A stretch of 64,000 bases of DNA from an uncultured Holophaga sp. Its GTDB lineage: Bacteria > Acidobacteriota > Holophagae > Holophagales > Holophagaceae. Location of the stretch: contig OY761614.1 in the NCBI GenBank assembly GCA_963664825.1, positions 512,001 to 576,000 on the forward strand, read 5' to 3'. How positions within the stretch are numbered: the stretch's first letter is position 1; each line of letters begins with the position of its first letter. Below, piece by piece: positions 1 through 64,000 of this stretch. The translations under genes were made by a program, and so were the position numbers. The notes beneath the pieces were generated by a model. That model was not told the DNA's origin. It made no database searches and was given only the letters and a program-made list of their open reading frames with translations.

Positions 1-842
1 AAGGCGAGTTGAACAAAGGCGATGGCGTGATCGAGTTCGTCGTCGATGCTGAAGGTGAGACGTTCCAGATCGAAATCCATATCGGGTTTAAAGATCTCGT
101 AGAAGGCGGGCAATTCCTCCAGCGCCACCACCAGCGACTCGTCTCCGGGCCCATTGGGGATCCGCGTGCGCACCAGCAGATCGCTGAGGTAGATCAGATT
201 GGGAAGCAGGATGCCCTGGGGCGGCGCGTGGTGATCCCTGATGGCTTCCACGAAATCCCCAGGGAAGCTCCAGTTCTCGGCCACCATGGCGCCCACCTGG
301 GCGTGGGTGATGCCCAGCAGGCGCTGTTCGGCCTCCACGATGAATTCTCCCCTCTGAGAGGCTTCCACCACTGGGGCGTACTCGTCGGAGAAACAGTGAT
401 CCAGGGCGATCTTCCCAATGTCGTGGAGCAGGCCCGCCAGGAAGGCCGTCTCCCCCAGGTAGGAATTCCCCTGGAGGCGACAGATGGCCTTGGCCGTGAG
501 GGCCACGGCCACGGAGTGCTGCCAGAGCTGAATGGGGTCCAGGTGCGTCGAATCCCTGAAATTGCGGATGATGGATGCCGTGCGCCCCAGATTCAGGATG
601 GCGTCGAAACCCAGACGCAGCACGGCCGCTCGCAGATCGCTCACCTGCCCATCCCCGGAGTAGGCCACGGAATTGGCTAGGCGTAACATAGCCGCGGAGA
701 GCCCTGGATCCTTCGAGAGAATTCCCAGAATCCGATCCACCGTGCAGCGTTCGTCCTCCACGGCCTGTCCCAACCCGACCACCGTGGTGGGGAGGGTGGG
801 GAGGTCCCGTACCCGCTGTCGAATGAGATCGGAGGTGATCAT
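1..842 (-). CDS. HDOD-domain protein (runs off window start; not in ORF track)
   Basis: Manual translation from ATG at 842: MITSDLIRQRVRDLPTLPTTVVG..., ILRIANSMAY, LLHDIGK, WKPSG; HDOD/HD-like motifs; starts 2 nt after stop of upstream HDOD gene. Confidence 0.8.
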   Translation of the reverse strand, partial: MITSDLIRQRVRDLPTLPTTVVGLGQAVEDERCTVDRILGILSKDPGLSAAMLRLANSVAYSGDGQVSDLRAAVLRLGFDAILNLGRTASIIRNFRDSTHLDPIQLWQHSVAVALTAKAICRLQGNSYLGETAFLAGLLHDIGKIALDHCFSDEYAPVVEASQRGEFIVEAEQRLLGITHAQVGAMVAENWSFPGDFVEAIRDHHAPPQGILLPNLIYLSDLLVRTRIPNGPGDESLVVALEELPAFYEIFKPDMDFDLERLTFSIDDELDHAIAFVQLA

Positions 843-843
843 G

Positions 844-1692
844 TCAGAAGTCCGCGATGAGCGACTTGTCCATTTCAAGCGCTTCCAGGGCCGTATCCCG
901 GTGGGATTCCAGGGTCGCCTCGTCGATGCCTAGGATCTCCAGGGCCTCGGCGGTAGCCCCACTGAGGGATTCGGGCTTTCCTAAACCGATCTTCTGACTG
1001 AGGGCCATCTGGTTGCCCAGGGCCACCAGCGCCACGAGCTTGCGATGATCTGGGGAAGCCTGGAGCGGATCGTGGTGCCAGCGCGCGGCCTGCTCGATAC
1101 TGGAGGCGATATTCCAGGAATGAAGGAGAGCCTCCCCTACCATGGCGTGATCGAAGCCGAAGGTGTCCAGTTCCATGGATAGCCCGTCGGCCTGTTCGTT
1201 GTAGACGCTGCGGATCAAGGCGCCATAGCGGTCCGGAAACTTGAGGGACAGGACGCTCTTGCCGATGTCGTGCATCAGGCCCGCCAGGAACACTTCCTCG
1301 GTGCGGGCAAAGCGCAGGGCCCGGCCATAGGCCCGACCCGCCAGGGCCGAAACGAGGGCGTGTTCCCACATGAGCCGCTCTTGAAGGCCCGTGGTGCCCC
1401 GGTTGTAGAGGTTCTTGGCGCTGGAAGCGATGACGACACTCTTGATGGTGGAAAAACCCAGGGTCATGATCGCCTGAGTGAGGGTGGTCACCTCCCGCAT
1501 CATGCCGAACATGGCGGAATTGGCGATCTTCAGGATCTGCGCGGTGAGGGCCTGGTCGGTGCCGATGACCTTCTGGAGTTCGTCGGTGGAGGCGTCAGGA
1601 TCCGCGGCGATGCGCAAGACCTGGGCGGCCACCTGGGGCAGGGGCGGCAAGTCGCCAAGGTGCGCGATTAATTCCTGGGGTGTGATGGGCAT
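844..1692 (-). CDS. HDOD-domain signal transduction protein
   Basis: MPITPQELIAHLGDLPPLPQVA, ILKIANS, GLMHDIGK, FGFDHA, WHHDP; start reassigned to ATG at 1692. Confidence 0.85.
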   Translation of the reverse strand: MPITPQELIAHLGDLPPLPQVAAQVLRIAADPDASTDELQKVIGTDQALTAQILKIANSAMFGMMREVTTLTQAIMTLGFSTIKSVVIASSAKNLYNRGTTGLQERLMWEHALVSALAGRAYGRALRFARTEEVFLAGLMHDIGKSVLSLKFPDRYGALIRSVYNEQADGLSMELDTFGFDHAMVGEALLHSWNIASSIEQAARWHHDPLQASPDHRKLVALVALGNQMALSQKIGLGKPESLSGATAEALEILGIDEATLESHRDTALEALEMDKSLIADF

Positions 1693-1715
1693 TCGGTCAT
1701 TCCTCCCGGGGGGCT

Positions 1716-2573
1716 TCAAGGGCGCTTGCGGTAGCCCATGGCCTTGCTGAAGTGAAGCAGTTCGAAACCGGTATTGAAACTGTGAATGGATTCGCTGTGG
1801 CCCACGAGCAGGTAGGCCTTGGGTTGGAGCTGCTCGTGGAATCCCTTGATGACCTTGGCTTTCACGGCCTCGTCGAAATAGATGAGCACATTCCGACAGA
1901 AGATCACATCGAAGGCTCCCAGGGACTTGTAGCCAGGCCAATCCACCAGGTTGAAGTTCTTGAGGGTGACCAGGGCCTTGAGTTCTGGCTTGACCTCGAA
2001 GGCATCTGGACCGCTTTGATTGAAGTGGGCCTTGAGCTGGAGGGGGGTCAGGTTGCGCAGCGTATAGGCGCCGTACGCGCCCTCCCGGGCCAGGGACAGC
2101 ACCTTCTCGCTGATATCGGTGGCGAGGATCTCCGTGGTCATGCCCTTGAGGACCGTGTCCCGGACCTCCTGGCAGATCATGGCCAGGGTGTAGGGTTCCT
2201 CCCCCGAGGAGCATGCCGCGCTCCAGATGCGGAAGCGGTTGGCCCCGCGCTCCCGTGCCTGTTTGACGGCATCGGGCAGCACGAGTTTCTGGAAGGCCTC
2301 AATCTGGGGGGGGTTGCGCCAGAAGCTGGTCTCGTTGGTGGTGATCTCCACGAAGAGCTGTTTGAGCTCCTCCCGCCCCTTGGCCCCCTGGAGCAGGTCC
2401 AGGTAGTCCCGATAGCCCCGCAGCGCCAGATCCCCCAGGCGCCGTTGCAGCCGGTTCTCGAGGAAATACTGCTTGGATTCGTTGAAGAAGATCCCGGTCT
2501 GAGCGTAGATGAAATCCCGCAGCCCCAGAAATTCCGGGCTGGTCATGAGCGGGCTGGTGGCAGGCAGGGCCAT
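1716..2573 (-). CDS. cheR: Chemotaxis protein-glutamate O-methyltransferase
   Basis: TTNETSFWR, IWSAACSSGEEPY, ATDIS, FDVIFCRNVLIYF, GHSES. Confidence 0.95.
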   Translation of the reverse strand: MALPATSPLMTSPEFLGLRDFIYAQTGIFFNESKQYFLENRLQRRLGDLALRGYRDYLDLLQGAKGREELKQLFVEITTNETSFWRNPPQIEAFQKLVLPDAVKQARERGANRFRIWSAACSSGEEPYTLAMICQEVRDTVLKGMTTEILATDISEKVLSLAREGAYGAYTLRNLTPLQLKAHFNQSGPDAFEVKPELKALVTLKNFNLVDWPGYKSLGAFDVIFCRNVLIYFDEAVKAKVIKGFHEQLQPKAYLLVGHSESIHSFNTGFELLHFSKAMGYRKRP

Positions 2574-2595
2574 GGGTTCTTATCCAAGATGAAGA

Positions 2596-2622
2596 ATCGG
2601 CCGATTCGGACCCGGCATTAAT
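2596..2622 (-). promoter_or_regulatory. Possible sigma28 (FliA)-type promoter of cheR
   Basis: Minus strand TAAT-N15-GCCGATTC resembles TAAA-N15-GCCGATAA, upstream of a chemotaxis gene. Confidence 0.35.
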
Positions 2623-3002
2623 TAGGAGCTTTGAGGATCCCCCTCCAGGATCACGACTGCAAGGGCGAAACCCGCATCGTGGGTGACCGTCCCGTGCAAA
2701 CGTAGAATTTTTCGGGCGGCCAGCTGTGCCGCCAAGGCACCTTCTGCCCAGAGTTTCCCATCCCGGTAGCGCAGTTCCTTCCAGGACCAGCCATCCAGGC
2801 CGACTCCCAGGGCCTTGCCGAAGGCTTCCCGGAGAGCCCACCGGCCCGCGAGGCGCTCGGAAAGCCGCTGAGGGTTCCCCTTCAGCAGGTAGGCCGCCTC
2901 TTCTGGAGCCAGGATGCGATGGACGGGCTTCTCCCCGTAGCGTTCCAGGAGACGGGCCCATCGGGCCGGAGGGCAGAGATCGGTGCCAAGGCCCAGGATC
3001 AT
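2622..3002 (-). CDS. acpS: Holo-[acyl-carrier-protein] synthase
   Basis: MILGLGTDL, LAGRWALREAFGKALG, TVTHD; 126 aa. Confidence 0.9.
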   Translation of the reverse strand: MILGLGTDLCPPARWARLLERYGEKPVHRILAPEEAAYLLKGNPQRLSERLAGRWALREAFGKALGVGLDGWSWKELRYRDGKLWAEGALAAQLAARKILRLHGTVTHDAGFALAVVILEGDPQSS

Positions 3003-3076
3003 GGGCGCTCCAGGGCTGCACAGACGGGAGCGGCCACCGGGCCCAGGATCGAGCTTTTGGGTATGTCCTCAGACAT
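2999..3076 (-). CDS. Putative 25-aa leader ORF coupled to acpS (MSEDIPKSSILGPVAAPVCAALERP)
   Basis: GAGGA Shine-Dalgarno-like motif before ATG; stop overlaps acpS start as ATGA. Confidence 0.35.
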   Translation of the reverse strand: MSEDIPKSSILGPVAAPVCAALERP

Positions 3077-3185
3077 GGGATTCCTCACGGGAAGTGTCGA
3101 TTCTACGCGACTCTGCGCTTGTGACGGGGAACACTCCACTTGTGACCCCATGCACACGGAGCGGAATCAATACTTCAGCCATCGG

Positions 3186-3208
3186 GCACCCGCCGGGTGC
3201 TTTTTTTT
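3186..3208 (+). terminator. Intrinsic terminator in the leader of the oxidoreductase operon
   Basis: GCACCC-GCC-GGGTGC followed by T8, 35 nt upstream of ATG 3244; no plus-strand gene upstream. Confidence 0.6.
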
Positions 3209-3243
3209 GGCGCGTGAAACTTCCACTTTCGAGGAGCGTGCGA

Positions 3244-4638
3244 ATGGCTCAAGTGAAGGAAAGACCCAAACCTTTCCTAGTCTCCGATTACTGCAAGGGC
3301 TGCGGCCGCTGCGTGAGTGTCTGCGTGAAGGGTTGCATCGCCTTCGCAGACGAGATCAATCCCACCACCGGCGTGGTTCCAGTGGTCCTGGACCTGGAGA
3401 AGTGCACAGGCTGCGGCCTCTGCATCGATGCCTGCCCCGAACCCTATGGCCTGAAGGCCAGGTTGGAAGGCGTGGACTACGAACTCCAGGATCCCGCCAA
3501 GCTCTTCGGCGAGAAGCACAGTGAAGCCCCGGAGCCCGTGGAGGTCCCCGGCGAGCGACTCCCCCTGCCCGCCACCCAACCCATGGTCATCAAGGGCAAC
3601 TATGCCTCGGCCATCGGCGCGATCCTGGCAGGCTGTCGCCACGTCTTCGGCTACCCCATCACCCCCTCCACCGAGGGCGCCGAATTGATGGCCAAGCTCA
3701 TGCCCAAGCTGGACGGCGTCTTCCTTCAGGCGGTCTCCGAAGTCGCCACCGTGAACCACATGTATGGCACCGGCGGCGCCGGCCTGCCCACCATGACCTT
3801 CACCTCCAGCCCCGGGTTCTCCCTGATGCTGGAAGGCGTCAGCTACATGATCGGCGCCGAAGTGCCGGCCGTCTTCGTCAACGTGATGCGCGGCGGCCCC
3901 GGCCTTGGCAACATCGCCCCCGAGCAGGCCGACGTGAAGCTGGCCTGCCACGGACTGGGCCATGGCCACACCCACGCCATCAGCCTCATGCCCAGCACCC
4001 CCCAGGAGATGCTCGATCTCACGATGCTGGCCTTCGAGCTCACCTTCAAATACCGCAACCCGGTGCTCATCCTGGCGGACGGCTATCTGGGCCAGATGAC
4101 CGGCAAGGTCACCCTGCCCACCGAAATGATCAAGCCCGGCATCCCCGCCTGGGCAGTCTATGGGGATCGCAATCACCGCAAGAACCTCATCTCCTCCATC
4201 CAGCTCATGGAATCCGATCTGGAGAAGTTCAACGGCTACCTGGAGAACAAGTACAAATCCATGGAAGCCGAGGCTCGCTCGGAATCCTTCCTGGCCGATG
4301 ACGCCGAGGTGCTGTTGGTGGCCTGCAACACGCCGGCCCGGGCCGCCAAGGGCGCCGTGCAGAACCTGCGGGACATGGGCATCAAGGCGGGACTCTTCCG
4401 CCCCATCACCATCTGGCCCTTCCCCACCCAGCAGCTCATGGCCCATCTGCCTCACATCAAGCGCATCGTGATGGTGGAAGCCAACATCGGTGGCCAGATC
4501 GAGAACGAACTGCGCCTTTCCCTGAACCTCGCCGGGGTCGAGAAAATGCCCCCCATCACGCACGTTCGTCGCTCCGGCGGCATGCTCCCGCAGCAGGCCG
4601 ATGTCGTCGAACACGTGAAGTCCATCCTCGGCAAGTAA
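3244..4638 (+). CDS. 2-oxoacid:ferredoxin oxidoreductase, fused delta (2x[4Fe-4S]) + alpha subunit (Vor/Kor type)
   Basis: CKGCGRCVSVC and CTGCGLCIDACP ferredoxin motifs; GYPITPSTE, SSPGFSLM, RGGPGLG; RBS GAGGAG before ATG 3244. Confidence 0.9.
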   Translation: MAQVKERPKPFLVSDYCKGCGRCVSVCVKGCIAFADEINPTTGVVPVVLDLEKCTGCGLCIDACPEPYGLKARLEGVDYELQDPAKLFGEKHSEAPEPVEVPGERLPLPATQPMVIKGNYASAIGAILAGCRHVFGYPITPSTEGAELMAKLMPKLDGVFLQAVSEVATVNHMYGTGGAGLPTMTFTSSPGFSLMLEGVSYMIGAEVPAVFVNVMRGGPGLGNIAPEQADVKLACHGLGHGHTHAISLMPSTPQEMLDLTMLAFELTFKYRNPVLILADGYLGQMTGKVTLPTEMIKPGIPAWAVYGDRNHRKNLISSIQLMESDLEKFNGYLENKYKSMEAEARSESFLADDAEVLLVACNTPARAAKGAVQNLRDMGIKAGLFRPITIWPFPTQQLMAHLPHIKRIVMVEANIGGQIENELRLSLNLAGVEKMPPITHVRRSGGMLPQQADVVEHVKSILGK

Positions 4639-4648
4639 GGAGCTCCGA

Positions 4649-6082
4649 ATGTCGAACGTCTTCTACAAGAGATTCGAACGTCACGCCCACGGCGAAGGCC
4701 TCAAGGGACAGAGCACCCACTACTGCGCCGGATGTGGGCACGGACTGGCCCACAAGTATCTGGCAGACGCCATCGAGGAACTGGATATCCAGGACACCAC
4801 GGTGCTCGTGAACCCCGTGGGCTGCTCGGTATTCGCCTACTACTACATCGACACCGGCAACACCCAGGCCGCCCATGGCCGTGCCCCCGCGGTGGCCCTG
4901 GGCCACAAGATGGCCAACCCTGCCGCGACTGTCATCTCCTATCAGGGGGATGGCGATCTGGCCTCCATCGGCCTGGCAGAGACCATCTCTGCCGCCCAGC
5001 TGGGCGCGCCCATCACCGTCATTTTCATCAACAACGCCATCTACGGCATGACCGGCGGCCAGATGGCCCCCACCACACTGATGGGCCAGGTGACCGCGAC
5101 CACCCCCAATGGCCGCAACGAGTACAACGGCGTGCCCATCAAGATGGCCGAACTCATCGCCCAGCTCGATGGTCCCGTGTATGTCGAGCGCGTGGCCCTC
5201 TTCAGCCCCGCCGAACGCAGGAAGGCCGCCAAGGCCATCAAGAAGGCCATCCAGATCCAGAAGGAAGGCCGAGGCTACGCCTTCATCGAAGTGCTCTCCG
5301 AATGCCCCACCCATCTGCGCATGACGCCCGAAAAGGCCCAGGCCTGGGTCAAGGACAGCATGACCCAGATCTTCCCCCTGGGCGTGAAGAAGGACAATAC
5401 CGTCGAGCCCTGGTTCAAGCTCAATAAGCCCAGTTTCGACGCCAAGACCTTCAATAAGGCCGTGGGCACCTCCACCGAGGCCGCCAGTCGCCACTGCAAG
5501 GGCTTCCCCACCCACATCAACCCCTCCGATATCAGCCTCAAGCTGGCCGGTTCCGGGGGAGACGGGGCCCAGACGGCGGCCCTGCTCATCGCCACCGCGG
5601 CCATCAATGAAGGCTTCGATGGCACCCACATCCCGGCCTATGGCCCGGAGAGCCGAGGCGGCACGAGCTACGCCGATGTGCACGTGGCCAAGGACGAGGT
5701 GCTCAACCCCGCCAGCCCAGAGCCCGATATCTTCCTGGCCTTCAATGCCCCCAGCCTCGCCAAGTTCGGCCCCACGGTGAAGAAGGGCGGCTGCATCATC
5801 TACGACAATTCCATCGCCAAGGATGTGAAGCCGATGGATCCAAGCATCCGGGTGGTGGGCGTGCCCTTCACGGAGATCGCGGCGGGTCTGGGCAACCTGG
5901 TGGTGAAGAATATCGTCGCCCTGGGCGCCCTCCAGGCCGCCACGGAGATCTTCCCCAAGGAGACCATCATGGCCGCCATCAAGCAGGCCCTGAAGGACAA
6001 GGCCAAGCTGATCCCCTTGAACGAGAAGGCCCTGGAGGCCGGCATGCAGGCCGCCAAGGACTTCATGGCAGCCCACAAATAA
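4649..6082 (+). CDS. 2-oxoacid:ferredoxin oxidoreductase, fused beta (TPP-binding) + gamma subunit
   Basis: YCAGCGH, GDGD...NN TPP motif, YGMTGGQ; gamma-type AGSGGDG, YGPESRGG, NIVALG. Confidence 0.9.
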   Translation: MSNVFYKRFERHAHGEGLKGQSTHYCAGCGHGLAHKYLADAIEELDIQDTTVLVNPVGCSVFAYYYIDTGNTQAAHGRAPAVALGHKMANPAATVISYQGDGDLASIGLAETISAAQLGAPITVIFINNAIYGMTGGQMAPTTLMGQVTATTPNGRNEYNGVPIKMAELIAQLDGPVYVERVALFSPAERRKAAKAIKKAIQIQKEGRGYAFIEVLSECPTHLRMTPEKAQAWVKDSMTQIFPLGVKKDNTVEPWFKLNKPSFDAKTFNKAVGTSTEAASRHCKGFPTHINPSDISLKLAGSGGDGAQTAALLIATAAINEGFDGTHIPAYGPESRGGTSYADVHVAKDEVLNPASPEPDIFLAFNAPSLAKFGPTVKKGGCIIYDNSIAKDVKPMDPSIRVVGVPFTEIAAGLGNLVVKNIVALGALQAATEIFPKETIMAAIKQALKDKAKLIPLNEKALEAGMQAAKDFMAAHK

Positions 6083-6100
6083 CGGGCTTCGCCCGTTATG

Positions 6101-6128
6101 AAAAGCCCGGCGAAAGCCGGGCTTTTTT
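6101..6128. terminator. Bidirectional intrinsic terminator
   Basis: AAAAGCCCGGC-GAAA-GCCGGGCTTTTTT between convergent genes. Confidence 0.85.
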
Positions 6129-6143
6129 GTAGAACCTTGCGTC

Positions 6144-6221
6144 CTAGCGTAGGGCCGCCTTCAGGGCCGCGCTGCGATCGGTCTTCTCCCAGCTGAACTC
6201 GGCGCGGCCGAAGTGACCATA
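6144..6221 (-). repeat. Diverged second copy of the metK 3' end (25 codons + stop)
   Basis: 61/78 nt and 22/25 aa identical to 6328-6405; both copies followed by GACGC. Confidence 0.95.
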
Positions 6222-6327
6222 GGGCGGGACCCGCTCTGCGAGGGCCATGGCCCGAGCAGGAGGACGCGCCCAAAGGCGCGTCCGATCGCGGGGTAGCAAG
6301 CCCGCGCGCTCAAGCGGCGTAGGCGTC

Positions 6328-7470
6328 CTACCTCACTGCGGCCTTCAGCGCCGCGATCTTGTCCGTCTTCTCCCAACTGAACTCGGCGCGGCCAAAGTGG
6401 CCGTAGGACGCCGTGGACTGGTAGATGGGACGCCTCAGATCCAGGGCCTCGATCATGGCCTTGGGCGTGCAGCTGAAGACCTCCCGCACGGCCTTCACGA
6501 TGGCCTCGTCGGCCACATGGTTGGTGCCGAAGGTGTCTACGCTCACAGATACCGGTTCGGCCACGCCAATGGCGTAGGCCAGTTGCAGCTCGCACTTGTC
6601 GGCCAGACCGGCGGCCACGATATTCTTGGCAATGTAGCGCCCCATATAGGCCGCGGAGCGATCCACCTTGCTGGGATCCTTGCCGCTGAAGGCGCCGCCT
6701 CCGTGGTGGCCCGCGCCGCCATAGGTATCGACGATGATCTTGCGGCCCGTGAGTCCGCAGTCTCCCATAGGCCCCCCAATGACGAAGCGGCCCGTGGGGT
6801 TGATGTAGATCTTGGTCTTGGCGTCCAGCAGGTTCTCAGGCAGCGCGTAGCGGATGACCAGTTTCTCGATCTCCGCATGGAGGGTGGCATTGGTGATGGC
6901 ATCGTCATGCTGAGTGCTCACCACCACCGCATCGATGCGCTTGACCTTGTCGCCATCGTATTCCACGGTCACCTGGGACTTGCCGTCCGGGCGCAGCCAG
7001 GGCAGCAAACCATCCTTGCGGACCTCCGCGAGGCGCCGGGTGAGGCTATGGGCGTATTCGATGGCCGCAGGCATCAGCTCCGGAGTCTCCCGGGTGGCGT
7101 ACCCGAACATCAGGCCCTGGTCCCCGGCTCCTCCCGTGTCCACCCCCATGGCGATATCGGGACTCTGCTGATCCAGGGCCACCACCACACCGCAGGTCTG
7201 GCAGTCGAAACCCTTGGCGCTATGGTCGTAGCCGATGCCCCGGACCACCTCGCGCACGAGTTGGGCCACGGGAATGTAGGTCTGGGTGGTGATCTCGCCG
7301 GCTACCACTACCAGCCCGGTGGTGATGAGAGTCTCACAGGCCACTCGGCTCATGGCGTCATCGCCCAAGGCCGCATCCAGCACCGCATCGCTGATCTGAT
7401 CGGCCATCTTGTCGGGATGGCCTTCTGTGACGCTCTCGGAGGTGAACAGATGCCTGCCGGTCTTCGCCAT
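6328..7470 (-). CDS. metK: S-adenosylmethionine synthetase
   Basis: [44 protein letters not shown] before ATG at 7470. Confidence 0.98.
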
Positions 7471-7622
7471 ACTTTTCTCCTTTACGTCTCCATTGACCTT
7501 GGATGCTCGGACGCCGGAGGCGGTACAGCATATCAGGGCGAGGCATTTCTCCCCCCGGGCAGCCCTGGTATGGTAGGGAAACCTCAACCGTCGACATCCG
7601 ACCCTTTCCAACGGAGCGTCCC

Positions 7623-8765
7623 ATGACCCTGAACCGCTTTACCCGACATCTGATCGGCGCTTTGGCCGTCGCCATGCTTGTCCTGGCCCCAGCCTGCGGC
7701 AAGAAGGGCCCCGAGGAGCCCAAGGAGTTCAAGGACATCACCCAGAAGGTCGGGGAGATGGACAAGCTGAGCCAGAAGCAGAACGCGGTTGGCCAGGAGC
7801 AGGCCCAGAAGCTCAAGGAGGCCGGTGTCACCGACATCAAGCCCGGCGAGACCATGCAGCTCACAGAGGAGCAGAAGAAGGCCCTGGAAGACCGCATCAA
7901 GGCCGAGAAAAACAGCTCCTACCAGGCCCTCCTCCAGGAAGTCCTAGACAAGGACAAGGAGATCAAGGACCTCAACGAGAAGATCACCAAGCTCCGCGCC
8001 CAGCTCCCCAAGCCCGATATGGCCAAGGAGGGCGATAGCCACTACGCCATGGCCCTGCACTTCCTGCGTAAGAAGGGCGTGAAGGAGACCGAGGCCAAGC
8101 GCCTCATCAGCCGCGTCAACATCATGGAGAAACTGGCCAAGGGCTTCGAGGTCTACCACTTCTATAGCAACGGCGTCTACGGCACCTGGGTCAGCCAGGG
8201 CAGGGCCAAGATCAGCCCCAACGATCTGATCCGGGAAGAGCGCGAAAAGGTCGAGGGCGAACGCGACACCGCCATGGCCCATGGCGAAGTGCTCCAGGAT
8301 GAAGTGAACGATCTGCTTTCCCAGAAGGCCAAGATCACCTCCGAGATCGAGGGCCTCCGCAGCGAAAAGGCCAAGCTCATCAACGATATGAACGCCCTCT
8401 CCGCCACCAACGAGCAGCAGAAGTCCAAGCTCAATAGCCTCCACTACGTGGTCGGCGACCGCAAGCAGTTGGAGAAGAGCGGCGTGATCATCGTCCCCGT
8501 CTTCGCCAAGGACCGCGCCGGCAAGAACTGGAAGGACGATGTCTTCAACAAATCCCTGGACCTCCGCTCCAACGACACCATCACCATCCATGCCAGCGAG
8601 ATCGGCCTCAAGCAGATCGGCAAGGTGAGCGTGGTGCCCGGCTCCTATGTCAAGGACGAGCACTACAAGGTGACGATCAGCCCCGATAAGGCCTCCGCCA
8701 CCGTCAAGCTCATCACCAAGGAGCGCTTCAAGAACGACAAGGTCGTCTTCGCCGTCACCGACTAA
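7623..8765 (+). CDS. Lipoprotein with coiled-coil segments, unknown function
   Basis: Signal peptide with lipobox LAPAC; K/E-rich heptad stretches; strongly biased native codon usage. Confidence 0.75.
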
Positions 8766-8772
8766 TGCTGTA

Positions 8773-8815
8773 AAGGAGGGACCGCCTGCTCACTGCGTTC
8801 GCGACGTCCCCCCTT
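8773..8815. repeat. REP-like palindrome, copy 1
   Basis: AAGGAGGGACCGCCTGCTCACTGCGTTCGCGACGTCCCCCCTT, closely similar to 51930-51972. Confidence 0.75.
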
Positions 8816-8850
8816 CACGTCCGCTCCGCCCATCGAGGGACCGCCTGATG

Positions 8851-8877
8851 GAAAGCCCCCGATTCCGGGGGCTTTTC
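8851..8877. terminator. Bidirectional intrinsic terminator
   Basis: GAAAGCCCCCG-ATTC-CGGGGGCTTTTC between convergent genes. Confidence 0.8.
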
Positions 8878-8900
8878 GTTGGAAGGGGCGGCTCCCTGCT

Positions 8901-9317
8901 TCAGTTCACAATCTTGATGCGCCTGGGTGCAGGCGGGCGAGGGGTGTCCTTGCCCACCAGGATGCGCTCCAGGAGGCCCGCGACCACGCTGGTCACCAGG
9001 GCGCCGAAGAAACCCGCCCAGAAGCTATCCACACGGAAGCCCAGGCCCAGTTTGGTGGAGAGATTGCCCACCAGCCAGAAAACCAGGCCATTGATCACCA
9101 TGCTGAAGCAGCCCAGGGAACACGCCACGGGAATGAAGGCGATGAACTTCAGGAGAACCCCCAGGGTCGCGTTCAGGACACCCAGGAGCACGGCCACCAC
9201 GATCAGTTCCAGGAAGCTGCCCCTGTGGAGCCCGCTCACCAGGGCCGAAGCGATCAGGAGGCCGATGGCCGAGAAGAGGAAACGGAGGATCGTGCGCAGA
9301 TTACCCATGCGTTCCAT
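8901..9317 (-). CDS. Phage holin family (YvlD/DUF360-like) membrane protein
   Basis: Four hydrophobic helices; LLGVLNA, SLGCFSMVINGLVFWL, GFRVDSFWAGFFGAL; start uncertain (9308 or 9317). Confidence 0.8.
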   Translation of the reverse strand: MERMGNLRTILRFLFSAIGLLIASALVSGLHRGSFLELIVVAVLLGVLNATLGVLLKFIAFIPVACSLGCFSMVINGLVFWLVGNLSTKLGLGFRVDSFWAGFFGALVTSVVAGLLERILVGKDTPRPPAPRRIKIVN

Positions 9318-9435
9318 GATCGCGGAAAACAACTCCAGGGGAAATCCGTTGTACGAACCCTGGGCGCGGGCCCCAAGAGCATTTCCAAATCGGCCCAAGC
9401 CGCCTATCCTCAATAGGACTTAGGGGCCACCCTCG

Positions 9436-10044
9436 ATGATCTACTGGATTTCCCACACCCTGGGCCGCCTCGTCGGCCACCTCTGTTTCCATCACCGCAC
9501 CCTCCACCGGGAGCGGATCCCGGAATCCGGCGGCGCCCTCATCGTGACCAACCATGCCAGCTACCTGGATCCACCGGTGGTCTCCATCGCCTTCCGGAAA
9601 CCCCTCTACTGCCTGGCTCGCAAATCCCTCTTCAAGGGCTTCCTGGGCTGGCTGCTGCCCCGTATCAAGGTCCTGCCCGTGGACCGTGGCAAAGGGGACC
9701 TGGCCGGTCTCAAGCGCATCCTCCATCTCCTCCAGGAGGGGAACCGGGTCCTCATCTTCCCCGAAGGCACTAGGTCTCCCGATGGGACTCTCCAGAGGGC
9801 CGAGGCCGGCATTGGATTCATCATCGACAAGTGCCACGTGCCCGTAATTCCCGTGCGGATCTTCGGCGCCTTCGAGTGTTTCCCGCGCACGGCGAAATAC
9901 CCTCGCCTGGGCCCCATCACCATCGTGGCCGGGCCCCCGGTGGACTTCTCAGACCTGCCCCCGGAACTCACCGGCCGAGCGCGCCATCAGGCCTGCGCCG
10001 ACCGGGCCATGGAGGCCCTGGCCGCGCTCCGGATCGAGGATTGA
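9436..10044 (+). CDS. plsC: 1-acyl-sn-glycerol-3-phosphate acyltransferase
   Basis: NHASYLD, VDR, IFPEGTRS, PVIPV. Confidence 0.9.
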   Translation: MIYWISHTLGRLVGHLCFHHRTLHRERIPESGGALIVTNHASYLDPPVVSIAFRKPLYCLARKSLFKGFLGWLLPRIKVLPVDRGKGDLAGLKRILHLLQEGNRVLIFPEGTRSPDGTLQRAEAGIGFIIDKCHVPVIPVRIFGAFECFPRTAKYPRLGPITIVAGPPVDFSDLPPELTGRARHQACADRAMEALAALRIED

Positions 10045-10052
10045 CCCCGAGC

Positions 10053-11513
10053 CTAAAACCGCCTCAGGGCCGCCAGAAGTTCATCCAGGGGCACGCTCAC
10101 GATGGCCGAGGCGCGGTCGCTCATGGCATAGGGCAGGATGAGTTCGCGGCCGTGGAGGAGGGAGCCGCAACTGTAGACCACATTGGGCACATAGCCCTCG
10201 CGTCCCAGGCCTTCAGGCATCAGCAAGGGCTCCGGCAGACGACCGAGGACTTGGGTCGGGTCCTTGAGATCCAGCAGCGCCGCCCCGATGCAGTACTTGC
10301 GCATGGGGCCGACCCCATGGGTGATGACCAGCCAACCGGCCTCGGTCTCGATGGGCGATCCACAGTTCCCGATCTTCACCGATTCCCACATCTCCGCAGG
10401 CCGCAGGAGCACCTTCGCATCGCTCCAGTAGTGGGCATTATCCGAAAACATGAGGAAGAGGTTCTCGTCATCCTCCCGGGAGAGCATGGCGTAACAGCCA
10501 TCGATGCGCCTAGGGAAGAGGGCCATGCCCTTGTTCTGCACGGCTGTGCCATTGAGGGTGAGCACCCGGAAGTGCAGGAAGTCCTCCGTCTCGATGAGCT
10601 GGGGCAGGATGGCGTGCCCATTGTAGGCCGTGTAGGTGGCGTAGTACATCACCGTGCCATCGTCTTCGGTGAAACGCACGAAGCGCGCGTCCTCGATGCC
10701 GTTGCTCTCGTTGGGGGAGACGGGAAAGATGATGCGCTCGCTCATGGCCAGCTCCGGCGAGAAGTGCATCTCGTAGTTGGAGTCGGCGAGCCATTGAATG
10801 CAATTAAGGGTGCTGGTGAGGCCTTGGGTGACGGGCACCGTCTCCCGCCGGACACGGCCCACACTGCGGTTCAGATCGCTCCGGGTGAAGCCCTCCCCGA
10901 GAGGAGCCATTACGGCAGCCGATGCGCCGTTATCGAAGCCCATCTCGTGCAGTTTGACGATGAAGGGCGTCTTCATGTAGCTGGGATTGGGGTCGATCTC
11001 GGGCACGGTGACAAAGCGGGAGACGGGGTCGAGACAGATCCCGCCCTCGGGTGTGATGAGGCCACTGCGGAATTCGATCGATGAGATGTGCCCTTCTCCC
11101 GTGGCGCGCAGGCTCAGGATGAAGCGCAGCCCCCCTTCGGGTACTCCCCCCTGATCGGGATGGGGCACCATGGAGGGGTTGAATAGGGCGGCCGATTCCA
11201 GCGCGTATTCTCCGGAAAAGAGCGCGCCGATGAGGAGCTGGCGCGCGCGGGAGAGGGGACGCTGGGTGAAGACATGGGGCAGCACCCGAGCGAAATTCGC
11301 CAGCAGGGGGCTCTCGAGATCGAGGTGCCGGGAGGCGAATTCCTTTAGCACGGCCTCCAGATCGCGCTCCACCTCCTCTTCGCTCAGGGCCAGGGCGCGG
11401 CCGATGATGGTGGTGACGCGGTGCGTGCTGGAAGGGACGAAGGGACGAAGGATGACCCGGGCACTCTCGGGCACGAGGGTCATGGCGTGGCGGCGAAGGG
11501 TGAGCGGTTTCAC
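10053..11513 (-). CDS. GH130-family glycosidase/mannoside phosphorylase
   Basis: LFNPS, NGIEDARFV, NKGMALFPR, ITHGV, GYVPNVVYSCG. Confidence 0.85.
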   Translation of the reverse strand: MKPLTLRRHAMTLVPESARVILRPFVPSSTHRVTTIIGRALALSEEEVERDLEAVLKEFASRHLDLESPLLANFARVLPHVFTQRPLSRARQLLIGALFSGEYALESAALFNPSMVPHPDQGGVPEGGLRFILSLRATGEGHISSIEFRSGLITPEGGICLDPVSRFVTVPEIDPNPSYMKTPFIVKLHEMGFDNGASAAVMAPLGEGFTRSDLNRSVGRVRRETVPVTQGLTSTLNCIQWLADSNYEMHFSPELAMSERIIFPVSPNESNGIEDARFVRFTEDDGTVMYYATYTAYNGHAILPQLIETEDFLHFRVLTLNGTAVQNKGMALFPRRIDGCYAMLSREDDENLFLMFSDNAHYWSDAKVLLRPAEMWESVKIGNCGSPIETEAGWLVITHGVGPMRKYCIGAALLDLKDPTQVLGRLPEPLLMPEGLGREGYVPNVVYSCGSLLHGRELILPYAMSDRASAIVSVPLDELLAALRRF

Positions 11514-13792
11514 TGGACGGCCTTGGGAGGAAGGGCGATCAGGTGCTCGGCGAAACTCATCTCGGCCAGGGAGAGATGGAAGGCGAGGGTGGATTCGGCC
11601 CCCTGGTTCTCGTTGACCCGGTCCGCGTGCAGCCCATCCCCGCAGCCCCCGGTGCTGGAATCGTAGAGGGGCAGGCCCAGATCATTGCGCCCGAGGAACC
11701 ACTCGAAGGCCCGCTTCGCCTCCCGGGACCAGGAGACATCCTGGGTGGCCCGGAAGGCCTCCAGACAAGCCGCGACCATCGCCTGGGCCTCCACCGGTTG
11801 CTGATCGAAATCGGCCCTGGCGCCGCCGCGCGTGTAGAAGCCGTTGCTGCCGATGGGCCGGAAATGACCGGCCTGGGTCCTCTGAAGGGAGGCCAGCCAG
11901 CGCAGGGATTTGAGGCCAATCTCCAGCGCCTCGGCATGGGGCATCCACTGCCCGCTGAGAATCAGGGCCTGGCACAGCCGCGCATTATCGTAGGTGGCGC
12001 TGGGCTCGAACCAGGGCCAGTCATGGGTCGCACACGCCTTCCAGAGGTTCACGAGCTTGCCCGTGAGCGCTGCCCGGACAGCGACCACCTCGGGATGGCC
12101 GGGAAAGCGCCGCAGGTATTCGTGGATACCCAGCAGCGTGAAGGCCCAGGCTCGGGGTGACGTGAAGGTTTCCACCACGGAGAGCCCGCGGTCGAAGAGC
12201 TGGGAGGAGAGCTTCCGGTGTCCCTCGTTGCGGGAGCGCCCCGCACCCGTGCCCAGGGCCCAGAGGGCCCGCGCATGGCAGTCCTCGCTGCCCGAGGCCT
12301 CCAGCCACTGCCGTCCGTGGCTCATAAAATTCCGGAAGCGATTCGTCTCGGGATTCAGCGCCGCGAACAGGAACGCGAGATAGCTCGTGGCCAGCCGATC
12401 GAGTTTTTCCTCCGGGGGCCGCCCTCCCAGATCATCCATCAGGGTGCAGAGGATGAAGGCCCGGGCGTTGTCATCGGTACAGTAGCCTTCGTGGAAGTTC
12501 GGCACATTGAAGATGGCGTGCTGGAAGATGCCGGTGGCATCGCTCATGCGCACCACATGGCTGAGCCGGAGCGGAGGCAAATCATAGGGTCGGCTGGCGA
12601 GCGTCCAACCGGCGAAGGCCGCTCGGGGCGTGGCCCTGCGCTCGGTGCGCACACGCTGGAAGGTCTCGAGGTAGCGCCCCGCCACCTCGGGCCAGACCCA
12701 TGCCCGCCCACACTGGTAGGCCTTCTCCCGAGTCTCCTGCAGTTTGGCCGGATCATCCAGATACCCGCATACGCCTTCGGCGATGGCGTGGGGATCATGG
12801 AAGGGCACAAGCGTTCCCCGCCCCTCGGCGAGCAATTCTTGGGCGTGCCAGTAAGGCGTGGAAACCACCGCCTTGCCCGCGCCGAAGACGTAGGCCAGGG
12901 TGCCCGAGGTGATCTGCGCCTCGTTGAGATAGGGAGTGAGGTAGATGTCGGTCGCGCCGATGAACTCCTTGAGATCATCCAGGGACACGAAGCGGTTGTA
13001 GAAGATCACGTGTTCCTTGACGCCGAGATCCTCCGCCAGCCGCTCCAGACCCAGGCGGTAGCTCTCCCCTTCCCGGGCCACCAGATGGGGATGGGTGGCA
13101 CCCAATATCAGATAGACCACGTTGGGATGGCGTTTCACGATCTCCGGCAGGGCCTCGATAGCGTGTTCGATGCCCTTGCCGGGGCCCAGGAGCCCGAAGG
13201 TGAGCAGCACCATGCGGCCTTCCACACCGAACTGCGCCTTGTAGAAACTGGACTCAATGAAGGGCATGTCCGGAATGCCGTGGGGGATGATGTCCACCTT
13301 GGCGTCCGGAACGCCATAGGTCTCCCGCAGGATCGAGGCGCCCTTGCGGGCCATCACCACCAGGCGATCCGAGCGCCGGATCAGTTCCTCCATCACCATC
13401 CGCTGATCGGCATTGGGCTCGCGCAGGACCGTGTGCAGGGTCGTCACCACGGGCATGCGGACTTCCTTGAGCAGGGCCAGCAGGTGGCTCCCGGCGGCTC
13501 CGCCGTAGATGCCGAACTCGTGCTGCACGCACAGCACGTCGGCGTTATTGAAATTGAGGAAATCCGCGGCGCGCCGGTAGGAATCCAGATCCTTCTGATC
13601 CACCTCGAAACGCACCCGGGAGGGATAGTCGTAGCCCTCGAGCCGATCATTCACCGCGCCCGAATAGCACTGGGAGCCCGGCGAAGCCGCCGCCACAGCC
13701 TCACAGAGATCGTGGGTGAAGGTGGCGATGCCACAGAGCCGGGGCAGGAAGCCCCCCAGGAAAGCGATGCGTTCGGGCCGCGTGGAGTCCAT
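11510..13792 (-). CDS. GT4 glycosyltransferase with C-terminal helical (glycosidase-like) domain
   Basis: CGIATFT, QHEFGIYGG, FGLLGPGKG, TSGTL; C-terminal GYCTDDNAR, YDNAR, FDQQP, NQGAEST. Confidence 0.85.
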   Translation of the reverse strand: MDSTRPERIAFLGGFLPRLCGIATFTHDLCEAVAAASPGSQCYSGAVNDRLEGYDYPSRVRFEVDQKDLDSYRRAADFLNFNNADVLCVQHEFGIYGGAAGSHLLALLKEVRMPVVTTLHTVLREPNADQRMVMEELIRRSDRLVVMARKGASILRETYGVPDAKVDIIPHGIPDMPFIESSFYKAQFGVEGRMVLLTFGLLGPGKGIEHAIEALPEIVKRHPNVVYLILGATHPHLVAREGESYRLGLERLAEDLGVKEHVIFYNRFVSLDDLKEFIGATDIYLTPYLNEAQITSGTLAYVFGAGKAVVSTPYWHAQELLAEGRGTLVPFHDPHAIAEGVCGYLDDPAKLQETREKAYQCGRAWVWPEVAGRYLETFQRVRTERRATPRAAFAGWTLASRPYDLPPLRLSHVVRMSDATGIFQHAIFNVPNFHEGYCTDDNARAFILCTLMDDLGGRPPEEKLDRLATSYLAFLFAALNPETNRFRNFMSHGRQWLEASGSEDCHARALWALGTGAGRSRNEGHRKLSSQLFDRGLSVVETFTSPRAWAFTLLGIHEYLRRFPGHPEVVAVRAALTGKLVNLWKACATHDWPWFEPSATYDNARLCQALILSGQWMPHAEALEIGLKSLRWLASLQRTQAGHFRPIGSNGFYTRGGARADFDQQPVEAQAMVAACLEAFRATQDVSWSREAKRAFEWFLGRNDLGLPLYDSSTGGCGDGLHADRVNENQGAESTLAFHLSLAEMSFAEHLIALPPKAVQ

Positions 13793-13936
13793 CGGATGGT
13801 TCCTCTCGTTCGCTGCAACACGTCCCAGCGCGCCCAGTTGTCTGGACAGAGTTTACCACCCATGGCCCCCCCAGCCCCGAATGGCCTTAGGGGGTCCCAG
13901 TAAAAATCGATATCGATCCGTCAGGCCGGAGTCGCC

Positions 13937-15073
13937 CTATTTCAGCCCAAGCTCCGCGGCGATGGCAGGGGGAATGGCCTTCCGATGCACCATGATGGCG
14001 ATGCCCTTCATGAGCATGAAGCTGCGGGAGATGTAGACATAGCCCTTGTGGGGGCCCACGTTGGCCCCATCGCCCCAGCTGTTCTTGGTGAGGAAGAAGC
14101 GATGGCCCGCCTGGTCCTTGGCCAGACCCACGATATGCATGAGGTGATCGTCGGTGGTGCGGAAGTCGTCGAAGGACTGCTGGCGCAGTTCGGCGGTGGG
14201 CTCCAGCTCCGCCTCGGGCACATTGGGCTCGTTCTTCTGATCGACCACCTTCGGAATGAAGGCGTATCCGAGGGTCTTCTGGCTGAATTCCTTCTCGGAG
14301 ACATCCCCATCCCACACGAAGGAATAGCCATTTCGGAGGGCGTTCTCCATCACCTGTTCGAGTTCCTCGAGAGGCAGGTTGTAGTAGCGGTTGTCCTGGG
14401 CCCAGTTATCGTGGATCTCCATGCGGAAGGGCTTGTGATAGGGGTGGTGGGTGAAGCTGGTGAGTTCCACGTAGGCATCCAGGTCCAGCCCCAGCCCATC
14501 CCGGAAGCTCTCCGGCGTATAGCTCTTGCCCTGATAGGTGAAGCTCACCGGGGGCTTGCCCAGGTAGACATCTAGCACCGCCTGGAAGGCCGCGGGCCAT
14601 TTCGGGGTGGGCTGCTTGCCCTTGGCGGCCGCGTCCATGACTCCCCGGAGGGCAGCGTCCATCTCGCCGTGGGAATGGGTCGTCTCCCCGCTCGCCAGCC
14701 CCGTGTAGGCTTCCCGAGGCACGATGCCGTGGGCCTTCGCCGCGTTGATCCAATCGTGGGCCTGGCCCCCCGGGCTCCAGGGCGCGACGCCCTGCATGCG
14801 GAAGTAGTTCCACGCCTTCTCGGGCCAGGTGTGGCGGATCACGAACATCTCCGAGAGGCCGACCTCGGGCTTGCCCAGGCGCAGCAGTTCGGATTCCAGG
14901 TAGCTGGTGGTGGCGAAGCACCAGCAGGTGCCGGATTTGCCCTGGGCCTTCACCGAGGTCCGGGCCACCTCCTTTTCCACCGTGAAGGTCCGATTGGGCT
15001 TGATCTCCACCGGGGGGGTCTGAGCGAAGGCGACCAGCGAGAAGCACACAGGTACGAGCAGGCGAAGGGACAT
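13937..15073 (-). CDS. Secreted C1-family cysteine aminopeptidase (PepC/bleomycin hydrolase-like)
   Basis: QGKSGTCW, DHLMHIVG, KNSWG catalytic motifs; signal peptide from ATG 15073. Confidence 0.9.
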   Translation of the reverse strand: MSLRLLVPVCFSLVAFAQTPPVEIKPNRTFTVEKEVARTSVKAQGKSGTCWCFATTSYLESELLRLGKPEVGLSEMFVIRHTWPEKAWNYFRMQGVAPWSPGGQAHDWINAAKAHGIVPREAYTGLASGETTHSHGEMDAALRGVMDAAAKGKQPTPKWPAAFQAVLDVYLGKPPVSFTYQGKSYTPESFRDGLGLDLDAYVELTSFTHHPYHKPFRMEIHDNWAQDNRYYNLPLEELEQVMENALRNGYSFVWDGDVSEKEFSQKTLGYAFIPKVVDQKNEPNVPEAELEPTAELRQQSFDDFRTTDDHLMHIVGLAKDQAGHRFFLTKNSWGDGANVGPHKGYVYISRSFMLMKGIAIMVHRKAIPPAIAAELGLK

Positions 15074-15152
15074 GGCGGGCTCCACAAGGCCTCCATTGTA
15101 ATACGAGGCAAGCTTCCCGAAAGGCTCCTTTGTCGGGATGCCCCGGAGGACT

Positions 15153-16007
15153 TCAGGTCTTGTTCGGCGTTTTCCGCACCCAGGGCGCCAGGGACTTATC
15201 AAAGAAGGCCTGAAGCCCCGCATGGGCCTCGCCCCCCCCTCGGACCTCGGCGATGGCGCGAGCGTTGGCTTCCACCCGCTGGGCATCCGGCAGGGGCATG
15301 TCCCGCATCAGCTGGGCCTTGGTGCGCCGGGCGGCCTCGGGCCCGGCCTGGAGCCACTCCAGCAGTTGCGCCGCGAGCGCCGTTTCCAGGGATTCCCCGG
15401 GCTGCGTCAGGTGCTGGACCAGACCGCAGGCCATGGCCTCTTCCCCGTCGAAGCGCCGTCCCGAGAGCAGGAGAGGAGCCGCCCGGCCCAGCCCCAGCTT
15501 GCGCACCACGTAGGGGCTGATCAGCGCCGGGACAAGGCCCAGGCGCACTTCGGAAATCGCAAAGCGCGCCGAGGCTTCAGCCAACACCAGATCGGCGCAA
15601 GCCGCCAGACCAAATCCGCCTCCCAGGGCCGCCCCCTGCACTGCGCAGATCACCGGCGCCGGGAAGGCCGCCAGGCGATGGAACATGGCCCCCAGCTGGC
15701 GGGCATCGGCCAGATTCTCCTCCGGGGTATGGGCGGCCTGGGCCTGCATGTAGCCGAGATCGGCCCCAGCGCAGAAGATGCTCCCCTCCCCCACCAGCAG
15801 AAGCACGCGCAGGGCCTGGGGATCGAGCACCGATAGATCGAAGAGGGCACTGGAGAGTTCGGCGATCATGGTGGTATCGAAGGCGTTGTGCCGCTCGGGC
15901 CGGGCCAGCACTAGGCGCGCCACACCGTGTTCCAGCTGCTCGACCCGAAGGCGCTCCCCCCGGAAGAGGAGGCCCTGGTAGGAAAACCCTGGGATGGAGG
16001 CCGTCAT
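15153..16007 (-). CDS. Enoyl-CoA hydratase/isomerase (methylglutaconyl-CoA hydratase-like)
   Basis: RPERHNAFD, FCAGADL, GAALGGGFGL, SEVRLGLVP; RBS GGAGG before ATG 16007. Confidence 0.9.
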   Translation of the reverse strand: MTASIPGFSYQGLLFRGERLRVEQLEHGVARLVLARPERHNAFDTTMIAELSSALFDLSVLDPQALRVLLLVGEGSIFCAGADLGYMQAQAAHTPEENLADARQLGAMFHRLAAFPAPVICAVQGAALGGGFGLAACADLVLAEASARFAISEVRLGLVPALISPYVVRKLGLGRAAPLLLSGRRFDGEEAMACGLVQHLTQPGESLETALAAQLLEWLQAGPEAARRTKAQLMRDMPLPDAQRVEANARAIAEVRGGGEAHAGLQAFFDKSLAPWVRKTPNKT

Positions 16008-16092
16008 GACCGCCTCCGGGCCGGATTCACGGGAAGGGCCTCTGGGGAAACGGCAGGGATCGGGCACATGGAAGGCTCCAGATAGCACTCGC

Positions 16093-16148
16093 CTCGGGCG
16101 CGCAGGCGCCGGACAAAAGCGAACTCCAGAAATGGAAGGTGCCTTCAT
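16093..16148. repeat. GCA-loop hairpin plus degenerate upstream copy of the enoyl-CoA hydratase 5' end
   Basis: Plus-strand CTCGGGCGC-GCA-GGCGCCGGA; minus-strand MKAPSISGVRF aligns with real start MTA-SIPGFSY, in frame. Confidence 0.5.
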
Positions 16149-16218
16149 TCTGCCTAAGACTGCCCGGAATGGAACCTGGATTCGGAAAGAACCGGCTTCA
16201 CGCGCCCTCTGACAGCAA

Positions 16219-17184
16219 TCAGGCCTGTTCGGCCAGCCAGCGTTCGGCATCGACGGCGGCCATGCAGCCGCTGGCGGCGGCGGTGATGGCCTGGCGGTAG
16301 GTGTGGTCCGCCACGTCGCCCGCGGCGAAAACGCCGGGAATGGCCGTATGCGTGGAGCCCTTCTCCACCATCAGGTAGCCCGCGGCATCCAGGGGCAACT
16401 GGCCCTTGACGAGCTCCGTGTTGGGCTGATGGCCGATGGCCACGAAAAGCCCGTCCAGGGGCAGTTCCGCACGGCTGCCGTCCACGGTGTCCTCCAGCAC
16501 CAGGGCCCGGATCTTCTCCACCTCATCGCCCATGGGCGTCGTCACCCGGTGGGTAAGGATCTCGGCCACCACCTTGTTCCAGTGCATGGCCACCTTGGGG
16601 TTGGCCAGCGTGCGCTCCTGCATGGCCTTGGAGGCGCGGAAGGCGTCCCGGCGGTGGATGAGGTTCACCTTGCTAGCGAAGCGCGTGAGGTAGGTGGCCT
16701 CTTCGAGAGCCGTGTCGCCCCCGCCCACCACGGCGATTTCCTTGCCTCTGAAGAAGAACCCGTCACAGGTGGCGCAGGCCGAGACCCCGCCGCCGCTGCG
16801 GCTGAGTTCCTGATCCTTGCCGATCCCCAGCCACTTGGCCGAAGCCCCCGTGGCGATGATCACGGCGTCCGCCGTATATTCGCCCTGGTCTGTTCCAACG
16901 CGGAAGGGCCTGGCGCTGAGATTTACGGAGGTCACGGTCTCGGCCTTAATATCGGCCCCGAAGCGCAGGGCCTGCTCGCGCATCTCGGTCATGAGTTCGG
17001 GGCCGGGGATGCCCTGGCGGAATCCTGGGAAGTTCTCGATTTCAGTCGTGATGGTGAGCTGGCCGCCGGGCTGGATGCCCTCGAAGATCACGGGAGCAAG
17101 CCCCGCGCGGCTGGCGTAGATTGCGGCTGTGTACCCGGCGGGGCCGGTGCCGATGATGAGGAGGCGGTGATGGGCAGGTGGCAT
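16219..17184 (-). CDS. trxB: Thioredoxin-disulfide reductase
   Basis: IIGTGPAGYTAA, GGQLT, CATCDG, GGGDTALEEA, AGDV...YRQA. Confidence 0.97.
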   Translation of the reverse strand: MPPAHHRLLIIGTGPAGYTAAIYASRAGLAPVIFEGIQPGGQLTITTEIENFPGFRQGIPGPELMTEMREQALRFGADIKAETVTSVNLSARPFRVGTDQGEYTADAVIIATGASAKWLGIGKDQELSRSGGGVSACATCDGFFFRGKEIAVVGGGDTALEEATYLTRFASKVNLIHRRDAFRASKAMQERTLANPKVAMHWNKVVAEILTHRVTTPMGDEVEKIRALVLEDTVDGSRAELPLDGLFVAIGHQPNTELVKGQLPLDAAGYLMVEKGSTHTAIPGVFAAGDVADHTYRQAITAAASGCMAAVDAERWLAEQA

Positions 17185-17229
17185 GGGGATTCCGGAAGTG
17201 TGGAAGACGTTGCGAGAAAATGGGCCGTT

Positions 17230-18981
17230 TCAGCGGGCGGCGAGGAAGACCAGCATGTTCTGGGGTTTCTGGAATCCCAGGCTGCGGCCCACTTCCCTGC
17301 CCTCCCCGTCCAGCAGGATGACGCTGGGGTAGCTGCGGATTTCCAACTTCTTGGCCAGATCCGGGCGCTGCTTATCCGTATCGATGCGGATGGCGATGGC
17401 ATTCTTGGCGATCCAGGCCTTCACGCCCGCGTCCGGCCAGGTCTTCTCATCCAGCTCCTTGCACTGGGCGCACCATTCGGCGTAGATATCGACCAGCACG
17501 AGCTTGTGCTCGGCCTTGGCCTTTTTAAGAGCCCCCTCCAAATCCTGTTCCATCCAGGCCTTGGGACCCGCTTCGACAGCCACTGTCGCGCATCCCCGGG
17601 GAAGGAGCGGGAGGTTCAGGAAGTTCTCGACGGCCCGGATGCCCAGTAGCAGGCCCAGGAGCAGGAGCAGGAGGGCGAAGGCCCTGCGGAGCTGCGCCAC
17701 CAGGCCTTCGGCCACCTCGAAGGCGCCGAAGACCGCCGCGCCCACCAGGAGCGTCAGCATCCACATGGCGTCATTGGCCCACTCCGGCACCAGCAGGCGG
17801 ATGTTCCAGGCCGCGAAGGCGAGTACCACCAGGCCCATGATGTGCTTGAAGCGCGTGAGCCAGTCGCCACTCTTGGGGAGCCCCGCACTGAAGGTGCCCA
17901 CCAACATGAAGAGCACGCCCATGCCCAGGGTAAAGGTGAAGAGCTTGAGGGCGCCGAGTACGACATTGCCCTGCTGGGCGATGCCCACCAGCACCGCGCC
18001 GATGATGGGGCCCACGCAGGGGGCGGCGAGAGGGCCCAGCACCAGGCCCATGAGGAAGGCGCCCACATAGCCCTTGCGGGGGCCACCGCCCTGGAGCCTA
18101 TTCTGGAGGCCCTGGGGAAGATTGATCTCGAAGGCGCCGAAGAGGCTCAGGGCGAAGACGGCAAAGATGAGCGACACGGGGATCAGGAAGCCGGGCCTCT
18201 GGGCGAAGGCGCCGAAGGCCGCGCCGCTCTTGGCGGCCACGACACCCAGTGTCGTGTAGGTGACGGCCATACCCAGCACGAGCATGAGCGAGAGCGCGAA
18301 GCCCTTGGCCTTGCCGCCCCCTTTCGCCCCGATGATGGCCATGGTGATGGGGATCATGGGATAGACGCAGGGTGTGAGGCTGGCGCCCATGCCCGCCAGG
18401 AAGACCAGGAGCAGGGCCAGGAGGAGGCCCTGGTGGGGAGCCTCGGGGGCGGGGACCTTCAAAGCCGCGGCCGCGGGAGCCTGGACGGGCGTTTCTGGAA
18501 CGGGCACCGGGGCCTTGGCCTCACCCTGAGCTTCGGGTGTCGCGCCGGGGGCCGGTGCCACCTTCGTCTCCAGCTTGGCGGCAGGAATCTCGGAGGCCTT
18601 CACCTTCAGGCTGCGGGTGGTGGGCGGAAAGCAGTTCCCCCCCTCCCCTTCCGTGCAGGGCTGGTACTGGACATCCAGTGTCACCTCCCCGGAGAGCCCT
18701 TCACCCGTCACGGGGATGCGCAGGGTGCCGTGGTAGACCTCCTCGCCGAGCTCATCCTTGGCGTTCGCGGCGGGGAGGGCTCCCACCTTGAGCTTCCCAG
18801 GCTTGGAGCTGAGCGTCACCTCCGTGAAGGACTTCTTGAGATGGGCGCCAGCAGGAGCCGTGAGAACGACGGCCCCCTTCTGGAAGGAGACCTTCACATC
18901 CTTCTCGGGATCGAAGGCATGGCCGGGAGAGGCAAGGCCCAGGACCAGGATCCAGAGGAAGAGAAGTTTGAGAGTCCGCAT
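17230..18981 (-). CDS. dsbD: Thiol:disulfide interchange protein DsbD-like
   Basis: N-terminal CTEGEGGNC, SLTPCVYPM, AAPCVGP, C-terminal WCAQC thioredoxin domain; start reassigned to MRTLKLLF. Confidence 0.9.
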   Translation of the reverse strand: MRTLKLLFLWILVLGLASPGHAFDPEKDVKVSFQKGAVVLTAPAGAHLKKSFTEVTLSSKPGKLKVGALPAANAKDELGEEVYHGTLRIPVTGEGLSGEVTLDVQYQPCTEGEGGNCFPPTTRSLKVKASEIPAAKLETKVAPAPGATPEAQGEAKAPVPVPETPVQAPAAAALKVPAPEAPHQGLLLALLLVFLAGMGASLTPCVYPMIPITMAIIGAKGGGKAKGFALSLMLVLGMAVTYTTLGVVAAKSGAAFGAFAQRPGFLIPVSLIFAVFALSLFGAFEINLPQGLQNRLQGGGPRKGYVGAFLMGLVLGPLAAPCVGPIIGAVLVGIAQQGNVVLGALKLFTFTLGMGVLFMLVGTFSAGLPKSGDWLTRFKHIMGLVVLAFAAWNIRLLVPEWANDAMWMLTLLVGAAVFGAFEVAEGLVAQLRRAFALLLLLLGLLLGIRAVENFLNLPLLPRGCATVAVEAGPKAWMEQDLEGALKKAKAEHKLVLVDIYAEWCAQCKELDEKTWPDAGVKAWIAKNAIAIRIDTDKQRPDLAKKLEIRSYPSVILLDGEGREVGRSLGFQKPQNMLVFLAAR

Positions 18982-19348
18982 CGGAGCCTCCAGTGTGGGA
19001 CAGGAAAGGATGGAAGACATGGATCGATGGAGGGTTTGCCGGAGAGCCTCAACGCCTCGAAACGCATATTTGCATATTATTCCGCATAAACCCAACTTAG
19101 CAAGGCCTCGATACCGGGCAGTCGGTTGGAAGGAGTTGAGGTCATGGAGACTCCGGAATGCTTCAACCTGCATTGTTCGGCATTCCGCCTGTGAAATGCG
19201 GTCAAGTTTCCTGGCGAGATAACAGGCCCCAGAGCTGCCTGCGGAACCAAGCCCTTCAAGGGTCTGCGGGAATGCTAGGCGTCTCCGGATCGGAAAGAGT
19301 GGCAACCATCGGGCCCAAGGTGCCTTCCACCTGTGCTGCAATGGGGCC

Positions 19349-20059
19349 ATGCGACCCCGAACCGCCAGGCCCCACCGAATCCTCATCGTCGAGGACGAAC
19401 TCCGCCTCGCGGAGATGGTCAAGGCGAATCTCGAGACCGAGAACTTCGAGGTGATCATCGAGGGAGACGGCGCGTCGGCGCTTGCGCGCCAGTGCTCGGA
19501 ACCCTCGGATCTGATCATCCTCGACCTCATGCTTCCGGGACTGAACGGCTTCGAGGTTCTGCGCGCGCTCCGGAGGCGCGAAGACTCCGTGCCCGTCCTC
19601 ATCCTCACTGCCCGGTCCGGCAGCGACGACCGCATTGAGGGACTGTCCTGCGGCGCCGACGACTACCTCGCCAAGCCCTTCGCCATCCTCGAACTGATCG
19701 CAAGGGTCCGGGCGATCCTCCGGCGCACATCCCCCAGCGAGGCCTCCAAGCGCATTGTCCAGAGCGGCCCCTTCCGGATCGACTTCATCCAATTCACGGT
19801 TCACAAGGGGCGCACCGACCTGAAGCTGAGCCTGCGGGAATTCAGGCTCCTGGAAGTGTTGATCGCCCACCCCGGGCGCGTGCATGCGCGCCAGGATCTG
19901 GTGAACCTGGCCTGGGAGATGGATGCGCGTCCCACCCTCCGGACCGTGGATAAGCACATCGCCGCCCTTCGGAAGAAACTGGGGGGCACGGAAGAACACC
20001 CCGTCATCCAGACCCTGGACCGGGAGGGATACCGCTGGCTGCTGCCCATCAAGGCGTGA
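19349..20059 (+). CDS. OmpR/PhoB-family response regulator
   Basis: ILIVEDE, LDLMLP, GADDYLAKPF, RTVDKHIAALRKK winged helix. Confidence 0.92.
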   Translation: MRPRTARPHRILIVEDELRLAEMVKANLETENFEVIIEGDGASALARQCSEPSDLIILDLMLPGLNGFEVLRALRRREDSVPVLILTARSGSDDRIEGLSCGADDYLAKPFAILELIARVRAILRRTSPSEASKRIVQSGPFRIDFIQFTVHKGRTDLKLSLREFRLLEVLIAHPGRVHARQDLVNLAWEMDARPTLRTVDKHIAALRKKLGGTEEHPVIQTLDREGYRWLLPIKA

Positions 20060-20286
20060 CGCACAGGTTTTCGTGTCCTGGGGGCAGCCATGCTTCCCGC
20101 ACTGTTTTGCAACCACGAACAAGACAAGAAATACAACAACTTTATAAAGAGCACTTACATGCAATAAAATGAAATTTTAAAATGCATGCGTTTTTTCCCT
20201 TGATTTCTTGTGGTGGCTTTGATTCGGGTCCGCAAGGATGGTAGCCGTTCACGGAATCGTGACATTCCTCTACCAGGAGATCCTCG

Positions 20287-23232
20287 ATGACCCGTTCCAA
20301 TTCCCTGTTGGGTGCAGGCAGAGTCTGCGCCCTTATCGTCGCGTCCAGCGGCATCCTCTTCAGCCAGAGCAATGCCGTCGGCAGCATTTCCGGCACCGTG
20401 ACAGGCCCGGAACGAAAACCCGTGGCGGGAGCCCTGGTGCGGGTGGATACCGGCCGAGGCGTGAAGGAGGCCCGGACCGATGAGAAGGGCCGCTTCCTGT
20501 TCCTCCAGCTCCTGCCCGGAGCCGCGAAGCTGGACGTGACGGCCAAGGACCTCCTGACCTTCCGGACCGGAATCTCGATCATCGCCAACCAGGGCGTGAC
20601 GATGAAAATCGCCATGGCGGCCCCCATGGGGGCCGTCGTGGAAGTCGTGGCCACCCAGACGAACGCGGTGGTGGGCGTGGATGCCGCCACTGCGGTCTCG
20701 GGCACGAATTTCACCGCCGAGCAGATCAATGCCCTCCCGGCCATCGGTGGCGTGTACGATGCGTTTCTGAAAACCGTCCCCGGCACCCCTTCGGGGGGCT
20801 ACAACTTCCACGGCTCCGAGGATGGCGTGAACGCCTACACGGTGAATGGCGTGGAATCCCGTTCAGCTGCTGGCGGCACCCAGCTGCTGAGCGTGAATCG
20901 GGATCTCATCGAGCAATTCAATGTGCTTTCCGGCGGCGTCTCGGCCAAGTATGGGCGCTACGTGGGAGCGGCCGTGGCCACCGTCACCAAGAGCGGAACC
21001 AACGAATTCACGGGTTCCGTGCGCCACGACCTCGTGAGCGATTCCTGGAACGCCCTGGAAAAGCCGGCGCCCTACTCGAACAGCGACCGGGTGGCTCGCA
21101 AGGTCACGGACAGCCAGTCCTACACCTTCCTGGGCCCCATCATCAAGGACACGCTCTTCATCGCCGCGGGGTACCAGACCGTCTCGCCCAGTTCAACGAA
21201 AGTCGTGAAAGGTACCGTGGGCAGCGGCCTCTTCGCCCCCTACACCTTCAGCAGCACGAGCCAGAACGAACTCAAGGACATCAAGCTGGACTGGCAGATC
21301 AACACCGATCATCGTGTCACTGGCGCCTGGAACCAGCACCTGACAACGAGCACGGGCCCAACCAATGGCCGCGGGCTATCAACGCTCACGACAGGATCCG
21401 GCCCTTGGCGCCAGGAACAAGGCTTCAAATCCCTGGGCTACACGGGGAGTCTCGCCAGCAATCTGATGGTGGACGCCATCCTCAGCGAAACGATCACCAA
21501 GCGGCATGACTTCGGTTCCCCCGGGGGACCCGATGTGGTGAGCTGGCAGGATACCGCAGGCCTTGGCCATGGCGACCTCTACGACAACGGCTTAACTGCG
21601 AATTCCACGAACCAGGAAAAGATCCGCACACTGGGCCTGAACCTCGCCTGGTTCGTGGGTCAGCATGCGGTGGAGGCGGGTTTCCAGTACTACAGCAGCC
21701 GCATCGAAAGCACGGGCAGTTATGACGCCGAATGGAAATCCGTGACGCCTTCGGGTGCCTTGATCGAGTTCGACGGATGGACCGCAAACCCGCCCAGCAT
21801 GGATCGCCGGTACCGGCGAATGACCACCGGGGATCCCTACTCAACCCGCCTGACCCTCTTCGATCCCCTGACGGGCCACTTCGATTCCAAGGTCTGGGGA
21901 TTCTACGTCAACGATATCTGGACGCTGGATGCTCACTGGTCCTTCAATCTGGGGGCCCGCTTCGATTCCAATCACTTCAAGGTCACGCCCGAGGGGAATT
22001 CCTATTCCATCAGCACCGCAGTGCCCCGCCTCTCGGCCAGCTACGACCTGGAGGGGGACAAGAAGCATGTGTTCACCCTGGGCCTGGCGGAATACGCCGG
22101 CCAGATCAATGCGGGGACCTTCACGCGCATCAGCGTATCCAATCTCTCACCTTCCCGGTACTACGCCTACTACGGTGCAGCAGGCAATGGCAGCGATGCC
22201 CTCAACGCCAATGGCTCCATCAACTGGAACGTCTGGGGGAATTCCGCGACAACCCTTGGGCAGGCCAATCCCGTCTATGCCTCGCCCGATCCCCTGACCT
22301 CGAGCCCGAACAGGGTGGACTCCAACGTCAAGCCCCCCCGGTCCCGGGAGGCCACCCTCTCCTACCGCTACATGGATACCAAGCAGTCCCTCACGGCCAC
22401 CCTCCTGCACAAGGTCCAGGACAACTACATCGGCATGAGGCGGGAAGGGGCCCTTGGGTTGGGCCTGAACAACGCCAAGAACGTCTACTACAACGACGAC
22501 GGCATGAAGGCGCGCTACGAGAACCTGGAGATCCAGTACCGGCGGCAGATCCTGGAGGATCTCTCCGTGGGAGGCAACCTCACTTGGTCCTACACCCACG
22601 CCAACGCAGGCCAGAACGTGGGGACGGGTTCCCGAAACCAGTACGGGGACTTCATCTCCAATGACTTGGTATCGCCCTTCGGCCCCCAGTCCGGCCAGTG
22701 GTCCTCCTCCACCACGCCCTTCACCACGCACATCGATGTGTCCTACAGCCACTCCTTCGGCAAGCTGGGCACCATCACGGCGACACTCCTTGGCAACTAC
22801 TGGTCCAGGAGTTTCCGGGGCTACCGCGACTTCACCGGGAACACCAACTCGGTCATCCAGGATTACGGCTATGCCGACACGGTCAGCCGTGTCTACGGTG
22901 ATGCCGAGACCTGGTGGCCCCAGCAGTACAGCTGCGATTTCCACCTCGGCTACGAGATTGGGATCTATCGCAAGGTTAAGGCCTTCACGTCCCTGGATAT
23001 CACCAATCTCTTCAACCACCAGATGCCGATGTATGTGAACTACTCTACGGCCCTGAAGGACGTCAGCACCGGCACCGTTTACGCTCCCTACGCGACCAAT
23101 CTCCCCAGCGGCTGGTGGAACAACCCCAATTTCAAGCCCGTGGCCTACAACGATGGTTGGATGAAGGACGGCGAGGTGGGTGCCTATACCGAACCTCGGA
23201 AGATCCAGCTCAGTGTGGGCTTCCGCTTCTAG
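20287..23232 (+). CDS. TonB-dependent outer membrane receptor (Oar-like, N-terminal carboxypeptidase-regulatory-like domain)
   Basis: Signal peptide, GSISGTVT, SAKYGR...VTKSGTNEFTGS, YVNDIW, terminal VGFRF. Confidence 0.88.
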   Translation: MTRSNSLLGAGRVCALIVASSGILFSQSNAVGSISGTVTGPERKPVAGALVRVDTGRGVKEARTDEKGRFLFLQLLPGAAKLDVTAKDLLTFRTGISIIANQGVTMKIAMAAPMGAVVEVVATQTNAVVGVDAATAVSGTNFTAEQINALPAIGGVYDAFLKTVPGTPSGGYNFHGSEDGVNAYTVNGVESRSAAGGTQLLSVNRDLIEQFNVLSGGVSAKYGRYVGAAVATVTKSGTNEFTGSVRHDLVSDSWNALEKPAPYSNSDRVARKVTDSQSYTFLGPIIKDTLFIAAGYQTVSPSSTKVVKGTVGSGLFAPYTFSSTSQNELKDIKLDWQINTDHRVTGAWNQHLTTSTGPTNGRGLSTLTTGSGPWRQEQGFKSLGYTGSLASNLMVDAILSETITKRHDFGSPGGPDVVSWQDTAGLGHGDLYDNGLTANSTNQEKIRTLGLNLAWFVGQHAVEAGFQYYSSRIESTGSYDAEWKSVTPSGALIEFDGWTANPPSMDRRYRRMTTGDPYSTRLTLFDPLTGHFDSKVWGFYVNDIWTLDAHWSFNLGARFDSNHFKVTPEGNSYSISTAVPRLSASYDLEGDKKHVFTLGLAEYAGQINAGTFTRISVSNLSPSRYYAYYGAAGNGSDALNANGSINWNVWGNSATTLGQANPVYASPDPLTSSPNRVDSNVKPPRSREATLSYRYMDTKQSLTATLLHKVQDNYIGMRREGALGLGLNNAKNVYYNDDGMKARYENLEIQYRRQILEDLSVGGNLTWSYTHANAGQNVGTGSRNQYGDFISNDLVSPFGPQSGQWSSSTTPFTTHIDVSYSHSFGKLGTITATLLGNYWSRSFRGYRDFTGNTNSVIQDYGYADTVSRVYGDAETWWPQQYSCDFHLGYEIGIYRKVKAFTSLDITNLFNHQMPMYVNYSTALKDVSTGTVYAPYATNLPSGWWNNPNFKPVAYNDGWMKDGEVGAYTEPRKIQLSVGFRF

Positions 23233-23281
23233 CCTTCCACGTGAAGGCGAATCTGCTACGCAGTTCCATTAAGGAAACGAT

Positions 23282-24424
23282 ATGAAATTATCCGCACTTC
23301 TATGCGGTGCCCTGGCACCGACCCTCCTCATCGCCCAGGCACCCGCCGAGAATCCCCAGGCTCTCGTGGCCAAGTACGCCGCCCTCCTGAAGCAGTACCC
23401 CCAGATGCTGAAGGATGACCAACAGCGCAAGGCCCACATCCCCAATAAGGACACCGTGGAGGGCATCTCCGTGCGCATCGCCCACGAGGCCCGTCCCGAG
23501 ATCCGCCAGGTGCTCATGATGGCCCGGCATTTCATGCTGGACGCCATGGCCCCGGACCGGGCCAAGCTGCCGACGGAGGCTATCAACTACACCAGCACCC
23601 TGGGTACGGCCTGGGAGCTGGAACTGGCGGGCCAGATCACACCGGATTCCCCCGCCCTGGAACTCGTCGCGCTTCACCAGCCAGGGTATCTCGGCTTCAT
23701 CGCCTGGCACGCCAGCGGGGGGGGCTACATCGATCAGAGCGAATCCGCGGCTGCGACCAAGGCCTTCGCCTTCTTCGACAAGGTCTTCGAGGTCCATCCT
23801 TCCAGGACCGTCAAGACCCTCGCCCTGACCTCTGCTATGGAATTGGCCTCCCGCCCCCGCATGATCCCCGAGGTGGAGGGCTACTTGGCCCGCCTGGAGG
23901 CCTTCGAACCCGGCCATCCCGCCGTGGCCCAGTACAGGAAGTGGCTCGTCCAGGCCCGGGAGGCCGACAAGTCCGCACCCAGGGTCGGAAACAGGCTTCC
24001 CGCCTTCAAGCTGCAAAACCTCGACAAGCCCAGCGAGACCCTGACGCCCGCGACCTTCAAGGGCAAATACCTGCTGCTGGACTTCTGGGCCACCTGGTGC
24101 GGCCCCTGCAAGGGCGAGCTGCCCTTCGTCCACAAGGCCTACGCCAAGTTCCATCCGGCGGGCCTGGAGATGCTGAGCATCTCCTGGGACAAGAAGGCGG
24201 AGGATATCGTCAAGTTCCGCAAGGACCCGGCCCATCCCATGCCCTGGCGCCATGCCTTCCCCCAGGGGAAGCTGGCCGAAGAACTGAACAACACCTTCCA
24301 GGTCCGGGGCATTCCCCATGTCCTCCTGATCGGCCCCGATGGCAAGATCCTCGAGACGGTGGAGAATCTGCGAGGCGAAAAGCTGGAGGAGACCCTGCGG
24401 AAGTACATGAAGCCCAAAGCGTAG
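23282..24424 (+). CDS. TlpA/ResA-family thioredoxin-like protein with N-terminal extension
   Basis: Signal peptide; LLDFWATWCGPC, VRGIP, LIGPDGKI. Confidence 0.88.
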   Translation: MKLSALLCGALAPTLLIAQAPAENPQALVAKYAALLKQYPQMLKDDQQRKAHIPNKDTVEGISVRIAHEARPEIRQVLMMARHFMLDAMAPDRAKLPTEAINYTSTLGTAWELELAGQITPDSPALELVALHQPGYLGFIAWHASGGGYIDQSESAAATKAFAFFDKVFEVHPSRTVKTLALTSAMELASRPRMIPEVEGYLARLEAFEPGHPAVAQYRKWLVQAREADKSAPRVGNRLPAFKLQNLDKPSETLTPATFKGKYLLLDFWATWCGPCKGELPFVHKAYAKFHPAGLEMLSISWDKKAEDIVKFRKDPAHPMPWRHAFPQGKLAEELNNTFQVRGIPHVLLIGPDGKILETVENLRGEKLEETLRKYMKPKA

Positions 24425-24476
24425 GACACTGGGCTTCGCCCTCCTGGCGCTTGCGTCTCTTCCCGGAGCCCACCTC

Positions 24477-26138
24477 GTGCCTATCCACCGCATCAGCAGA
24501 CCAAGACGCGGAAATCGCCTCCTGCGCGCCCTCCTGGGGATCCTCCGGATTCCCAGGAGGCGCGCAGCGGCGTGGCCCCTGGTCCTGGGCTGGGGCCTGC
24601 TCTGCGGAATGCTGGCCTTCCTCCCCGCCTGGTGGATCGCAGACTGGGGCGAACGGGCCCAGGATCGCTGGTTCAATGAAGCCCACGAACAGGCAGCGCG
24701 CCTCACCCAGGAGTGGCAACACTGGACGGCGCCGGTTCCGGACTTCGCCAATGGGGGTGAGGAGGCCCTCCGGAGATGGCTGCTGAAGGAAGCCCTGGTG
24801 GTGGCCCTGGTGGACGCGAAGGAAGGGCGGGTATGGATCCGGGAGGGCCTCCGCCTGCGCCCCGCCCGAGGCACGGCAGAAGCGCAGACTCCGGCTGAAT
24901 GGGCACGAAAGGCCATGGAAGTGGCTCCGGTCTGGGGACCCATCGATAACACGAATGGTGCACCACGAGCCCACCGCACGGACGCGAGCAGGCTCTGGGA
25001 TGCGGGCTCCTGGTGGCCCGTCAGCTCTTTCGACCTGGATTCCAGGAACGAATGCGCTATCGTCACCTTCTTCGGGGAATGGTGCCTGATCAAGCGCTGG
25101 GTGCCCGGCAGTCCCGAGGTGGAGCAGTGGCTGCGAGGCACCTCCCGGCCCACGGACACCTACCGCTTCGGCCTGCTCTCCGGCTTCCAATACAACCAAG
25201 CGCTGAAGCGTCCGCGCGCCATCTCAAGCTTTGGCCCTGGCCCTCTTCAAGACAGGCGGGAAGTGACAAGCCTAGAGGATGCCCCTTTCCGGGTGGACGG
25301 AGACCTGGGCCGCGATTTTGAGGGTTTCTGGTACGTGGTGCTGCAGATGACTCCCGAGGTCTTCCGGGATTTCCACCGTGCCTACCTTCTCCGCCTGCGC
25401 CTAGCCTGGTTCTCCTATGGGCTGGTGGTGGCAGGAAGCGGCCTAGCCCTCTCCCTCTTCTTCCACTCGCGCAACCGGGAGCGCCTCCAGGCCGATCGCC
25501 TGGCCTCCCTGGCCCATAGCCTCAAGACTCCCTTGGCCGTCCTCAAGCTCAGATGCGATACGGCCCTCAATAACGAATTGCCGCGGGAGGCCCAGGAAGC
25601 CCAGCTGCTGGAGATCCGCGGCGAGACCGACCAGCTCGTGCGGACCATCGAAGGGGGCCTGGAGGCCATGCGTTCCAGCTATGCCACCCCTGTTCCAGAC
25701 CTGGTGGACGGGGCCTTCTTCGAGGGCCTGGACGAGCGATACTCCCCCGCCTTCGAGGCCCAGGGACGGATGCTGGAGGTCTATGGCAGCGATATCGCGT
25801 TCCCCTGCTGCGCCTCGGCGCTCGAATCGGCCCTCGCCACGCTCATCGAGAACGCCCTGGTCCACGGTCGGGGCCGCGTGGAAGTGAAGGCCACCACCGA
25901 ACCTGGCCTCGCCAGGATCCAGGTGAGCGACGAGGGCGAGGGCATCCCCCCCGAGCAGGTGCAGCGCCTGCACCATCCCAATGCTCCGGCCCCAGCGCAC
26001 ACCAGTGCCTTCCCTGGGGGCCAGAACATGGGCCTGCTCGTCCTGGCTCAGGTCGCCCGGCGGGAGGGCTGGGGCCTGGGCTTTTCCATCGGAGAATCCG
26101 CGTTCACGGCCCTGCTGGAGATCCCGACCCGGACGTGA
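24477..26138 (+). CDS. Membrane sensor histidine kinase (divergent)
   Basis: Two TM segments; LAHSLKTPL H-box, LIENALVHG N-box, VSDEGEGI G1. Confidence 0.8.
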   Translation: MPIHRISRPRRGNRLLRALLGILRIPRRRAAAWPLVLGWGLLCGMLAFLPAWWIADWGERAQDRWFNEAHEQAARLTQEWQHWTAPVPDFANGGEEALRRWLLKEALVVALVDAKEGRVWIREGLRLRPARGTAEAQTPAEWARKAMEVAPVWGPIDNTNGAPRAHRTDASRLWDAGSWWPVSSFDLDSRNECAIVTFFGEWCLIKRWVPGSPEVEQWLRGTSRPTDTYRFGLLSGFQYNQALKRPRAISSFGPGPLQDRREVTSLEDAPFRVDGDLGRDFEGFWYVVLQMTPEVFRDFHRAYLLRLRLAWFSYGLVVAGSGLALSLFFHSRNRERLQADRLASLAHSLKTPLAVLKLRCDTALNNELPREAQEAQLLEIRGETDQLVRTIEGGLEAMRSSYATPVPDLVDGAFFEGLDERYSPAFEAQGRMLEVYGSDIAFPCCASALESALATLIENALVHGRGRVEVKATTEPGLARIQVSDEGEGIPPEQVQRLHHPNAPAPAHTSAFPGGQNMGLLVLAQVARREGWGLGFSIGESAFTALLEIPTRT

Positions 26139-26162
26139 TGCCGTGAATGCGCGGCTCCATGT

Positions 26163-27101
26163 CTATCCCTGGATCCCCTCGATCCAGTGACTGAGGGTCT
26201 CCAGGCGGGCAGGCGAGACCTCCCGGTCCGGCACGCGCTCCCAGGAAAAGGCGGCAACCAGATCCCCTGCCGTGCAGGCTTCGGCCCGGTCCAGGCAGCC
26301 CAGGGAATAGCCCAACCAACCCAGGATCTCCGGGATGCCGATGCCCTTGGCGGCGAGTTCCTCGAGGCCCAGGGCGCCCTCCCGCTTGCCGAGGCGGACG
26401 CCCCCCCTGGAGGCCACCAGGGCCACATGGGCGTAAGCGGGCCGTGGCAGACCGAGGGCCTCCTGGAGCCGGATCTGGGAGGCCGTCACGCCGCGCAGAT
26501 CGACACCGCGCACCACTTCCGTGACCCCTTGGGCGCCATCGTCGACCACCACCGCCAGATGGTAGGCGAAACAGCCATCCCGGCGATGGAGGAGGGGATC
26601 CCCCGTGAGGCCCGTGGGATCGTCCCTCTGGAGGCCTAGCGTGAGATCGGTCCAGGTCACCTCGCCCCCCGGCAGACGGAAGCGCAGGGCGTCCGGGCGC
26701 AGACTCTCGAGATGGCTCTGGCGGCAGGTGCCCGGATAGGGGCGCAGGCCATCTTCGGCATGAGGCGCCGAGGCCAGCAGGGCCAGATCCTTGCGCGAAC
26801 AGGCGCAGGCGTAAAGGAGGTCCGCAGCATGGAGACGCTCCAGGGCGGCTTGGTAGGCCTGGCTCCGCTCGGATTGCCTGAATACGGGCCCATCGCTCTC
26901 CAGGCCGAGAGCCGCCAGATCCCGCAGCTGGCGCTCGGCGAATTCCGGTCGGGAGCGCCCGCGATCCACATCCTCGATCCGGAGGATCCACTGCCCGCCC
27001 CGGGATTTCACGGAAAGCCAGGAGGCCAGGGCCGTGCGGAGGTTGCCGAGGTGCAGCACACCCGTAGGGGAAGGCGCAAAACGACCCAGGAGCTCACCCA
27101 T
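26163..27101 (-). CDS. gluQ: Glutamyl-Q tRNA(Asp) synthetase
   Basis: RFAPSPTGVLHLGN, LRIEDVD, CACSRK, YHLAVVVDD, RLGKR; no anticodon-binding domain. Confidence 0.9.
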   Translation of the reverse strand: MGELLGRFAPSPTGVLHLGNLRTALASWLSVKSRGGQWILRIEDVDRGRSRPEFAERQLRDLAALGLESDGPVFRQSERSQAYQAALERLHAADLLYACACSRKDLALLASAPHAEDGLRPYPGTCRQSHLESLRPDALRFRLPGGEVTWTDLTLGLQRDDPTGLTGDPLLHRRDGCFAYHLAVVVDDGAQGVTEVVRGVDLRGVTASQIRLQEALGLPRPAYAHVALVASRGGVRLGKREGALGLEELAAKGIGIPEILGWLGYSLGCLDRAEACTAGDLVAAFSWERVPDREVSPARLETLSHWIEGIQG

Positions 27102-27149
27102 CCAGCCTCCGATCCAGACTCTTGAGTCTGCCATGCTAAAAAGGAAGCC

Positions 27150-27962
27150 ATGGCTTCCCCTTTCAGGCCCCCCTGGCAAAACAGCCCTCCCGTGCTGCGG
27201 GCCCTGGCCGCCCAGGCCCTGGCCTTCCTGCTGCTCCTGCTCATCGCGCACCTCCTGCCTCGCATGCCCTTCTGGATCTGGCCCACCCTCCAGGGCGTCT
27301 TCGCCATGGCCCTGGCGACCTGGTGGGGCCTGGGCAGCGGCTGGCGGCTCTTCCAGTTTCTGCTGCCCTTCGCCCTGGCCTGGCAGCTCGGGCATCAGGT
27401 GCCCGGATGGATCTATCCCTCCCTGCTGGCCGGGCTCCTGCTGGTCTTCGGCGGAGGCATCCTGACGCGAGTGCCCCTCTACAATTCGGGCCCCGGGGCC
27501 TGGGAGCATCTGCTGGCCCTGATCCCAGAAGGGGAGAACCTCCGCATGGCCGACCTGGGCGCCGGACTGGGAGGCCCCCTGGCCTTCCTGGCCCGCCGCC
27601 GCCCCCGGGCCACCTTCCTCGGGGTGGAGGCCTCCCTCCTGGTCTGGTTCATCGCCTGGATCAGGACGCTTCCCCTCCGCCGAAACTGTGGGATTCGCCT
27701 GGGCAGCCTGTGGGGATTGGAGCTGCGGGAATTCGATCTCGTGTTCGCCTTCCTCTCCCCGGCCCCCATGACCAAGCTCTGGGAGAAGGCCCTCTGGGAG
27801 ATGCGGCCCGGGACCCTGCTGGTCAGCCATAGCTTCGAAGTGCCCGGCGCCGTGGCCGAAGGTCGGATCGCCCTCCCGGGGCGGCCCGGCGCCTGCCTGC
27901 TCCTATATAGAATTCCTGAAATAGCCCAGGAATGCGGGAATCCCCCGCCGGAATTGGTCTAA
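27150..27962 (+). CDS. Membrane-anchored class I SAM-dependent methyltransferase
   Basis: N-terminal TM helices, VPLY, ADLGAGLG, FLSP, EMRPGTLLVS. Confidence 0.8.
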   Translation: MASPFRPPWQNSPPVLRALAAQALAFLLLLLIAHLLPRMPFWIWPTLQGVFAMALATWWGLGSGWRLFQFLLPFALAWQLGHQVPGWIYPSLLAGLLLVFGGGILTRVPLYNSGPGAWEHLLALIPEGENLRMADLGAGLGGPLAFLARRRPRATFLGVEASLLVWFIAWIRTLPLRRNCGIRLGSLWGLELREFDLVFAFLSPAPMTKLWEKALWEMRPGTLLVSHSFEVPGAVAEGRIALPGRPGACLLLYRIPEIAQECGNPPPELV

Positions 27963-27964
27963 AG

Positions 27965-27991
27965 TTAAGCCAGCCCGGGAGCGGCCGAAGA
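27965..27991 (+). promoter_or_regulatory. Possible sigma28 (FliA)-type promoter of motAB
   Basis: TTAA-N15-GCCGAAGA just upstream of motA RBS. Confidence 0.4.
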
Positions 27992-28010
27992 CCTAAGGGG
28001 AGACTCACGC

Positions 28011-28877
28011 ATGTTTTTTATCATCGGGATCATCGTCGTCATCGGATCCGTGCTCTCGGGATACCTGATGGAGCACGGCAAGATCGCGACGCTCCTGGAG
28101 CCGCTGGTGCCCGAAGGCATCATTCTCTTGGGAGCCGCCCTCGGTTCCTTCCTGGCCGCCAATCCCCCCGCCGTCATCAAGGCCGTGGCCGCCAGCATCA
28201 TGAAGCCCCTGAAGGGCAGCAAATACACCAAGCCCGTGTATATGGAAGCGTTGATGATGCAGTACGAGGTCTACGTCAACATCAAGAAGGGGGGCCTCCT
28301 GGCCCTGGAACAGGATGTCAACGACCCCCACAGTTCCAATATCTTCAAGAAATACCATTCCATGCTCCAGGATCATCACGCCCTGGACTTCTTCTGCGAT
28401 TCCATGAAGCTACTCATCAACGGCAGCGCCAAGATCGACGAGATCGACCAGGTCATGGAGATGGACCTGGATGTGCACCACGCCGAGAGCGCCATTCCGG
28501 GCACCTCCGTGAACACGGTCGCGGATAGCCTGCCGGCCTTCGGTATCTGCGCCTGCGTCATGGGCATCGTCGTCACCATGGGCTTCCTGGATCAGCCCCC
28601 CAATATCATCGGCGCCCACGTGGCCTCGGCCCTGGTGGGCACCTTCCTGGGCATCTTCCTGGGCTACGGCATCTTCGCGCCCCTGGCCAAGAACATCGAC
28701 CAGGTGAACGCCACGGAATCCCACTTCTTCAGCATGCTCCGGGCGGGCCTGGTCTCCTTCGGCAATGGCGCCGCCCCCGTGACGGCGGTGGAATTCGCCC
28801 GACGCAATATCCCCTTCTCCGAGCGCCCTGGGTCCCAGGAGCTGGAGGAAGTGGTGCGTCAGATCAAGCCGAGGTGA
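28011..28877 (+). CDS. motA: Flagellar motor stator protein MotA
   Basis: KKGGLLALE, LPAFGI, ALVGTFLGI, AVEFARR. Confidence 0.95.
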   Translation: MFFIIGIIVVIGSVLSGYLMEHGKIATLLEPLVPEGIILLGAALGSFLAANPPAVIKAVAASIMKPLKGSKYTKPVYMEALMMQYEVYVNIKKGGLLALEQDVNDPHSSNIFKKYHSMLQDHHALDFFCDSMKLLINGSAKIDEIDQVMEMDLDVHHAESAIPGTSVNTVADSLPAFGICACVMGIVVTMGFLDQPPNIIGAHVASALVGTFLGIFLGYGIFAPLAKNIDQVNATESHFFSMLRAGLVSFGNGAAPVTAVEFARRNIPFSERPGSQELEEVVRQIKPR

Positions 28878-28881
28878 CGGG

Positions 28882-28980
28882 ATGCCCACAATGAAGCCGG
28901 ACCAAGCCCCTTCCTCGCACCTCGAAATCGCCGCAGGCGATTGTCGAGTGGAAGTGGTGCGCCAGATCAAGCCCAGGTAG
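28882..28980 (+). repeat. Hairpin-containing spacer plus second copy of motA 3' end, forming a 32-aa mini-ORF
   Basis: 28951-28980 is 26/30 nt identical to 28848-28877 (EVVRQIKPR* in both); ATG at 28882 in frame. Confidence 0.9.
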
Positions 28981-28989
28981 CGAGCAGGC

Positions 28990-29856
28990 ATGGCCGAGCA
29001 ACAACCCGAAATCAAGATCGTCATCAAGAAGAAGGTCGTGGGCCACGGAGGTGGCCACAGCGGCGGGGCCTGGAAGGTGGCCTATGCGGATCTGGTGACG
29101 GCCATGATGGCCTTCTTCCTCCTGATGTGGCTGCTCGCAAGTGCCAGCTCATCCACCAAGGCCGCCATCAGCAAGCATTTCCAGGAAGGACCTGGATACT
29201 GGGACACGGCCGCGGGCAAGGAGATGATCGAGTCCTACAACAAGGGCATCCTGCCCGGGGGCCGCGGCATGTCCCCCAATCCGGGAGATGGTGGCACCGA
29301 ATCGGATGCTCCGGCCCTCGAGAAGGAACACAAGGCCATGGAGGCCACCGCCCAGGCCATCGAGAAGGCCTTCCAGGAAGACAAGCTGCTTCAGGCCTTC
29401 AAAGACCAGCTCTCCATGGATTTCACCGATGAGGGCCTGCGCATCCAGGTCCAGGACAAAGCCGCCCAGGTGCTCTTCGATTCCGGGAGCGCCCAGCTCA
29501 AGCCCTACACCCTGTCCATCCTCAAGGAGATCGCCCAGGAACTGGGCAAGCTGCCCAACCACGTGGTCATCGGGGGCCATACGGATGCCCAGCAGTACAC
29601 CTCCCGGGCCTACACGAACTGGGAGCTGAGTTCCGAACGCGCCAATGCCGCCCGCCGCGTGCTGGAGGCCTCGGGCCTGCGCTCCAACCAGGTCCGCCGC
29701 ACCACCGGCTACGCCGATACCCTGCCCCTCGAGGGCCACGAGGCCAAGGACCCCCAGAACCGCCGCATCTCCATCGTGGTGCTCTCCAGCGCCACAGAAG
29801 AGGCCGAAGTCAGGCGCCAGAAATCCAAGGGCGACTCCAAGAGTGCGAAGCCCTGA
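28990..29856 (+). CDS. motB: Flagellar motor protein MotB
   Basis: WKVAYADLVTAMMAFF, GHTD, NWELSSERA, NRRI. Confidence 0.95.
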   Translation: MAEQQPEIKIVIKKKVVGHGGGHSGGAWKVAYADLVTAMMAFFLLMWLLASASSSTKAAISKHFQEGPGYWDTAAGKEMIESYNKGILPGGRGMSPNPGDGGTESDAPALEKEHKAMEATAQAIEKAFQEDKLLQAFKDQLSMDFTDEGLRIQVQDKAAQVLFDSGSAQLKPYTLSILKEIAQELGKLPNHVVIGGHTDAQQYTSRAYTNWELSSERANAARRVLEASGLRSNQVRRTTGYADTLPLEGHEAKDPQNRRISIVVLSSATEEAEVRRQKSKGDSKSAKP

Positions 29857-30231
29857 AGACCAGGGGGCTACTGGCTACGCCGGTTGAGCGATGCCCTGGA
29901 GCCGCGTCATCAGCAGCGGCAAACGGGCCTGGCTCCCGGGGTCGGAGGGCAGATTCGCATTTCGCGAAACGCGAAGGCCCCACAAAATGAGACCGACACC
30001 CTGTTGAGAAATGTTGAGATATTCCCTGCCGTCCCCGAACGGTTCCTCAAGGCTTCCCCTCCGTCTTGCCACAGGTTCTCCCTGGGTCAGAGCGTCGGAT
30101 CACTTTGGCAATCAGTGACGGGCGCCTGTCGGAACCGTGCCCTCATGCCATTAGGTTGCCACCATGAGTGGCGAGGCTCAAAGGCGCTGTAAAGCTCGAC
30201 CCAAGCTCGATCTCGGCGGTATTGTGTTCTC

Positions 30232-33200
30232 ATGTCCCCTGCGCTCGATTCCTTCTTCCAGACCTGGCGAGGCTCCGCCGGAAACGAGCGGGCCAACTTC
30301 CAGTCCTTCATCCGCGAGTTCTGCGAGGTCCTCGACCTGCCCGTGCCTGAGCCCAAGGGGCCAGGGGCCACCTATTGTTTCGAGAAAGACCTGAAGCTCA
30401 CCCACCTGGATGGCAGCATCAGCACGGGCTCCATTGACCTCTATCGGGCAGGCTGTTTTGTCCTCGAAGCCAAGCAGGGAAGCACTCGGGAAGCGCCCAG
30501 TTCTTCGGCGGTGCGGGGCACCCGTGGGCACGACCGCTACATGGAGGCCGCCTTCGGGCAGGCCGTGAATTACGCCCGCAACCTGCCGGGAGGGCGCCCG
30601 CCCTTCGTCATAACCTGCGACGTTGGCTACGCCTTTCATGTGTGGGAGGGCTTTTCGGGCACCTATGGCGGCTATGGTGCTAGGCGCACCTTCAGCCTGG
30701 AAGATCTGGCGAAGCCCGACGTTCAGGAATATTTTCGGGCACTCTGGCTGGATCCTCAGAGCCAGGATCCGGCTCGGAAGCGCACCGCCGTCACCCGTGA
30801 TGTGGCTCGAGCCCTGGGCGAACTCGCCGCCAGCCTGGAAGGGCGCTTTCCGAGTGAGGCCGTGGCGCGCTTCCTCATGCGGGTGGTCTTCACCTTCTTC
30901 GCCGAGGATGTGGGACTCCTGCCGGAAAAGCTCTTCGAGAGCGCCCTGAAGGGGCCCTGGAAGGATCATCCCGAGGCCTTCCCCAAGGGGCTGGAGGCCC
31001 TGTGGGACGCCATGAACACGGGCGGCATGTGGGGCCCTCTGAAGGTCCTTCGCTTTAATGGCGGCCTCTTCCAGGAGAGCCTCGCCCTGACCCTCAATGC
31101 CGCCGAGATCGCCCAGCTCGGCGCCGCCGCGGCCTTCGATTGGTCCGAGGTGGATCCCAGCATCTTCGGCACCCTCCTGGAGAGCGCCCTGGATCCTTCC
31201 GAGCGCCATCGCCTGGGGGCCCACTACACGCCCCGCGCCTATGTGGAGCGCCTCCTGCGCCCCGCCCTGGAGGAGCCCCTGCGGAAGGATTGGGAGCTGG
31301 CCCAGGCGGAAGCCATGGCGGTCCTCGGGGACGAGCCCAAGGAGGCGGACAAGGCGAAGGCCCGGGATGTGCTGCACGCCTTCCAGCGCCATCTGGCCCA
31401 GGTCAGCGTCCTGGATCCGGCCTGTGGAAGCGGGAACTTCCTGGCGGCCTCCTACGACATCCTCAAGCGCATGGAGGGGGAGATACAGCGGCGCCTGGTG
31501 GATCTAGGAGAGACGGGCCGCGCCCTGGCCCTGGAGGGCGTGCTGGTGACACCCGCCCAGTTCCAGGGCCTGGAGGTGAAGCCCTGGGCCGCGGCCATCG
31601 CCGATCTCGTGCTCTGGATCAGCCATCTCCAGTGGTTCCACCGTCAGCACCCCGGCCAGCCCGCGCCCGAGCCTGTGCTCCAGGCCTATGGCAACATCCA
31701 TCGCCAGGACGCCGTCCTCACCTGGAAGGGCACCCGCGAAACGGGCCGCAGCCGCTGGGACGGCCACACCTTCAAGACGCACCCCGTCACGGGCAAGCCG
31801 GTGCCCGATGAGACGGCCCAGACGCCGATCCTCGAATACCTGGAGCCAAAGCCCGCAAAGTGGCCCGAGGCGGATTTCATCGTGGGCAATCCGCCCTTCC
31901 TGGGGAACAAACGGATGCGGGACGCCCTTGGCGACGGCTACTCAGAGGCCCTGCGGAAGACCTATCCCGACGTGCCCGATAGCGTGGACTTCGTCCTCTA
32001 CTGGTGGCACAAGGCGGCGGAAGCCGTGCGCAGCGGACGCACGCGACGCTTTGGCCTCATCACCACCAATAGCCTGACCCAGACATTCAACCGGCGCGTC
32101 ATCGCCCACCATTGCGGCGCGAAGAAACAGCCCCTCAAGCTCCTCTGGGCCATCCCCGATCATCCCTGGGCCGACGAGGGGGCCGCCGTTCGCATCGCCA
32201 TGACCGTGGGCGGGCGCGAGGGCAAGCCTTGGCTGGGGCACGTGGTGGAGGAGCGCAGCGCGGACACACCTGAGGCCGAAGCGGAGGCCGTGAGGGTGGA
32301 AGGGCACGGCGTGGAGGTCATCCACGAGGACCTGAGTGCGGGCGTGAACGTAACTTCCGCACTTCCCCTTCTCGCCAACGGCGGCTTGTCCAGTCGGGGC
32401 ATGATCCCTTACGGCGAAGGCTACTTGGTCTCCTCGGAGCAGGCCGCCGCATGGAAGCAGCCGCAGATCTTGAAGCCTTACTGCAATGGGAAAGACCTTA
32501 CCGACAAACCACGCGGGGCATGGATTATCGACTTCTTCGGCATGACGGAGAAGGAAGCCAGGGATGCTGCTCCTGCCGCCTTTCAGCACCTCTATGAGAC
32601 CGTCAGAATCCAGCGGGCGAGTGCGGGGACGAAGGGGGTTGCGGACAATTGGTGGGCCTTCTGGCGGCCACGTTCGGAACTGCGTTTGGCGTTGAGGGAG
32701 GTTCGGCGTTACATCGTCACTCCGCAGGTGGCCAAACATCGTGTCTTCCAATTCCTCGCCGGCGACGTTGTTCCCGACGACAAACTCATCGCCATCGCTC
32801 TGGATGACGCGTGGTCCCTTGGCATCCTGGAATCCGGGGTTCACAAGGCTTGGGCCACTGCCAACCGAGGAAACATGGGCGTTGGCAACGATCCCGTCTA
32901 CAACAAGACCTCCTGCTTTGACGCGTTCCCCTTCCCGGAAACCAGCGAGGCGCAGAAGGCGGCCATCCGCGATCTCGCCGAGCGTCTGGACGCTCACCGC
33001 AAGGCGGCCCAGGGCCGGGGCGTGACGATTACGCAGATGTACAACCTCCTCCAGAAGCTCCGCGCCGGGGAGGCCTTCACGCCCAAGGAACGCGATCAGC
33101 ACGGCGCGGCCCAGACGGAGATCCTGCGCCAGCTTCACGACGAACTGGATGCCGCCGTTCTGGAAGCCTACGACTGGCCCGCCGGGATGGAGGACGCCGA

Positions 33201-33615
33201 GATCCTGGAGCGCCTCGTGACCCTCAACCAAGAGCGGGCCCAGGAGGAGAAGCTCGGCCTCATCCGCTGGCTTCGTCCCGAATACCAGGCCCCCGAAGCC
33301 GCCATTCCCCTGGTCCAGCCCATGCTGGAGACCGAACCGGCCGCAGATTTTGAGTCTATTGCCTCGACCGTGCCCGTTGAGGCCCAGCCCTGGCCCAAGG
33401 AACTCAAGGCCCAGCTCGCCGCCTTGCGGGACCTGTTCCAGGCCTCCGACCGCCTCTGGGACCTGGAGGGCATCGCCAGCGCCTTCAAGAGCCGGGGCCG
33501 CTACCGGGAGAGCATCAAAACCCACCTGGATCTCCTGGCCGATCTGGGCATGGTGCACCGGGTGGATACCCCCGCGGGCCCCAGGTGGTGTAGGCCCCAG
33601 GCGGTGGGGGCATGA
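30232..33615 (+). CDS. MmeI-like (type IIL/IIG) fused restriction endonuclease-adenine methyltransferase
   Basis: N-terminal IDLY...VLEAK nuclease, FNGGLF, LGAHYTP, LDPACGSGNFL, GNPPFLG, TRD region, LHDELDAAVLEAY. Confidence 0.9.
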   Translation: MSPALDSFFQTWRGSAGNERANFQSFIREFCEVLDLPVPEPKGPGATYCFEKDLKLTHLDGSISTGSIDLYRAGCFVLEAKQGSTREAPSSSAVRGTRGHDRYMEAAFGQAVNYARNLPGGRPPFVITCDVGYAFHVWEGFSGTYGGYGARRTFSLEDLAKPDVQEYFRALWLDPQSQDPARKRTAVTRDVARALGELAASLEGRFPSEAVARFLMRVVFTFFAEDVGLLPEKLFESALKGPWKDHPEAFPKGLEALWDAMNTGGMWGPLKVLRFNGGLFQESLALTLNAAEIAQLGAAAAFDWSEVDPSIFGTLLESALDPSERHRLGAHYTPRAYVERLLRPALEEPLRKDWELAQAEAMAVLGDEPKEADKAKARDVLHAFQRHLAQVSVLDPACGSGNFLAASYDILKRMEGEIQRRLVDLGETGRALALEGVLVTPAQFQGLEVKPWAAAIADLVLWISHLQWFHRQHPGQPAPEPVLQAYGNIHRQDAVLTWKGTRETGRSRWDGHTFKTHPVTGKPVPDETAQTPILEYLEPKPAKWPEADFIVGNPPFLGNKRMRDALGDGYSEALRKTYPDVPDSVDFVLYWWHKAAEAVRSGRTRRFGLITTNSLTQTFNRRVIAHHCGAKKQPLKLLWAIPDHPWADEGAAVRIAMTVGGREGKPWLGHVVEERSADTPEAEAEAVRVEGHGVEVIHEDLSAGVNVTSALPLLANGGLSSRGMIPYGEGYLVSSEQAAAWKQPQILKPYCNGKDLTDKPRGAWIIDFFGMTEKEARDAAPAAFQHLYETVRIQRASAGTKGVADNWWAFWRPRSELRLALREVRRYIVTPQVAKHRVFQFLAGDVVPDDKLIAIALDDAWSLGILESGVHKAWATANRGNMGVGNDPVYNKTSCFDAFPFPETSEAQKAAIRDLAERLDAHRKAAQGRGVTITQMYNLLQKLRAGEAFTPKERDQHGAAQTEILRQLHDELDAAVLEAYDWPAGMEDAEILERLVTLNQERAQEEKLGLIRWLRPEYQAPEAAIPLVQPMLETEPAADFESIASTVPVEAQPWPKELKAQLAALRDLFQASDRLWDLEGIASAFKSRGRYRESIKTHLDLLADLGMVHRVDTPAGPRWCRPQAVGA

Positions 33616-33641
33616 ACCGCGATTCATTCTGAAGGATCATC

Positions 33642-34604
33642 ATGACTGATCAGCTGCTATTCCGCCTTACGCCAACGGGAGCCTCTTCCATCAAGGGATC
33701 CACCGAGCCCCTCGAGAAGCCCCTCCAAAAGCTCATCGAGGCCAACCTTTACACCCTCCTGGGCGTTTACTTCCTGGCCTCCGAGTTCACCACAGGAAAA
33801 CTACACGGAGGCCGGATCGATTCCATCGGCATCGATGAGAACGGTTGCCCCGTCATCCTGGAATACAAGGCTCGGAGGGACGAGAACGTCATCAGCCAGG
33901 GCCTCTACTACCTGAACTGGCTCATGGATCATCAGGGGGATTTCCAGGTCCTGGTGGAAGATCGCAGGAAGGCCGGAGCCCTTCCGCCCCGCTTCGAAAA
34001 GATCGAGATTGATTTCAAGGCCTCCAGGGTGCTCTGCATCGCAGGGGACTTCACCAAATTCGACGTTCACGCCGTGCAGCAGATCAACCGGAACCTGGAA
34101 CTGATACGGTATGTCCGCTTCGGGGAGGACCTGCTTTCCCTGGAGCTGATCAACGGCGAGGAACTCAGCCAGCCGACCCCGGAAGCGTCCGCACCGCCTC
34201 CGCCTGGGATTGATGCCTTGCCCGGCCAGGAGGGTGGCGCGCACACAGCGACAACGGTGAGCCAATATATGGCGTCGGCTCCCCAGGAGCTTATCGCCTT
34301 GTACGAAGCCTTAAGGGAGCACCTGCTTGGGATTGCCGAGGATGTGAAAGAGAAAGTGAACCTCGATTACATCGCCTTCAGGCGGCTGAAGAATTTTGCC
34401 TGCGTCGAGGTTCACCCCCAGACGAAACGCATTCTGGTATTTCTGAAAGTAGACCCGGCTGTGCTTGCACTGGAAAAGGACTTCTCCCGGGATGTGCGGA
34501 AGATCGGCCATTTCGGAACGGGCGACCTTGAACTCAGCCTCCGCTCTATGGAGGATCTGGAAAAGGCCAAAAGCCTCATTCAGCAGAGCTACGACGCCAG
34601 TTAG
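33642..34604 (+). CDS. PD-(D/E)xK nuclease (NucS/DUF91-like) with C-terminal DUF5655-like domain
   Basis: EKPLQ, GRIDSIGID...ILEYK, QGLYYLNWL; C-terminal YIAF, RDVRKIGHFGTGDLE. Confidence 0.8.
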   Translation: MTDQLLFRLTPTGASSIKGSTEPLEKPLQKLIEANLYTLLGVYFLASEFTTGKLHGGRIDSIGIDENGCPVILEYKARRDENVISQGLYYLNWLMDHQGDFQVLVEDRRKAGALPPRFEKIEIDFKASRVLCIAGDFTKFDVHAVQQINRNLELIRYVRFGEDLLSLELINGEELSQPTPEASAPPPPGIDALPGQEGGAHTATTVSQYMASAPQELIALYEALREHLLGIAEDVKEKVNLDYIAFRRLKNFACVEVHPQTKRILVFLKVDPAVLALEKDFSRDVRKIGHFGTGDLELSLRSMEDLEKAKSLIQQSYDAS

Positions 34605-34616
34605 AAGTGGCCGAGG

Positions 34617-34910
34617 GTGCAGGCCGCGAACCAGGACCGCGCCACGCTGCGCTTCGAGACGCCTCCGGGGCGCCAGATGCAGATCTATTTCGGGGAGAAG
34701 CGGATCGAGGTAGCCAGGGATCGGACGAAGGCGTTCGTGTTCGTGGCGACGCTGGGCTACTTGCGTCGGACCGATGTCCAGGTGTTTCCGGCCATGGAGC
34801 AGCGCCACTGGCTGGAGGGTCTGGAGGGCGCACTGCACCACTTCGGCGGGGTGCCGGAGACCGGCCTCGTAGACAAGGCCCGCAGCGTTTTCGACCTCAC
34901 AGAGAAGAAA
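34617..34910 (+). pseudogene. IS21-family transposase (IstA) internal fragment
   Basis: RFETPPGRQMQIYFG, FVATLGY, HFGGVP...LVD; lacks N-terminal HTH, C-terminus and istB. Confidence 0.75.
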
Positions 34911-34978
34911 CGCCAGGAGGCACCGACCATGCCTCCCTTTAATACCGATTCGCATTCAATAATCGAGAATGTAGTCGG

Positions 34979-35096
34979 GCGTTCGAAGTCGCTCCGCATC
35001 GCAGCCTCGGCCCTCGTCGCACCCCCTTCGGGGGCAGGCCGGTCTGCGCTGCTGCGCTTGACGCGCTCTGCTTCGCAGATCGCTAGCTTCGAACGC
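34979..35096. repeat. Branched palindromic (REP/MITE-like) element
   Basis: Terminal IR GCGTTCGAAG...CTTCGAACGC enclosing CCCC-TTC-GGGG and CTGC-TTC-GCAG hairpins. Confidence 0.6.
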
Positions 35097-35201
35097 ACCC
35101 TGATATAAGCGCTGTAGGACACCGATAGCACAATAGTTTGATAAATATCGTATCAACACAGCATCCATGGAATACCCTGGTGGAGTTCCCCTTCCATCGG
35201 A

Positions 35202-38200
35202 ATGTCCATGCTAGAAACAGCGCCTACTCAAAAATCCATCGAGCTAGTCCATGACCCAGTGATCTGTTGGGCAGCAGAACACTGTGGAATCCCGTTGATC
35301 CGTTCTTGCCGAATCACCAACGTCACCGGAACCCTTCTGGTCGAAGCCATAGCCCACATCCAACTTCTGCCGGACCTGGGAGAGGCGCTATTGGTCCCCC
35401 TGCCCCAATTGGCGGCAGGAGAAACCTTCGACCTCGGGCGAATTGATTACCGCCTGCCACCGGGAAGCCTTCGCCAAGTGGTGGAGCTGGAACGAGCCGA
35501 GTTCCAGATCCGGATCATGAAGGGTAGTGAGACGATTGCGGATTATCGCTCACCCGTTGAGGTGCTTCCATGCCACCAGTGGCCGGGGATGCGCATGCCG
35601 ACGGGCTTGCTCACATCCTTCATCACCCCCAACCAGCCTGTTGTCTCGCAGATTCTCAAACGCACTTCGGATCGACTCCGCCAGGTTGAAGGTAGTGCCG
35701 CCATTCTTGGCTATCAGGCGAAAAATCCCAACTCGGTACGCGCCCAGGTAGTGGCCCTAATCCAGACCCTCCAGTCCCTGGGACTGAGCTACATAGGCAT
35801 CCCAGCGAGCTTTGAACGGAGCGGTCAAAAGGTTCGTTTCCCTGACATGATCCTGCGCGATCAGATGGCCAACTGCCTCGATATGACGCTGCTGGCGGCA
35901 GCTTGCCTGGAGCAGATGGAGCTGCGCCCCCTCGTAATCTTCATCGAAGGGCATGCTTTCCCCGGTGTATGGCTGGTGGAGGACCGTTTCCCCGAGGGGG
36001 TGGTTGAAGACGCGGCACGACTTCGCAACCTCATGGCCCTCGACCAGATTCTCGTCTGGGATTCAAGTGCCACCATGGAGCAACCACCGGCATCCTTCGC
36101 CCAAATTCAAGCCTTGGCTGAGAAAAACCTGGCCACAGACGAGAAGTTTGGGTTTGCTCTCGATGTCCGGGTCATGCGATTGGAGCGATTCCTACCGCTC
36201 CCCTTGCGCGAGGCGTTTCAGGACCAGCAGCCTCCTGCACGATCAGCTGGAGAGGGAATGCCTGCGAGGGACGAGCTGAGGGAACTTCTCGCAGCAGTGG
36301 CCCGAGAGGGTGCGCGATGCGAGGAACCTGAAATTGCCGTCACGGCTCCCCAAATCGTTGGGCGCTGGCAGCGATGGAAGGATCGCCTGCTCGACCTTTC
36401 CTTGCGGAACCGCCTTCTTAATTTCAGGCCCGCCGGGGCCTCGGCTTTGCCACTCGAAGTTCCGGACGTTTCGAAATTTGAGGACCTCCTTGCGGACAAC
36501 AAGGTCTTTGAGCTACTCGCGAAACCTCCTCAGGACAGCCGAGACGAGCGAGATCTGAGACTGCTGGCCCAGCGCGAGGACACCGATGGCTGGAAGGCTC
36601 AGCGGATGGCCGACCTCAACGGACGTATCCTCCACAGCAGTCTCACACCAGGAGAATTCATCAAGCATGCCAAAGACTTGGAAACCCTCGCTCGCACCGA
36701 TCTGGAAGAGGGTGGAGTCTGCACGGTTTTCGTCGCAGTGGGCCTGCTCCGCTGGTTCGAACCCGGAGTTCTCAAGGAACGATTCGCTCCACTAATGCTT
36801 TACCCAGTGCAAATTCTCTTCAACAGACAGCTTCGTCGTGTGTGCCTCCAGCGACTTCCCGAGGATCCAATCCCGAATGTGACCCTCGTAGAGAAGATGC
36901 GCCGAGACTTCAACGTGGATCTGTCCTTCCTGGCCTCACTGGAATCGGACGATTCCGGCCTCGACATCCCTCAGATGCTCCACCGATGCCGGGAGGCCAT
37001 CCAGAGGATCCCGCGATGGGAAATCCTGGAGGACGCCCACCTCGGCCACTTCACCTTCGCCAAATTTCTCATGTGGAAGGACCTGGAGGACAATGCGGAG
37101 GTTCTTCTTAAGAACCCAGTCATTCGGCACCTTGCCACGGATGGCTCCGACGTAATGGCAACCCAGCCAGAAGCCGTTTCCGTCGAGACACTAGAAACCA
37201 TGCCCCCAGGCCAACTGCCTTGCGTGGTCGATGCGGACTCGACCCAGCTATCCGCGGTGGCCTCTGCGCTAGCAGGTCGGAGTTTTGTCCTGCAAGGCCC
37301 TCCGGGAACGGGGAAATCCCAGACCATCGCAAACATCATCGCCTGTGCCCTGGCCAATAACCGTTCCGTACTCTTCGTCTCAGAGAAAATGGCAGCCCTG
37401 GAGGTCGTTCATGCGCGACTTCGGCAGGCGGGCCTGGAGGACTTCTGTCTGGAACTCCACAGCCACAAAGCCCACCGGAAAGGTGTGCTCGAATCCCTAC
37501 AGAAGGTCCTGGAACGAGGGAGTCGGATCTCCCTTAAAGGTTGGGAAGCGCGTGAAACCGAGCTTCAACAACTCCGGGACGAATTGAATCATTACACCGA
37601 AGCACTGCATCGCCCCCGCACCATTGGCTTCAGTCTCTTCGAGGGCAGTTCCATCGCCTACAAGCTTCGCCACAGCGCGGGCTTGACCCTGCATCGGAAC
37701 GATCTTGGCACCCTGGATGGAGAGACCTATAGAAATCTCATGCAGGAAGTGGAAACCTTCGCCCATCGGGCCGAGGCTCTCGGAGTCTGGGCGAACTGCC
37801 CATGGTCAGGCACCGATCCTGGACCATGGAGCTACACAGCACAGGAAGCCGTGGAAGAGCATCTGCGAATCACCCGGCAGGCACTGGCATCCTTGCGCGA
37901 GACAATCCGATCCCTTGGGCAGGACGCAGGCATGGAGTTGCCCACTGCACCCGAGGCGCTTGATGCCTTGACGCTGGTTATCATCCAGTTGGACTCTCAT
38001 CCCATCCCCGAAACGGCTCTTGATCCCATCACCTGGGCTCCCCTTCGGGAAGATTTAGAAAATTATCAAACAGCCGTGAAGAGCCTGAATCATCGGCAAG
38101 ACGCCTTGGGTTCCCATTGGCTTCCTGCCCTGCTGGAGCAAGATCTCTCCCCACTCCAGGCCACCTACCAGCAACACGCGAACACCTTCCCGCTGGTCCG

Positions 38201-41111
38201 ATGGATCTTCCTCTGGGGAGCGGCGAGCCATCTCAAGCCTTTGTCGCGATCCGGGCTTCCCATGCCCCTAACCGTCCTCCGTGATCTCGAGGAGGCCCTG
38301 AGCATCCAGCAGAAGCGCCGACGCGTTCAGGAGATCGGATCTTCCTTGTTGCGAAAGCTGAGACCTGCTCCATGGGAGCGGTTGGACTCGATTCAGAACC
38401 AGGCGACAAGCATCCATAAGGCTTTGGGTTTGCTCCAAATCCACATGACACCAGAACCTGCCGCGGCCCTCCTCCACGTCCTCTGGCGTCTACCCGAGGA
38501 CCGGCGGCACGGCCATCGGGTGCGTTTGACCTCGAATTTAGAGGCCTTCCAGGCGCAGGAAGCCAAGCTCTTCAGCGTCCTCGGTTTGAAGTCCAATCAG
38601 GGTGAATGGAGATGGTCGGAAGCCTCCCATCTGGAACGGCTCGAAAATCGGTTGGATGTCTGGGAGGGAAGCCTCTCCGCCTTTAAGGCGTGGTGCTTCT
38701 ACCGGGAGACCGGGCGGAATCTGGAATCCATGGGCTTTTCGGGGGTGGTGGAGGCACACAGCTCAGGCACCCCTCCCAAGAACCTCCTGGACGCGACCGA
38801 ACGGGCTGTTCTCGAACGTTGGTGTGCGGCCATTCGAGACCAGGAACCTGCACTGCGTGGGTTTGAAGGCAGCCACCATCATCGAAAGATCACCCTATTC
38901 CGTGAACTTGACCAAAATTGGATTCAACTGAGTCGATCCTTTGTCACTCGCCAGCTTGAGGCCCGCCTCCCAATTCAGGGTGGAGGCGTATCCGAAAGTT
39001 CGGAGATGGGCATCCTCTTGAGAGAGATCAAGAAGAAGGCCCGCCATATGGCCATTCGAAGACTCCTTCAGGCCATTCCAACCCTGCTCTCCCGATTTAA
39101 ACCTTGCCTCTTGATGAGTCCCCTTTCCGTGGCTCAGTATCTGCCTGCAGAGGGGAAGCCCTTTGATCTCTTGGTATTTGACGAGGCCTCCCAGATCACA
39201 ACGCACGATGCTATCGGCGCACTGGCCCGAGGCAATCAGGTCATTGTGGTAGGTGACTCAAAACAGCTTCCACCCACGAGTTTCTTCGCACGCAACATGG
39301 ACGAAGAAGTCGCATTGGACGATAACGACGTCACCGAGTTGGAGAGCATTCTAGACGAGGCCACCGCCAAGCAGTTCCCCCAGCAACTCCTAGGCTGGCA
39401 TTACCGCAGCCGGCACCACGCTCTGATCGATTTCAGCAATCGGCACTACTACGACGGCCGTCTTAACGTCTTTCCTGCAGCAGCTCGAAAGGTCGACAAT
39501 CTCGGAATCGCCTGGCACCCAGTTCCAGATGGTGTGTATTTCAGCTCAGGCTGCGAACCCAGGAACTTCGAGCGCACAAACCCCGTCGAAGCGGAGCGCC
39601 TGGTGGACCACCTTGTCCAAACGCTCCGGAAAACCCCCGCTGAAACCCGGACTTTCGGGGTCGTCACCTTCTCCATGTCCCAGCAGCGTCTGATCCAGGA
39701 ACTCCTGGATGAACAGCGGGCTCGTTTCCCGGAAATCGAAACACACTTCCAGAGTGCAGAACCCGTCTTCATCAAGAACCTTGAGAATGTTCAAGGGGAT
39801 GAGCGAGATGAAATTCTCTTCAGTATTGGATATGCGAAGGATCAGAAGGGAAGGCTTCGCATGCACTTCGGCCCGTTGAGCGTCTCCGGTGGTGAGCGCC
39901 GCCTGAACGTAGCCATCACCCGGGCCAGGTGTCAGCTTAGGGTGTTCAGTACGCTCACTCACGACCAGATCGATCTGAGCCGAACGACCGCCCGAGGCGC
40001 CGAGCACCTGCGGGCCTTTCTCCAGTTTGCCGCCCAGCAGGGCTCTCCGGGGATCTCCGACCGACCTCCTGCAAGATTCGCGAGTTCTTTCGAGCAAGAG
40101 ATCGGGGCAGCGGTGGAGGCCATGGGCTTCGAAGTCCACACCCAAATCGGCTGCGGCGAATATCGCATCGATCTCGCGGTGGTAGACCCCAAGCAGGAGG
40201 GGCGCTTCATGCTTGGCATTGAATGCGATGGTCCGGCCTACCGGTCGGCACTGTCTGCAAGGGATCGGGACCGCCTCCGTCACCAAGTTTTGGAGGGACT
40301 GGGATGGCGGTTGCATCGCATCTGGTCCGCGGATTGGGTCGAAGCCCAGCCTAAAGAGATCCAACGACTGCGTGAAGCCCTGGATTCCGCCCGCCAACCG
40401 CTGCCAGCCCCGGTCATCCCTGCCTCTGTTCCTCTCCCAGCACTTTCCCCCGAATTTCCGCAGAAATCGGAAACCGTTGTCTACAATTCCGGTCAAACCC
40501 TCCAGAGGGTTTCTAAGAATGCACCCGTCTATTCAGCCACCCCCACCCTGCCCAGTGGAACGCCCTACCGGGAGGTCGTTCTCGCACCCCTGGACTCAGA
40601 GAGCCCAGAGGGTTTCTACTTGCCCGAAAGCCAGTTCATCACGCGATCTTGTGTCCTGGAGATCCTAGCAACCGAATCGCCCCTTCACAGGGATGATCTT
40701 GATGGGAAGGTCGTACGGAGCTGGGGGTGGTCCGCCCTTACGAAGCGCGGGAGGAGTCAGATGGACCTGATCCTGGCTTGGATGACCTCGATGAAGGAGC
40801 TCAGGTGCCAGGGTGACGTTGTCTGGGGGTACGAACAGGATTCCGCCGCGTTTAAGGGGTTCCGGACACCTGGCCCCTCGGGTCCCCGAGAGGCCGACCG
40901 GATTCCCCCCGAAGAAATAGCCAATGCCATGGCCGTAATCATCCAGGCCAATATCGCCCTGGAGGAAGAACCCCTTCTCAAGGAAACTGCCAGACTGCTT
41001 GGCTACCGTCGGGTCACCAGCAAGACCACCGATGCCCTCAGATCAGGCCTTCCCCTCCTGCTCCGGCAAGGTTCCTTTCTTAGAGATGGGGTCATCATCA
41101 AGCAAGCCTGA
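35202..41111 (+). CDS. DUF4011 / SF1 helicase / Vsr-like nuclease / DUF3320 multidomain protein (Hhe-like anti-phage)
   Basis: WKDRLLDLSLRNRLLNF, QGPPGTGKSQT, FDEASQ, GDSKQLPP, ENVQGDERD, RRLNVAITRAR, RIDLAV...GIECDG, RDRDRLR; codon usage unlike flanks. Confidence 0.88.
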   Translation: MSMLETAPTQKSIELVHDPVICWAAEHCGIPLIRSCRITNVTGTLLVEAIAHIQLLPDLGEALLVPLPQLAAGETFDLGRIDYRLPPGSLRQVVELERAEFQIRIMKGSETIADYRSPVEVLPCHQWPGMRMPTGLLTSFITPNQPVVSQILKRTSDRLRQVEGSAAILGYQAKNPNSVRAQVVALIQTLQSLGLSYIGIPASFERSGQKVRFPDMILRDQMANCLDMTLLAAACLEQMELRPLVIFIEGHAFPGVWLVEDRFPEGVVEDAARLRNLMALDQILVWDSSATMEQPPASFAQIQALAEKNLATDEKFGFALDVRVMRLERFLPLPLREAFQDQQPPARSAGEGMPARDELRELLAAVAREGARCEEPEIAVTAPQIVGRWQRWKDRLLDLSLRNRLLNFRPAGASALPLEVPDVSKFEDLLADNKVFELLAKPPQDSRDERDLRLLAQREDTDGWKAQRMADLNGRILHSSLTPGEFIKHAKDLETLARTDLEEGGVCTVFVAVGLLRWFEPGVLKERFAPLMLYPVQILFNRQLRRVCLQRLPEDPIPNVTLVEKMRRDFNVDLSFLASLESDDSGLDIPQMLHRCREAIQRIPRWEILEDAHLGHFTFAKFLMWKDLEDNAEVLLKNPVIRHLATDGSDVMATQPEAVSVETLETMPPGQLPCVVDADSTQLSAVASALAGRSFVLQGPPGTGKSQTIANIIACALANNRSVLFVSEKMAALEVVHARLRQAGLEDFCLELHSHKAHRKGVLESLQKVLERGSRISLKGWEARETELQQLRDELNHYTEALHRPRTIGFSLFEGSSIAYKLRHSAGLTLHRNDLGTLDGETYRNLMQEVETFAHRAEALGVWANCPWSGTDPGPWSYTAQEAVEEHLRITRQALASLRETIRSLGQDAGMELPTAPEALDALTLVIIQLDSHPIPETALDPITWAPLREDLENYQTAVKSLNHRQDALGSHWLPALLEQDLSPLQATYQQHANTFPLVRWIFLWGAASHLKPLSRSGLPMPLTVLRDLEEALSIQQKRRRVQEIGSSLLRKLRPAPWERLDSIQNQATSIHKALGLLQIHMTPEPAAALLHVLWRLPEDRRHGHRVRLTSNLEAFQAQEAKLFSVLGLKSNQGEWRWSEASHLERLENRLDVWEGSLSAFKAWCFYRETGRNLESMGFSGVVEAHSSGTPPKNLLDATERAVLERWCAAIRDQEPALRGFEGSHHHRKITLFRELDQNWIQLSRSFVTRQLEARLPIQGGGVSESSEMGILLREIKKKARHMAIRRLLQAIPTLLSRFKPCLLMSPLSVAQYLPAEGKPFDLLVFDEASQITTHDAIGALARGNQVIVVGDSKQLPPTSFFARNMDEEVALDDNDVTELESILDEATAKQFPQQLLGWHYRSRHHALIDFSNRHYYDGRLNVFPAAARKVDNLGIAWHPVPDGVYFSSGCEPRNFERTNPVEAERLVDHLVQTLRKTPAETRTFGVVTFSMSQQRLIQELLDEQRARFPEIETHFQSAEPVFIKNLENVQGDERDEILFSIGYAKDQKGRLRMHFGPLSVSGGERRLNVAITRARCQLRVFSTLTHDQIDLSRTTARGAEHLRAFLQFAAQQGSPGISDRPPARFASSFEQEIGAAVEAMGFEVHTQIGCGEYRIDLAVVDPKQEGRFMLGIECDGPAYRSALSARDRDRLRHQVLEGLGWRLHRIWSADWVEAQPKEIQRLREALDSARQPLPAPVIPASVPLPALSPEFPQKSETVVYNSGQTLQRVSKNAPVYSATPTLPSGTPYREVVLAPLDSESPEGFYLPESQFITRSCVLEILATESPLHRDDLDGKVVRSWGWSALTKRGRSQMDLILAWMTSMKELRCQGDVVWGYEQDSAAFKGFRTPGPSGPREADRIPPEEIANAMAVIIQANIALEEEPLLKETARLLGYRRVTSKTTDALRSGLPLLLRQGSFLRDGVIIKQA

Positions 41112-41302
41112 GACCCCTAGCTCTCGTTGAATTTTCGCAGGGACAGCCCTTTCTGGAGCTGGACCTCGTCGCTGGTTGTGCCGTACCTCCACCTCTAATT
41201 GTCAGGAGGCTACGCACATTGCTGATTGACGCTGGTCACTCGTGCCAGCGGGCTTCCGAGAGGAGCGCCGCTATAACATCGCGCCGGGGCAACCACCGGC
41301 GA

Positions 41303-41428
41303 GCTATCGGACAGCACGATGTGCTGTCCGATAGCCGGGAGGCTCCATCTCTGCGATCCGGCGAAGCCGGGGAGCAGGAGCCCGCATGCGGGCGATAGAT
41401 GGAGGGGCGCAGCCCCTGCCGAGGGGCC
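41303..41428. repeat. Cluster of palindromes at the right edge of the defence island
   Basis: Perfect 15-bp stem GCTATCGGACAGCAC-GAT-GTGCTGTCCGATAGC, then CCGGC-GAA-GCCGG, GCCCGC-AT-GCGGGC and GGGGC-GCA-GCCCC. Confidence 0.7.
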
Positions 41429-41442
41429 TATTTTCGTACAGT

Positions 41443-41598
41443 GAAACGCCCCGAGGCAGGGGCGTTTCGTGAGGGATGATTTGGCGGGGTTGGTTTGGTG
41501 GGAAGTTTGAGCGGGAGTCCCCGCGTGCGGGAACTGGTTTGAGAGGTGAGACAGAAGGTGGCGGGAAGCCCCCGGAGGGGCACCTCACGAACAGTCTA
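41443..41598. ncRNA. Candidate small RNA with closing stem and repeated GCGGGA/TCCCGC motifs
   Basis: TTCGTGAGG (41466) pairs with CCTCACGAA (41583); minus-strand TAGACT -10-like box just outside; adjacent GAAACGCCCC...GGGGCGTTTC hairpin. Confidence 0.35.
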
Positions 41599-41634
41599 GT
41601 CCCCGCTCCCCCCCTGCGCCAGCTTGGATTGGCC

Positions 41635-41994
41635 TCAGTGGCGGCCGTAGACATCCTCGAGGCGCTCGATATCGTTCTCGTCAAAATGACCCAGGCTGAT
41701 CTCCATCACCCGCACCGGCTGGGGCGTCTGGGACGCGCAGCTGAGGCGGTGGACGCTTCCCGCGGGCAGCCAGATCTCGGCGTTCCTGTCGGGGGTAATG
41801 AGCTTCCCGTCCAGTTCGATGATCACGCCCTCGTCCAGGGCCACCCAGAGTTCGGCGCGGTGGCGGTGTTTCTGGAGGCTCAGTTTCTGCCCGGGGGCGC
41901 AGGTGAGGATCTTCACCGTGCAGGTCTCGTTGAGCACGAACTGGTCGAAGGAGCCCCAGGGCTTGTCTACGTGGATTGTCTTTGGCTTTTCCAT
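41635..41994 (-). CDS. Stand-alone type II phosphomannose isomerase cupin domain
   Basis: KPWG, LSLQKHRHRAELW, HRL, ENDIERLEDVYGR. Confidence 0.9.
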   Translation of the reverse strand: MEKPKTIHVDKPWGSFDQFVLNETCTVKILTCAPGQKLSLQKHRHRAELWVALDEGVIIELDGKLITPDRNAEIWLPAGSVHRLSCASQTPQPVRVMEISLGHFDENDIERLEDVYGRH

Positions 41995-42023
41995 GTCGGT
42001 TCTCACTGGAAAGATTGCGTCAT

Positions 42024-42062
42024 CCCGCCGCTCGCCTTGGTTCGCGGGGGGCTCAAGGGACG
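42024..42062. repeat. REP-like palindrome, possible divergent copy 3
   Basis: CCGCTCGCCTTGGTTCGCGG core resembles the GCTCnC...TCGCG core of 8773 and 51930. Confidence 0.35.
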
Positions 42063-42069
42063 ATACGGC

Positions 42070-43140
42070 TTACAATAGATCCTTGCGGCCCATCTGCTGG
42101 AGCCGCTGGACGATATCCTTCACGCCCTGGGCCTTGTCCCGGTGGCAGATAAGGAGCGCGTCCTCCTCGTCGACCACGATGAGGTCCTTCAGGCCCGAGC
42201 CTCCGATCATGCGGCGGCCGCCGAAGATGGCGCAGTTCGTGGAATCCACCAGCACCGCATCCCCCAGCACCACGTTGCCGTTCTCGTCGGCCTCGTGGAA
42301 TTCCACCACCGCAGGCCAGGAGCCCACGTCCGACCAGCCGAAGCTGGCGGGCACCACCGCCACGTGGTGGGACTTTTCCATCAGCGCGTAGTCGATGGAG
42401 AGCTTGGGCAGCTGGGCGTAGGCCTCGCCGATCGTCTGGGGATCGGCCCCGGCGGCCACCCAAGCATCCAGAGGCGCCAGCACCTCCGGGCAATGGGCCT
42501 GGAGTTCCCGGCGCATATCCGCCAGGGTCCACACGAACATCCCCGCATTCCAGAAGTGGCGCCCCGTCTGGACGTATTCCAGGGCGGTGGCCAGGGGCGG
42601 CTTCTCCCGAAAGGCCTTCACGGCCAGGACCGGGCCCTGGCCTTGGGTCTCGATGTAGCCGTAGCCGGTCTCGGGGTAGGCGGGCCGGATGCCGAAGGTG
42701 ACCAGTTCGTGCTGGTCCCAGGCATGGCGGGCAGCCACCTCGATATCCCGGTGGAAGGCCGGATTGTCGGTGATCCAGTGATCCGCCGAGAGCACCACCA
42801 TCACGCCCTTGGGGTGGCGCGCCTCGATGACGGTCAGGGCCAAGGCCAAGCAGGGTGCCGTGTTGCGACCCTCGGGTTCGATGATGACATTCTCCGCGGG
42901 CAGCTCGGGCAGGAGCCGCCGAGTTTCCGCCGCCAGGTCCTCAGTGGTCACCACGAAGACATTGGCGGGCGCGAAATCCGGGAAGAGCCGCGATACGGTT
43001 TGGTTCAGGAGGGTGGAATCGCCCACCATGGCCAGGAACTGCTTGGGCCGATGGGTCCGAGAGCGCGGCCAGAACCGCGTCCCCCGCCCGCCCGCCATAA
43101 CGACGGCTATTTTTTCGATACCACCAACCGTATTCGACAT
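42070..43140 (-). CDS. manC: Mannose-1-phosphate guanylyltransferase
   Basis: MAGGRGTRFWPRSR...PKQF, EPEGRNTAP, ETGYGYI, SIDYALMEK, WSDVGSW. Confidence 0.95.
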   Translation of the reverse strand: MSNTVGGIEKIAVVMAGGRGTRFWPRSRTHRPKQFLAMVGDSTLLNQTVSRLFPDFAPANVFVVTTEDLAAETRRLLPELPAENVIIEPEGRNTAPCLALALTVIEARHPKGVMVVLSADHWITDNPAFHRDIEVAARHAWDQHELVTFGIRPAYPETGYGYIETQGQGPVLAVKAFREKPPLATALEYVQTGRHFWNAGMFVWTLADMRRELQAHCPEVLAPLDAWVAAGADPQTIGEAYAQLPKLSIDYALMEKSHHVAVVPASFGWSDVGSWPAVVEFHEADENGNVVLGDAVLVDSTNCAIFGGRRMIGGSGLKDLIVVDEEDALLICHRDKAQGVKDIVQRLQQMGRKDLL

Positions 43141-43158
43141 CCTTGTCCTTTCAACCCG

Positions 43159-43245
43159 TTAACGTGCGCGAAGTCTCGGCAGCGCCGCAGGCGATACCGA
43201 AATAACGACAGCTGCTTTTTCGATACCATCAATCGTATTCGACAT
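43159..43245 (-). repeat. Upstream diverged copy of manC 5' end plus hairpin, forming a 28-aa uORF
   Basis: 43202-43245 is 39/44 nt identical to 43097-43140; own AGGAG RBS; MSNTIDGIEKAAVVISVSPAALPRLRAR*. Confidence 0.9.
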
Positions 43246-43292
43246 CTGCGCCTCTCCTACCCATTCCTGCGTGCAGTCTGTGCAGCGAAGCA

Positions 43293-44273
43293 TCAGCGGG
43301 CCAGCACGGGCAGCAGACCCGTCAACAGCCCCGGCGGGGCGGGACGGGGATCATGGATCCTCGCCAGGGGAATGGGCACCAGCTCCCCGGCCTGCGCGCC
43401 CAGGTAGAGGCCCTGCTCCCCGGCCGCCAGGCGCTTGACGGCCTCGGCACCCCAGAGGCTGCCCCAGATGCGGTCGGTGGCCGTGGGGCTACCACCCCGC
43501 TGGATGTGCCCGAGCACCACCACCCGCATATCCAGTGCGTAGTCCTGGCGCAAACGCTCGCCCACGACATAGGCGTTCCCCAGCTGCTGATCGCCTTCGG
43601 CGACCACCACGATGCTGCTGCGCTTGCCGCGTTCCCAACCCGCCTTCAGCTGGGCCACCAGATCCTCGTAGGTATCCCTGGCGGCTTCGGGGTAGATCAC
43701 GGCTTCTGCGCCACAGGCGATGGCCGTATGCACGGCAATCATGCCGGAGCTCCGGCCCATGACCTCCACCAGGAAAAGCCGCTCGTGGGAACTGGCGGTA
43801 TCCCGGATGCGGTCCACGGCGCCGACGGCCGTATTGAGGGCCGTATCGAAGCCTAGGGTGAGTTCCGTGCCGGGCAAATCGTTATCGATGGTGCCGGGGA
43901 TGCCGACGCAGGGCACCTCCTGTTCCACATTCAGCAGCTCGGCGCCCGTGAAACTGCCATCCCCGCCGATGATGACCAAGGCATCGATCCCCGCAGCCCG
44001 GAGATCCCGAGTCGCCTGGGCCCGGACGGCCTTCACCCGGAAGGCGTCACAGCGGGCCGTATTGAGGATGGTGCCCCCCCGCTGGAGGATATTGGCGCAG
44101 CTGCGGCTGGAGAGGGGCCGCCAATCCTGGTCCACCAGCCCCTGGAAACCGCGATAGATGCCGTAGACCTCGATACCGAGAAAACTGGCCTGCCTCACAG
44201 CGGCGCGGATCGCGGCGTTCATCCCCGGAGCATCGCCCCCGGAAGTCAGGACGCCGATGCGCTTCAGTGTCAT
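43293..44273 (-). CDS. pfkA: ATP-dependent 6-phosphofructokinase
   Basis: TSGGDAPGMNAA, IGGDGS, PGTIDND, EVMGR, LGHIQRGG. Confidence 0.96.
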   Translation of the reverse strand: MTLKRIGVLTSGGDAPGMNAAIRAAVRQASFLGIEVYGIYRGFQGLVDQDWRPLSSRSCANILQRGGTILNTARCDAFRVKAVRAQATRDLRAAGIDALVIIGGDGSFTGAELLNVEQEVPCVGIPGTIDNDLPGTELTLGFDTALNTAVGAVDRIRDTASSHERLFLVEVMGRSSGMIAVHTAIACGAEAVIYPEAARDTYEDLVAQLKAGWERGKRSSIVVVAEGDQQLGNAYVVGERLRQDYALDMRVVVLGHIQRGGSPTATDRIWGSLWGAEAVKRLAAGEQGLYLGAQAGELVPIPLARIHDPRPAPPGLLTGLLPVLAR

Positions 44274-44692
44274 TTCTTCCTCGCGGCGGATTTCTTGGGG
44301 TGGTGGGCCTTCCCCTTCTTGACGATCACTTTGGATTCCTTGGTGGCCTTGGGTTCCTTGGACCCTTTAGTGGCCTTGGATCCCTTGGTCGCCTCCCCCT
44401 TGGCGGCAAGGGCCCTGCCCTTCCGCCCCTTCTTCGCCACAAGGGCCTTCCCCTTCCGCCCCTTCTTCACGCTCTTCTTGGCGCGGTAGCCCGGCGTGTC
44501 CTTGATGTGCAGTTCGGGCGGGGGGAGGGGCGGAGGTTCCATCACGGTGCGAGGGACAGCCGGGAGATCCTGTTCGCCGCCGGCTTGGGCGCGCTGAGCC
44601 TTGATCTTCATCACGGGGTCTTCGGGGAGCTGTTGGGCCACGAGCAGACCAAGGGTCATCGCGACAATTCCCAGCAGGCGTGGATAGATCAT
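44270..44692 (-). CDS. Exported Pro/Lys-rich low-complexity protein
   Basis: Signal-peptide-like N-terminus, PPPLPPP, KKGRKG and KATKGS/KATKES repeats; stop overlaps pfkA start. Confidence 0.65.
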   Translation of the reverse strand: MIYPRLLGIVAMTLGLLVAQQLPEDPVMKIKAQRAQAGGEQDLPAVPRTVMEPPPLPPPELHIKDTPGYRAKKSVKKGRKGKALVAKKGRKGRALAAKGEATKGSKATKGSKEPKATKESKVIVKKGKAHHPKKSAARKK

Positions 44693-44756
44693 TGCGTGAC
44701 TCCAGCAAGTGTTCCAGCAACAGAGCCAGGATACCTCACTGGCACTTCTGATGAAC

Positions 44757-45272
44757 TCAGGAGCCCTTCGCCTGCTTCTGGATCCGCAGCTTGGCGAAGA
44801 ATTCCGCCACCACGGCATCCGCATCATCCTTGGATTGATCGGCGGCCTGCCCTTCCCGTTCCAGGATATCCCGGCCCGAAGGCGCGTGTTTGGTGGCTTC
44901 TTCCTGGGGAGACAGATTCGCCTGGATGTACTCGGAGACGTCGATGAGCCGGTGGCCTACCTTTTCCAGCTTCTGGCGGACGATATCCTGGTATTGGAAG
45001 AGATCGAAAACCCCCGAGACGTTGTACATGCCATTGTCCGCATGGAGGCCGATATCCTCGATCTTGGCCAGGAGGCTATCCCGTTCTTCGCTGGGGGGCA
45101 CGAGCCGAGCCAGGATTTCGCTGCATTCCTTAGCCAAAATCTGGATTTCCTCGAAGCTGGACTGGACGACCTCGATCTGGGAAATGACGCGCTCGGCCCC
45201 ACCCTCTTGCTCCTGGGCGATCTGCACCAACTGGTCAGGAATGGGCTGGTCCCTTTTCCCCTTGTCTGACAT
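44757..45272 (-). CDS. CheZ-like chemotaxis phosphatase
   Basis: Helical protein with FQYQDIVRQKLEKV (DxxxQ) and C-terminal DDADAVVAEFF. Confidence 0.65.
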   Translation of the reverse strand: MSDKGKRDQPIPDQLVQIAQEQEGGAERVISQIEVVQSSFEEIQILAKECSEILARLVPPSEERDSLLAKIEDIGLHADNGMYNVSGVFDLFQYQDIVRQKLEKVGHRLIDVSEYIQANLSPQEEATKHAPSGRDILEREGQAADQSKDDADAVVAEFFAKLRIQKQAKGS

Positions 45273-45326
45273 CCATCACCTCCGGCCATGCTGAGTGCCT
45301 TCAAGATATCGTCCAGAAGGGCCTGA

Positions 45327-47246
<1,920 letters not shown>

Positions 47247-47270
47247 TTCCCTCCTCGCCTTAGATCGTGC

Positions 47271-47327
47271 ATCTGGAATGTTCACTTCGCCGCCTAGGAG
47301 CGGCGGAGTGAATGCAGCATCCAGATT
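47271..47327. terminator. Long imperfect inverted repeat between convergent genes
   Basis: ATCTGG...TTCACTTCGCCGC-CTAGGA-GCGGCGGAGTGAA...CCAGAT. Confidence 0.5.
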
Positions 47328-49912
47328 CAGGACACCAGCTCTGTCACCATCCGCACCAGTTCCTTGATCCGATAGGGCTTGCGGAGGAACCCATCGGGGT
47401 GGAGTTCGTGCACGAGTTCCCCGATCTCCTCTTCCGCGTAGCCGCTGCAGATGATGACCTTCACCGTGGGGTCCAGGCTTCGGATCCGCCGGAAGGCCTC
47501 CAGGCCCCCCATGCGCGGCATATTCAGATCCAGAACCACCAGGGATATCTCCGCACCTCGCGCTTCGAAGAGCTCCAGGGCAGCCTGGCCGTCCTCGGCG
47601 GTGATTACCTGAAAGCCCGCGGGTTCCAGGGCCTCCACCGTCAGATCCCGCAGCAGCTCCTCGTCCTCGGCGACGAGCACCGTGCCTCCCGCCTGTCGCG
47701 AACAGTCCTGGGAAGCGGCCATGGGCGTGGCCAGGGGCTCCTCTGTGGCAGGGAAGTAGAGCTGGATCCGGGTGCCCTGCCCCAGCCCGCTCTCCAGGGT
47801 GATGCCGCCATTGTGAGCCCGCATGATACCCAGGGTCGCCGAGAGACCGAGGCCGCGGCCCGTGGCCTTGGTTGTGAAGAAGGGATCGAAGACCTTCCCC
47901 AACATTTCGGGGTCGATGCCCGGGCCATCATCCTGGATCTCCACGCAGGCCGCAGGCCCCTCCACCAGGGCGCTCCCGGGCACCAGCCTGGAGAGGAGGG
48001 CCCCGTCGGCCCGCACGGGGAAAACGTGCACCTGCACATGGCCCTCGCCCAACCCTAGGGCCTCGGCGGCATTGGTCAAAAGACTGCTGAGGGCCTGCTG
48101 GATGTGCCCCGCGTCGCCCCTCACCCCCGGAACGCCCGATGAGACATGGAAGTCGATCCGGACCCTGCGAGGCATGGCCGCCCGAGCCATCTCGGCCATT
48201 TCGGAGAGAACCTCCCCCAAATCCACGGGCTGGATCAGGAAGGGAGCGCGCCCCGAATAGGCGAGCATCTGCCGGGCCAGATCCGCGGCCCGGAAGGCGG
48301 CGGTCTCGATGCGCGCCAGGTTCTCATGGGCGGGATTGCCCGCCGGTAGGTGATCCCGGGCGAGCTCGGCATTGCCCGAGATGGCCCAGAGCAGGTTATT
48401 GAAGTCGTGGGCGATCCCGCCGGCCATGACCCCCAGGCTCTCCACCTTCTGCTGGAGCCAGGCCCGCTCCTCCATCCGGCGCCGCTCAGTCATGTCCATC
48501 ACTAGGGACAGGACCCCTTCCACCCGGCCCTCGGCGTCGTAGATGGGGCTATTGGTCCATTCGCAGACAATGCGCTGACCATCCTTGCGCAGTGCCTCCT
48601 GGGGGCCACTCCAACTGCGGCCCTCCCGGAGCACCTCCTCCAGCGCAGCCAAGGCCTGCTTGCCCCCTGGGCCCGGTACCCGAATTCCCTCCCCGGAGTG
48701 TTCCACCACCTCCTCGGCACCAAAGCCGAAGATCCTGGCTGCGGCAGGATTCCACCGGCGCACCCGGAGTTCCCCGTCCCATTCCACCACACCTACCGGC
48801 GTGCTCTCGATGAGCATATCCAAGCGCCTCAACATCTCCCGTAGGCCACGAGTGAGATGTTCAGCCAAGCGGCGGGCCCGCTCCTGGGTGCTCGCCAGAC
48901 TCCAGACCACCGCTCCCAGGGATAGGCTCGCCAGCAATCCCACCAGGAGGATATAGGTCACCCGGCTCCGCTGGGCTCCTTCGAAGAAGGCCGGGAGCGG
49001 GCGAGAGGCCAGCCCCCAGGTCCGGCCAAAGACCTCCAGGCGATGGATCTGCGAGGTGGCCCTGAGCTCCCGAAAGCTGGGTCCAACCTTGGGAGAGAGG
49101 CGGATCTCCTGGCCCTCGCTGAGATCAAAGAGGTTCGCCGAGACCGCGTCGTCGCTGCCCTGTTTGATGTCATCGAGAAAGGCATCCATGTAGAGCCCCA
49201 GGCTCACCCAGCCCTTGAGCTGCGCACGCCGCGCTTCCGGGGTGGCAGGCAGGGAGGCGCTGCGATAGATCGGGAAGAAGAGGGCCAGGGAGGTGCGGGG
49301 CACCCCGTCCAATCGGAAGGTGAGGGGTCCCGAGAGGGTCGGTTCCCCGCTCCGAGCCGCCCTCTCGGCGGCTTGGCGCTGATGAAGGCTCGTGCCCACA
49401 TCCATGCCCAGGGCCTTGGAGGCCGTCTCCGAGGGCTCGGCCAGGGTGATCACGAAATGATCAGGCCCTTCTCCGGGCAGGGCGCGATCACTGGGGTCCA
49501 GGCTCTTCACCACGCAGAGCTTTTGGAGGGAATGGCGGGCCTGGAAGGCCGACAGGCCTTCCCGGGGCACACATTCAATGTAGACCAGGGTCTTGAGCCC
49601 CGGGTGCCGGTGGAGGAAGTCCAGGTCCTGGGCATAGGCTCGCCAGACGGGTGCAGCAGGCGCAGGCCCTTGGCGGAGGAAGGCGTGGGCCCCCCGGAGG
49701 AGATCCTCGTAGCTCGAGAGGCGGGATTGAAGGCTCTTAAGGACGCGCTGGGTGTGGCGGTCCAAACGGAGTTGGTCGGCCTTCCGCTGCTGCTGGCGCG
49801 CCTCGTGGGCGACCCAGAGGGTGAGCCCCAGGCCCATCACCAGCGGCAGCAAGGCCCATAGCAAGACCCCCCCGCGAGGGCGCCCCAGACGTCTGAGAGA
49901 CCTTGCATTCAT
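47327..49912 (-). CDS. CHASE-PAS hybrid histidine kinase with receiver domain
   Basis: TM-CHASE (ALGMDV, LSGP)-TM, PAS, GGIAHDFNNLL, FDPFFTTK, GLGL, REC LDLNMP. Confidence 0.92.
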   Translation of the reverse strand: MNARSLRRLGRPRGGVLLWALLPLVMGLGLTLWVAHEARQQQRKADQLRLDRHTQRVLKSLQSRLSSYEDLLRGAHAFLRQGPAPAAPVWRAYAQDLDFLHRHPGLKTLVYIECVPREGLSAFQARHSLQKLCVVKSLDPSDRALPGEGPDHFVITLAEPSETASKALGMDVGTSLHQRQAAERAARSGEPTLSGPLTFRLDGVPRTSLALFFPIYRSASLPATPEARRAQLKGWVSLGLYMDAFLDDIKQGSDDAVSANLFDLSEGQEIRLSPKVGPSFRELRATSQIHRLEVFGRTWGLASRPLPAFFEGAQRSRVTYILLVGLLASLSLGAVVWSLASTQERARRLAEHLTRGLREMLRRLDMLIESTPVGVVEWDGELRVRRWNPAAARIFGFGAEEVVEHSGEGIRVPGPGGKQALAALEEVLREGRSWSGPQEALRKDGQRIVCEWTNSPIYDAEGRVEGVLSLVMDMTERRRMEERAWLQQKVESLGVMAGGIAHDFNNLLWAISGNAELARDHLPAGNPAHENLARIETAAFRAADLARQMLAYSGRAPFLIQPVDLGEVLSEMAEMARAAMPRRVRIDFHVSSGVPGVRGDAGHIQQALSSLLTNAAEALGLGEGHVQVHVFPVRADGALLSRLVPGSALVEGPAACVEIQDDGPGIDPEMLGKVFDPFFTTKATGRGLGLSATLGIMRAHNGGITLESGLGQGTRIQLYFPATEEPLATPMAASQDCSRQAGGTVLVAEDEELLRDLTVEALEPAGFQVITAEDGQAALELFEARGAEISLVVLDLNMPRMGGLEAFRRIRSLDPTVKVIICSGYAEEEIGELVHELHPDGFLRKPYRIKELVRMVTELVS

Positions 49913-49980
49913 CGGAGCACCTGGATTACCAGATCAGGATAGCGGACCTGGGGTCTGTCAACCTCATTCCTTCACAGGCG

Positions 49981-50033
49981 ACCTTGACAAAATCTTGATG
50001 CTTTCCAGCCGAACCTTGACACCGTCTTGATGC
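49981..50033 (+). promoter_or_regulatory. Tandem direct-repeat operator upstream of kdpF (putative KdpE sites)
   Basis: ACCTTGACAnnnTCTTGATGC twice, period 32 nt, each with CTTGA half-sites 11 nt apart. Confidence 0.6.
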
Positions 50034-50087
50034 GGCCTTCCAGAGACTGGAGGCGGACATTCCCGTCCGTCCCACCGGAGGCTTCCC

Positions 50088-50180
50088 ATGACAGGCATGC
50101 AGATCCTGGCCGCCATCCTGGCCCTGGCCCTCCTGGCCTACCTGGGCTTCGCCCTGCTCCAGCCGGAGAAATTCCAATGA
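50088..50180 (+). CDS. kdpF: K+-transporting ATPase subunit F (not in ORF track)
   Basis: MTGMQILAAILALALLAYLGFALLQPEKFQ*; YL..AL..PEKF signature; GGAGG RBS; ATGA overlap with kdpA. Confidence 0.9.
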   Translation: MTGMQILAAILALALLAYLGFALLQPEKFQ

Positions 50181-51928
50181 CCGCCAATAGCTGCGCGCAA
50201 TTCGCAGTCTTCCTGATCCTGCTCATCGCGCTCTCGAAGCCTCTGGGCGAATACATGGGCCGGGTCTTCGAACGGGAGCGCACCCTGCTCGATCCCCTGC
50301 TGAGGCCCCTGGAGCGCGGCCTCTACCGCCTGGCCGGCATCACCCCCGACGACCACATGGACTGGAAGGCCTACGCCTGGGCGATTCTGTTCTTCAATGC
50401 CCTGGGGCTCGGCTTCCTCTTCCTGCTGCTGAAGTGCCAGCACCTGCTGCCCCTCAACCCCCAGCACGCCCAAGGGCTACCCACACTCCTGGCCTGGAAT
50501 ACGGCCGTTAGTTTCGTCACCAACACCAACTGGCAGGCCTTCGCGGGTGAAACGACCCTCAGTCATCTCTCCCAGATGCTGGGGCTGACGGTGCAGAACT
50601 TCCTATCGGCGGCCACGGGCATCACGGTGGTGGTGGCCCTCTCCAGGGGCATCCGTCGCCGCAAGGCCACCAACCTGGGCTGTTTCTGGGCCGATCTCAC
50701 GCGCACGACCCTCTACATCCTGCTGCCCCTGGCCTTCATCTTCGCGATCTTCCTCCTCTCCCAGGGGGTGGTCCAGACCCTGGCCCCGCAGGCCGTGGCG
50801 CGATTTTTGACACCTGTGGTGGGGGCGGACGGGAAGACCATCCTGGAACAGATCCTGTCCCTGGGCCCCGTGGCCAGCCAGGAGGCCATCAAGCTCCTGG
50901 GCACCAATGGAGGCGGCTTCTTCAACGCCAATTCCGCCCACCCCTTCGAGAACCCCACGGCCCTCACGAGCTTCCTTCAGGCCCTCAGCATCCTGCTGAT
51001 CCCTGCGGCTCTCTGCCACGCCTTCGGCCGCATGGTGCGGGACCGCCGCCAGGGCTGGGCCCTCCTTGGGGCCATGACGGTCCTCTTCGTCCTGGCCCTG
51101 GGCGCGATCCACGGGGCCGAGCAGAGGAGCAACCCGGGACTGCGAGCCCTGCCCGTCAACCAGAGCGTGGTCGTCACCTCCGGCGCCGAACAGCCCGGAG
51201 GCAACATGGAAGGCAAGGAGATGCGCTTCGGCATCACGGCCACCACCCTCTTTGCCACCGCCTCCACGGGCACCTCCACCGGCGCCGTCAATGGCATGCA
51301 CGATTCCTTCACGCCCCTGGGGGGCCTGGTGCCCATCCTGCTGATGGAACTGGGGGAGGTCGTCTTCGGCGGCGTGGGTTCGGGCCTCTACACCCTGCTC
51401 ATCTTCGCCCTCATTGCGGTCTTCATCGCCGGACTGATGGTGGGGCGCACACCGGAATACCTGGGCAAGAAACTGGAAGCCTTCGAAATCAAGATGGCCT
51501 CCCTGGTCATCCTCATTCCGGCCGCGACCGTGCTGGTCTGCACGGCCCTGGGGGTGATGCTGCCGAGCGCGGTGATGAGCATCTCCAACCCCGGCGCCCA
51601 CGGCTTCAGCCAGGTGCTCTACGCCTTCAGCAGCGCGGCCAACAACAATGGCAGCGCCTTCGCTGGCCTGAACGCCAATACCGTTTTCTACAACACGACC
51701 ACCAGCCTCGCCATGCTATTGGGCCGCTTCGGCACCATGCTGCCGGTACTGGCCATCGCGGGCTCCCTGGGCCGCAAGAAACGGACCCCTCCAAGCGTCG
51801 GCACGCTGCCCACCCACGGTCCACTCTTCATCGCGCTCCTGGTGGCAGTGGTGATTCTCGTCGGCGCCCTCACCTTCATTCCCGCCCTGGCCCTCGGCCC
51901 CATCGCCGAGCACCTCTCCCTGACCTGA
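50177..51928 (+). CDS. kdpA: K+-transporting ATPase subunit A
   Basis: SFVTNTNWQ, LGTNGGGFF, GRTPEYLGKK, SAANNNGSAFAGL. Confidence 0.97.
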   Translation: MTANSCAQFAVFLILLIALSKPLGEYMGRVFERERTLLDPLLRPLERGLYRLAGITPDDHMDWKAYAWAILFFNALGLGFLFLLLKCQHLLPLNPQHAQGLPTLLAWNTAVSFVTNTNWQAFAGETTLSHLSQMLGLTVQNFLSAATGITVVVALSRGIRRRKATNLGCFWADLTRTTLYILLPLAFIFAIFLLSQGVVQTLAPQAVARFLTPVVGADGKTILEQILSLGPVASQEAIKLLGTNGGGFFNANSAHPFENPTALTSFLQALSILLIPAALCHAFGRMVRDRRQGWALLGAMTVLFVLALGAIHGAEQRSNPGLRALPVNQSVVVTSGAEQPGGNMEGKEMRFGITATTLFATASTGTSTGAVNGMHDSFTPLGGLVPILLMELGEVVFGGVGSGLYTLLIFALIAVFIAGLMVGRTPEYLGKKLEAFEIKMASLVILIPAATVLVCTALGVMLPSAVMSISNPGAHGFSQVLYAFSSAANNNGSAFAGLNANTVFYNTTTSLAMLLGRFGTMLPVLAIAGSLGRKKRTPPSVGTLPTHGPLFIALLVAVVILVGALTFIPALALGPIAEHLSLT

Positions 51929-51929
51929 G

Positions 51930-51972
51930 AAGGGGGGACCGCCTGCTCGCTTCCCTCGCGATGTCCTCCCTT
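51930..51972. repeat. REP-like palindrome, copy 2, between kdpA and kdpB
   Basis: AAGGGGGGACCGCCTGCTCGCTTCCCTCGCGATGTCCTCCCTT, similar to 8773-8815. Confidence 0.75.
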
Positions 51973-52033
51973 TGACCCCCACGTGGTGGCCAGGCAAAGC
52001 CAGTCCACCACGTCTGCCTTGAAAGCACGGCCC

Positions 52034-54121
52034 ATGCGCAGCTCCAGCACCTTCGGCGAGATCCAACCCCGGCCCCTGTTTGAACCCGCCATCATGAAGC
52101 GGGCCATCCTGGACGCCTTCCGGAAGCTCAATCCCCTTCATCAGATGAAGAACCCGGTGATGTTCACCGTCTGGGTGGGCAGCGTGCTGACGACCCTGCT
52201 CTTCCTCCAGTCCCTCCTGGGCCATGGGGAGGCCCGGCCGGGCTTCATCCTGGCCATCTCACTCTGGCTCTGGTTCACCCTGCTGTTTGCCAACTTCGCC
52301 GAAGCCATGGCCGAAGGCAGGGGCAAGGCCCAGGCCGATAGCCTGCGCAAGTCCAAGAAGGATGTCATCGCCAAGCTGCTGAGAGCGGAAAAATTCGGAA
52401 CGCCCACGGAAGCCATCGAAGCCTACCGCCTGCGCATCGGAGACGTGGTGCTGGTGGAGGCCGGAGACACCATCCCAGGCGACGGGGACGTGATCGATGG
52501 GGTGGCCTCCGTCAACGAGAGCGCCATCACGGGGGAATCCGCACCCGTGATCCGGGAATCCGGCGGGGATCGCAGCGCCGTCACCGGCGGCACCCTGGTG
52601 CTCTCGGACTGGCTGGTGATCCGCGTCGCCTCCAACCCCGGGGATAGTTTCCTGGACCGCATGATCGCCATGGTGGAGGGGGCCAAGCGCCGGAAGACCC
52701 CCAACGAGATCGCCCTGGATATCCTCCTGGCGGCCCTCACCATCATCTTCCTGCTGGCCACGGCAACGCTTCTCCCCTATAGCGCCTTCGCGGTGAAGGC
52801 TACCGGCCACGGCAGTCCCGTCACGCTCACGGTGCTGGTGGCCCTTCTGGTTTGCCTCATCCCCACCACCATCGGCGGCCTCCTCAGCGCCATCGGCATC
52901 GCGGGCATGGATCGCATGGTCCAGGCCAATGTCATCGCCACCTCGGGACGAGCAGTGGAAGCAGCGGGCGACGTGGACGTGCTTTTGTTAGACAAAACGG
53001 GGACCATCACACTCGGAAACCGCCAGGCCGTGGCCTTCGTGCCCGCACCGGAGATTTCCATCGCACACCTGGCCGACGCCTCCCAGCTATCGAGTCTGGC
53101 CGATGAGACCCCCGAGGGGCGCAGCATCGTGGTGCTGGCCAAGGAGGAATACGGCCTGCGGGAACGCGATATCCACGCCATGGGCGCGAAGTTCATCCCC
53201 TTCACCGCCCAGACCCGTATGAGCGGAGTCGATCTCGAGGGTCGGGAGATCCGCAAGGGTGCCGTTTCCGCCATTGAGGATTACGTCCATGGCCAGGGCG
53301 GCGAATTCCCCGAAAAGCTCCGCATCGAAGTGGACCGCATCGCCCGCCACGGCGGCACGCCCCTGGTGGTGGCCGAAGGCGCCAAGGCCCTCGGCGTGAT
53401 CCACCTGAAGGACATCGTGAAGGGCGGCATCAAGGAGCGCTTCGCCGAACTCCGCCAGATGGGCATCAAGACCGTGATGATCACCGGCGATAACCCCCTC
53501 ACAGCCGCGGCCATCGCCGCCGAAGCCGGCGTGGACGACTTCCTGGCCCAGGCCACCCCCGAGGCCAAGCTCAAGCTCATCCGGGACTACCAGGCCGGCG
53601 GACGGCTGGTGGCCATGACGGGCGACGGCACCAACGACGCCCCGGCCCTGGCCCAAGCCGACGTGGCGGTCGCGATGAATTCCGGCACCCAGGCCGCCAA
53701 GGAAGCCGGCAACATGGTGGATCTGGATTCCAATCCCACCAAGCTCATCGAGATCGTCCGCATCGGCAAGCAGATGCTGATGACCCGGGGCAGCCTCACC
53801 ACCTTCAGCATCGCCAACGATGTGGCCAAGTACTTCGCCATCATCCCCGCGGCCTTTGCCGTCACCTATCCCCAGCTGGCCGTGCTCAACGTGATGCGCC
53901 TCCATAGCCCGGGGAGCGCCATCCTGTCGGCGGTGATCTTCAACGCCCTCATCATCGTGGTCCTCATTCCCCTGGCTCTGAAGGGCGTCAAATACCGCCC
54001 CATGGGCGCCGCAGCCCTCCTGCAACGCAACCTCTTCGTCTACGGTCTGGGCGGCGTCCTCGTCCCCTTCGCCGGGATCAAGGTCCTCGATCTGATCCTG
54101 GTCGCCCTCCATCTGGTGTAG
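52034..54121 (+). CDS. kdpB: K+-transporting ATPase subunit B
   Basis: [30 protein letters not shown]; start uncertain. Confidence 0.97.
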
Positions 54122-54123
54122 CC

Positions 54124-54693
54124 ATGTCCATCATCCGTCCCGCCCTGGTCACCTTCGCCGCCCTCGCGGTCCTCACGGGCTTGGCCTATCCCCTGCTCGT
54201 CACAGGCACCGGCAGGCTCTGCTTCAGGCACCAGGCCCAAGGCAGCCTCATCATCCAGGAGGGTCGCGTTCTGGGCAGCGAACTCATCGGACAGCACACG
54301 GAAGATCCGAAGTACTTCTGGGGTCGGCTTTCGGCCACGGGAGATTTCCCCACCAATGCCGCCAATTCCGGCGGTTCCAACCTGGCCCCCAGCAATCCGG
54401 CCCTGGCTGCCACCGCACAACGACGCATCCAGGTTCTCCGGAAAGCCGATCCCGGCAACACTCAGGCCCTGCCCGTGGATCTCGTCACGGCCTCCGCCAG
54501 TGGCCTGGACCCTCATATCAGTCCTGCTGCGGCGGCCTACCAGGTGGCCCGGGTGGCCCGGGTACGGGGATTACCGGTTTCCAGAGTCCAGGCACTGGTC
54601 AAGCAGCATACCCAGGGCCGCACATTCGGATTCCTGGGGGAACCTCGGGTCCATGTCCTCCAGCTCAATCTCGAGCTGGATGGCCAACGGTAA
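54124..54693 (+). CDS. kdpC: K+-transporting ATPase subunit C
   Basis: GSELIGQ, SGGSNL, VTASASGLDPHIS, GEPRV. Confidence 0.96.
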   Translation: MSIIRPALVTFAALAVLTGLAYPLLVTGTGRLCFRHQAQGSLIIQEGRVLGSELIGQHTEDPKYFWGRLSATGDFPTNAANSGGSNLAPSNPALAATAQRRIQVLRKADPGNTQALPVDLVTASASGLDPHISPAAAAYQVARVARVRGLPVSRVQALVKQHTQGRTFGFLGEPRVHVLQLNLELDGQR

Positions 54694-54761
54694 AGGTCCA
54701 GACAGGATCAGGCCTCCAAGGTCCCGTGATCGAGATAAAAAGAAAAGGTATTGGCTATTCC

Positions 54762-57494
54762 GTGACGGCCCCTAAGCTTGAGATTGTGGAACCTAAACGG
54801 CCTGATCCCGATGCCCTCCTCCGGAAAGTCCAGGAGGATGAAGCGCGACAGGCCCGGGCCAAGCTGAAGATATTCTTCGGCATGGCGCCGGGGGTGGGGA
54901 AGACCTACGCCATGCTCCAGGATGCCCAGGACCGCCTGGATCAGGGCCTGGACGTGATCATCGGCGTGGTGGAGACCCATGACCGCCCGGAGACCGCCGC
55001 CCTGCTCGCGGGACTCAAGACCCTGCCGAAACGCACCCTGCCCTACCGGGGGATCAGCCTGGAGGAGTTCGATCTCCAGAGCGCCATCCTGCGAAAGCCC
55101 CAGCTGATCCTCATGGACGAATTGGCCCACACCAATGTGCAGGGTTCCATCCATGGCAAACGCTGGCAGGACGTGTGGGATCTCCTGGACGCCGGCATCG
55201 ATGTCTACACCACCGTCAACGTCCAACACATCGAGAGCCTCAAGGATATCGTCGCCCAGATCACGGGGGTCATCGTGCGGGAGAGCATCCCCGATACGAT
55301 CCTGGCCCGGGCCGACGAGATCGAACTGGTGGATCTGCCCCCGGAGGAGCTCATCCAGCGCCTGAGGGAGGGCAAGGTCTACGTCCCCGATCAGGCCCGG
55401 CATGCCATCGACCGATTCTTCCGGAAGGGAAACCTCCTGGCCCTGCGGGAACTAGCCCTGCGGCGCACGGCCGACCACGTGGATGCCGATATGCGGCGCT
55501 ACATGTCCGACCAGGGCATCGCCCAGACCTGGGCAACGGACGAGCGCCTGCTGGTCTGCATCAGCCCGGCCCCGGAATCCGCCCGGCTCATCCGCGCCAC
55601 CCAGCGCCTGGCCGAACGCATCAAGGCCAGTTGGATCGCGGCCTACGTGGAAACGGGCCAGTTACGCCACTCGGAGAAGGACCGGGAGCAGATCGAGGAG
55701 CATCTGCGCCTGGTGGAGCGCCTGGGAGGCGAGACCGCCGTCCTCCAGGGGGATCTCTCCCTGGCCGACGATCTGGTGGCGCTGGCCATCACCCGCAACG
55801 CCACGCGGATCCTGGTGGGCAAGCCTGGAGGACCCGCCTGGGCGCGGCTCTTCAGGCCTTCCATCGTGGATAAATTGGTGCGCAGCTGCGGCAGCATCGA
55901 TGTGATGGTCGTTGCCCGGGACCGCAATCCGGAGGCCGTTCCCTCAAGGACGCCGACGCCACGGCCCCATCCCTTTCCCGCCGCGGGGCGCTTCCTCTGG
56001 GCCGCGCTGGTGGTGGCCCTCGCCACAGGCATCGGGCTGCTGATGCAGATGCAGCGCTTCGAATTCGCCGATATTGTCATGGTCTATGTGCTGGGCATCC
56101 TCATCGTGGCCACCCGCGTGGGGCGCTGGCCTTCGGTGGGGGCTTCCCTCCTCAGCGTGGCCGCCCTGGATTTCTTCTTCGTGAGCCCCAAATACTCCTT
56201 CCGGTTTTCCGACGCCAAGCACGCGGGCACCTTCCTGGTGATGCTGGCCGTGGGCATCGTCATCGGCAACCTCAGCGAGCGCATCCGCGCCCAGGTGCGC
56301 CTCGCCCGGGTCCGGGAGCGGCGCACCCACGCCCTCTTCAGCCTGACGGCCGAGCTCACCCGCAGCGGAGGATCGGCCCTCATGGTGCAATCCGCCATCC
56401 ACAATGTGGCCGCCCAGTTCCAGAGCCAGGCTTCCATCCTGCTGCCCAATGCCCAAGGGAACCTCAAACCCCAGACGGAATCCGAATGGTCCGGCGGCTT
56501 CAGCGCCGAGGAGCTGGGCGTGGCCCAGTGGACCTTCGATCACGTCGAGGCCGCGGGCCTGGGCACCGACACCCTGCCTGGTGCAAAGTCCCTGTACCTG
56601 CCCCTGAGGGGTTCCCGGGGCTCCATCGGCGTCCTGGCCATGCGCCCCGAAGGCCCCCCCCATTGGATGGAGCCCGATCAGCGCCATCTGCTGGACGCCT
56701 TCGCCAGCCAGACGGCCCTGGCCCTGGAGCGGGCCCTCCTCTCGGAAAGGAGCACCAAGACCCAGCGCCAGGTGGATCGCGAACAGCTTCGAAACGCCCT
56801 GCTGTCCTCGGTCTCCCACGATCTCCGCACACCCCTGGGCTGCATCCTGGGCGCCGCCAGCACCCTCCTGGAAAGCCAGGCGCAGCTGGGACCGGAGGAG
56901 CGGAAGGAACTGATGGAGACCATCCACGGTGAGGCCCTTCAGCTCCAGCGCCTGGTGTGCAATCTCCTGGACGTGACGCGCCTGGAATCAGGCGTGGTGG
57001 AGGTGAAGAAGGAGTGGGTGCCCGTGGAGGAACTCGTCGGCACGGCCCTGGAACGCCTGAAGCGCGTGCTGGGCTCCCGGGAAATCAAGGTGGAGCTGCC
57101 GCCCAAACTCCCCCTCATCCCCATGGACCCCGTGCTGATGGAACAGGTGCTGGTGAACCTGCTGGAGAATGCGAGCAAATACTCCCCCGCCGATCAGCCC
57201 ATCGAGATCCGGGCCTGGGCCACGGATCGTGCCCTCACCCTCGCCATCGCCGATCACGGCAGCGGCCTCCCCGAGGGACTCGAGGAGAAGATCTTCGATA
57301 AGCTCGTCAAGGCCGCCAATCCCCATGGCCGCCCGGGTGCGGGTCTGGGGCTCGCCATCTGCAAGGGCATCGTGAGGGCCCATGGCGGCTGGATCCAGGG
57401 CAGCAACCGTCCCCAGGGCGGCGCCCAGTTCCTCGTGAGCCTGCCCCTGGAGGCCCCTCCGCCCGAGACCCCGGAAGAAGGCGAGAATGCCTGA
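54762..57494 (+). CDS. kdpD: Osmosensitive K+ sensor kinase
   Basis: GMAPGVGKTY, DELAHTN, KRWQD, Usp, 4 TM, GAF, SHDLRTPL; start GTG 54762 or 54726. Confidence 0.96.
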   Translation: MTAPKLEIVEPKRPDPDALLRKVQEDEARQARAKLKIFFGMAPGVGKTYAMLQDAQDRLDQGLDVIIGVVETHDRPETAALLAGLKTLPKRTLPYRGISLEEFDLQSAILRKPQLILMDELAHTNVQGSIHGKRWQDVWDLLDAGIDVYTTVNVQHIESLKDIVAQITGVIVRESIPDTILARADEIELVDLPPEELIQRLREGKVYVPDQARHAIDRFFRKGNLLALRELALRRTADHVDADMRRYMSDQGIAQTWATDERLLVCISPAPESARLIRATQRLAERIKASWIAAYVETGQLRHSEKDREQIEEHLRLVERLGGETAVLQGDLSLADDLVALAITRNATRILVGKPGGPAWARLFRPSIVDKLVRSCGSIDVMVVARDRNPEAVPSRTPTPRPHPFPAAGRFLWAALVVALATGIGLLMQMQRFEFADIVMVYVLGILIVATRVGRWPSVGASLLSVAALDFFFVSPKYSFRFSDAKHAGTFLVMLAVGIVIGNLSERIRAQVRLARVRERRTHALFSLTAELTRSGGSALMVQSAIHNVAAQFQSQASILLPNAQGNLKPQTESEWSGGFSAEELGVAQWTFDHVEAAGLGTDTLPGAKSLYLPLRGSRGSIGVLAMRPEGPPHWMEPDQRHLLDAFASQTALALERALLSERSTKTQRQVDREQLRNALLSSVSHDLRTPLGCILGAASTLLESQAQLGPEERKELMETIHGEALQLQRLVCNLLDVTRLESGVVEVKKEWVPVEELVGTALERLKRVLGSREIKVELPPKLPLIPMDPVLMEQVLVNLLENASKYSPADQPIEIRAWATDRALTLAIADHGSGLPEGLEEKIFDKLVKAANPHGRPGAGLGLAICKGIVRAHGGWIQGSNRPQGGAQFLVSLPLEAPPPETPEEGENA

Positions 57495-58245
57495 AGGAAA
57501 GGCCCAGCTCCCGGAGGCCGCCGACCCAAAACGGCCTGGACCCGGCTTCGCCCTGGGGTCCCCCCACATCCTCGTCATCGACGACGAGCCCCCCATCCGG
57601 CGCTACCTCAAGGCCACCCTGGAGGCTCAAGGGTACGTCCTCCGGGAGGCCACCACGGCCGCCGAGGGCGAGGCCCTGGCCCTCAGCCATCCCCCGGATG
57701 TGATCCTGCTGGATCTGGGCCTGCCGGACCTGGATGGCATCGAGCTGGCCCGGCGCCTGCGGATGGAGTGCCCCTCGCCCATCATCGTGATCTCGGCCAG
57801 GGGCCGGGAGGCCGACAAGATCCAGGCCCTGGACGCCGGCGCCGATGACTACCTGACCAAGCCCTTCAGCACCGGCGAACTGATGGCGCGGATTCGCGTG
57901 GCCCTGCGCCACGGGAGAAGGGGCGGCAACGCCCCGGAGGAACCCGTCTTCGAACTGGGCACCTGGCGCGTGGACTTGTTGCGCCGGGAGGTCACCCTGG
58001 CGGGCCAGAGCGTCCACCTCACGCCCAACGAATACCGCCTGTTCACCACCCTCATCGCCAACGCAGGCAGGGTCCTCACCCATCGCCAGCTGCTCAAGGA
58101 GGTCTGGGGCGGCGTGGCCGGAGCCCAGCCCCACTACCTCCGTGTCTACATGGCCCAGCTTCGCCAGAAACTCGAAGCCGAGCCCGCCCGGCCCCGGTAC
58201 CTGATCACCGAACCGGGTGTGGGATACCGCTTGAGGGTGGAGTAG
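57487..58245 (+). CDS. kdpE: KdpE response regulator
   Basis: LDLGLPD, GADDYLTKPF, HYLRVYMAQLRQKLE, TEPGVGYR; follows kdpD. Confidence 0.95.
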   Translation: MPEGKAQLPEAADPKRPGPGFALGSPHILVIDDEPPIRRYLKATLEAQGYVLREATTAAEGEALALSHPPDVILLDLGLPDLDGIELARRLRMECPSPIIVISARGREADKIQALDAGADDYLTKPFSTGELMARIRVALRHGRRGGNAPEEPVFELGTWRVDLLRREVTLAGQSVHLTPNEYRLFTTLIANAGRVLTHRQLLKEVWGGVAGAQPHYLRVYMAQLRQKLEAEPARPRYLITEPGVGYRLRVE

Positions 58246-58247
58246 GC

Positions 58248-59498
58248 CTACCTGGCCAGGGAGATCTTCCCATCCGGGGGCATCTGGGGGGGACGGCCCT
58301 TGGGTGAAGCCACGGGGGGCGCATAGGGGGTGGGAGGCTCCAACAGGCTGCCGCCGGATTCCCGCCCACCACCGGTGGTGATGGACATGCCGCGTTCCAT
58401 GCTGGTGCGGGCCATATCGCCGGTGGCCATGATGCCCTCGAGCTTGAGCTTGAATTCGCCCACATTGGTGGCGCGTTTGAGGGCCTCGTCGATGGTGATC
58501 AGGCCCTCCTGGAGCAGGAAGTAGAGGCTCTGGTCGAAGGTCTGCATACCGTATTGGCTGGTGCCAGTGGCGATGATATCCCGCAGCCCCTTGGTGCGTT
58601 CCTTGTCCTCGATGCAGGCGCGAACGGTTTCCGTGGAGATGAGCACTTCGACGGCGGGCACGCGGCCCTGGCCATCGGCCCGGGGCACCAGGCGCTGGGA
58701 GATGACGGCCTTGAGCACCTGGGCCAATTGCAGGCGGATCTGCTTCTGGTGATGGGGGGGAAAATTGCTGATGATGCGGTTGATGGTCTCCGTGGCGTCC
58801 AGGGTATGGAGGGTCGAGAACACCAGATGGCCCGTCTCGGCGGCGTGGATGGCGGTCTCGATGGTCTCCAGGTCCCGCATCTCGCCCACCAGAATCACAT
58901 CGGGATCCTGGCGCATGGCGGCCCGCAGGGCCGAGGCGAAGCTCTTGCAATCGGCCTCCACCTCCCGCTGGTTGATGATGGAGAGATTGTCCCGATGCAG
59001 GTACTCGATGGGATCCTCGATGGTGAGGATGTGCTCGTTCCGGGTCGAATTGATGAGATCGATCAGGGCGGCCAGGGTCGTGGACTTGCCCGAACCCGTG
59101 GTGCCGGTTACCAGGACCAGTCCGCGCTGTTCTTCGGCCAGCTTATTGAGGACCCGGGGCAGCATCAGATCCTCGATGCTGAAGATGCGCCGGGGGATCA
59201 CCCGTAGCACCATGCCCACGGTGCCGCGCTGATTGAAGATATTGCAACGGAAGCGCCCCAGGGCGGGCACCGAATAGGCCAAGTCGATGTCCATGTTCTC
59301 TTTGAACTTCGCCTTCTGGCGGTCCGAGGACATGATCGAGTAGGCCATGGCGATGGTGTCTTCCTGCACCAGTTTCTTGAACTGGCTCAAGGGCGTCAGG
59401 TGGCCCTTCACGCGGGCGATGGGGAAATTGCCCACCTTGAGGTGGAGATCGGATCCGCCCAGATCCACCACGGTGGTCAGGAGTTCATTGATGTGCAT
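58248..59498 (-). CDS. pilT: Type IV pilus retraction ATPase, PilT/PilU family
   Basis: SDLHL, GTTGSGKST, TIEDPIE, RQDPDVILVGEMRD, STLHT, GMQTFD. Confidence 0.85.
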   Translation of the reverse strand: MHINELLTTVVDLGGSDLHLKVGNFPIARVKGHLTPLSQFKKLVQEDTIAMAYSIMSSDRQKAKFKENMDIDLAYSVPALGRFRCNIFNQRGTVGMVLRVIPRRIFSIEDLMLPRVLNKLAEEQRGLVLVTGTTGSGKSTTLAALIDLINSTRNEHILTIEDPIEYLHRDNLSIINQREVEADCKSFASALRAAMRQDPDVILVGEMRDLETIETAIHAAETGHLVFSTLHTLDATETINRIISNFPPHHQKQIRLQLAQVLKAVISQRLVPRADGQGRVPAVEVLISTETVRACIEDKERTKGLRDIIATGTSQYGMQTFDQSLYFLLQEGLITIDEALKRATNVGEFKLKLEGIMATGDMARTSMERGMSITTGGGRESGGSLLEPPTPYAPPVASPKGRPPQMPPDGKISLAR

Positions 59499-59691
59499 GC
59501 ACGGCTCCGGGAGCTTGTTTTCGCCTCATCATACAGCCCCTGAGAGGAGCCTGGGACCCGGGGAATGGAATCTTGCCTCGGAAAAGTTGCCGTACGCTGG
59601 TAAAATCATCGGTTCGGCCCGCCCTTCCTCCTGAACCGGAGGCTCGGGTCCCCTTGAGCCCAGGCCCCAAGCCTCTTGCCCCGAGTCCCCC

Positions 59692-61518
59692 ATGACGCCC
59701 ATCGAAAAATTCCGCAACATCGCCATCATCGCCCACGTGGACCATGGGAAGACCTCCCTGGTGGACGCGATGTTCAAGACCGCCCACGTCTTCCGCGACA
59801 ACCAGCGGGTGGTGGAGCAGGCCATGGACTCCAACGACCAGGAGCGGGAGCGGGGCATCACGATCCTGGCCAAGACCACGGCCATCCATTGGGGCGGCTA
59901 TCGCTTCAATATCGTGGACACCCCCGGCCACGCCGATTTCGGCGGGGAAGTGGAGCGCGTGCTCAGCATGGTGGACTCGGTGATCCTGGTGGTGGATGCC
60001 TTCGACGGCCCCATGCCCCAGACCAAGTTCGTGACGCGCAAGGCCCTGGCCCTGGGCCTCAAGCCCATCGTCGTCATCAACAAGGTGGATCGCCCCGGTG
60101 CACGCCCCATGTGGACCCAAGATGCCGTCTTCGAGCTCCTGATCGAACTGGGGGCCCATGACGATCAGTTGGATTTCCCCACGGTCTTCACCTCCGCCAA
60201 GCTCGGCTACGCGGTCCATGACATCAATGACAACCCCGAGAACATGGACCCGCTCTTCGATACCATCGTGAAGTACTGCCCGAGCCCCAAGGGTAATCCG
60301 GACCAGCCCCTCCAGATGCAGGTCACCCTCATGGACTACAACGATTTCGTGGGCCAGATCGGCGTAGGCCGCATCTTCAATGGCACCATCAAGATCGGCG
60401 ACCAGGTGGCCCTGGTGAAGCGCGATAGCAGCATCCAGCAGCACAAGGTGACCATGCTCTACGGCTTCGAGGGTCTCACCCGGGTGAACCTCACGGAGGC
60501 CAGTGCCGGCAACATCATCGCGCTGGCGGGCATTCCCGATATTCGCGTGGGCGAGACCATCACCAGCCTGGAGAACCCCGTGGGCCTGCCCTACGTGGAC
60601 ATCGACGAGCCGACCATCTCCATGATGTTCATGGTGAACACGGGTCCCTTCTCGGGCCAGGATGGCAAATACACCCAGTCCCGCCGCATCCGCGAGCGCC
60701 TTATGAAGGAGCTGCAGTACAACGTGGCCCTGCGGGTCGAGGACACCGAGAACGCCGATAGCTGGAAGGTCAGCGGCCGCGGCGAACTACATCTCTCCGT
60801 GCTCATCGAGACCATGCGCCGGGAAGGCTTCGAACTCTGCGTGAGCCGCCCCGAAGTCATCACCCACACCAACCCCGAAACCGGGGAGAAGGAAGAGCCC
60901 TACGAGGATCTCCAGGTGGACGTGCCCGACACCTACATGGGTGTGGTCATGGAGAAGCTGGGCTCCCGCAAGGCCGAGATGCAGGACATGGGCAACGAGA
61001 TGGGCCGCGTGCGCCTGCACTTCAAGATCCCCAGTCGCGGCCTCATCGGATACCGGTCGGAGTGCATGACCGACACCCGGGGCGAAGGCATCCTCAATAG
61101 CACCTTCAGCCACTACGGCCCCTATCGCGGCGATATGCCCAGCCGCAAGAACGGCGTGCTCATCAGCATGGACGCCTGCGAATCCGTGGGTTTCGCCATC
61201 ATGAACCTGGAGGACCGCGGCAAGTTCTTCATCCAACCCGGCACCAAGTGCTACGAGGGCATGATCGTCGGCGAGCACTGCCGCGATAACGATCTGGTGG
61301 TCAACGTCGCCAAGGCCAAGAAGCTCTCCAATATGCGCACCAGCAGCAGCGACGAGGCCACGCGCCTCACGCCCCCCCTGGAGCACACGCTGGAGCAGGC
61401 CCTGGAATACATCGACGACGACGAGCTGGTGGAAGTGACGCCCAACTTCATCCGCATGCGCAAGAAGGTGCTCGGCACCGCCGACCGGAAAAAATCAGAA
61501 AAGCGTTCGGACTCTTAG
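59692..61518 (+). CDS. typA: Translational GTPase TypA/BipA
   Basis: [47 protein letters not shown]. Confidence 0.97.
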
Positions 61519-61529
61519 TCGCACAGAGG

Positions 61530-61554
61530 TCTTCGCATCCGCAGGATGCGAAGA
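61530..61554 (+). repeat. GCA-triloop hairpin of the same family as the terminus-duplication hairpins
   Basis: TCTTCGCATCC-GCA-GGATGCGAAGA, 11-bp perfect stem. Confidence 0.6.
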
Positions 61555-61563
61555 GGAACGCGC

Positions 61564-61600
61564 AAAGGCCCCATGGATCCTCAGGATCCATGGGGCCTTT
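61564..61600. terminator. Bidirectional terminator-like hairpin
   Basis: AAAGGCCCCATGGATCC-TCA-GGATCCATGGGGCCTTT. Confidence 0.8.
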
Positions 61601-61614
61601 AGATTAATAGGCCT

Positions 61615-61756
61615 GATCCAGGCGGCTTGCAAACTACTCAGGTGCCGGGGAGATCGCCCAGGGTCCCTGTCTTCCCCAGGCTGGAGCCCATGGCCGGAGC
61701 CGGAGCCAGGCTCCTGATCGTCGGGGCGATTCGCGGCGAAGCCACCCACGGACTTT
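61615..61756. ncRNA. Candidate rod-shaped structured RNA (possibly 6S-like)
   Basis: Nested minus-strand pairings GGTGGCTT/AAGCCGCC, GCCG/CGGC, ATCGCCC/GGGCGAT, GGAGCCT/GGGCTCC; lies between two terminators. Confidence 0.35.
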
Positions 61757-61794
61757 GCGGGTTCCCTTGGAGGACAACGCGAGACGTACAACAC

Positions 61795-61819
61795 AAAAGG
61801 CCCAGACAAACCGGGCCTT
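61795..61819 (-). terminator. rpsT intrinsic terminator
   Basis: Minus strand AAGGCCCGG...CTGGGCCTTTT. Confidence 0.7.
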
Positions 61820-61839
61820 CGTGAGTCTCGATTGGGTTT

Positions 61840-61892
61840 GCTTAGGCCAGAGCGTTCACCTTCTCGACATCCCCTCCGGGGATATACGAGAC
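61840..61892 (-). repeat. GGA-loop hairpin plus second copy of rpsT 3' end
   Basis: 61840-61862 is 22/23 nt identical to 61947-61969 (KVNALA* plus GC); preceded on minus strand by GTCTCGTATATCCCC-GGA-GGGGATGTCGA. Confidence 0.9.
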
Positions 61893-61948
61893 TCCACAGA
61901 CAAAGAGCCCAGCTCAAGGCTAGGCTCCCGGTGGTAGCTGCGACCCGC

Positions 61949-62212
61949 TTACGCCAGAGCGTTCACCTTGAGGGTGAGGCGGGACTTGGCGCGATTGGCG
62001 ACGTTCTTGTGGATGACGCCCTTTCGCACGGCCTTGTCCACGACGCCCAGGGTGGCGGGGAGCAGGGCAGCGGCCTCGGCCTTCTTGCCCGTCGCAACGG
62101 CGCTCAGGAAGATCTTGAGGGTGCTCTTCATGGCCGACCTGTTTGCGCGATTGCGCAGACGGGCCTCGACGTCATGATGGGCTTTTTTCAATGCAGACTT
62201 GTGGTTGGCCAT
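61949..62212 (-). CDS. rpsT: 30S ribosomal protein S20
   Basis: MANHKSALK, DKAVRKGVIHKNVANRAKSRL. Confidence 0.97.
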   Translation of the reverse strand: MANHKSALKKAHHDVEARLRNRANRSAMKSTLKIFLSAVATGKKAEAAALLPATLGVVDKAVRKGVIHKNVANRAKSRLTLKVNALA

Positions 62213-62261
62213 TCGAGGACTCCTGCTTCTGGGAGATTCGGCCCCTGAAGCGCGAAGGTTT

Positions 62262-62289
62262 ATCTTACCTTTGTGGCGTTCAAAGTCAA
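62262..62289 (-). promoter_or_regulatory. Sigma70-type promoter of rpsT
   Basis: TTGACT-N16-TAAGAT on minus strand. Confidence 0.55.
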
Positions 62290-62387
62290 GGGGAAAGAAG
62301 GCTCTTCCGGGCAATTCTTGGGCTTCCTGAGTCCGCTCATCCAGGGCATCCTAGTCGGAGGCCCCAGGCTTCCGGATAAGGGTGGTC

Positions 62388-64000
62388 ATGGAGCAGGTTA
62401 AGGCGTCATTCAGAGCCAGCTTGGAGTCGGCGTTGCCCGGCGTGGAAATTCTCATCGAGCGCCCGAAGAGCGCCGAAATGGGCGACTTCGCCTTCCCCTG
62501 TTTCCGCGCAGCCAAGGCCCTCGGCAGGAATCCGACCCAGATCGCCCAGGAGCTGGCCGCCAGTCTCACGATCCAGGGTGCCGAGCTCAAGGCCACCGGC
62601 CCCTACCTCAATGTGCAGCTGCGCCCCGAGGTCCGCGCGCGGCTCCTGCTGGAGGCCCTTCTGGGCCCCACCCCGTACGGATCGGCCCCGGCCCATTCCG
62701 AGACGGTGCTGGTGGAATACAGCAGCCCGAATATCGCCAAGCTCTTCACCATCGGCCATCTCCGCTCCACCATGATCGGCCACACCCTGGCCCAGGTGAA
62801 CCGCTACCTGGGCTGCCAGGTGCAGCGCCTCAATCACCTGGGCGACTGGGGCACCCAGTTCGGAACCCTCCTGGCGGCCTACACGCGCTGGGCTGCCGAA
62901 ACCAACCCCAAGCTGGACCGGGACTTCGACTGGGCCGAGGAAAGCTCCGCAAGGCGCCACACGCCCCTCTTCCGGCTCTTCCAGCTCTATGTCCGCTTCC
63001 ACCAGGAGGAGGCCGTCCATCCGGAGATGCGGGACGAGGCCCGAACCTGGTTCAAGCGCCTCGAGGAGGGCGACAGCGAGGCTCGGCGGCTCTGGACCTG
63101 GTTCCGGCAGGTCTCCCTGGCGGAATTCCAGCGCATCTACGATCGCCTGGGCGTGGGATTCGACGCCATGGACGGCGAGGCCTTCTACGAAGACAAGATG
63201 CCCGCGGCCGTACAGCGGCTCCGGGACTCGGGCCTACTGGAGGAAGGGGAAGGCGGCGCCTTCATCGTGCGCCTGGAGGACGTGGGCATCCAGACGCCCT
63301 CCCTCATGGTCAAGGCCGATGGCACCACCATCTACGCCACCCGGGATCTCGCCGCGGCGATCTTTCGCCGGGAGACCTACGACTTCGACCGCTGCATCTA
63401 TGTGGTGGGAAGCGACCAGGTGCTGCACTTCCAGCAGCTCTTCGCCGTGCTCGGCAAGCTGGATCCCTGGTTCCAGGGGCGCCTGCTGCACACGCCCTTC
63501 GGTATGATCCAGCTGCCCGAAGGCAAGATGTCCACCCGCAAGGGCAACGTGGTCTTCCTGGAGGATGTGCTGGACGAAGCCGTGACCCGGGTCATGGCCA
63601 TCATCGGGGAAAAGAACCCCGATCTGCCCGATAAGGGGGCCGTGGCCGAGATGCTGGGAATGGGAGCCGTGGTCTTCTTCGATGCCCTCAATGACCGGGT
63701 CAAGCCCATCACCTTCACCTGGGACCGGGTCATCGCCCTGGACGGCGACACGGGTCCCTACGTGCAGTATGCCCATGCCCGCATCCTCTCCGTGCTGCGC
63801 AAGGCCGGTGGCACCTGGGTCCAGAAGGCCCGGCCCACCGAGGCCCTCAGCCCCGCGATTGCGGCAGTGCCCTATCGTCCCGAAGCCCTTCCGGAAGATC
63901 TCTCCGGGCTGGAGGACCCGGCCGCTCAAAGCCTGCTCTTCGAATTGGCGGGCCTGCCCGAGGCCATCCGCACCGTGCAGCGGGAGAACATGGCCACCGC
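62388..64000 (+). CDS. argS: Arginine--tRNA ligase (runs off window end; not in ORF track)
   Basis: Manual translation: GDFAFP, VEYSSPNIAKLFTIGHLRST, NHLGDWGTQFG, YATRDLA, KMSTRKG, GPYVQYAHAR. Confidence 0.96.
   Translation, partial: MEQVKASFRASLESALPGVEILIERPKSAEMGDFAFPCFRAAKALGRNPTQIAQELAASLTIQGAELKATGPYLNVQLRPEVRARLLLEALLGPTPYGSAPAHSETVLVEYSSPNIAKLFTIGHLRSTMIGHTLAQVNRYLGCQVQRLNHLGDWGTQFGTLLAAYTRWAAETNPKLDRDFDWAEESSARRHTPLFRLFQLYVRFHQEEAVHPEMRDEARTWFKRLEEGDSEARRLWTWFRQVSLAEFQRIYDRLGVGFDAMDGEAFYEDKMPAAVQRLRDSGLLEEGEGGAFIVRLEDVGIQTPSLMVKADGTTIYATRDLAAAIFRRETYDFDRCIYVVGSDQVLHFQQLFAVLGKLDPWFQGRLLHTPFGMIQLPEGKMSTRKGNVVFLEDVLDEAVTRVMAIIGEKNPDLPDKGAVAEMLGMGAVVFFDALNDRVKPITFTWDRVIALDGDTGPYVQYAHARILSVLRKAGGTWVQKARPTEALSPAIAAVPYRPEALPEDLSGLEDPAAQSLLFELAGLPEAIRTVQRENMAT

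What the first reader, a model, noticed from the sequence alone, without database searches (positions are those of the whole stretch)
6144..61969. Recurrent 'gene terminus - spacer - GNA hairpin - echo of the same terminus' module at unrelated genes: candidate undescribed element or mechanism
Seen: metK (3' end, 78 nt), motA (3' end, 30 nt), rpsT (3' end, 23 nt), manC (5' end, 44 nt) and, degenerately, the enoyl-CoA hydratase gene (5' end) each have a second diverged copy of their terminus ~60-110 nt away. In every case a related hairpin sits directly before the echo copy. motA: CTCGAAATCGCC-GCA-GGCGATTGTCGA. rpsT: CTCGTATATCCCC-GGA-GGGGATGTCGA. manC: CTCGGCAGCGCC-GCA-GGCGATACCGA. Enoyl-CoA hydratase: CTCGGGCGC-GCA-GGCGCCGGA. 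metK (least similar): CTCGGG...CCCTC-GCA-GAGCGGGTCCCG. The polarity is constant (functional terminus, spacer, hairpin, echo, read pointing away from the gene body), so the module is gene-sense at 3' ends and antisense at 5' ends. The rest of each spacer is unrelated. At the 3' ends differences are mostly synonymous, and the echo often has the host-preferred C-ending codon, suggesting the echo is the old terminus. Established: ordinary IS target duplications are a few bp and start identical; integrative elements can restore gene ends but are site-specific and carry integrases; HUH/RAYT enzymes recognise short DNA hairpins. Inference: a non-autonomous hairpin-dependent element that inserts into gene termini while duplicating or re-supplying them, or a system that renews gene ends. 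No enzyme for it is visible in this window.
Basis: partly seen in the sequence, partly recalled or inferred. Interest (0 to 1): 0.9.

Follow-up and report, generated by a model that had tools for sequence, protein, structure and literature searches.

The report
Hairpin micro-element that recopies gene ends
A 30-letter DNA hairpin found throughout one family of soil and sediment bacteria sits in a roughly 104-letter unit that gives a housekeeping gene a fresh copy of its start or end and pushes the old end aside; it looks like an undescribed, enzyme-less mobile element whose helper enzyme is still unknown.

Summary
Real, and larger than reported. The motA, manC and rpsT modules belong to one hairpin family (bulged 13-bp stem, GNA loop) found at 16 loci of this genome, all at gene termini, and in 92 of 121 family genomes (Holophagaceae), but in 0 of 280 other Acidobacteriota. 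metK has an echo but a different end motif; the enoyl-CoA hydratase case is too decayed to call. The unit is [gene terminus + spacer + hairpin], period 102-108 nt in 121 of 148 echo sites. It starts at a fixed A-N-R|R-N-G site, forms arrays of up to five units, and is missing from empty alleles whose context matches the echo, so the echo marks the old terminus. Spacers supply a terminator, a ribosome-binding site or a bridging ORF that reaches the old stop (11 of 11 motA/nuoJ modules). A 42-nt form inserts without duplication, some copies in frame in genes. No enzyme was found: RAYT, IS200, IS91, RT, GxxExxY and integron tests failed or showed no link. Best reading: a non-autonomous single-strand hairpin element inserted with a ruler-measured ~74-nt target duplication and kept by duplication-deletion cycles. 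The scan's earlier notes hold nothing similar.

The parts
28011..28877 (+). motA, target gene (3' end renewed)
   Evidence: TIGR03818 over cut-off
28846..28877 (+). functional motA terminus, from the A(+1) junction to the new stop
28878..28920 (+). motA spacer, homologous to spacers of 6 other genomes
28921..28948 (+). family-A hairpin (diverged copy), GCA loop
28950..28980 (+). echo = old motA terminus, followed by the native motB start at 28990
28882..28980 (+). 32-codon bridging ORF through spacer, hairpin and echo, ending at the old stop
   Evidence: in 7 of 7 motA modules
42070..43140 (-). manC-like mannose-1-phosphate guanylyltransferase, target gene (5' end renewed)
   Evidence: TIGR01479 best hit, below cut-off
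43097..43140 (+). functional manC 5' terminus (antisense view), from the A(+1) junction
43141..43173 (+). manC spacer (new upstream region)
43174..43201 (+). family-A hairpin, GCA loop
43202..43245 (+). echo = old manC 5' terminus; period 105
   Evidence: bridged with 0 differences by contigs of X1, X3, X4
61949..62212 (-). rpsT (S20), target gene (3' end renewed)
   Evidence: TIGR00029 over cut-off
61949..61969 (-). functional rpsT terminus
61892..61948 (-). rpsT spacer with a terminator-like hairpin of the type found in G004, G006, G007, G008
61863..61891 (-). family-A hairpin, GGA loop
61842..61862 (-). echo of the rpsT terminus; period 107
61778..61841 (-). older spacer with its own terminator (G001/G002 type) and a 5' half-hairpin remnant: a decayed earlier unit
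6328..7470 (-). metK, target of a second (family-B) echo module
   Evidence: TIGR01034
6328..6407 (-). functional metK terminus
6225..6327 (-). family-B insert, with a REP-like stem-rich spacer and a distinct end motif at 6225-6256; not the GNA family
6144..6223 (-). echo of the metK terminus; period 184
16093..16148 (+). decayed hairpin (16093-16113) and weak echo beside the enoyl-CoA hydratase start (gene 15153-16007, minus strand); inconclusive

Best explanation
A non-autonomous micro-element: a ~30-nt hairpin with a bulged 13-bp stem and a C-GNA-G loop, read as single-stranded DNA by an unidentified enzyme acting in trans. It enters the chromosome in two ways: as a 42-nt unit without duplication, or with a ruler-measured duplication of about 74 nt of the target. 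The duplication starts at an A-N-R|R-N-G site and ends at the hairpin foot. Only events whose duplicated stretch contains a gene terminus, with the hairpin landing outside the gene, leave the gene intact, and so they accumulate at gene ends. The non-coding part of the new copy then drifts into a spacer that keeps what expression needs (terminator, ribosome-binding site, bridging ORF). Repeated duplication of the unit and deletion between the repeats make arrays and keep the hairpin-side part of the echo matched to the gene. Shown: anatomy, junction, period, empty alleles, arrays, covariation, homogenisation gradient. Inferred: single-strand chemistry, the ruler as an enzyme property, selection at termini, the enzyme.
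For: Structure, not only sequence, is kept: with the inner 9 nt left free, 276 of 286 bulged copies pair all three inner base pairs in four interchangeable forms (shuffles: mean 77, max 100), and 276 of 286 have a GNA loop. Fixed junction: A at +1 in 83 and G at +6 in 81 of 84 gene-attached copies; identity between the copies is 0.45 and 0.71 at +2/+3 and 0.99 at +4 (rows are redundant by locus). By target group, A in 27 and G in 26 of 28. Ruler: period 102-108 in 121 of 148 echo sites and in 20 of 28 target groups. The motif occurs every ~71 nt by chance, and a closer copy is skipped in 44 of 81 first units. At the MoxR gene the duplicate covers the gene end to within 2-3 nt of the hairpin; G002 has five units and G005 none. 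Empty alleles: motA filled in 7 of 30 loci, including an empty genome of the same genus; precise empty sites for 45 of 159 echo-less copies; insert 42 nt in 102 of 107. Birth and death: unit number at manC differs across the genus; at polA own-copy identity is 0.94 next to the junction against 0.73 at the far end. Bridging ORF in 7 of 7 motA and 4 of 4 nuoJ modules.
Against: No enzyme found. No unambiguous fresh event (whole 74-nt duplicate followed by hairpin-free native DNA) among 102 last units: perfect duplicates are followed by another or a partial hairpin, and only rpsT (L008) and MoxR come close. A plain symmetric duplication does not explain why the hairpin-side echo is kept while the spacer decays; the duplication-deletion cycle must be added. 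Echo units have a purine foot (G-A-R-G), the 42-nt form a different 10-nt leader, so the two forms may not share one reaction. No leading/lagging bias in this genome (10 of 16 by my count, a set that includes the two doubtful window cases), which single-strand transposons often show (recalled). Other periods exist (67, 155, 170, 175, 215, 228).
Confidence: 0.5

Rival explanations
1. Circle-and-homology model (ISCR-like). The hairpin first lands just beyond a gene end. An enzyme peels out a ~104-nt single-strand circle from a cryptic upstream A-N-R|R-N-G site to the hairpin. The circle, or a concatemer, is rescued into a naive allele by homologous recombination inside the terminus, also between strains.
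For: It gives the same anatomy and explains directly why the homology lies on the echo side, why +2/+3 after the hairpin are not the host codon, and the polA gradient. At rpsT this genome's first spacer resembles G004/G006/G007/G008 and its second resembles G001/G002. Arrays mix alleles.
Against: Echo units lack the 10-nt leader of the 42-nt form that a captured founder should carry. Spacer identity still tracks gene-body identity (Spearman 0.47 at polA). Recombination through 17-45 nt of homology is inefficient (recalled). It needs two steps at each of more than 20 loci.
Confidence: 0.25
2. The modules are scars of larger integrative elements (phage, ICE, island) that carried a replacement gene end and later lost their cargo.
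For: Re-supply of the terminus with terminator or ribosome-binding site is what integrative elements do (recalled). One target, yicC, is a known island site (recalled). The genome has 14 tyrosine-recombinase matches.
Against: No cargo-bearing copy among 311 hairpin sites with up to 8 kb of flank; the distant matches were weak (15-16 of 20) or array and MITE copies. No true hit in viral contigs. More than 20 unrelated targets share one hairpin and one length. The 42-nt form inserts precisely by itself.
Confidence: 0.08
3. A domesticated host system that renews or diversifies protein termini and their expression signals, with arrays as a store of alternative ends.
For: The same core genes are hit across genera (polA, rpsT, manC, uppS, cydB). 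Array units encode different N-terminal peptides. At polA the new start carries a stronger ribosome-binding site than the old one. Translational coupling appears to be kept.
Against: Patchy presence, empty alleles in close relatives, decayed and truncated units; insertions into MITEs and a transposase gene. Differences between copies look like drift under purifying selection (117 synonymous, 84 non-synonymous codons, automated frames).
Confidence: 0.1
4. No dedicated enzyme: the stable hairpin stalls replication, and slippage or template switching makes the duplications.
For: No candidate enzyme tracks the hairpin. At least three other repeat families in this genome also carry echoes.
Against: Slippage does not move a hairpin to new sites with a precise 42-nt insertion, keep an asymmetric bulge (250 C, 36 T), or fix both junction motif and length.
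Confidence: 0.07

Closest known systems
Insertion with long target duplication (restriction-modification genes; Furuta et al. 2010, PMC2853133, passages and sections 15 and 18 read)
   Same: Long direct repeats made from the target, often spanning a start or stop codon so that the gene stays intact; the repeats allow amplification.
   Different: There the insert is a multi-kb RM gene set and the repeat length is variable. Here the insert is a 30-nt hairpin without a gene, with a fixed junction motif and a length near 74 nt at many loci.
REP/BIME/REPIN with TnpA-REP (RAYT) (PMC8266576, PMC3116915, PMC3733652; passages read)
   Same: Short extragenic hairpin with a required bulge, non-autonomous, cleavage near and at discrete distance from the hairpin, tandem clusters that include flanking DNA. 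It works most like this.
   Different: No constant GTAG or CGTC tag, no doublets, no RAYT in 121 genomes; about 20 copies rather than hundreds; duplication of gene termini is not reported in the passages read.
IS1634/IS1549 (PMC2266710, passages read)
   Same: Long target duplications on insertion.
   Different: DDE transposons with terminal inverted repeats and a transposase; duplications of 8-514 bp that vary by copy.
IS91/ISCR rolling-circle elements (recalled)
   Same: One-ended capture of neighbouring DNA and rescue by homology would give a duplication beside the element.
   Different: No transposase in the unit; no such hairpin in the IS91-type loci scanned; no co-occurrence.
Integron attC sites (bioRxiv 10.1101/2022.09.11.507474, passages read)
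   Same: Strand-specific folded site with an extrahelical base; arrays of units.
   Different: No AAC/GTT core, target is not GWT; this genome's own attC sites are unrelated.
DGR target hairpins (recalled)
   Same: GNA-loop DNA hairpin between a gene's 3' end and a homologous copy.
   Different: No adenine-specific change, no RT in this genome, and it also occurs antisense at 5' ends.
Geobacter multicopy sequences (PMC2700814, PMC2996986, passages read) and Rickettsia palindromic elements (recalled)
   Same: Palindromic repeats inserted between genes and in frame within genes, like the 42-nt form.
   Different: No terminal duplication described in the passages read; their supplementary alignments were not opened.

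Membership tests
REP/REPIN-RAYT | constant GTAG (or CGTC) tag at the hairpin foot | tested here: not met
   foot is G-A-R-G in echo units, T-W-Y-G in the 42-nt form; only the last G is constant
REP/REPIN-RAYT | RAYT gene in the lineage, flanked by the repeat | tested here: not met
   0 of 121 genomes over the NF047646 cut-off; PF01797 in 20 of 121, no hairpin in its 30 loci
REP/REPIN-RAYT | inverted doublet as replicative unit | tested here: not met
   copies are single or head-to-tail
REP/REPIN-RAYT | bulged stem recognised as single strand | tested here: inconclusive
   bulge and pairing conserved; binding cannot be tested here
IS200/IS605 and PATE-type derivatives | hairpins at both ends, no target duplication, Y1 transposase | tested here: not met
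   one hairpin, long duplication; Y1 not associated, Fisher p=1.0, kin not independent
IS91/ISCR | Y2 transposase with the element's end beside it | tested here: not met
   PF04986 in 42 of 121 genomes, p=0.82; no hairpin in the 79 Y1/Y2/RT loci scanned
Integron cassette/attC | RYYYAAC...GTTRRRY core, crossover at G|TT or GWT | tested here: not met
   junction is A-N-R|R-N-G; resident attC sites differ
DGR | adenine-specific substitutions | tested here: not met
   rates 0.085-0.112 for all four bases in 73 modules
DGR/retron/group II intron | reverse transcriptase linked to the element | tested here: not met
   none found in G000; 31 of 121 genomes, p=0.23
IS1634/IS1549-type long-DR IS | DDE transposase and terminal inverted repeats; variable duplication length | tested here: not met
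   no transposase as a recurrent neighbour among 165 proteins scanned; narrow period
Integrative element (phage/ICE/island) | integrase and cargo between att repeats | tested here: not met
   no cargo-bearing copy in 311 sites; no hairpin in 8 of 14 integrase loci scanned
CRISPR array | repeat with unrelated spacers beside cas genes | tested here: not met
   units copy the adjacent gene end; the type I-E array of G000 has another repeat
Known structured RNA | Rfam match at gathering score | tested here: not met
   0 matches in the window
Insertion with long target duplication (phenomenon) | repeat over 30 bp matching a single empty site | tested here: met
   motA and MoxR filled and empty alleles
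Insertion with long target duplication (phenomenon) | insert encodes a restriction-modification system | tested here: not met
   insert is 30-42 nt, no gene

The most novel reading that the evidence does not exclude
A new class of DNA recombination: an unknown enzyme reads a 30-nt single-strand hairpin and copies a measured ~74 nt of chromosome beside it, scarlessly rewriting the starts and ends of essential genes. Several unrelated repeat families of these genomes exploit the same route, and arrays act as a store of alternative gene termini.
Probability: 0.35. Interest if true: 0.92.

Novelty: new variant of a known kind. Interest (0 to 1): 0.8.

Why it matters
No mechanism is known for long target duplications (PMC2266710 says so for IS1634/IS1549; PMC2853133 offers only a hypothesis). 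Here they come with a fixed junction, a fixed length and a 30-nt cis signal, at more than 20 loci in a family with cultured strains, which makes the question testable. The element also shows how a parasite can sit in operons of essential genes without harm, by re-supplying termini and bridging translation. It quietly swaps the first or last 5-40 codons and the expression signals of core genes. An enzyme that inserts a tag while regenerating the gene end would be of interest for genome editing.

Tried and rejected
Loose motif search: not enriched. Enzyme hunts, all without a link: PF01797, NF047646 (77), RT (15, 90), Y2 (47, 89), IS110 (46, one copy), Cas1 (48, ordinary type I-E), serine resolvase and Rep_trans (86, 87, none found in G000), relaxase (88, two, no hairpin nearby), GIY-YIG (31), tyrosine recombinases (14; 8 of 14 loci scanned). 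GxxExxY nuclease: in 98 of 121 genomes, but not found in the five g7 genomes of which four carry the hairpin; no hairpin in 30 loci and no flanking target duplication in 29. Neighbour proteins: 67 of 87 and 98 of 132 cluster representatives scanned with Pfam (short fragments and repeats left out); one transposase, as a target. Viral contigs: 0 hits, then 4 chance hits with unpaired stems. Half-site search for a gene-bearing version in G000: no candidate in the part of the output shown, the middle was cut. Two profile hits inside genes without echo (G000 1999993, 2425764) were dropped from the census. Sequencing runs: no RNA holder listed; only contigs could be laid, so rare pop-outs were not visible. 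Literature: ten searches found no description of this element; most subscription papers are outside the library, and supplements of the Geobacter and REP surveys were not opened. Earlier scan notes: nothing relevant.


Full report
Observation. The window is G000:C1:512001-576000 of a single-contig 3.47-Mb genome. The loose motif is not enriched (105 against 97 expected), but a genome-wide search for close repeats preceded by a GNA hairpin showed one tight family. Its consensus is TCTCG-(C/T bulge)-GYATC-SSC-GNA-GSS-GATRCCGAG-A. A profile built from 15 copies scores 16 sites at 32 or more; a 2-Mb Markov control peaks at 19. With loop variants found later I count 20 hairpins at 16 loci. All lie just outside a gene terminus and point away from the gene body; three have weak echoes, and two further profile hits inside genes were dropped. 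metK has a real echo but another end motif. The enoyl-CoA hydratase site is too decayed to call. Contigs from three runs of two studies bridge the manC module without a difference.

Distribution. An exact pattern is in 92 of 121 family genomes with 0 for the reversed control, in 19 of 20 family genomes and 0 of 280 others of the phylum. Viral contigs give no true copy. Rfam has no match in the window.

The hairpin is kept as a structure. With the inner nine bases left free, 276 of 286 bulged copies pair all three inner positions, in four interchangeable forms (shuffled mean 77, max 100), and 276 of 286 have a GNA loop closed by C-G. That loop is exceptionally stable in DNA rather than RNA (recalled), and bulge and loop make the site strand-specific. 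I infer recognition as single-stranded DNA. I see no replication-strand bias in G000 (10 of 16 by hand).

The echo unit. Among 311 hairpin sites, 148 have an echo within 240 nt, and 121 of these have a period of 102-108. Targets include polA, rpsT, manC, uppS, cydB, nuoJ, purE, ABC permeases and others. The gene-attached copy begins A-N-R|R-N-G (A in 83, G in 81 of 84; 27 and 26 of 28 target groups); the two copies differ at +2 and +3 and agree at 99% from +4. This motif recurs every ~71 nt by chance, and 44 of 81 first units skip a closer copy (these 81 were chosen for period 100-110, so their 73-79 nt distance is by construction). Length therefore looks set by a ruler. At the MoxR gene the duplicate reaches to within 2-3 nt of the hairpin; G002 has five units and G005 none. 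At motA 7 of 30 loci are filled, and empty alleles end in the context of the echo. At rpsT 9 of 14 loci shown carry the hairpin. So the echo marks the old terminus. Arrays are [terminus-spacer-hairpin]n followed by the old terminus and native downstream DNA. Unit number and encoded N-terminal peptide differ among close relatives at manC. At polA a genome's two copies match each other near the junction (0.94 against 0.86 across genomes) but fall into separate new and old classes at the far end (0.73 own; 0.84 and 0.81 within class). At motA own identity is 0.93 against 0.80. This is what repeated duplication and deletion between the repeats would give. Substitutions are not base-specific (0.085-0.112), and the C-ending bias is not general (42 against 36).

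The spacer makes the insertion transparent. At rpsT it carries a terminator-like stem and at 5' ends often a ribosome-binding site. Inside operons an ATG within 5 nt of the new stop opens a stop-free frame through spacer, hairpin and echo to the old stop: 7 of 7 motA and 4 of 4 nuoJ modules from relatives and G000, and G000's own nuoJ. I infer that this preserves translational coupling; it was not measured.

A second, smaller form. Many of the 159 echo-less copies are a 42-nt unit (102 of 107 typed copies) with a 10-nt leader, inserted at C-AAG-R sites in MITE ends, in GxxExxY-type repeats, and in frame in genes (5 of 93 sites with flanks). Precise empty sites were found for 45 of 159. The empty triplet equals the right-hand triplet in 15, both in 10, neither in 20 and the left-hand alone in none; many of these rows are copies of a few MITE families. 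So the hairpin moves by itself and does not need gene termini. The junction has a variable 2-nt window on each side.

Other families. Thirty of 4991 termini in G000 have an echo against 4 in the control; ten belong to this family, and the rest include a related period-97/98 type, the metK type and GxxExxY-type repeats. The echo route is thus wider than one hairpin.

Enzyme. None found. RAYT: 0 of 121 over cut-off. Y1, Y2 and RT occur in 20, 42 and 31 of 121 genomes without association (Fisher p 1.0, 0.82, 0.23; kin are not independent), and no hairpin lies in the enzyme loci scanned. GxxExxY is common but unlinked. G000 has an integron, but its attC sites are unrelated, and the junction is neither AAC/GTT nor GWT. 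No mobility gene recurs among 165 neighbour proteins. No cargo-bearing copy was seen.

Mechanism. I favour insertion with a ruler-measured target duplication plus duplication-deletion cycling (0.5) over circle capture with homologous rescue (0.25), host domestication (0.1), scars of larger elements (0.08) and enzyme-free slippage (0.07). Against my reading: no clean fresh duplication among 102 last units, different feet in the two forms, and signs of foreign spacers at rpsT.

Comparison. The nearest phenomenon is insertion with long target duplication of restriction-modification genes, where repeats often span start or stop codons (PMC2853133). The nearest chemistry is TnpA-REP on bulged single-strand REPs (PMC8266576, passages), with tandem REPIN clusters (PMC3116915, passages). 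IS1634/IS1549 make long but variable repeats (PMC2266710, passages). GTAG/CGTC surveys and Geobacter repeat catalogues do not describe this unit in the passages read (supplements not opened). It fails membership in each family but works like a REP-type non-autonomous element. ISCR, DGR and Rickettsia-element comparisons are recalled, not read. Ten literature searches found no description, within a library that lacks most subscription journals.

Verdict. Real, family-wide, apparently undescribed, with sharp and testable rules but no enzyme yet. New variant of a known kind (non-autonomous palindromic element; long target duplication), possibly a new mechanism (0.35). Interest 0.8.

Noticed in passing
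window 30232-41111: Defence-type island between motB and manC: a 1127-aa protein with weak methyltransferase matches and an anti-phage ProA helicase over cut-off; GC drops to 0.58.
   Followed up: no
G000:C1:2531900-2539900: Chromosomal integron: integrase-like gene plus a cassette array with ~123-nt attC sites, ending at an IS110 copy.
   Followed up: partly
window 6144-6407 and G000 391767, 1321598, 1958685, 2840049, 2955233: Second echo family (B) with stem-rich REP-like inserts and periods 133-208; metK belongs here.
   Followed up: partly
G000 1887505 and 3324141-3324329: Third echo family with another hairpin, period 97-98, but the same A-N-R|R-N-G junction.
   Followed up: partly
G000 near 949075, 2111686, 295683: GxxExxY-type short-repeat MITEs flanked by 28-76-nt copies of gene termini (periods 274, 221, 199), although 29 gene-bearing GxxExxY loci show no such repeats.
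   Followed up: partly
L279, L325, L374, L167, L200, L286: 42-nt hairpin unit inserted in frame in coding regions, adding 14 residues; one sits in a DDE transposase gene.
   Followed up: partly
G000:C1:829900-832900: IS91-type transposase (split over two ORFs by my gene caller) with an upstream tyrosine recombinase, next to a GxxExxY gene; IS91-type genes are in 42 of 121 family genomes.
   Followed up: partly
G000:C1:462000-470400: Type I-E CRISPR-Cas locus with an array.
   Followed up: no
G000:C1:2942497-2942800: Close direct repeat of 141 nt, period 163, over what looks like a tRNA 3' part, preceded by a small hairpin.
   Followed up: no
L557 (G000:C1:1219697-1220009) and L559: Four-unit array at a ThiF-family gene start and five-unit array at a MoxR gene end: best places to look for copy-number change in reads.
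   Followed up: partly
L068:2011: rpsT gene one codon longer than its relatives, with hairpin-end letters at the junction: probably the scar of a unit lost by microhomology.
   Followed up: no
L315: 42-nt unit directly after what looks like a tRNA 3' end.
   Followed up: no
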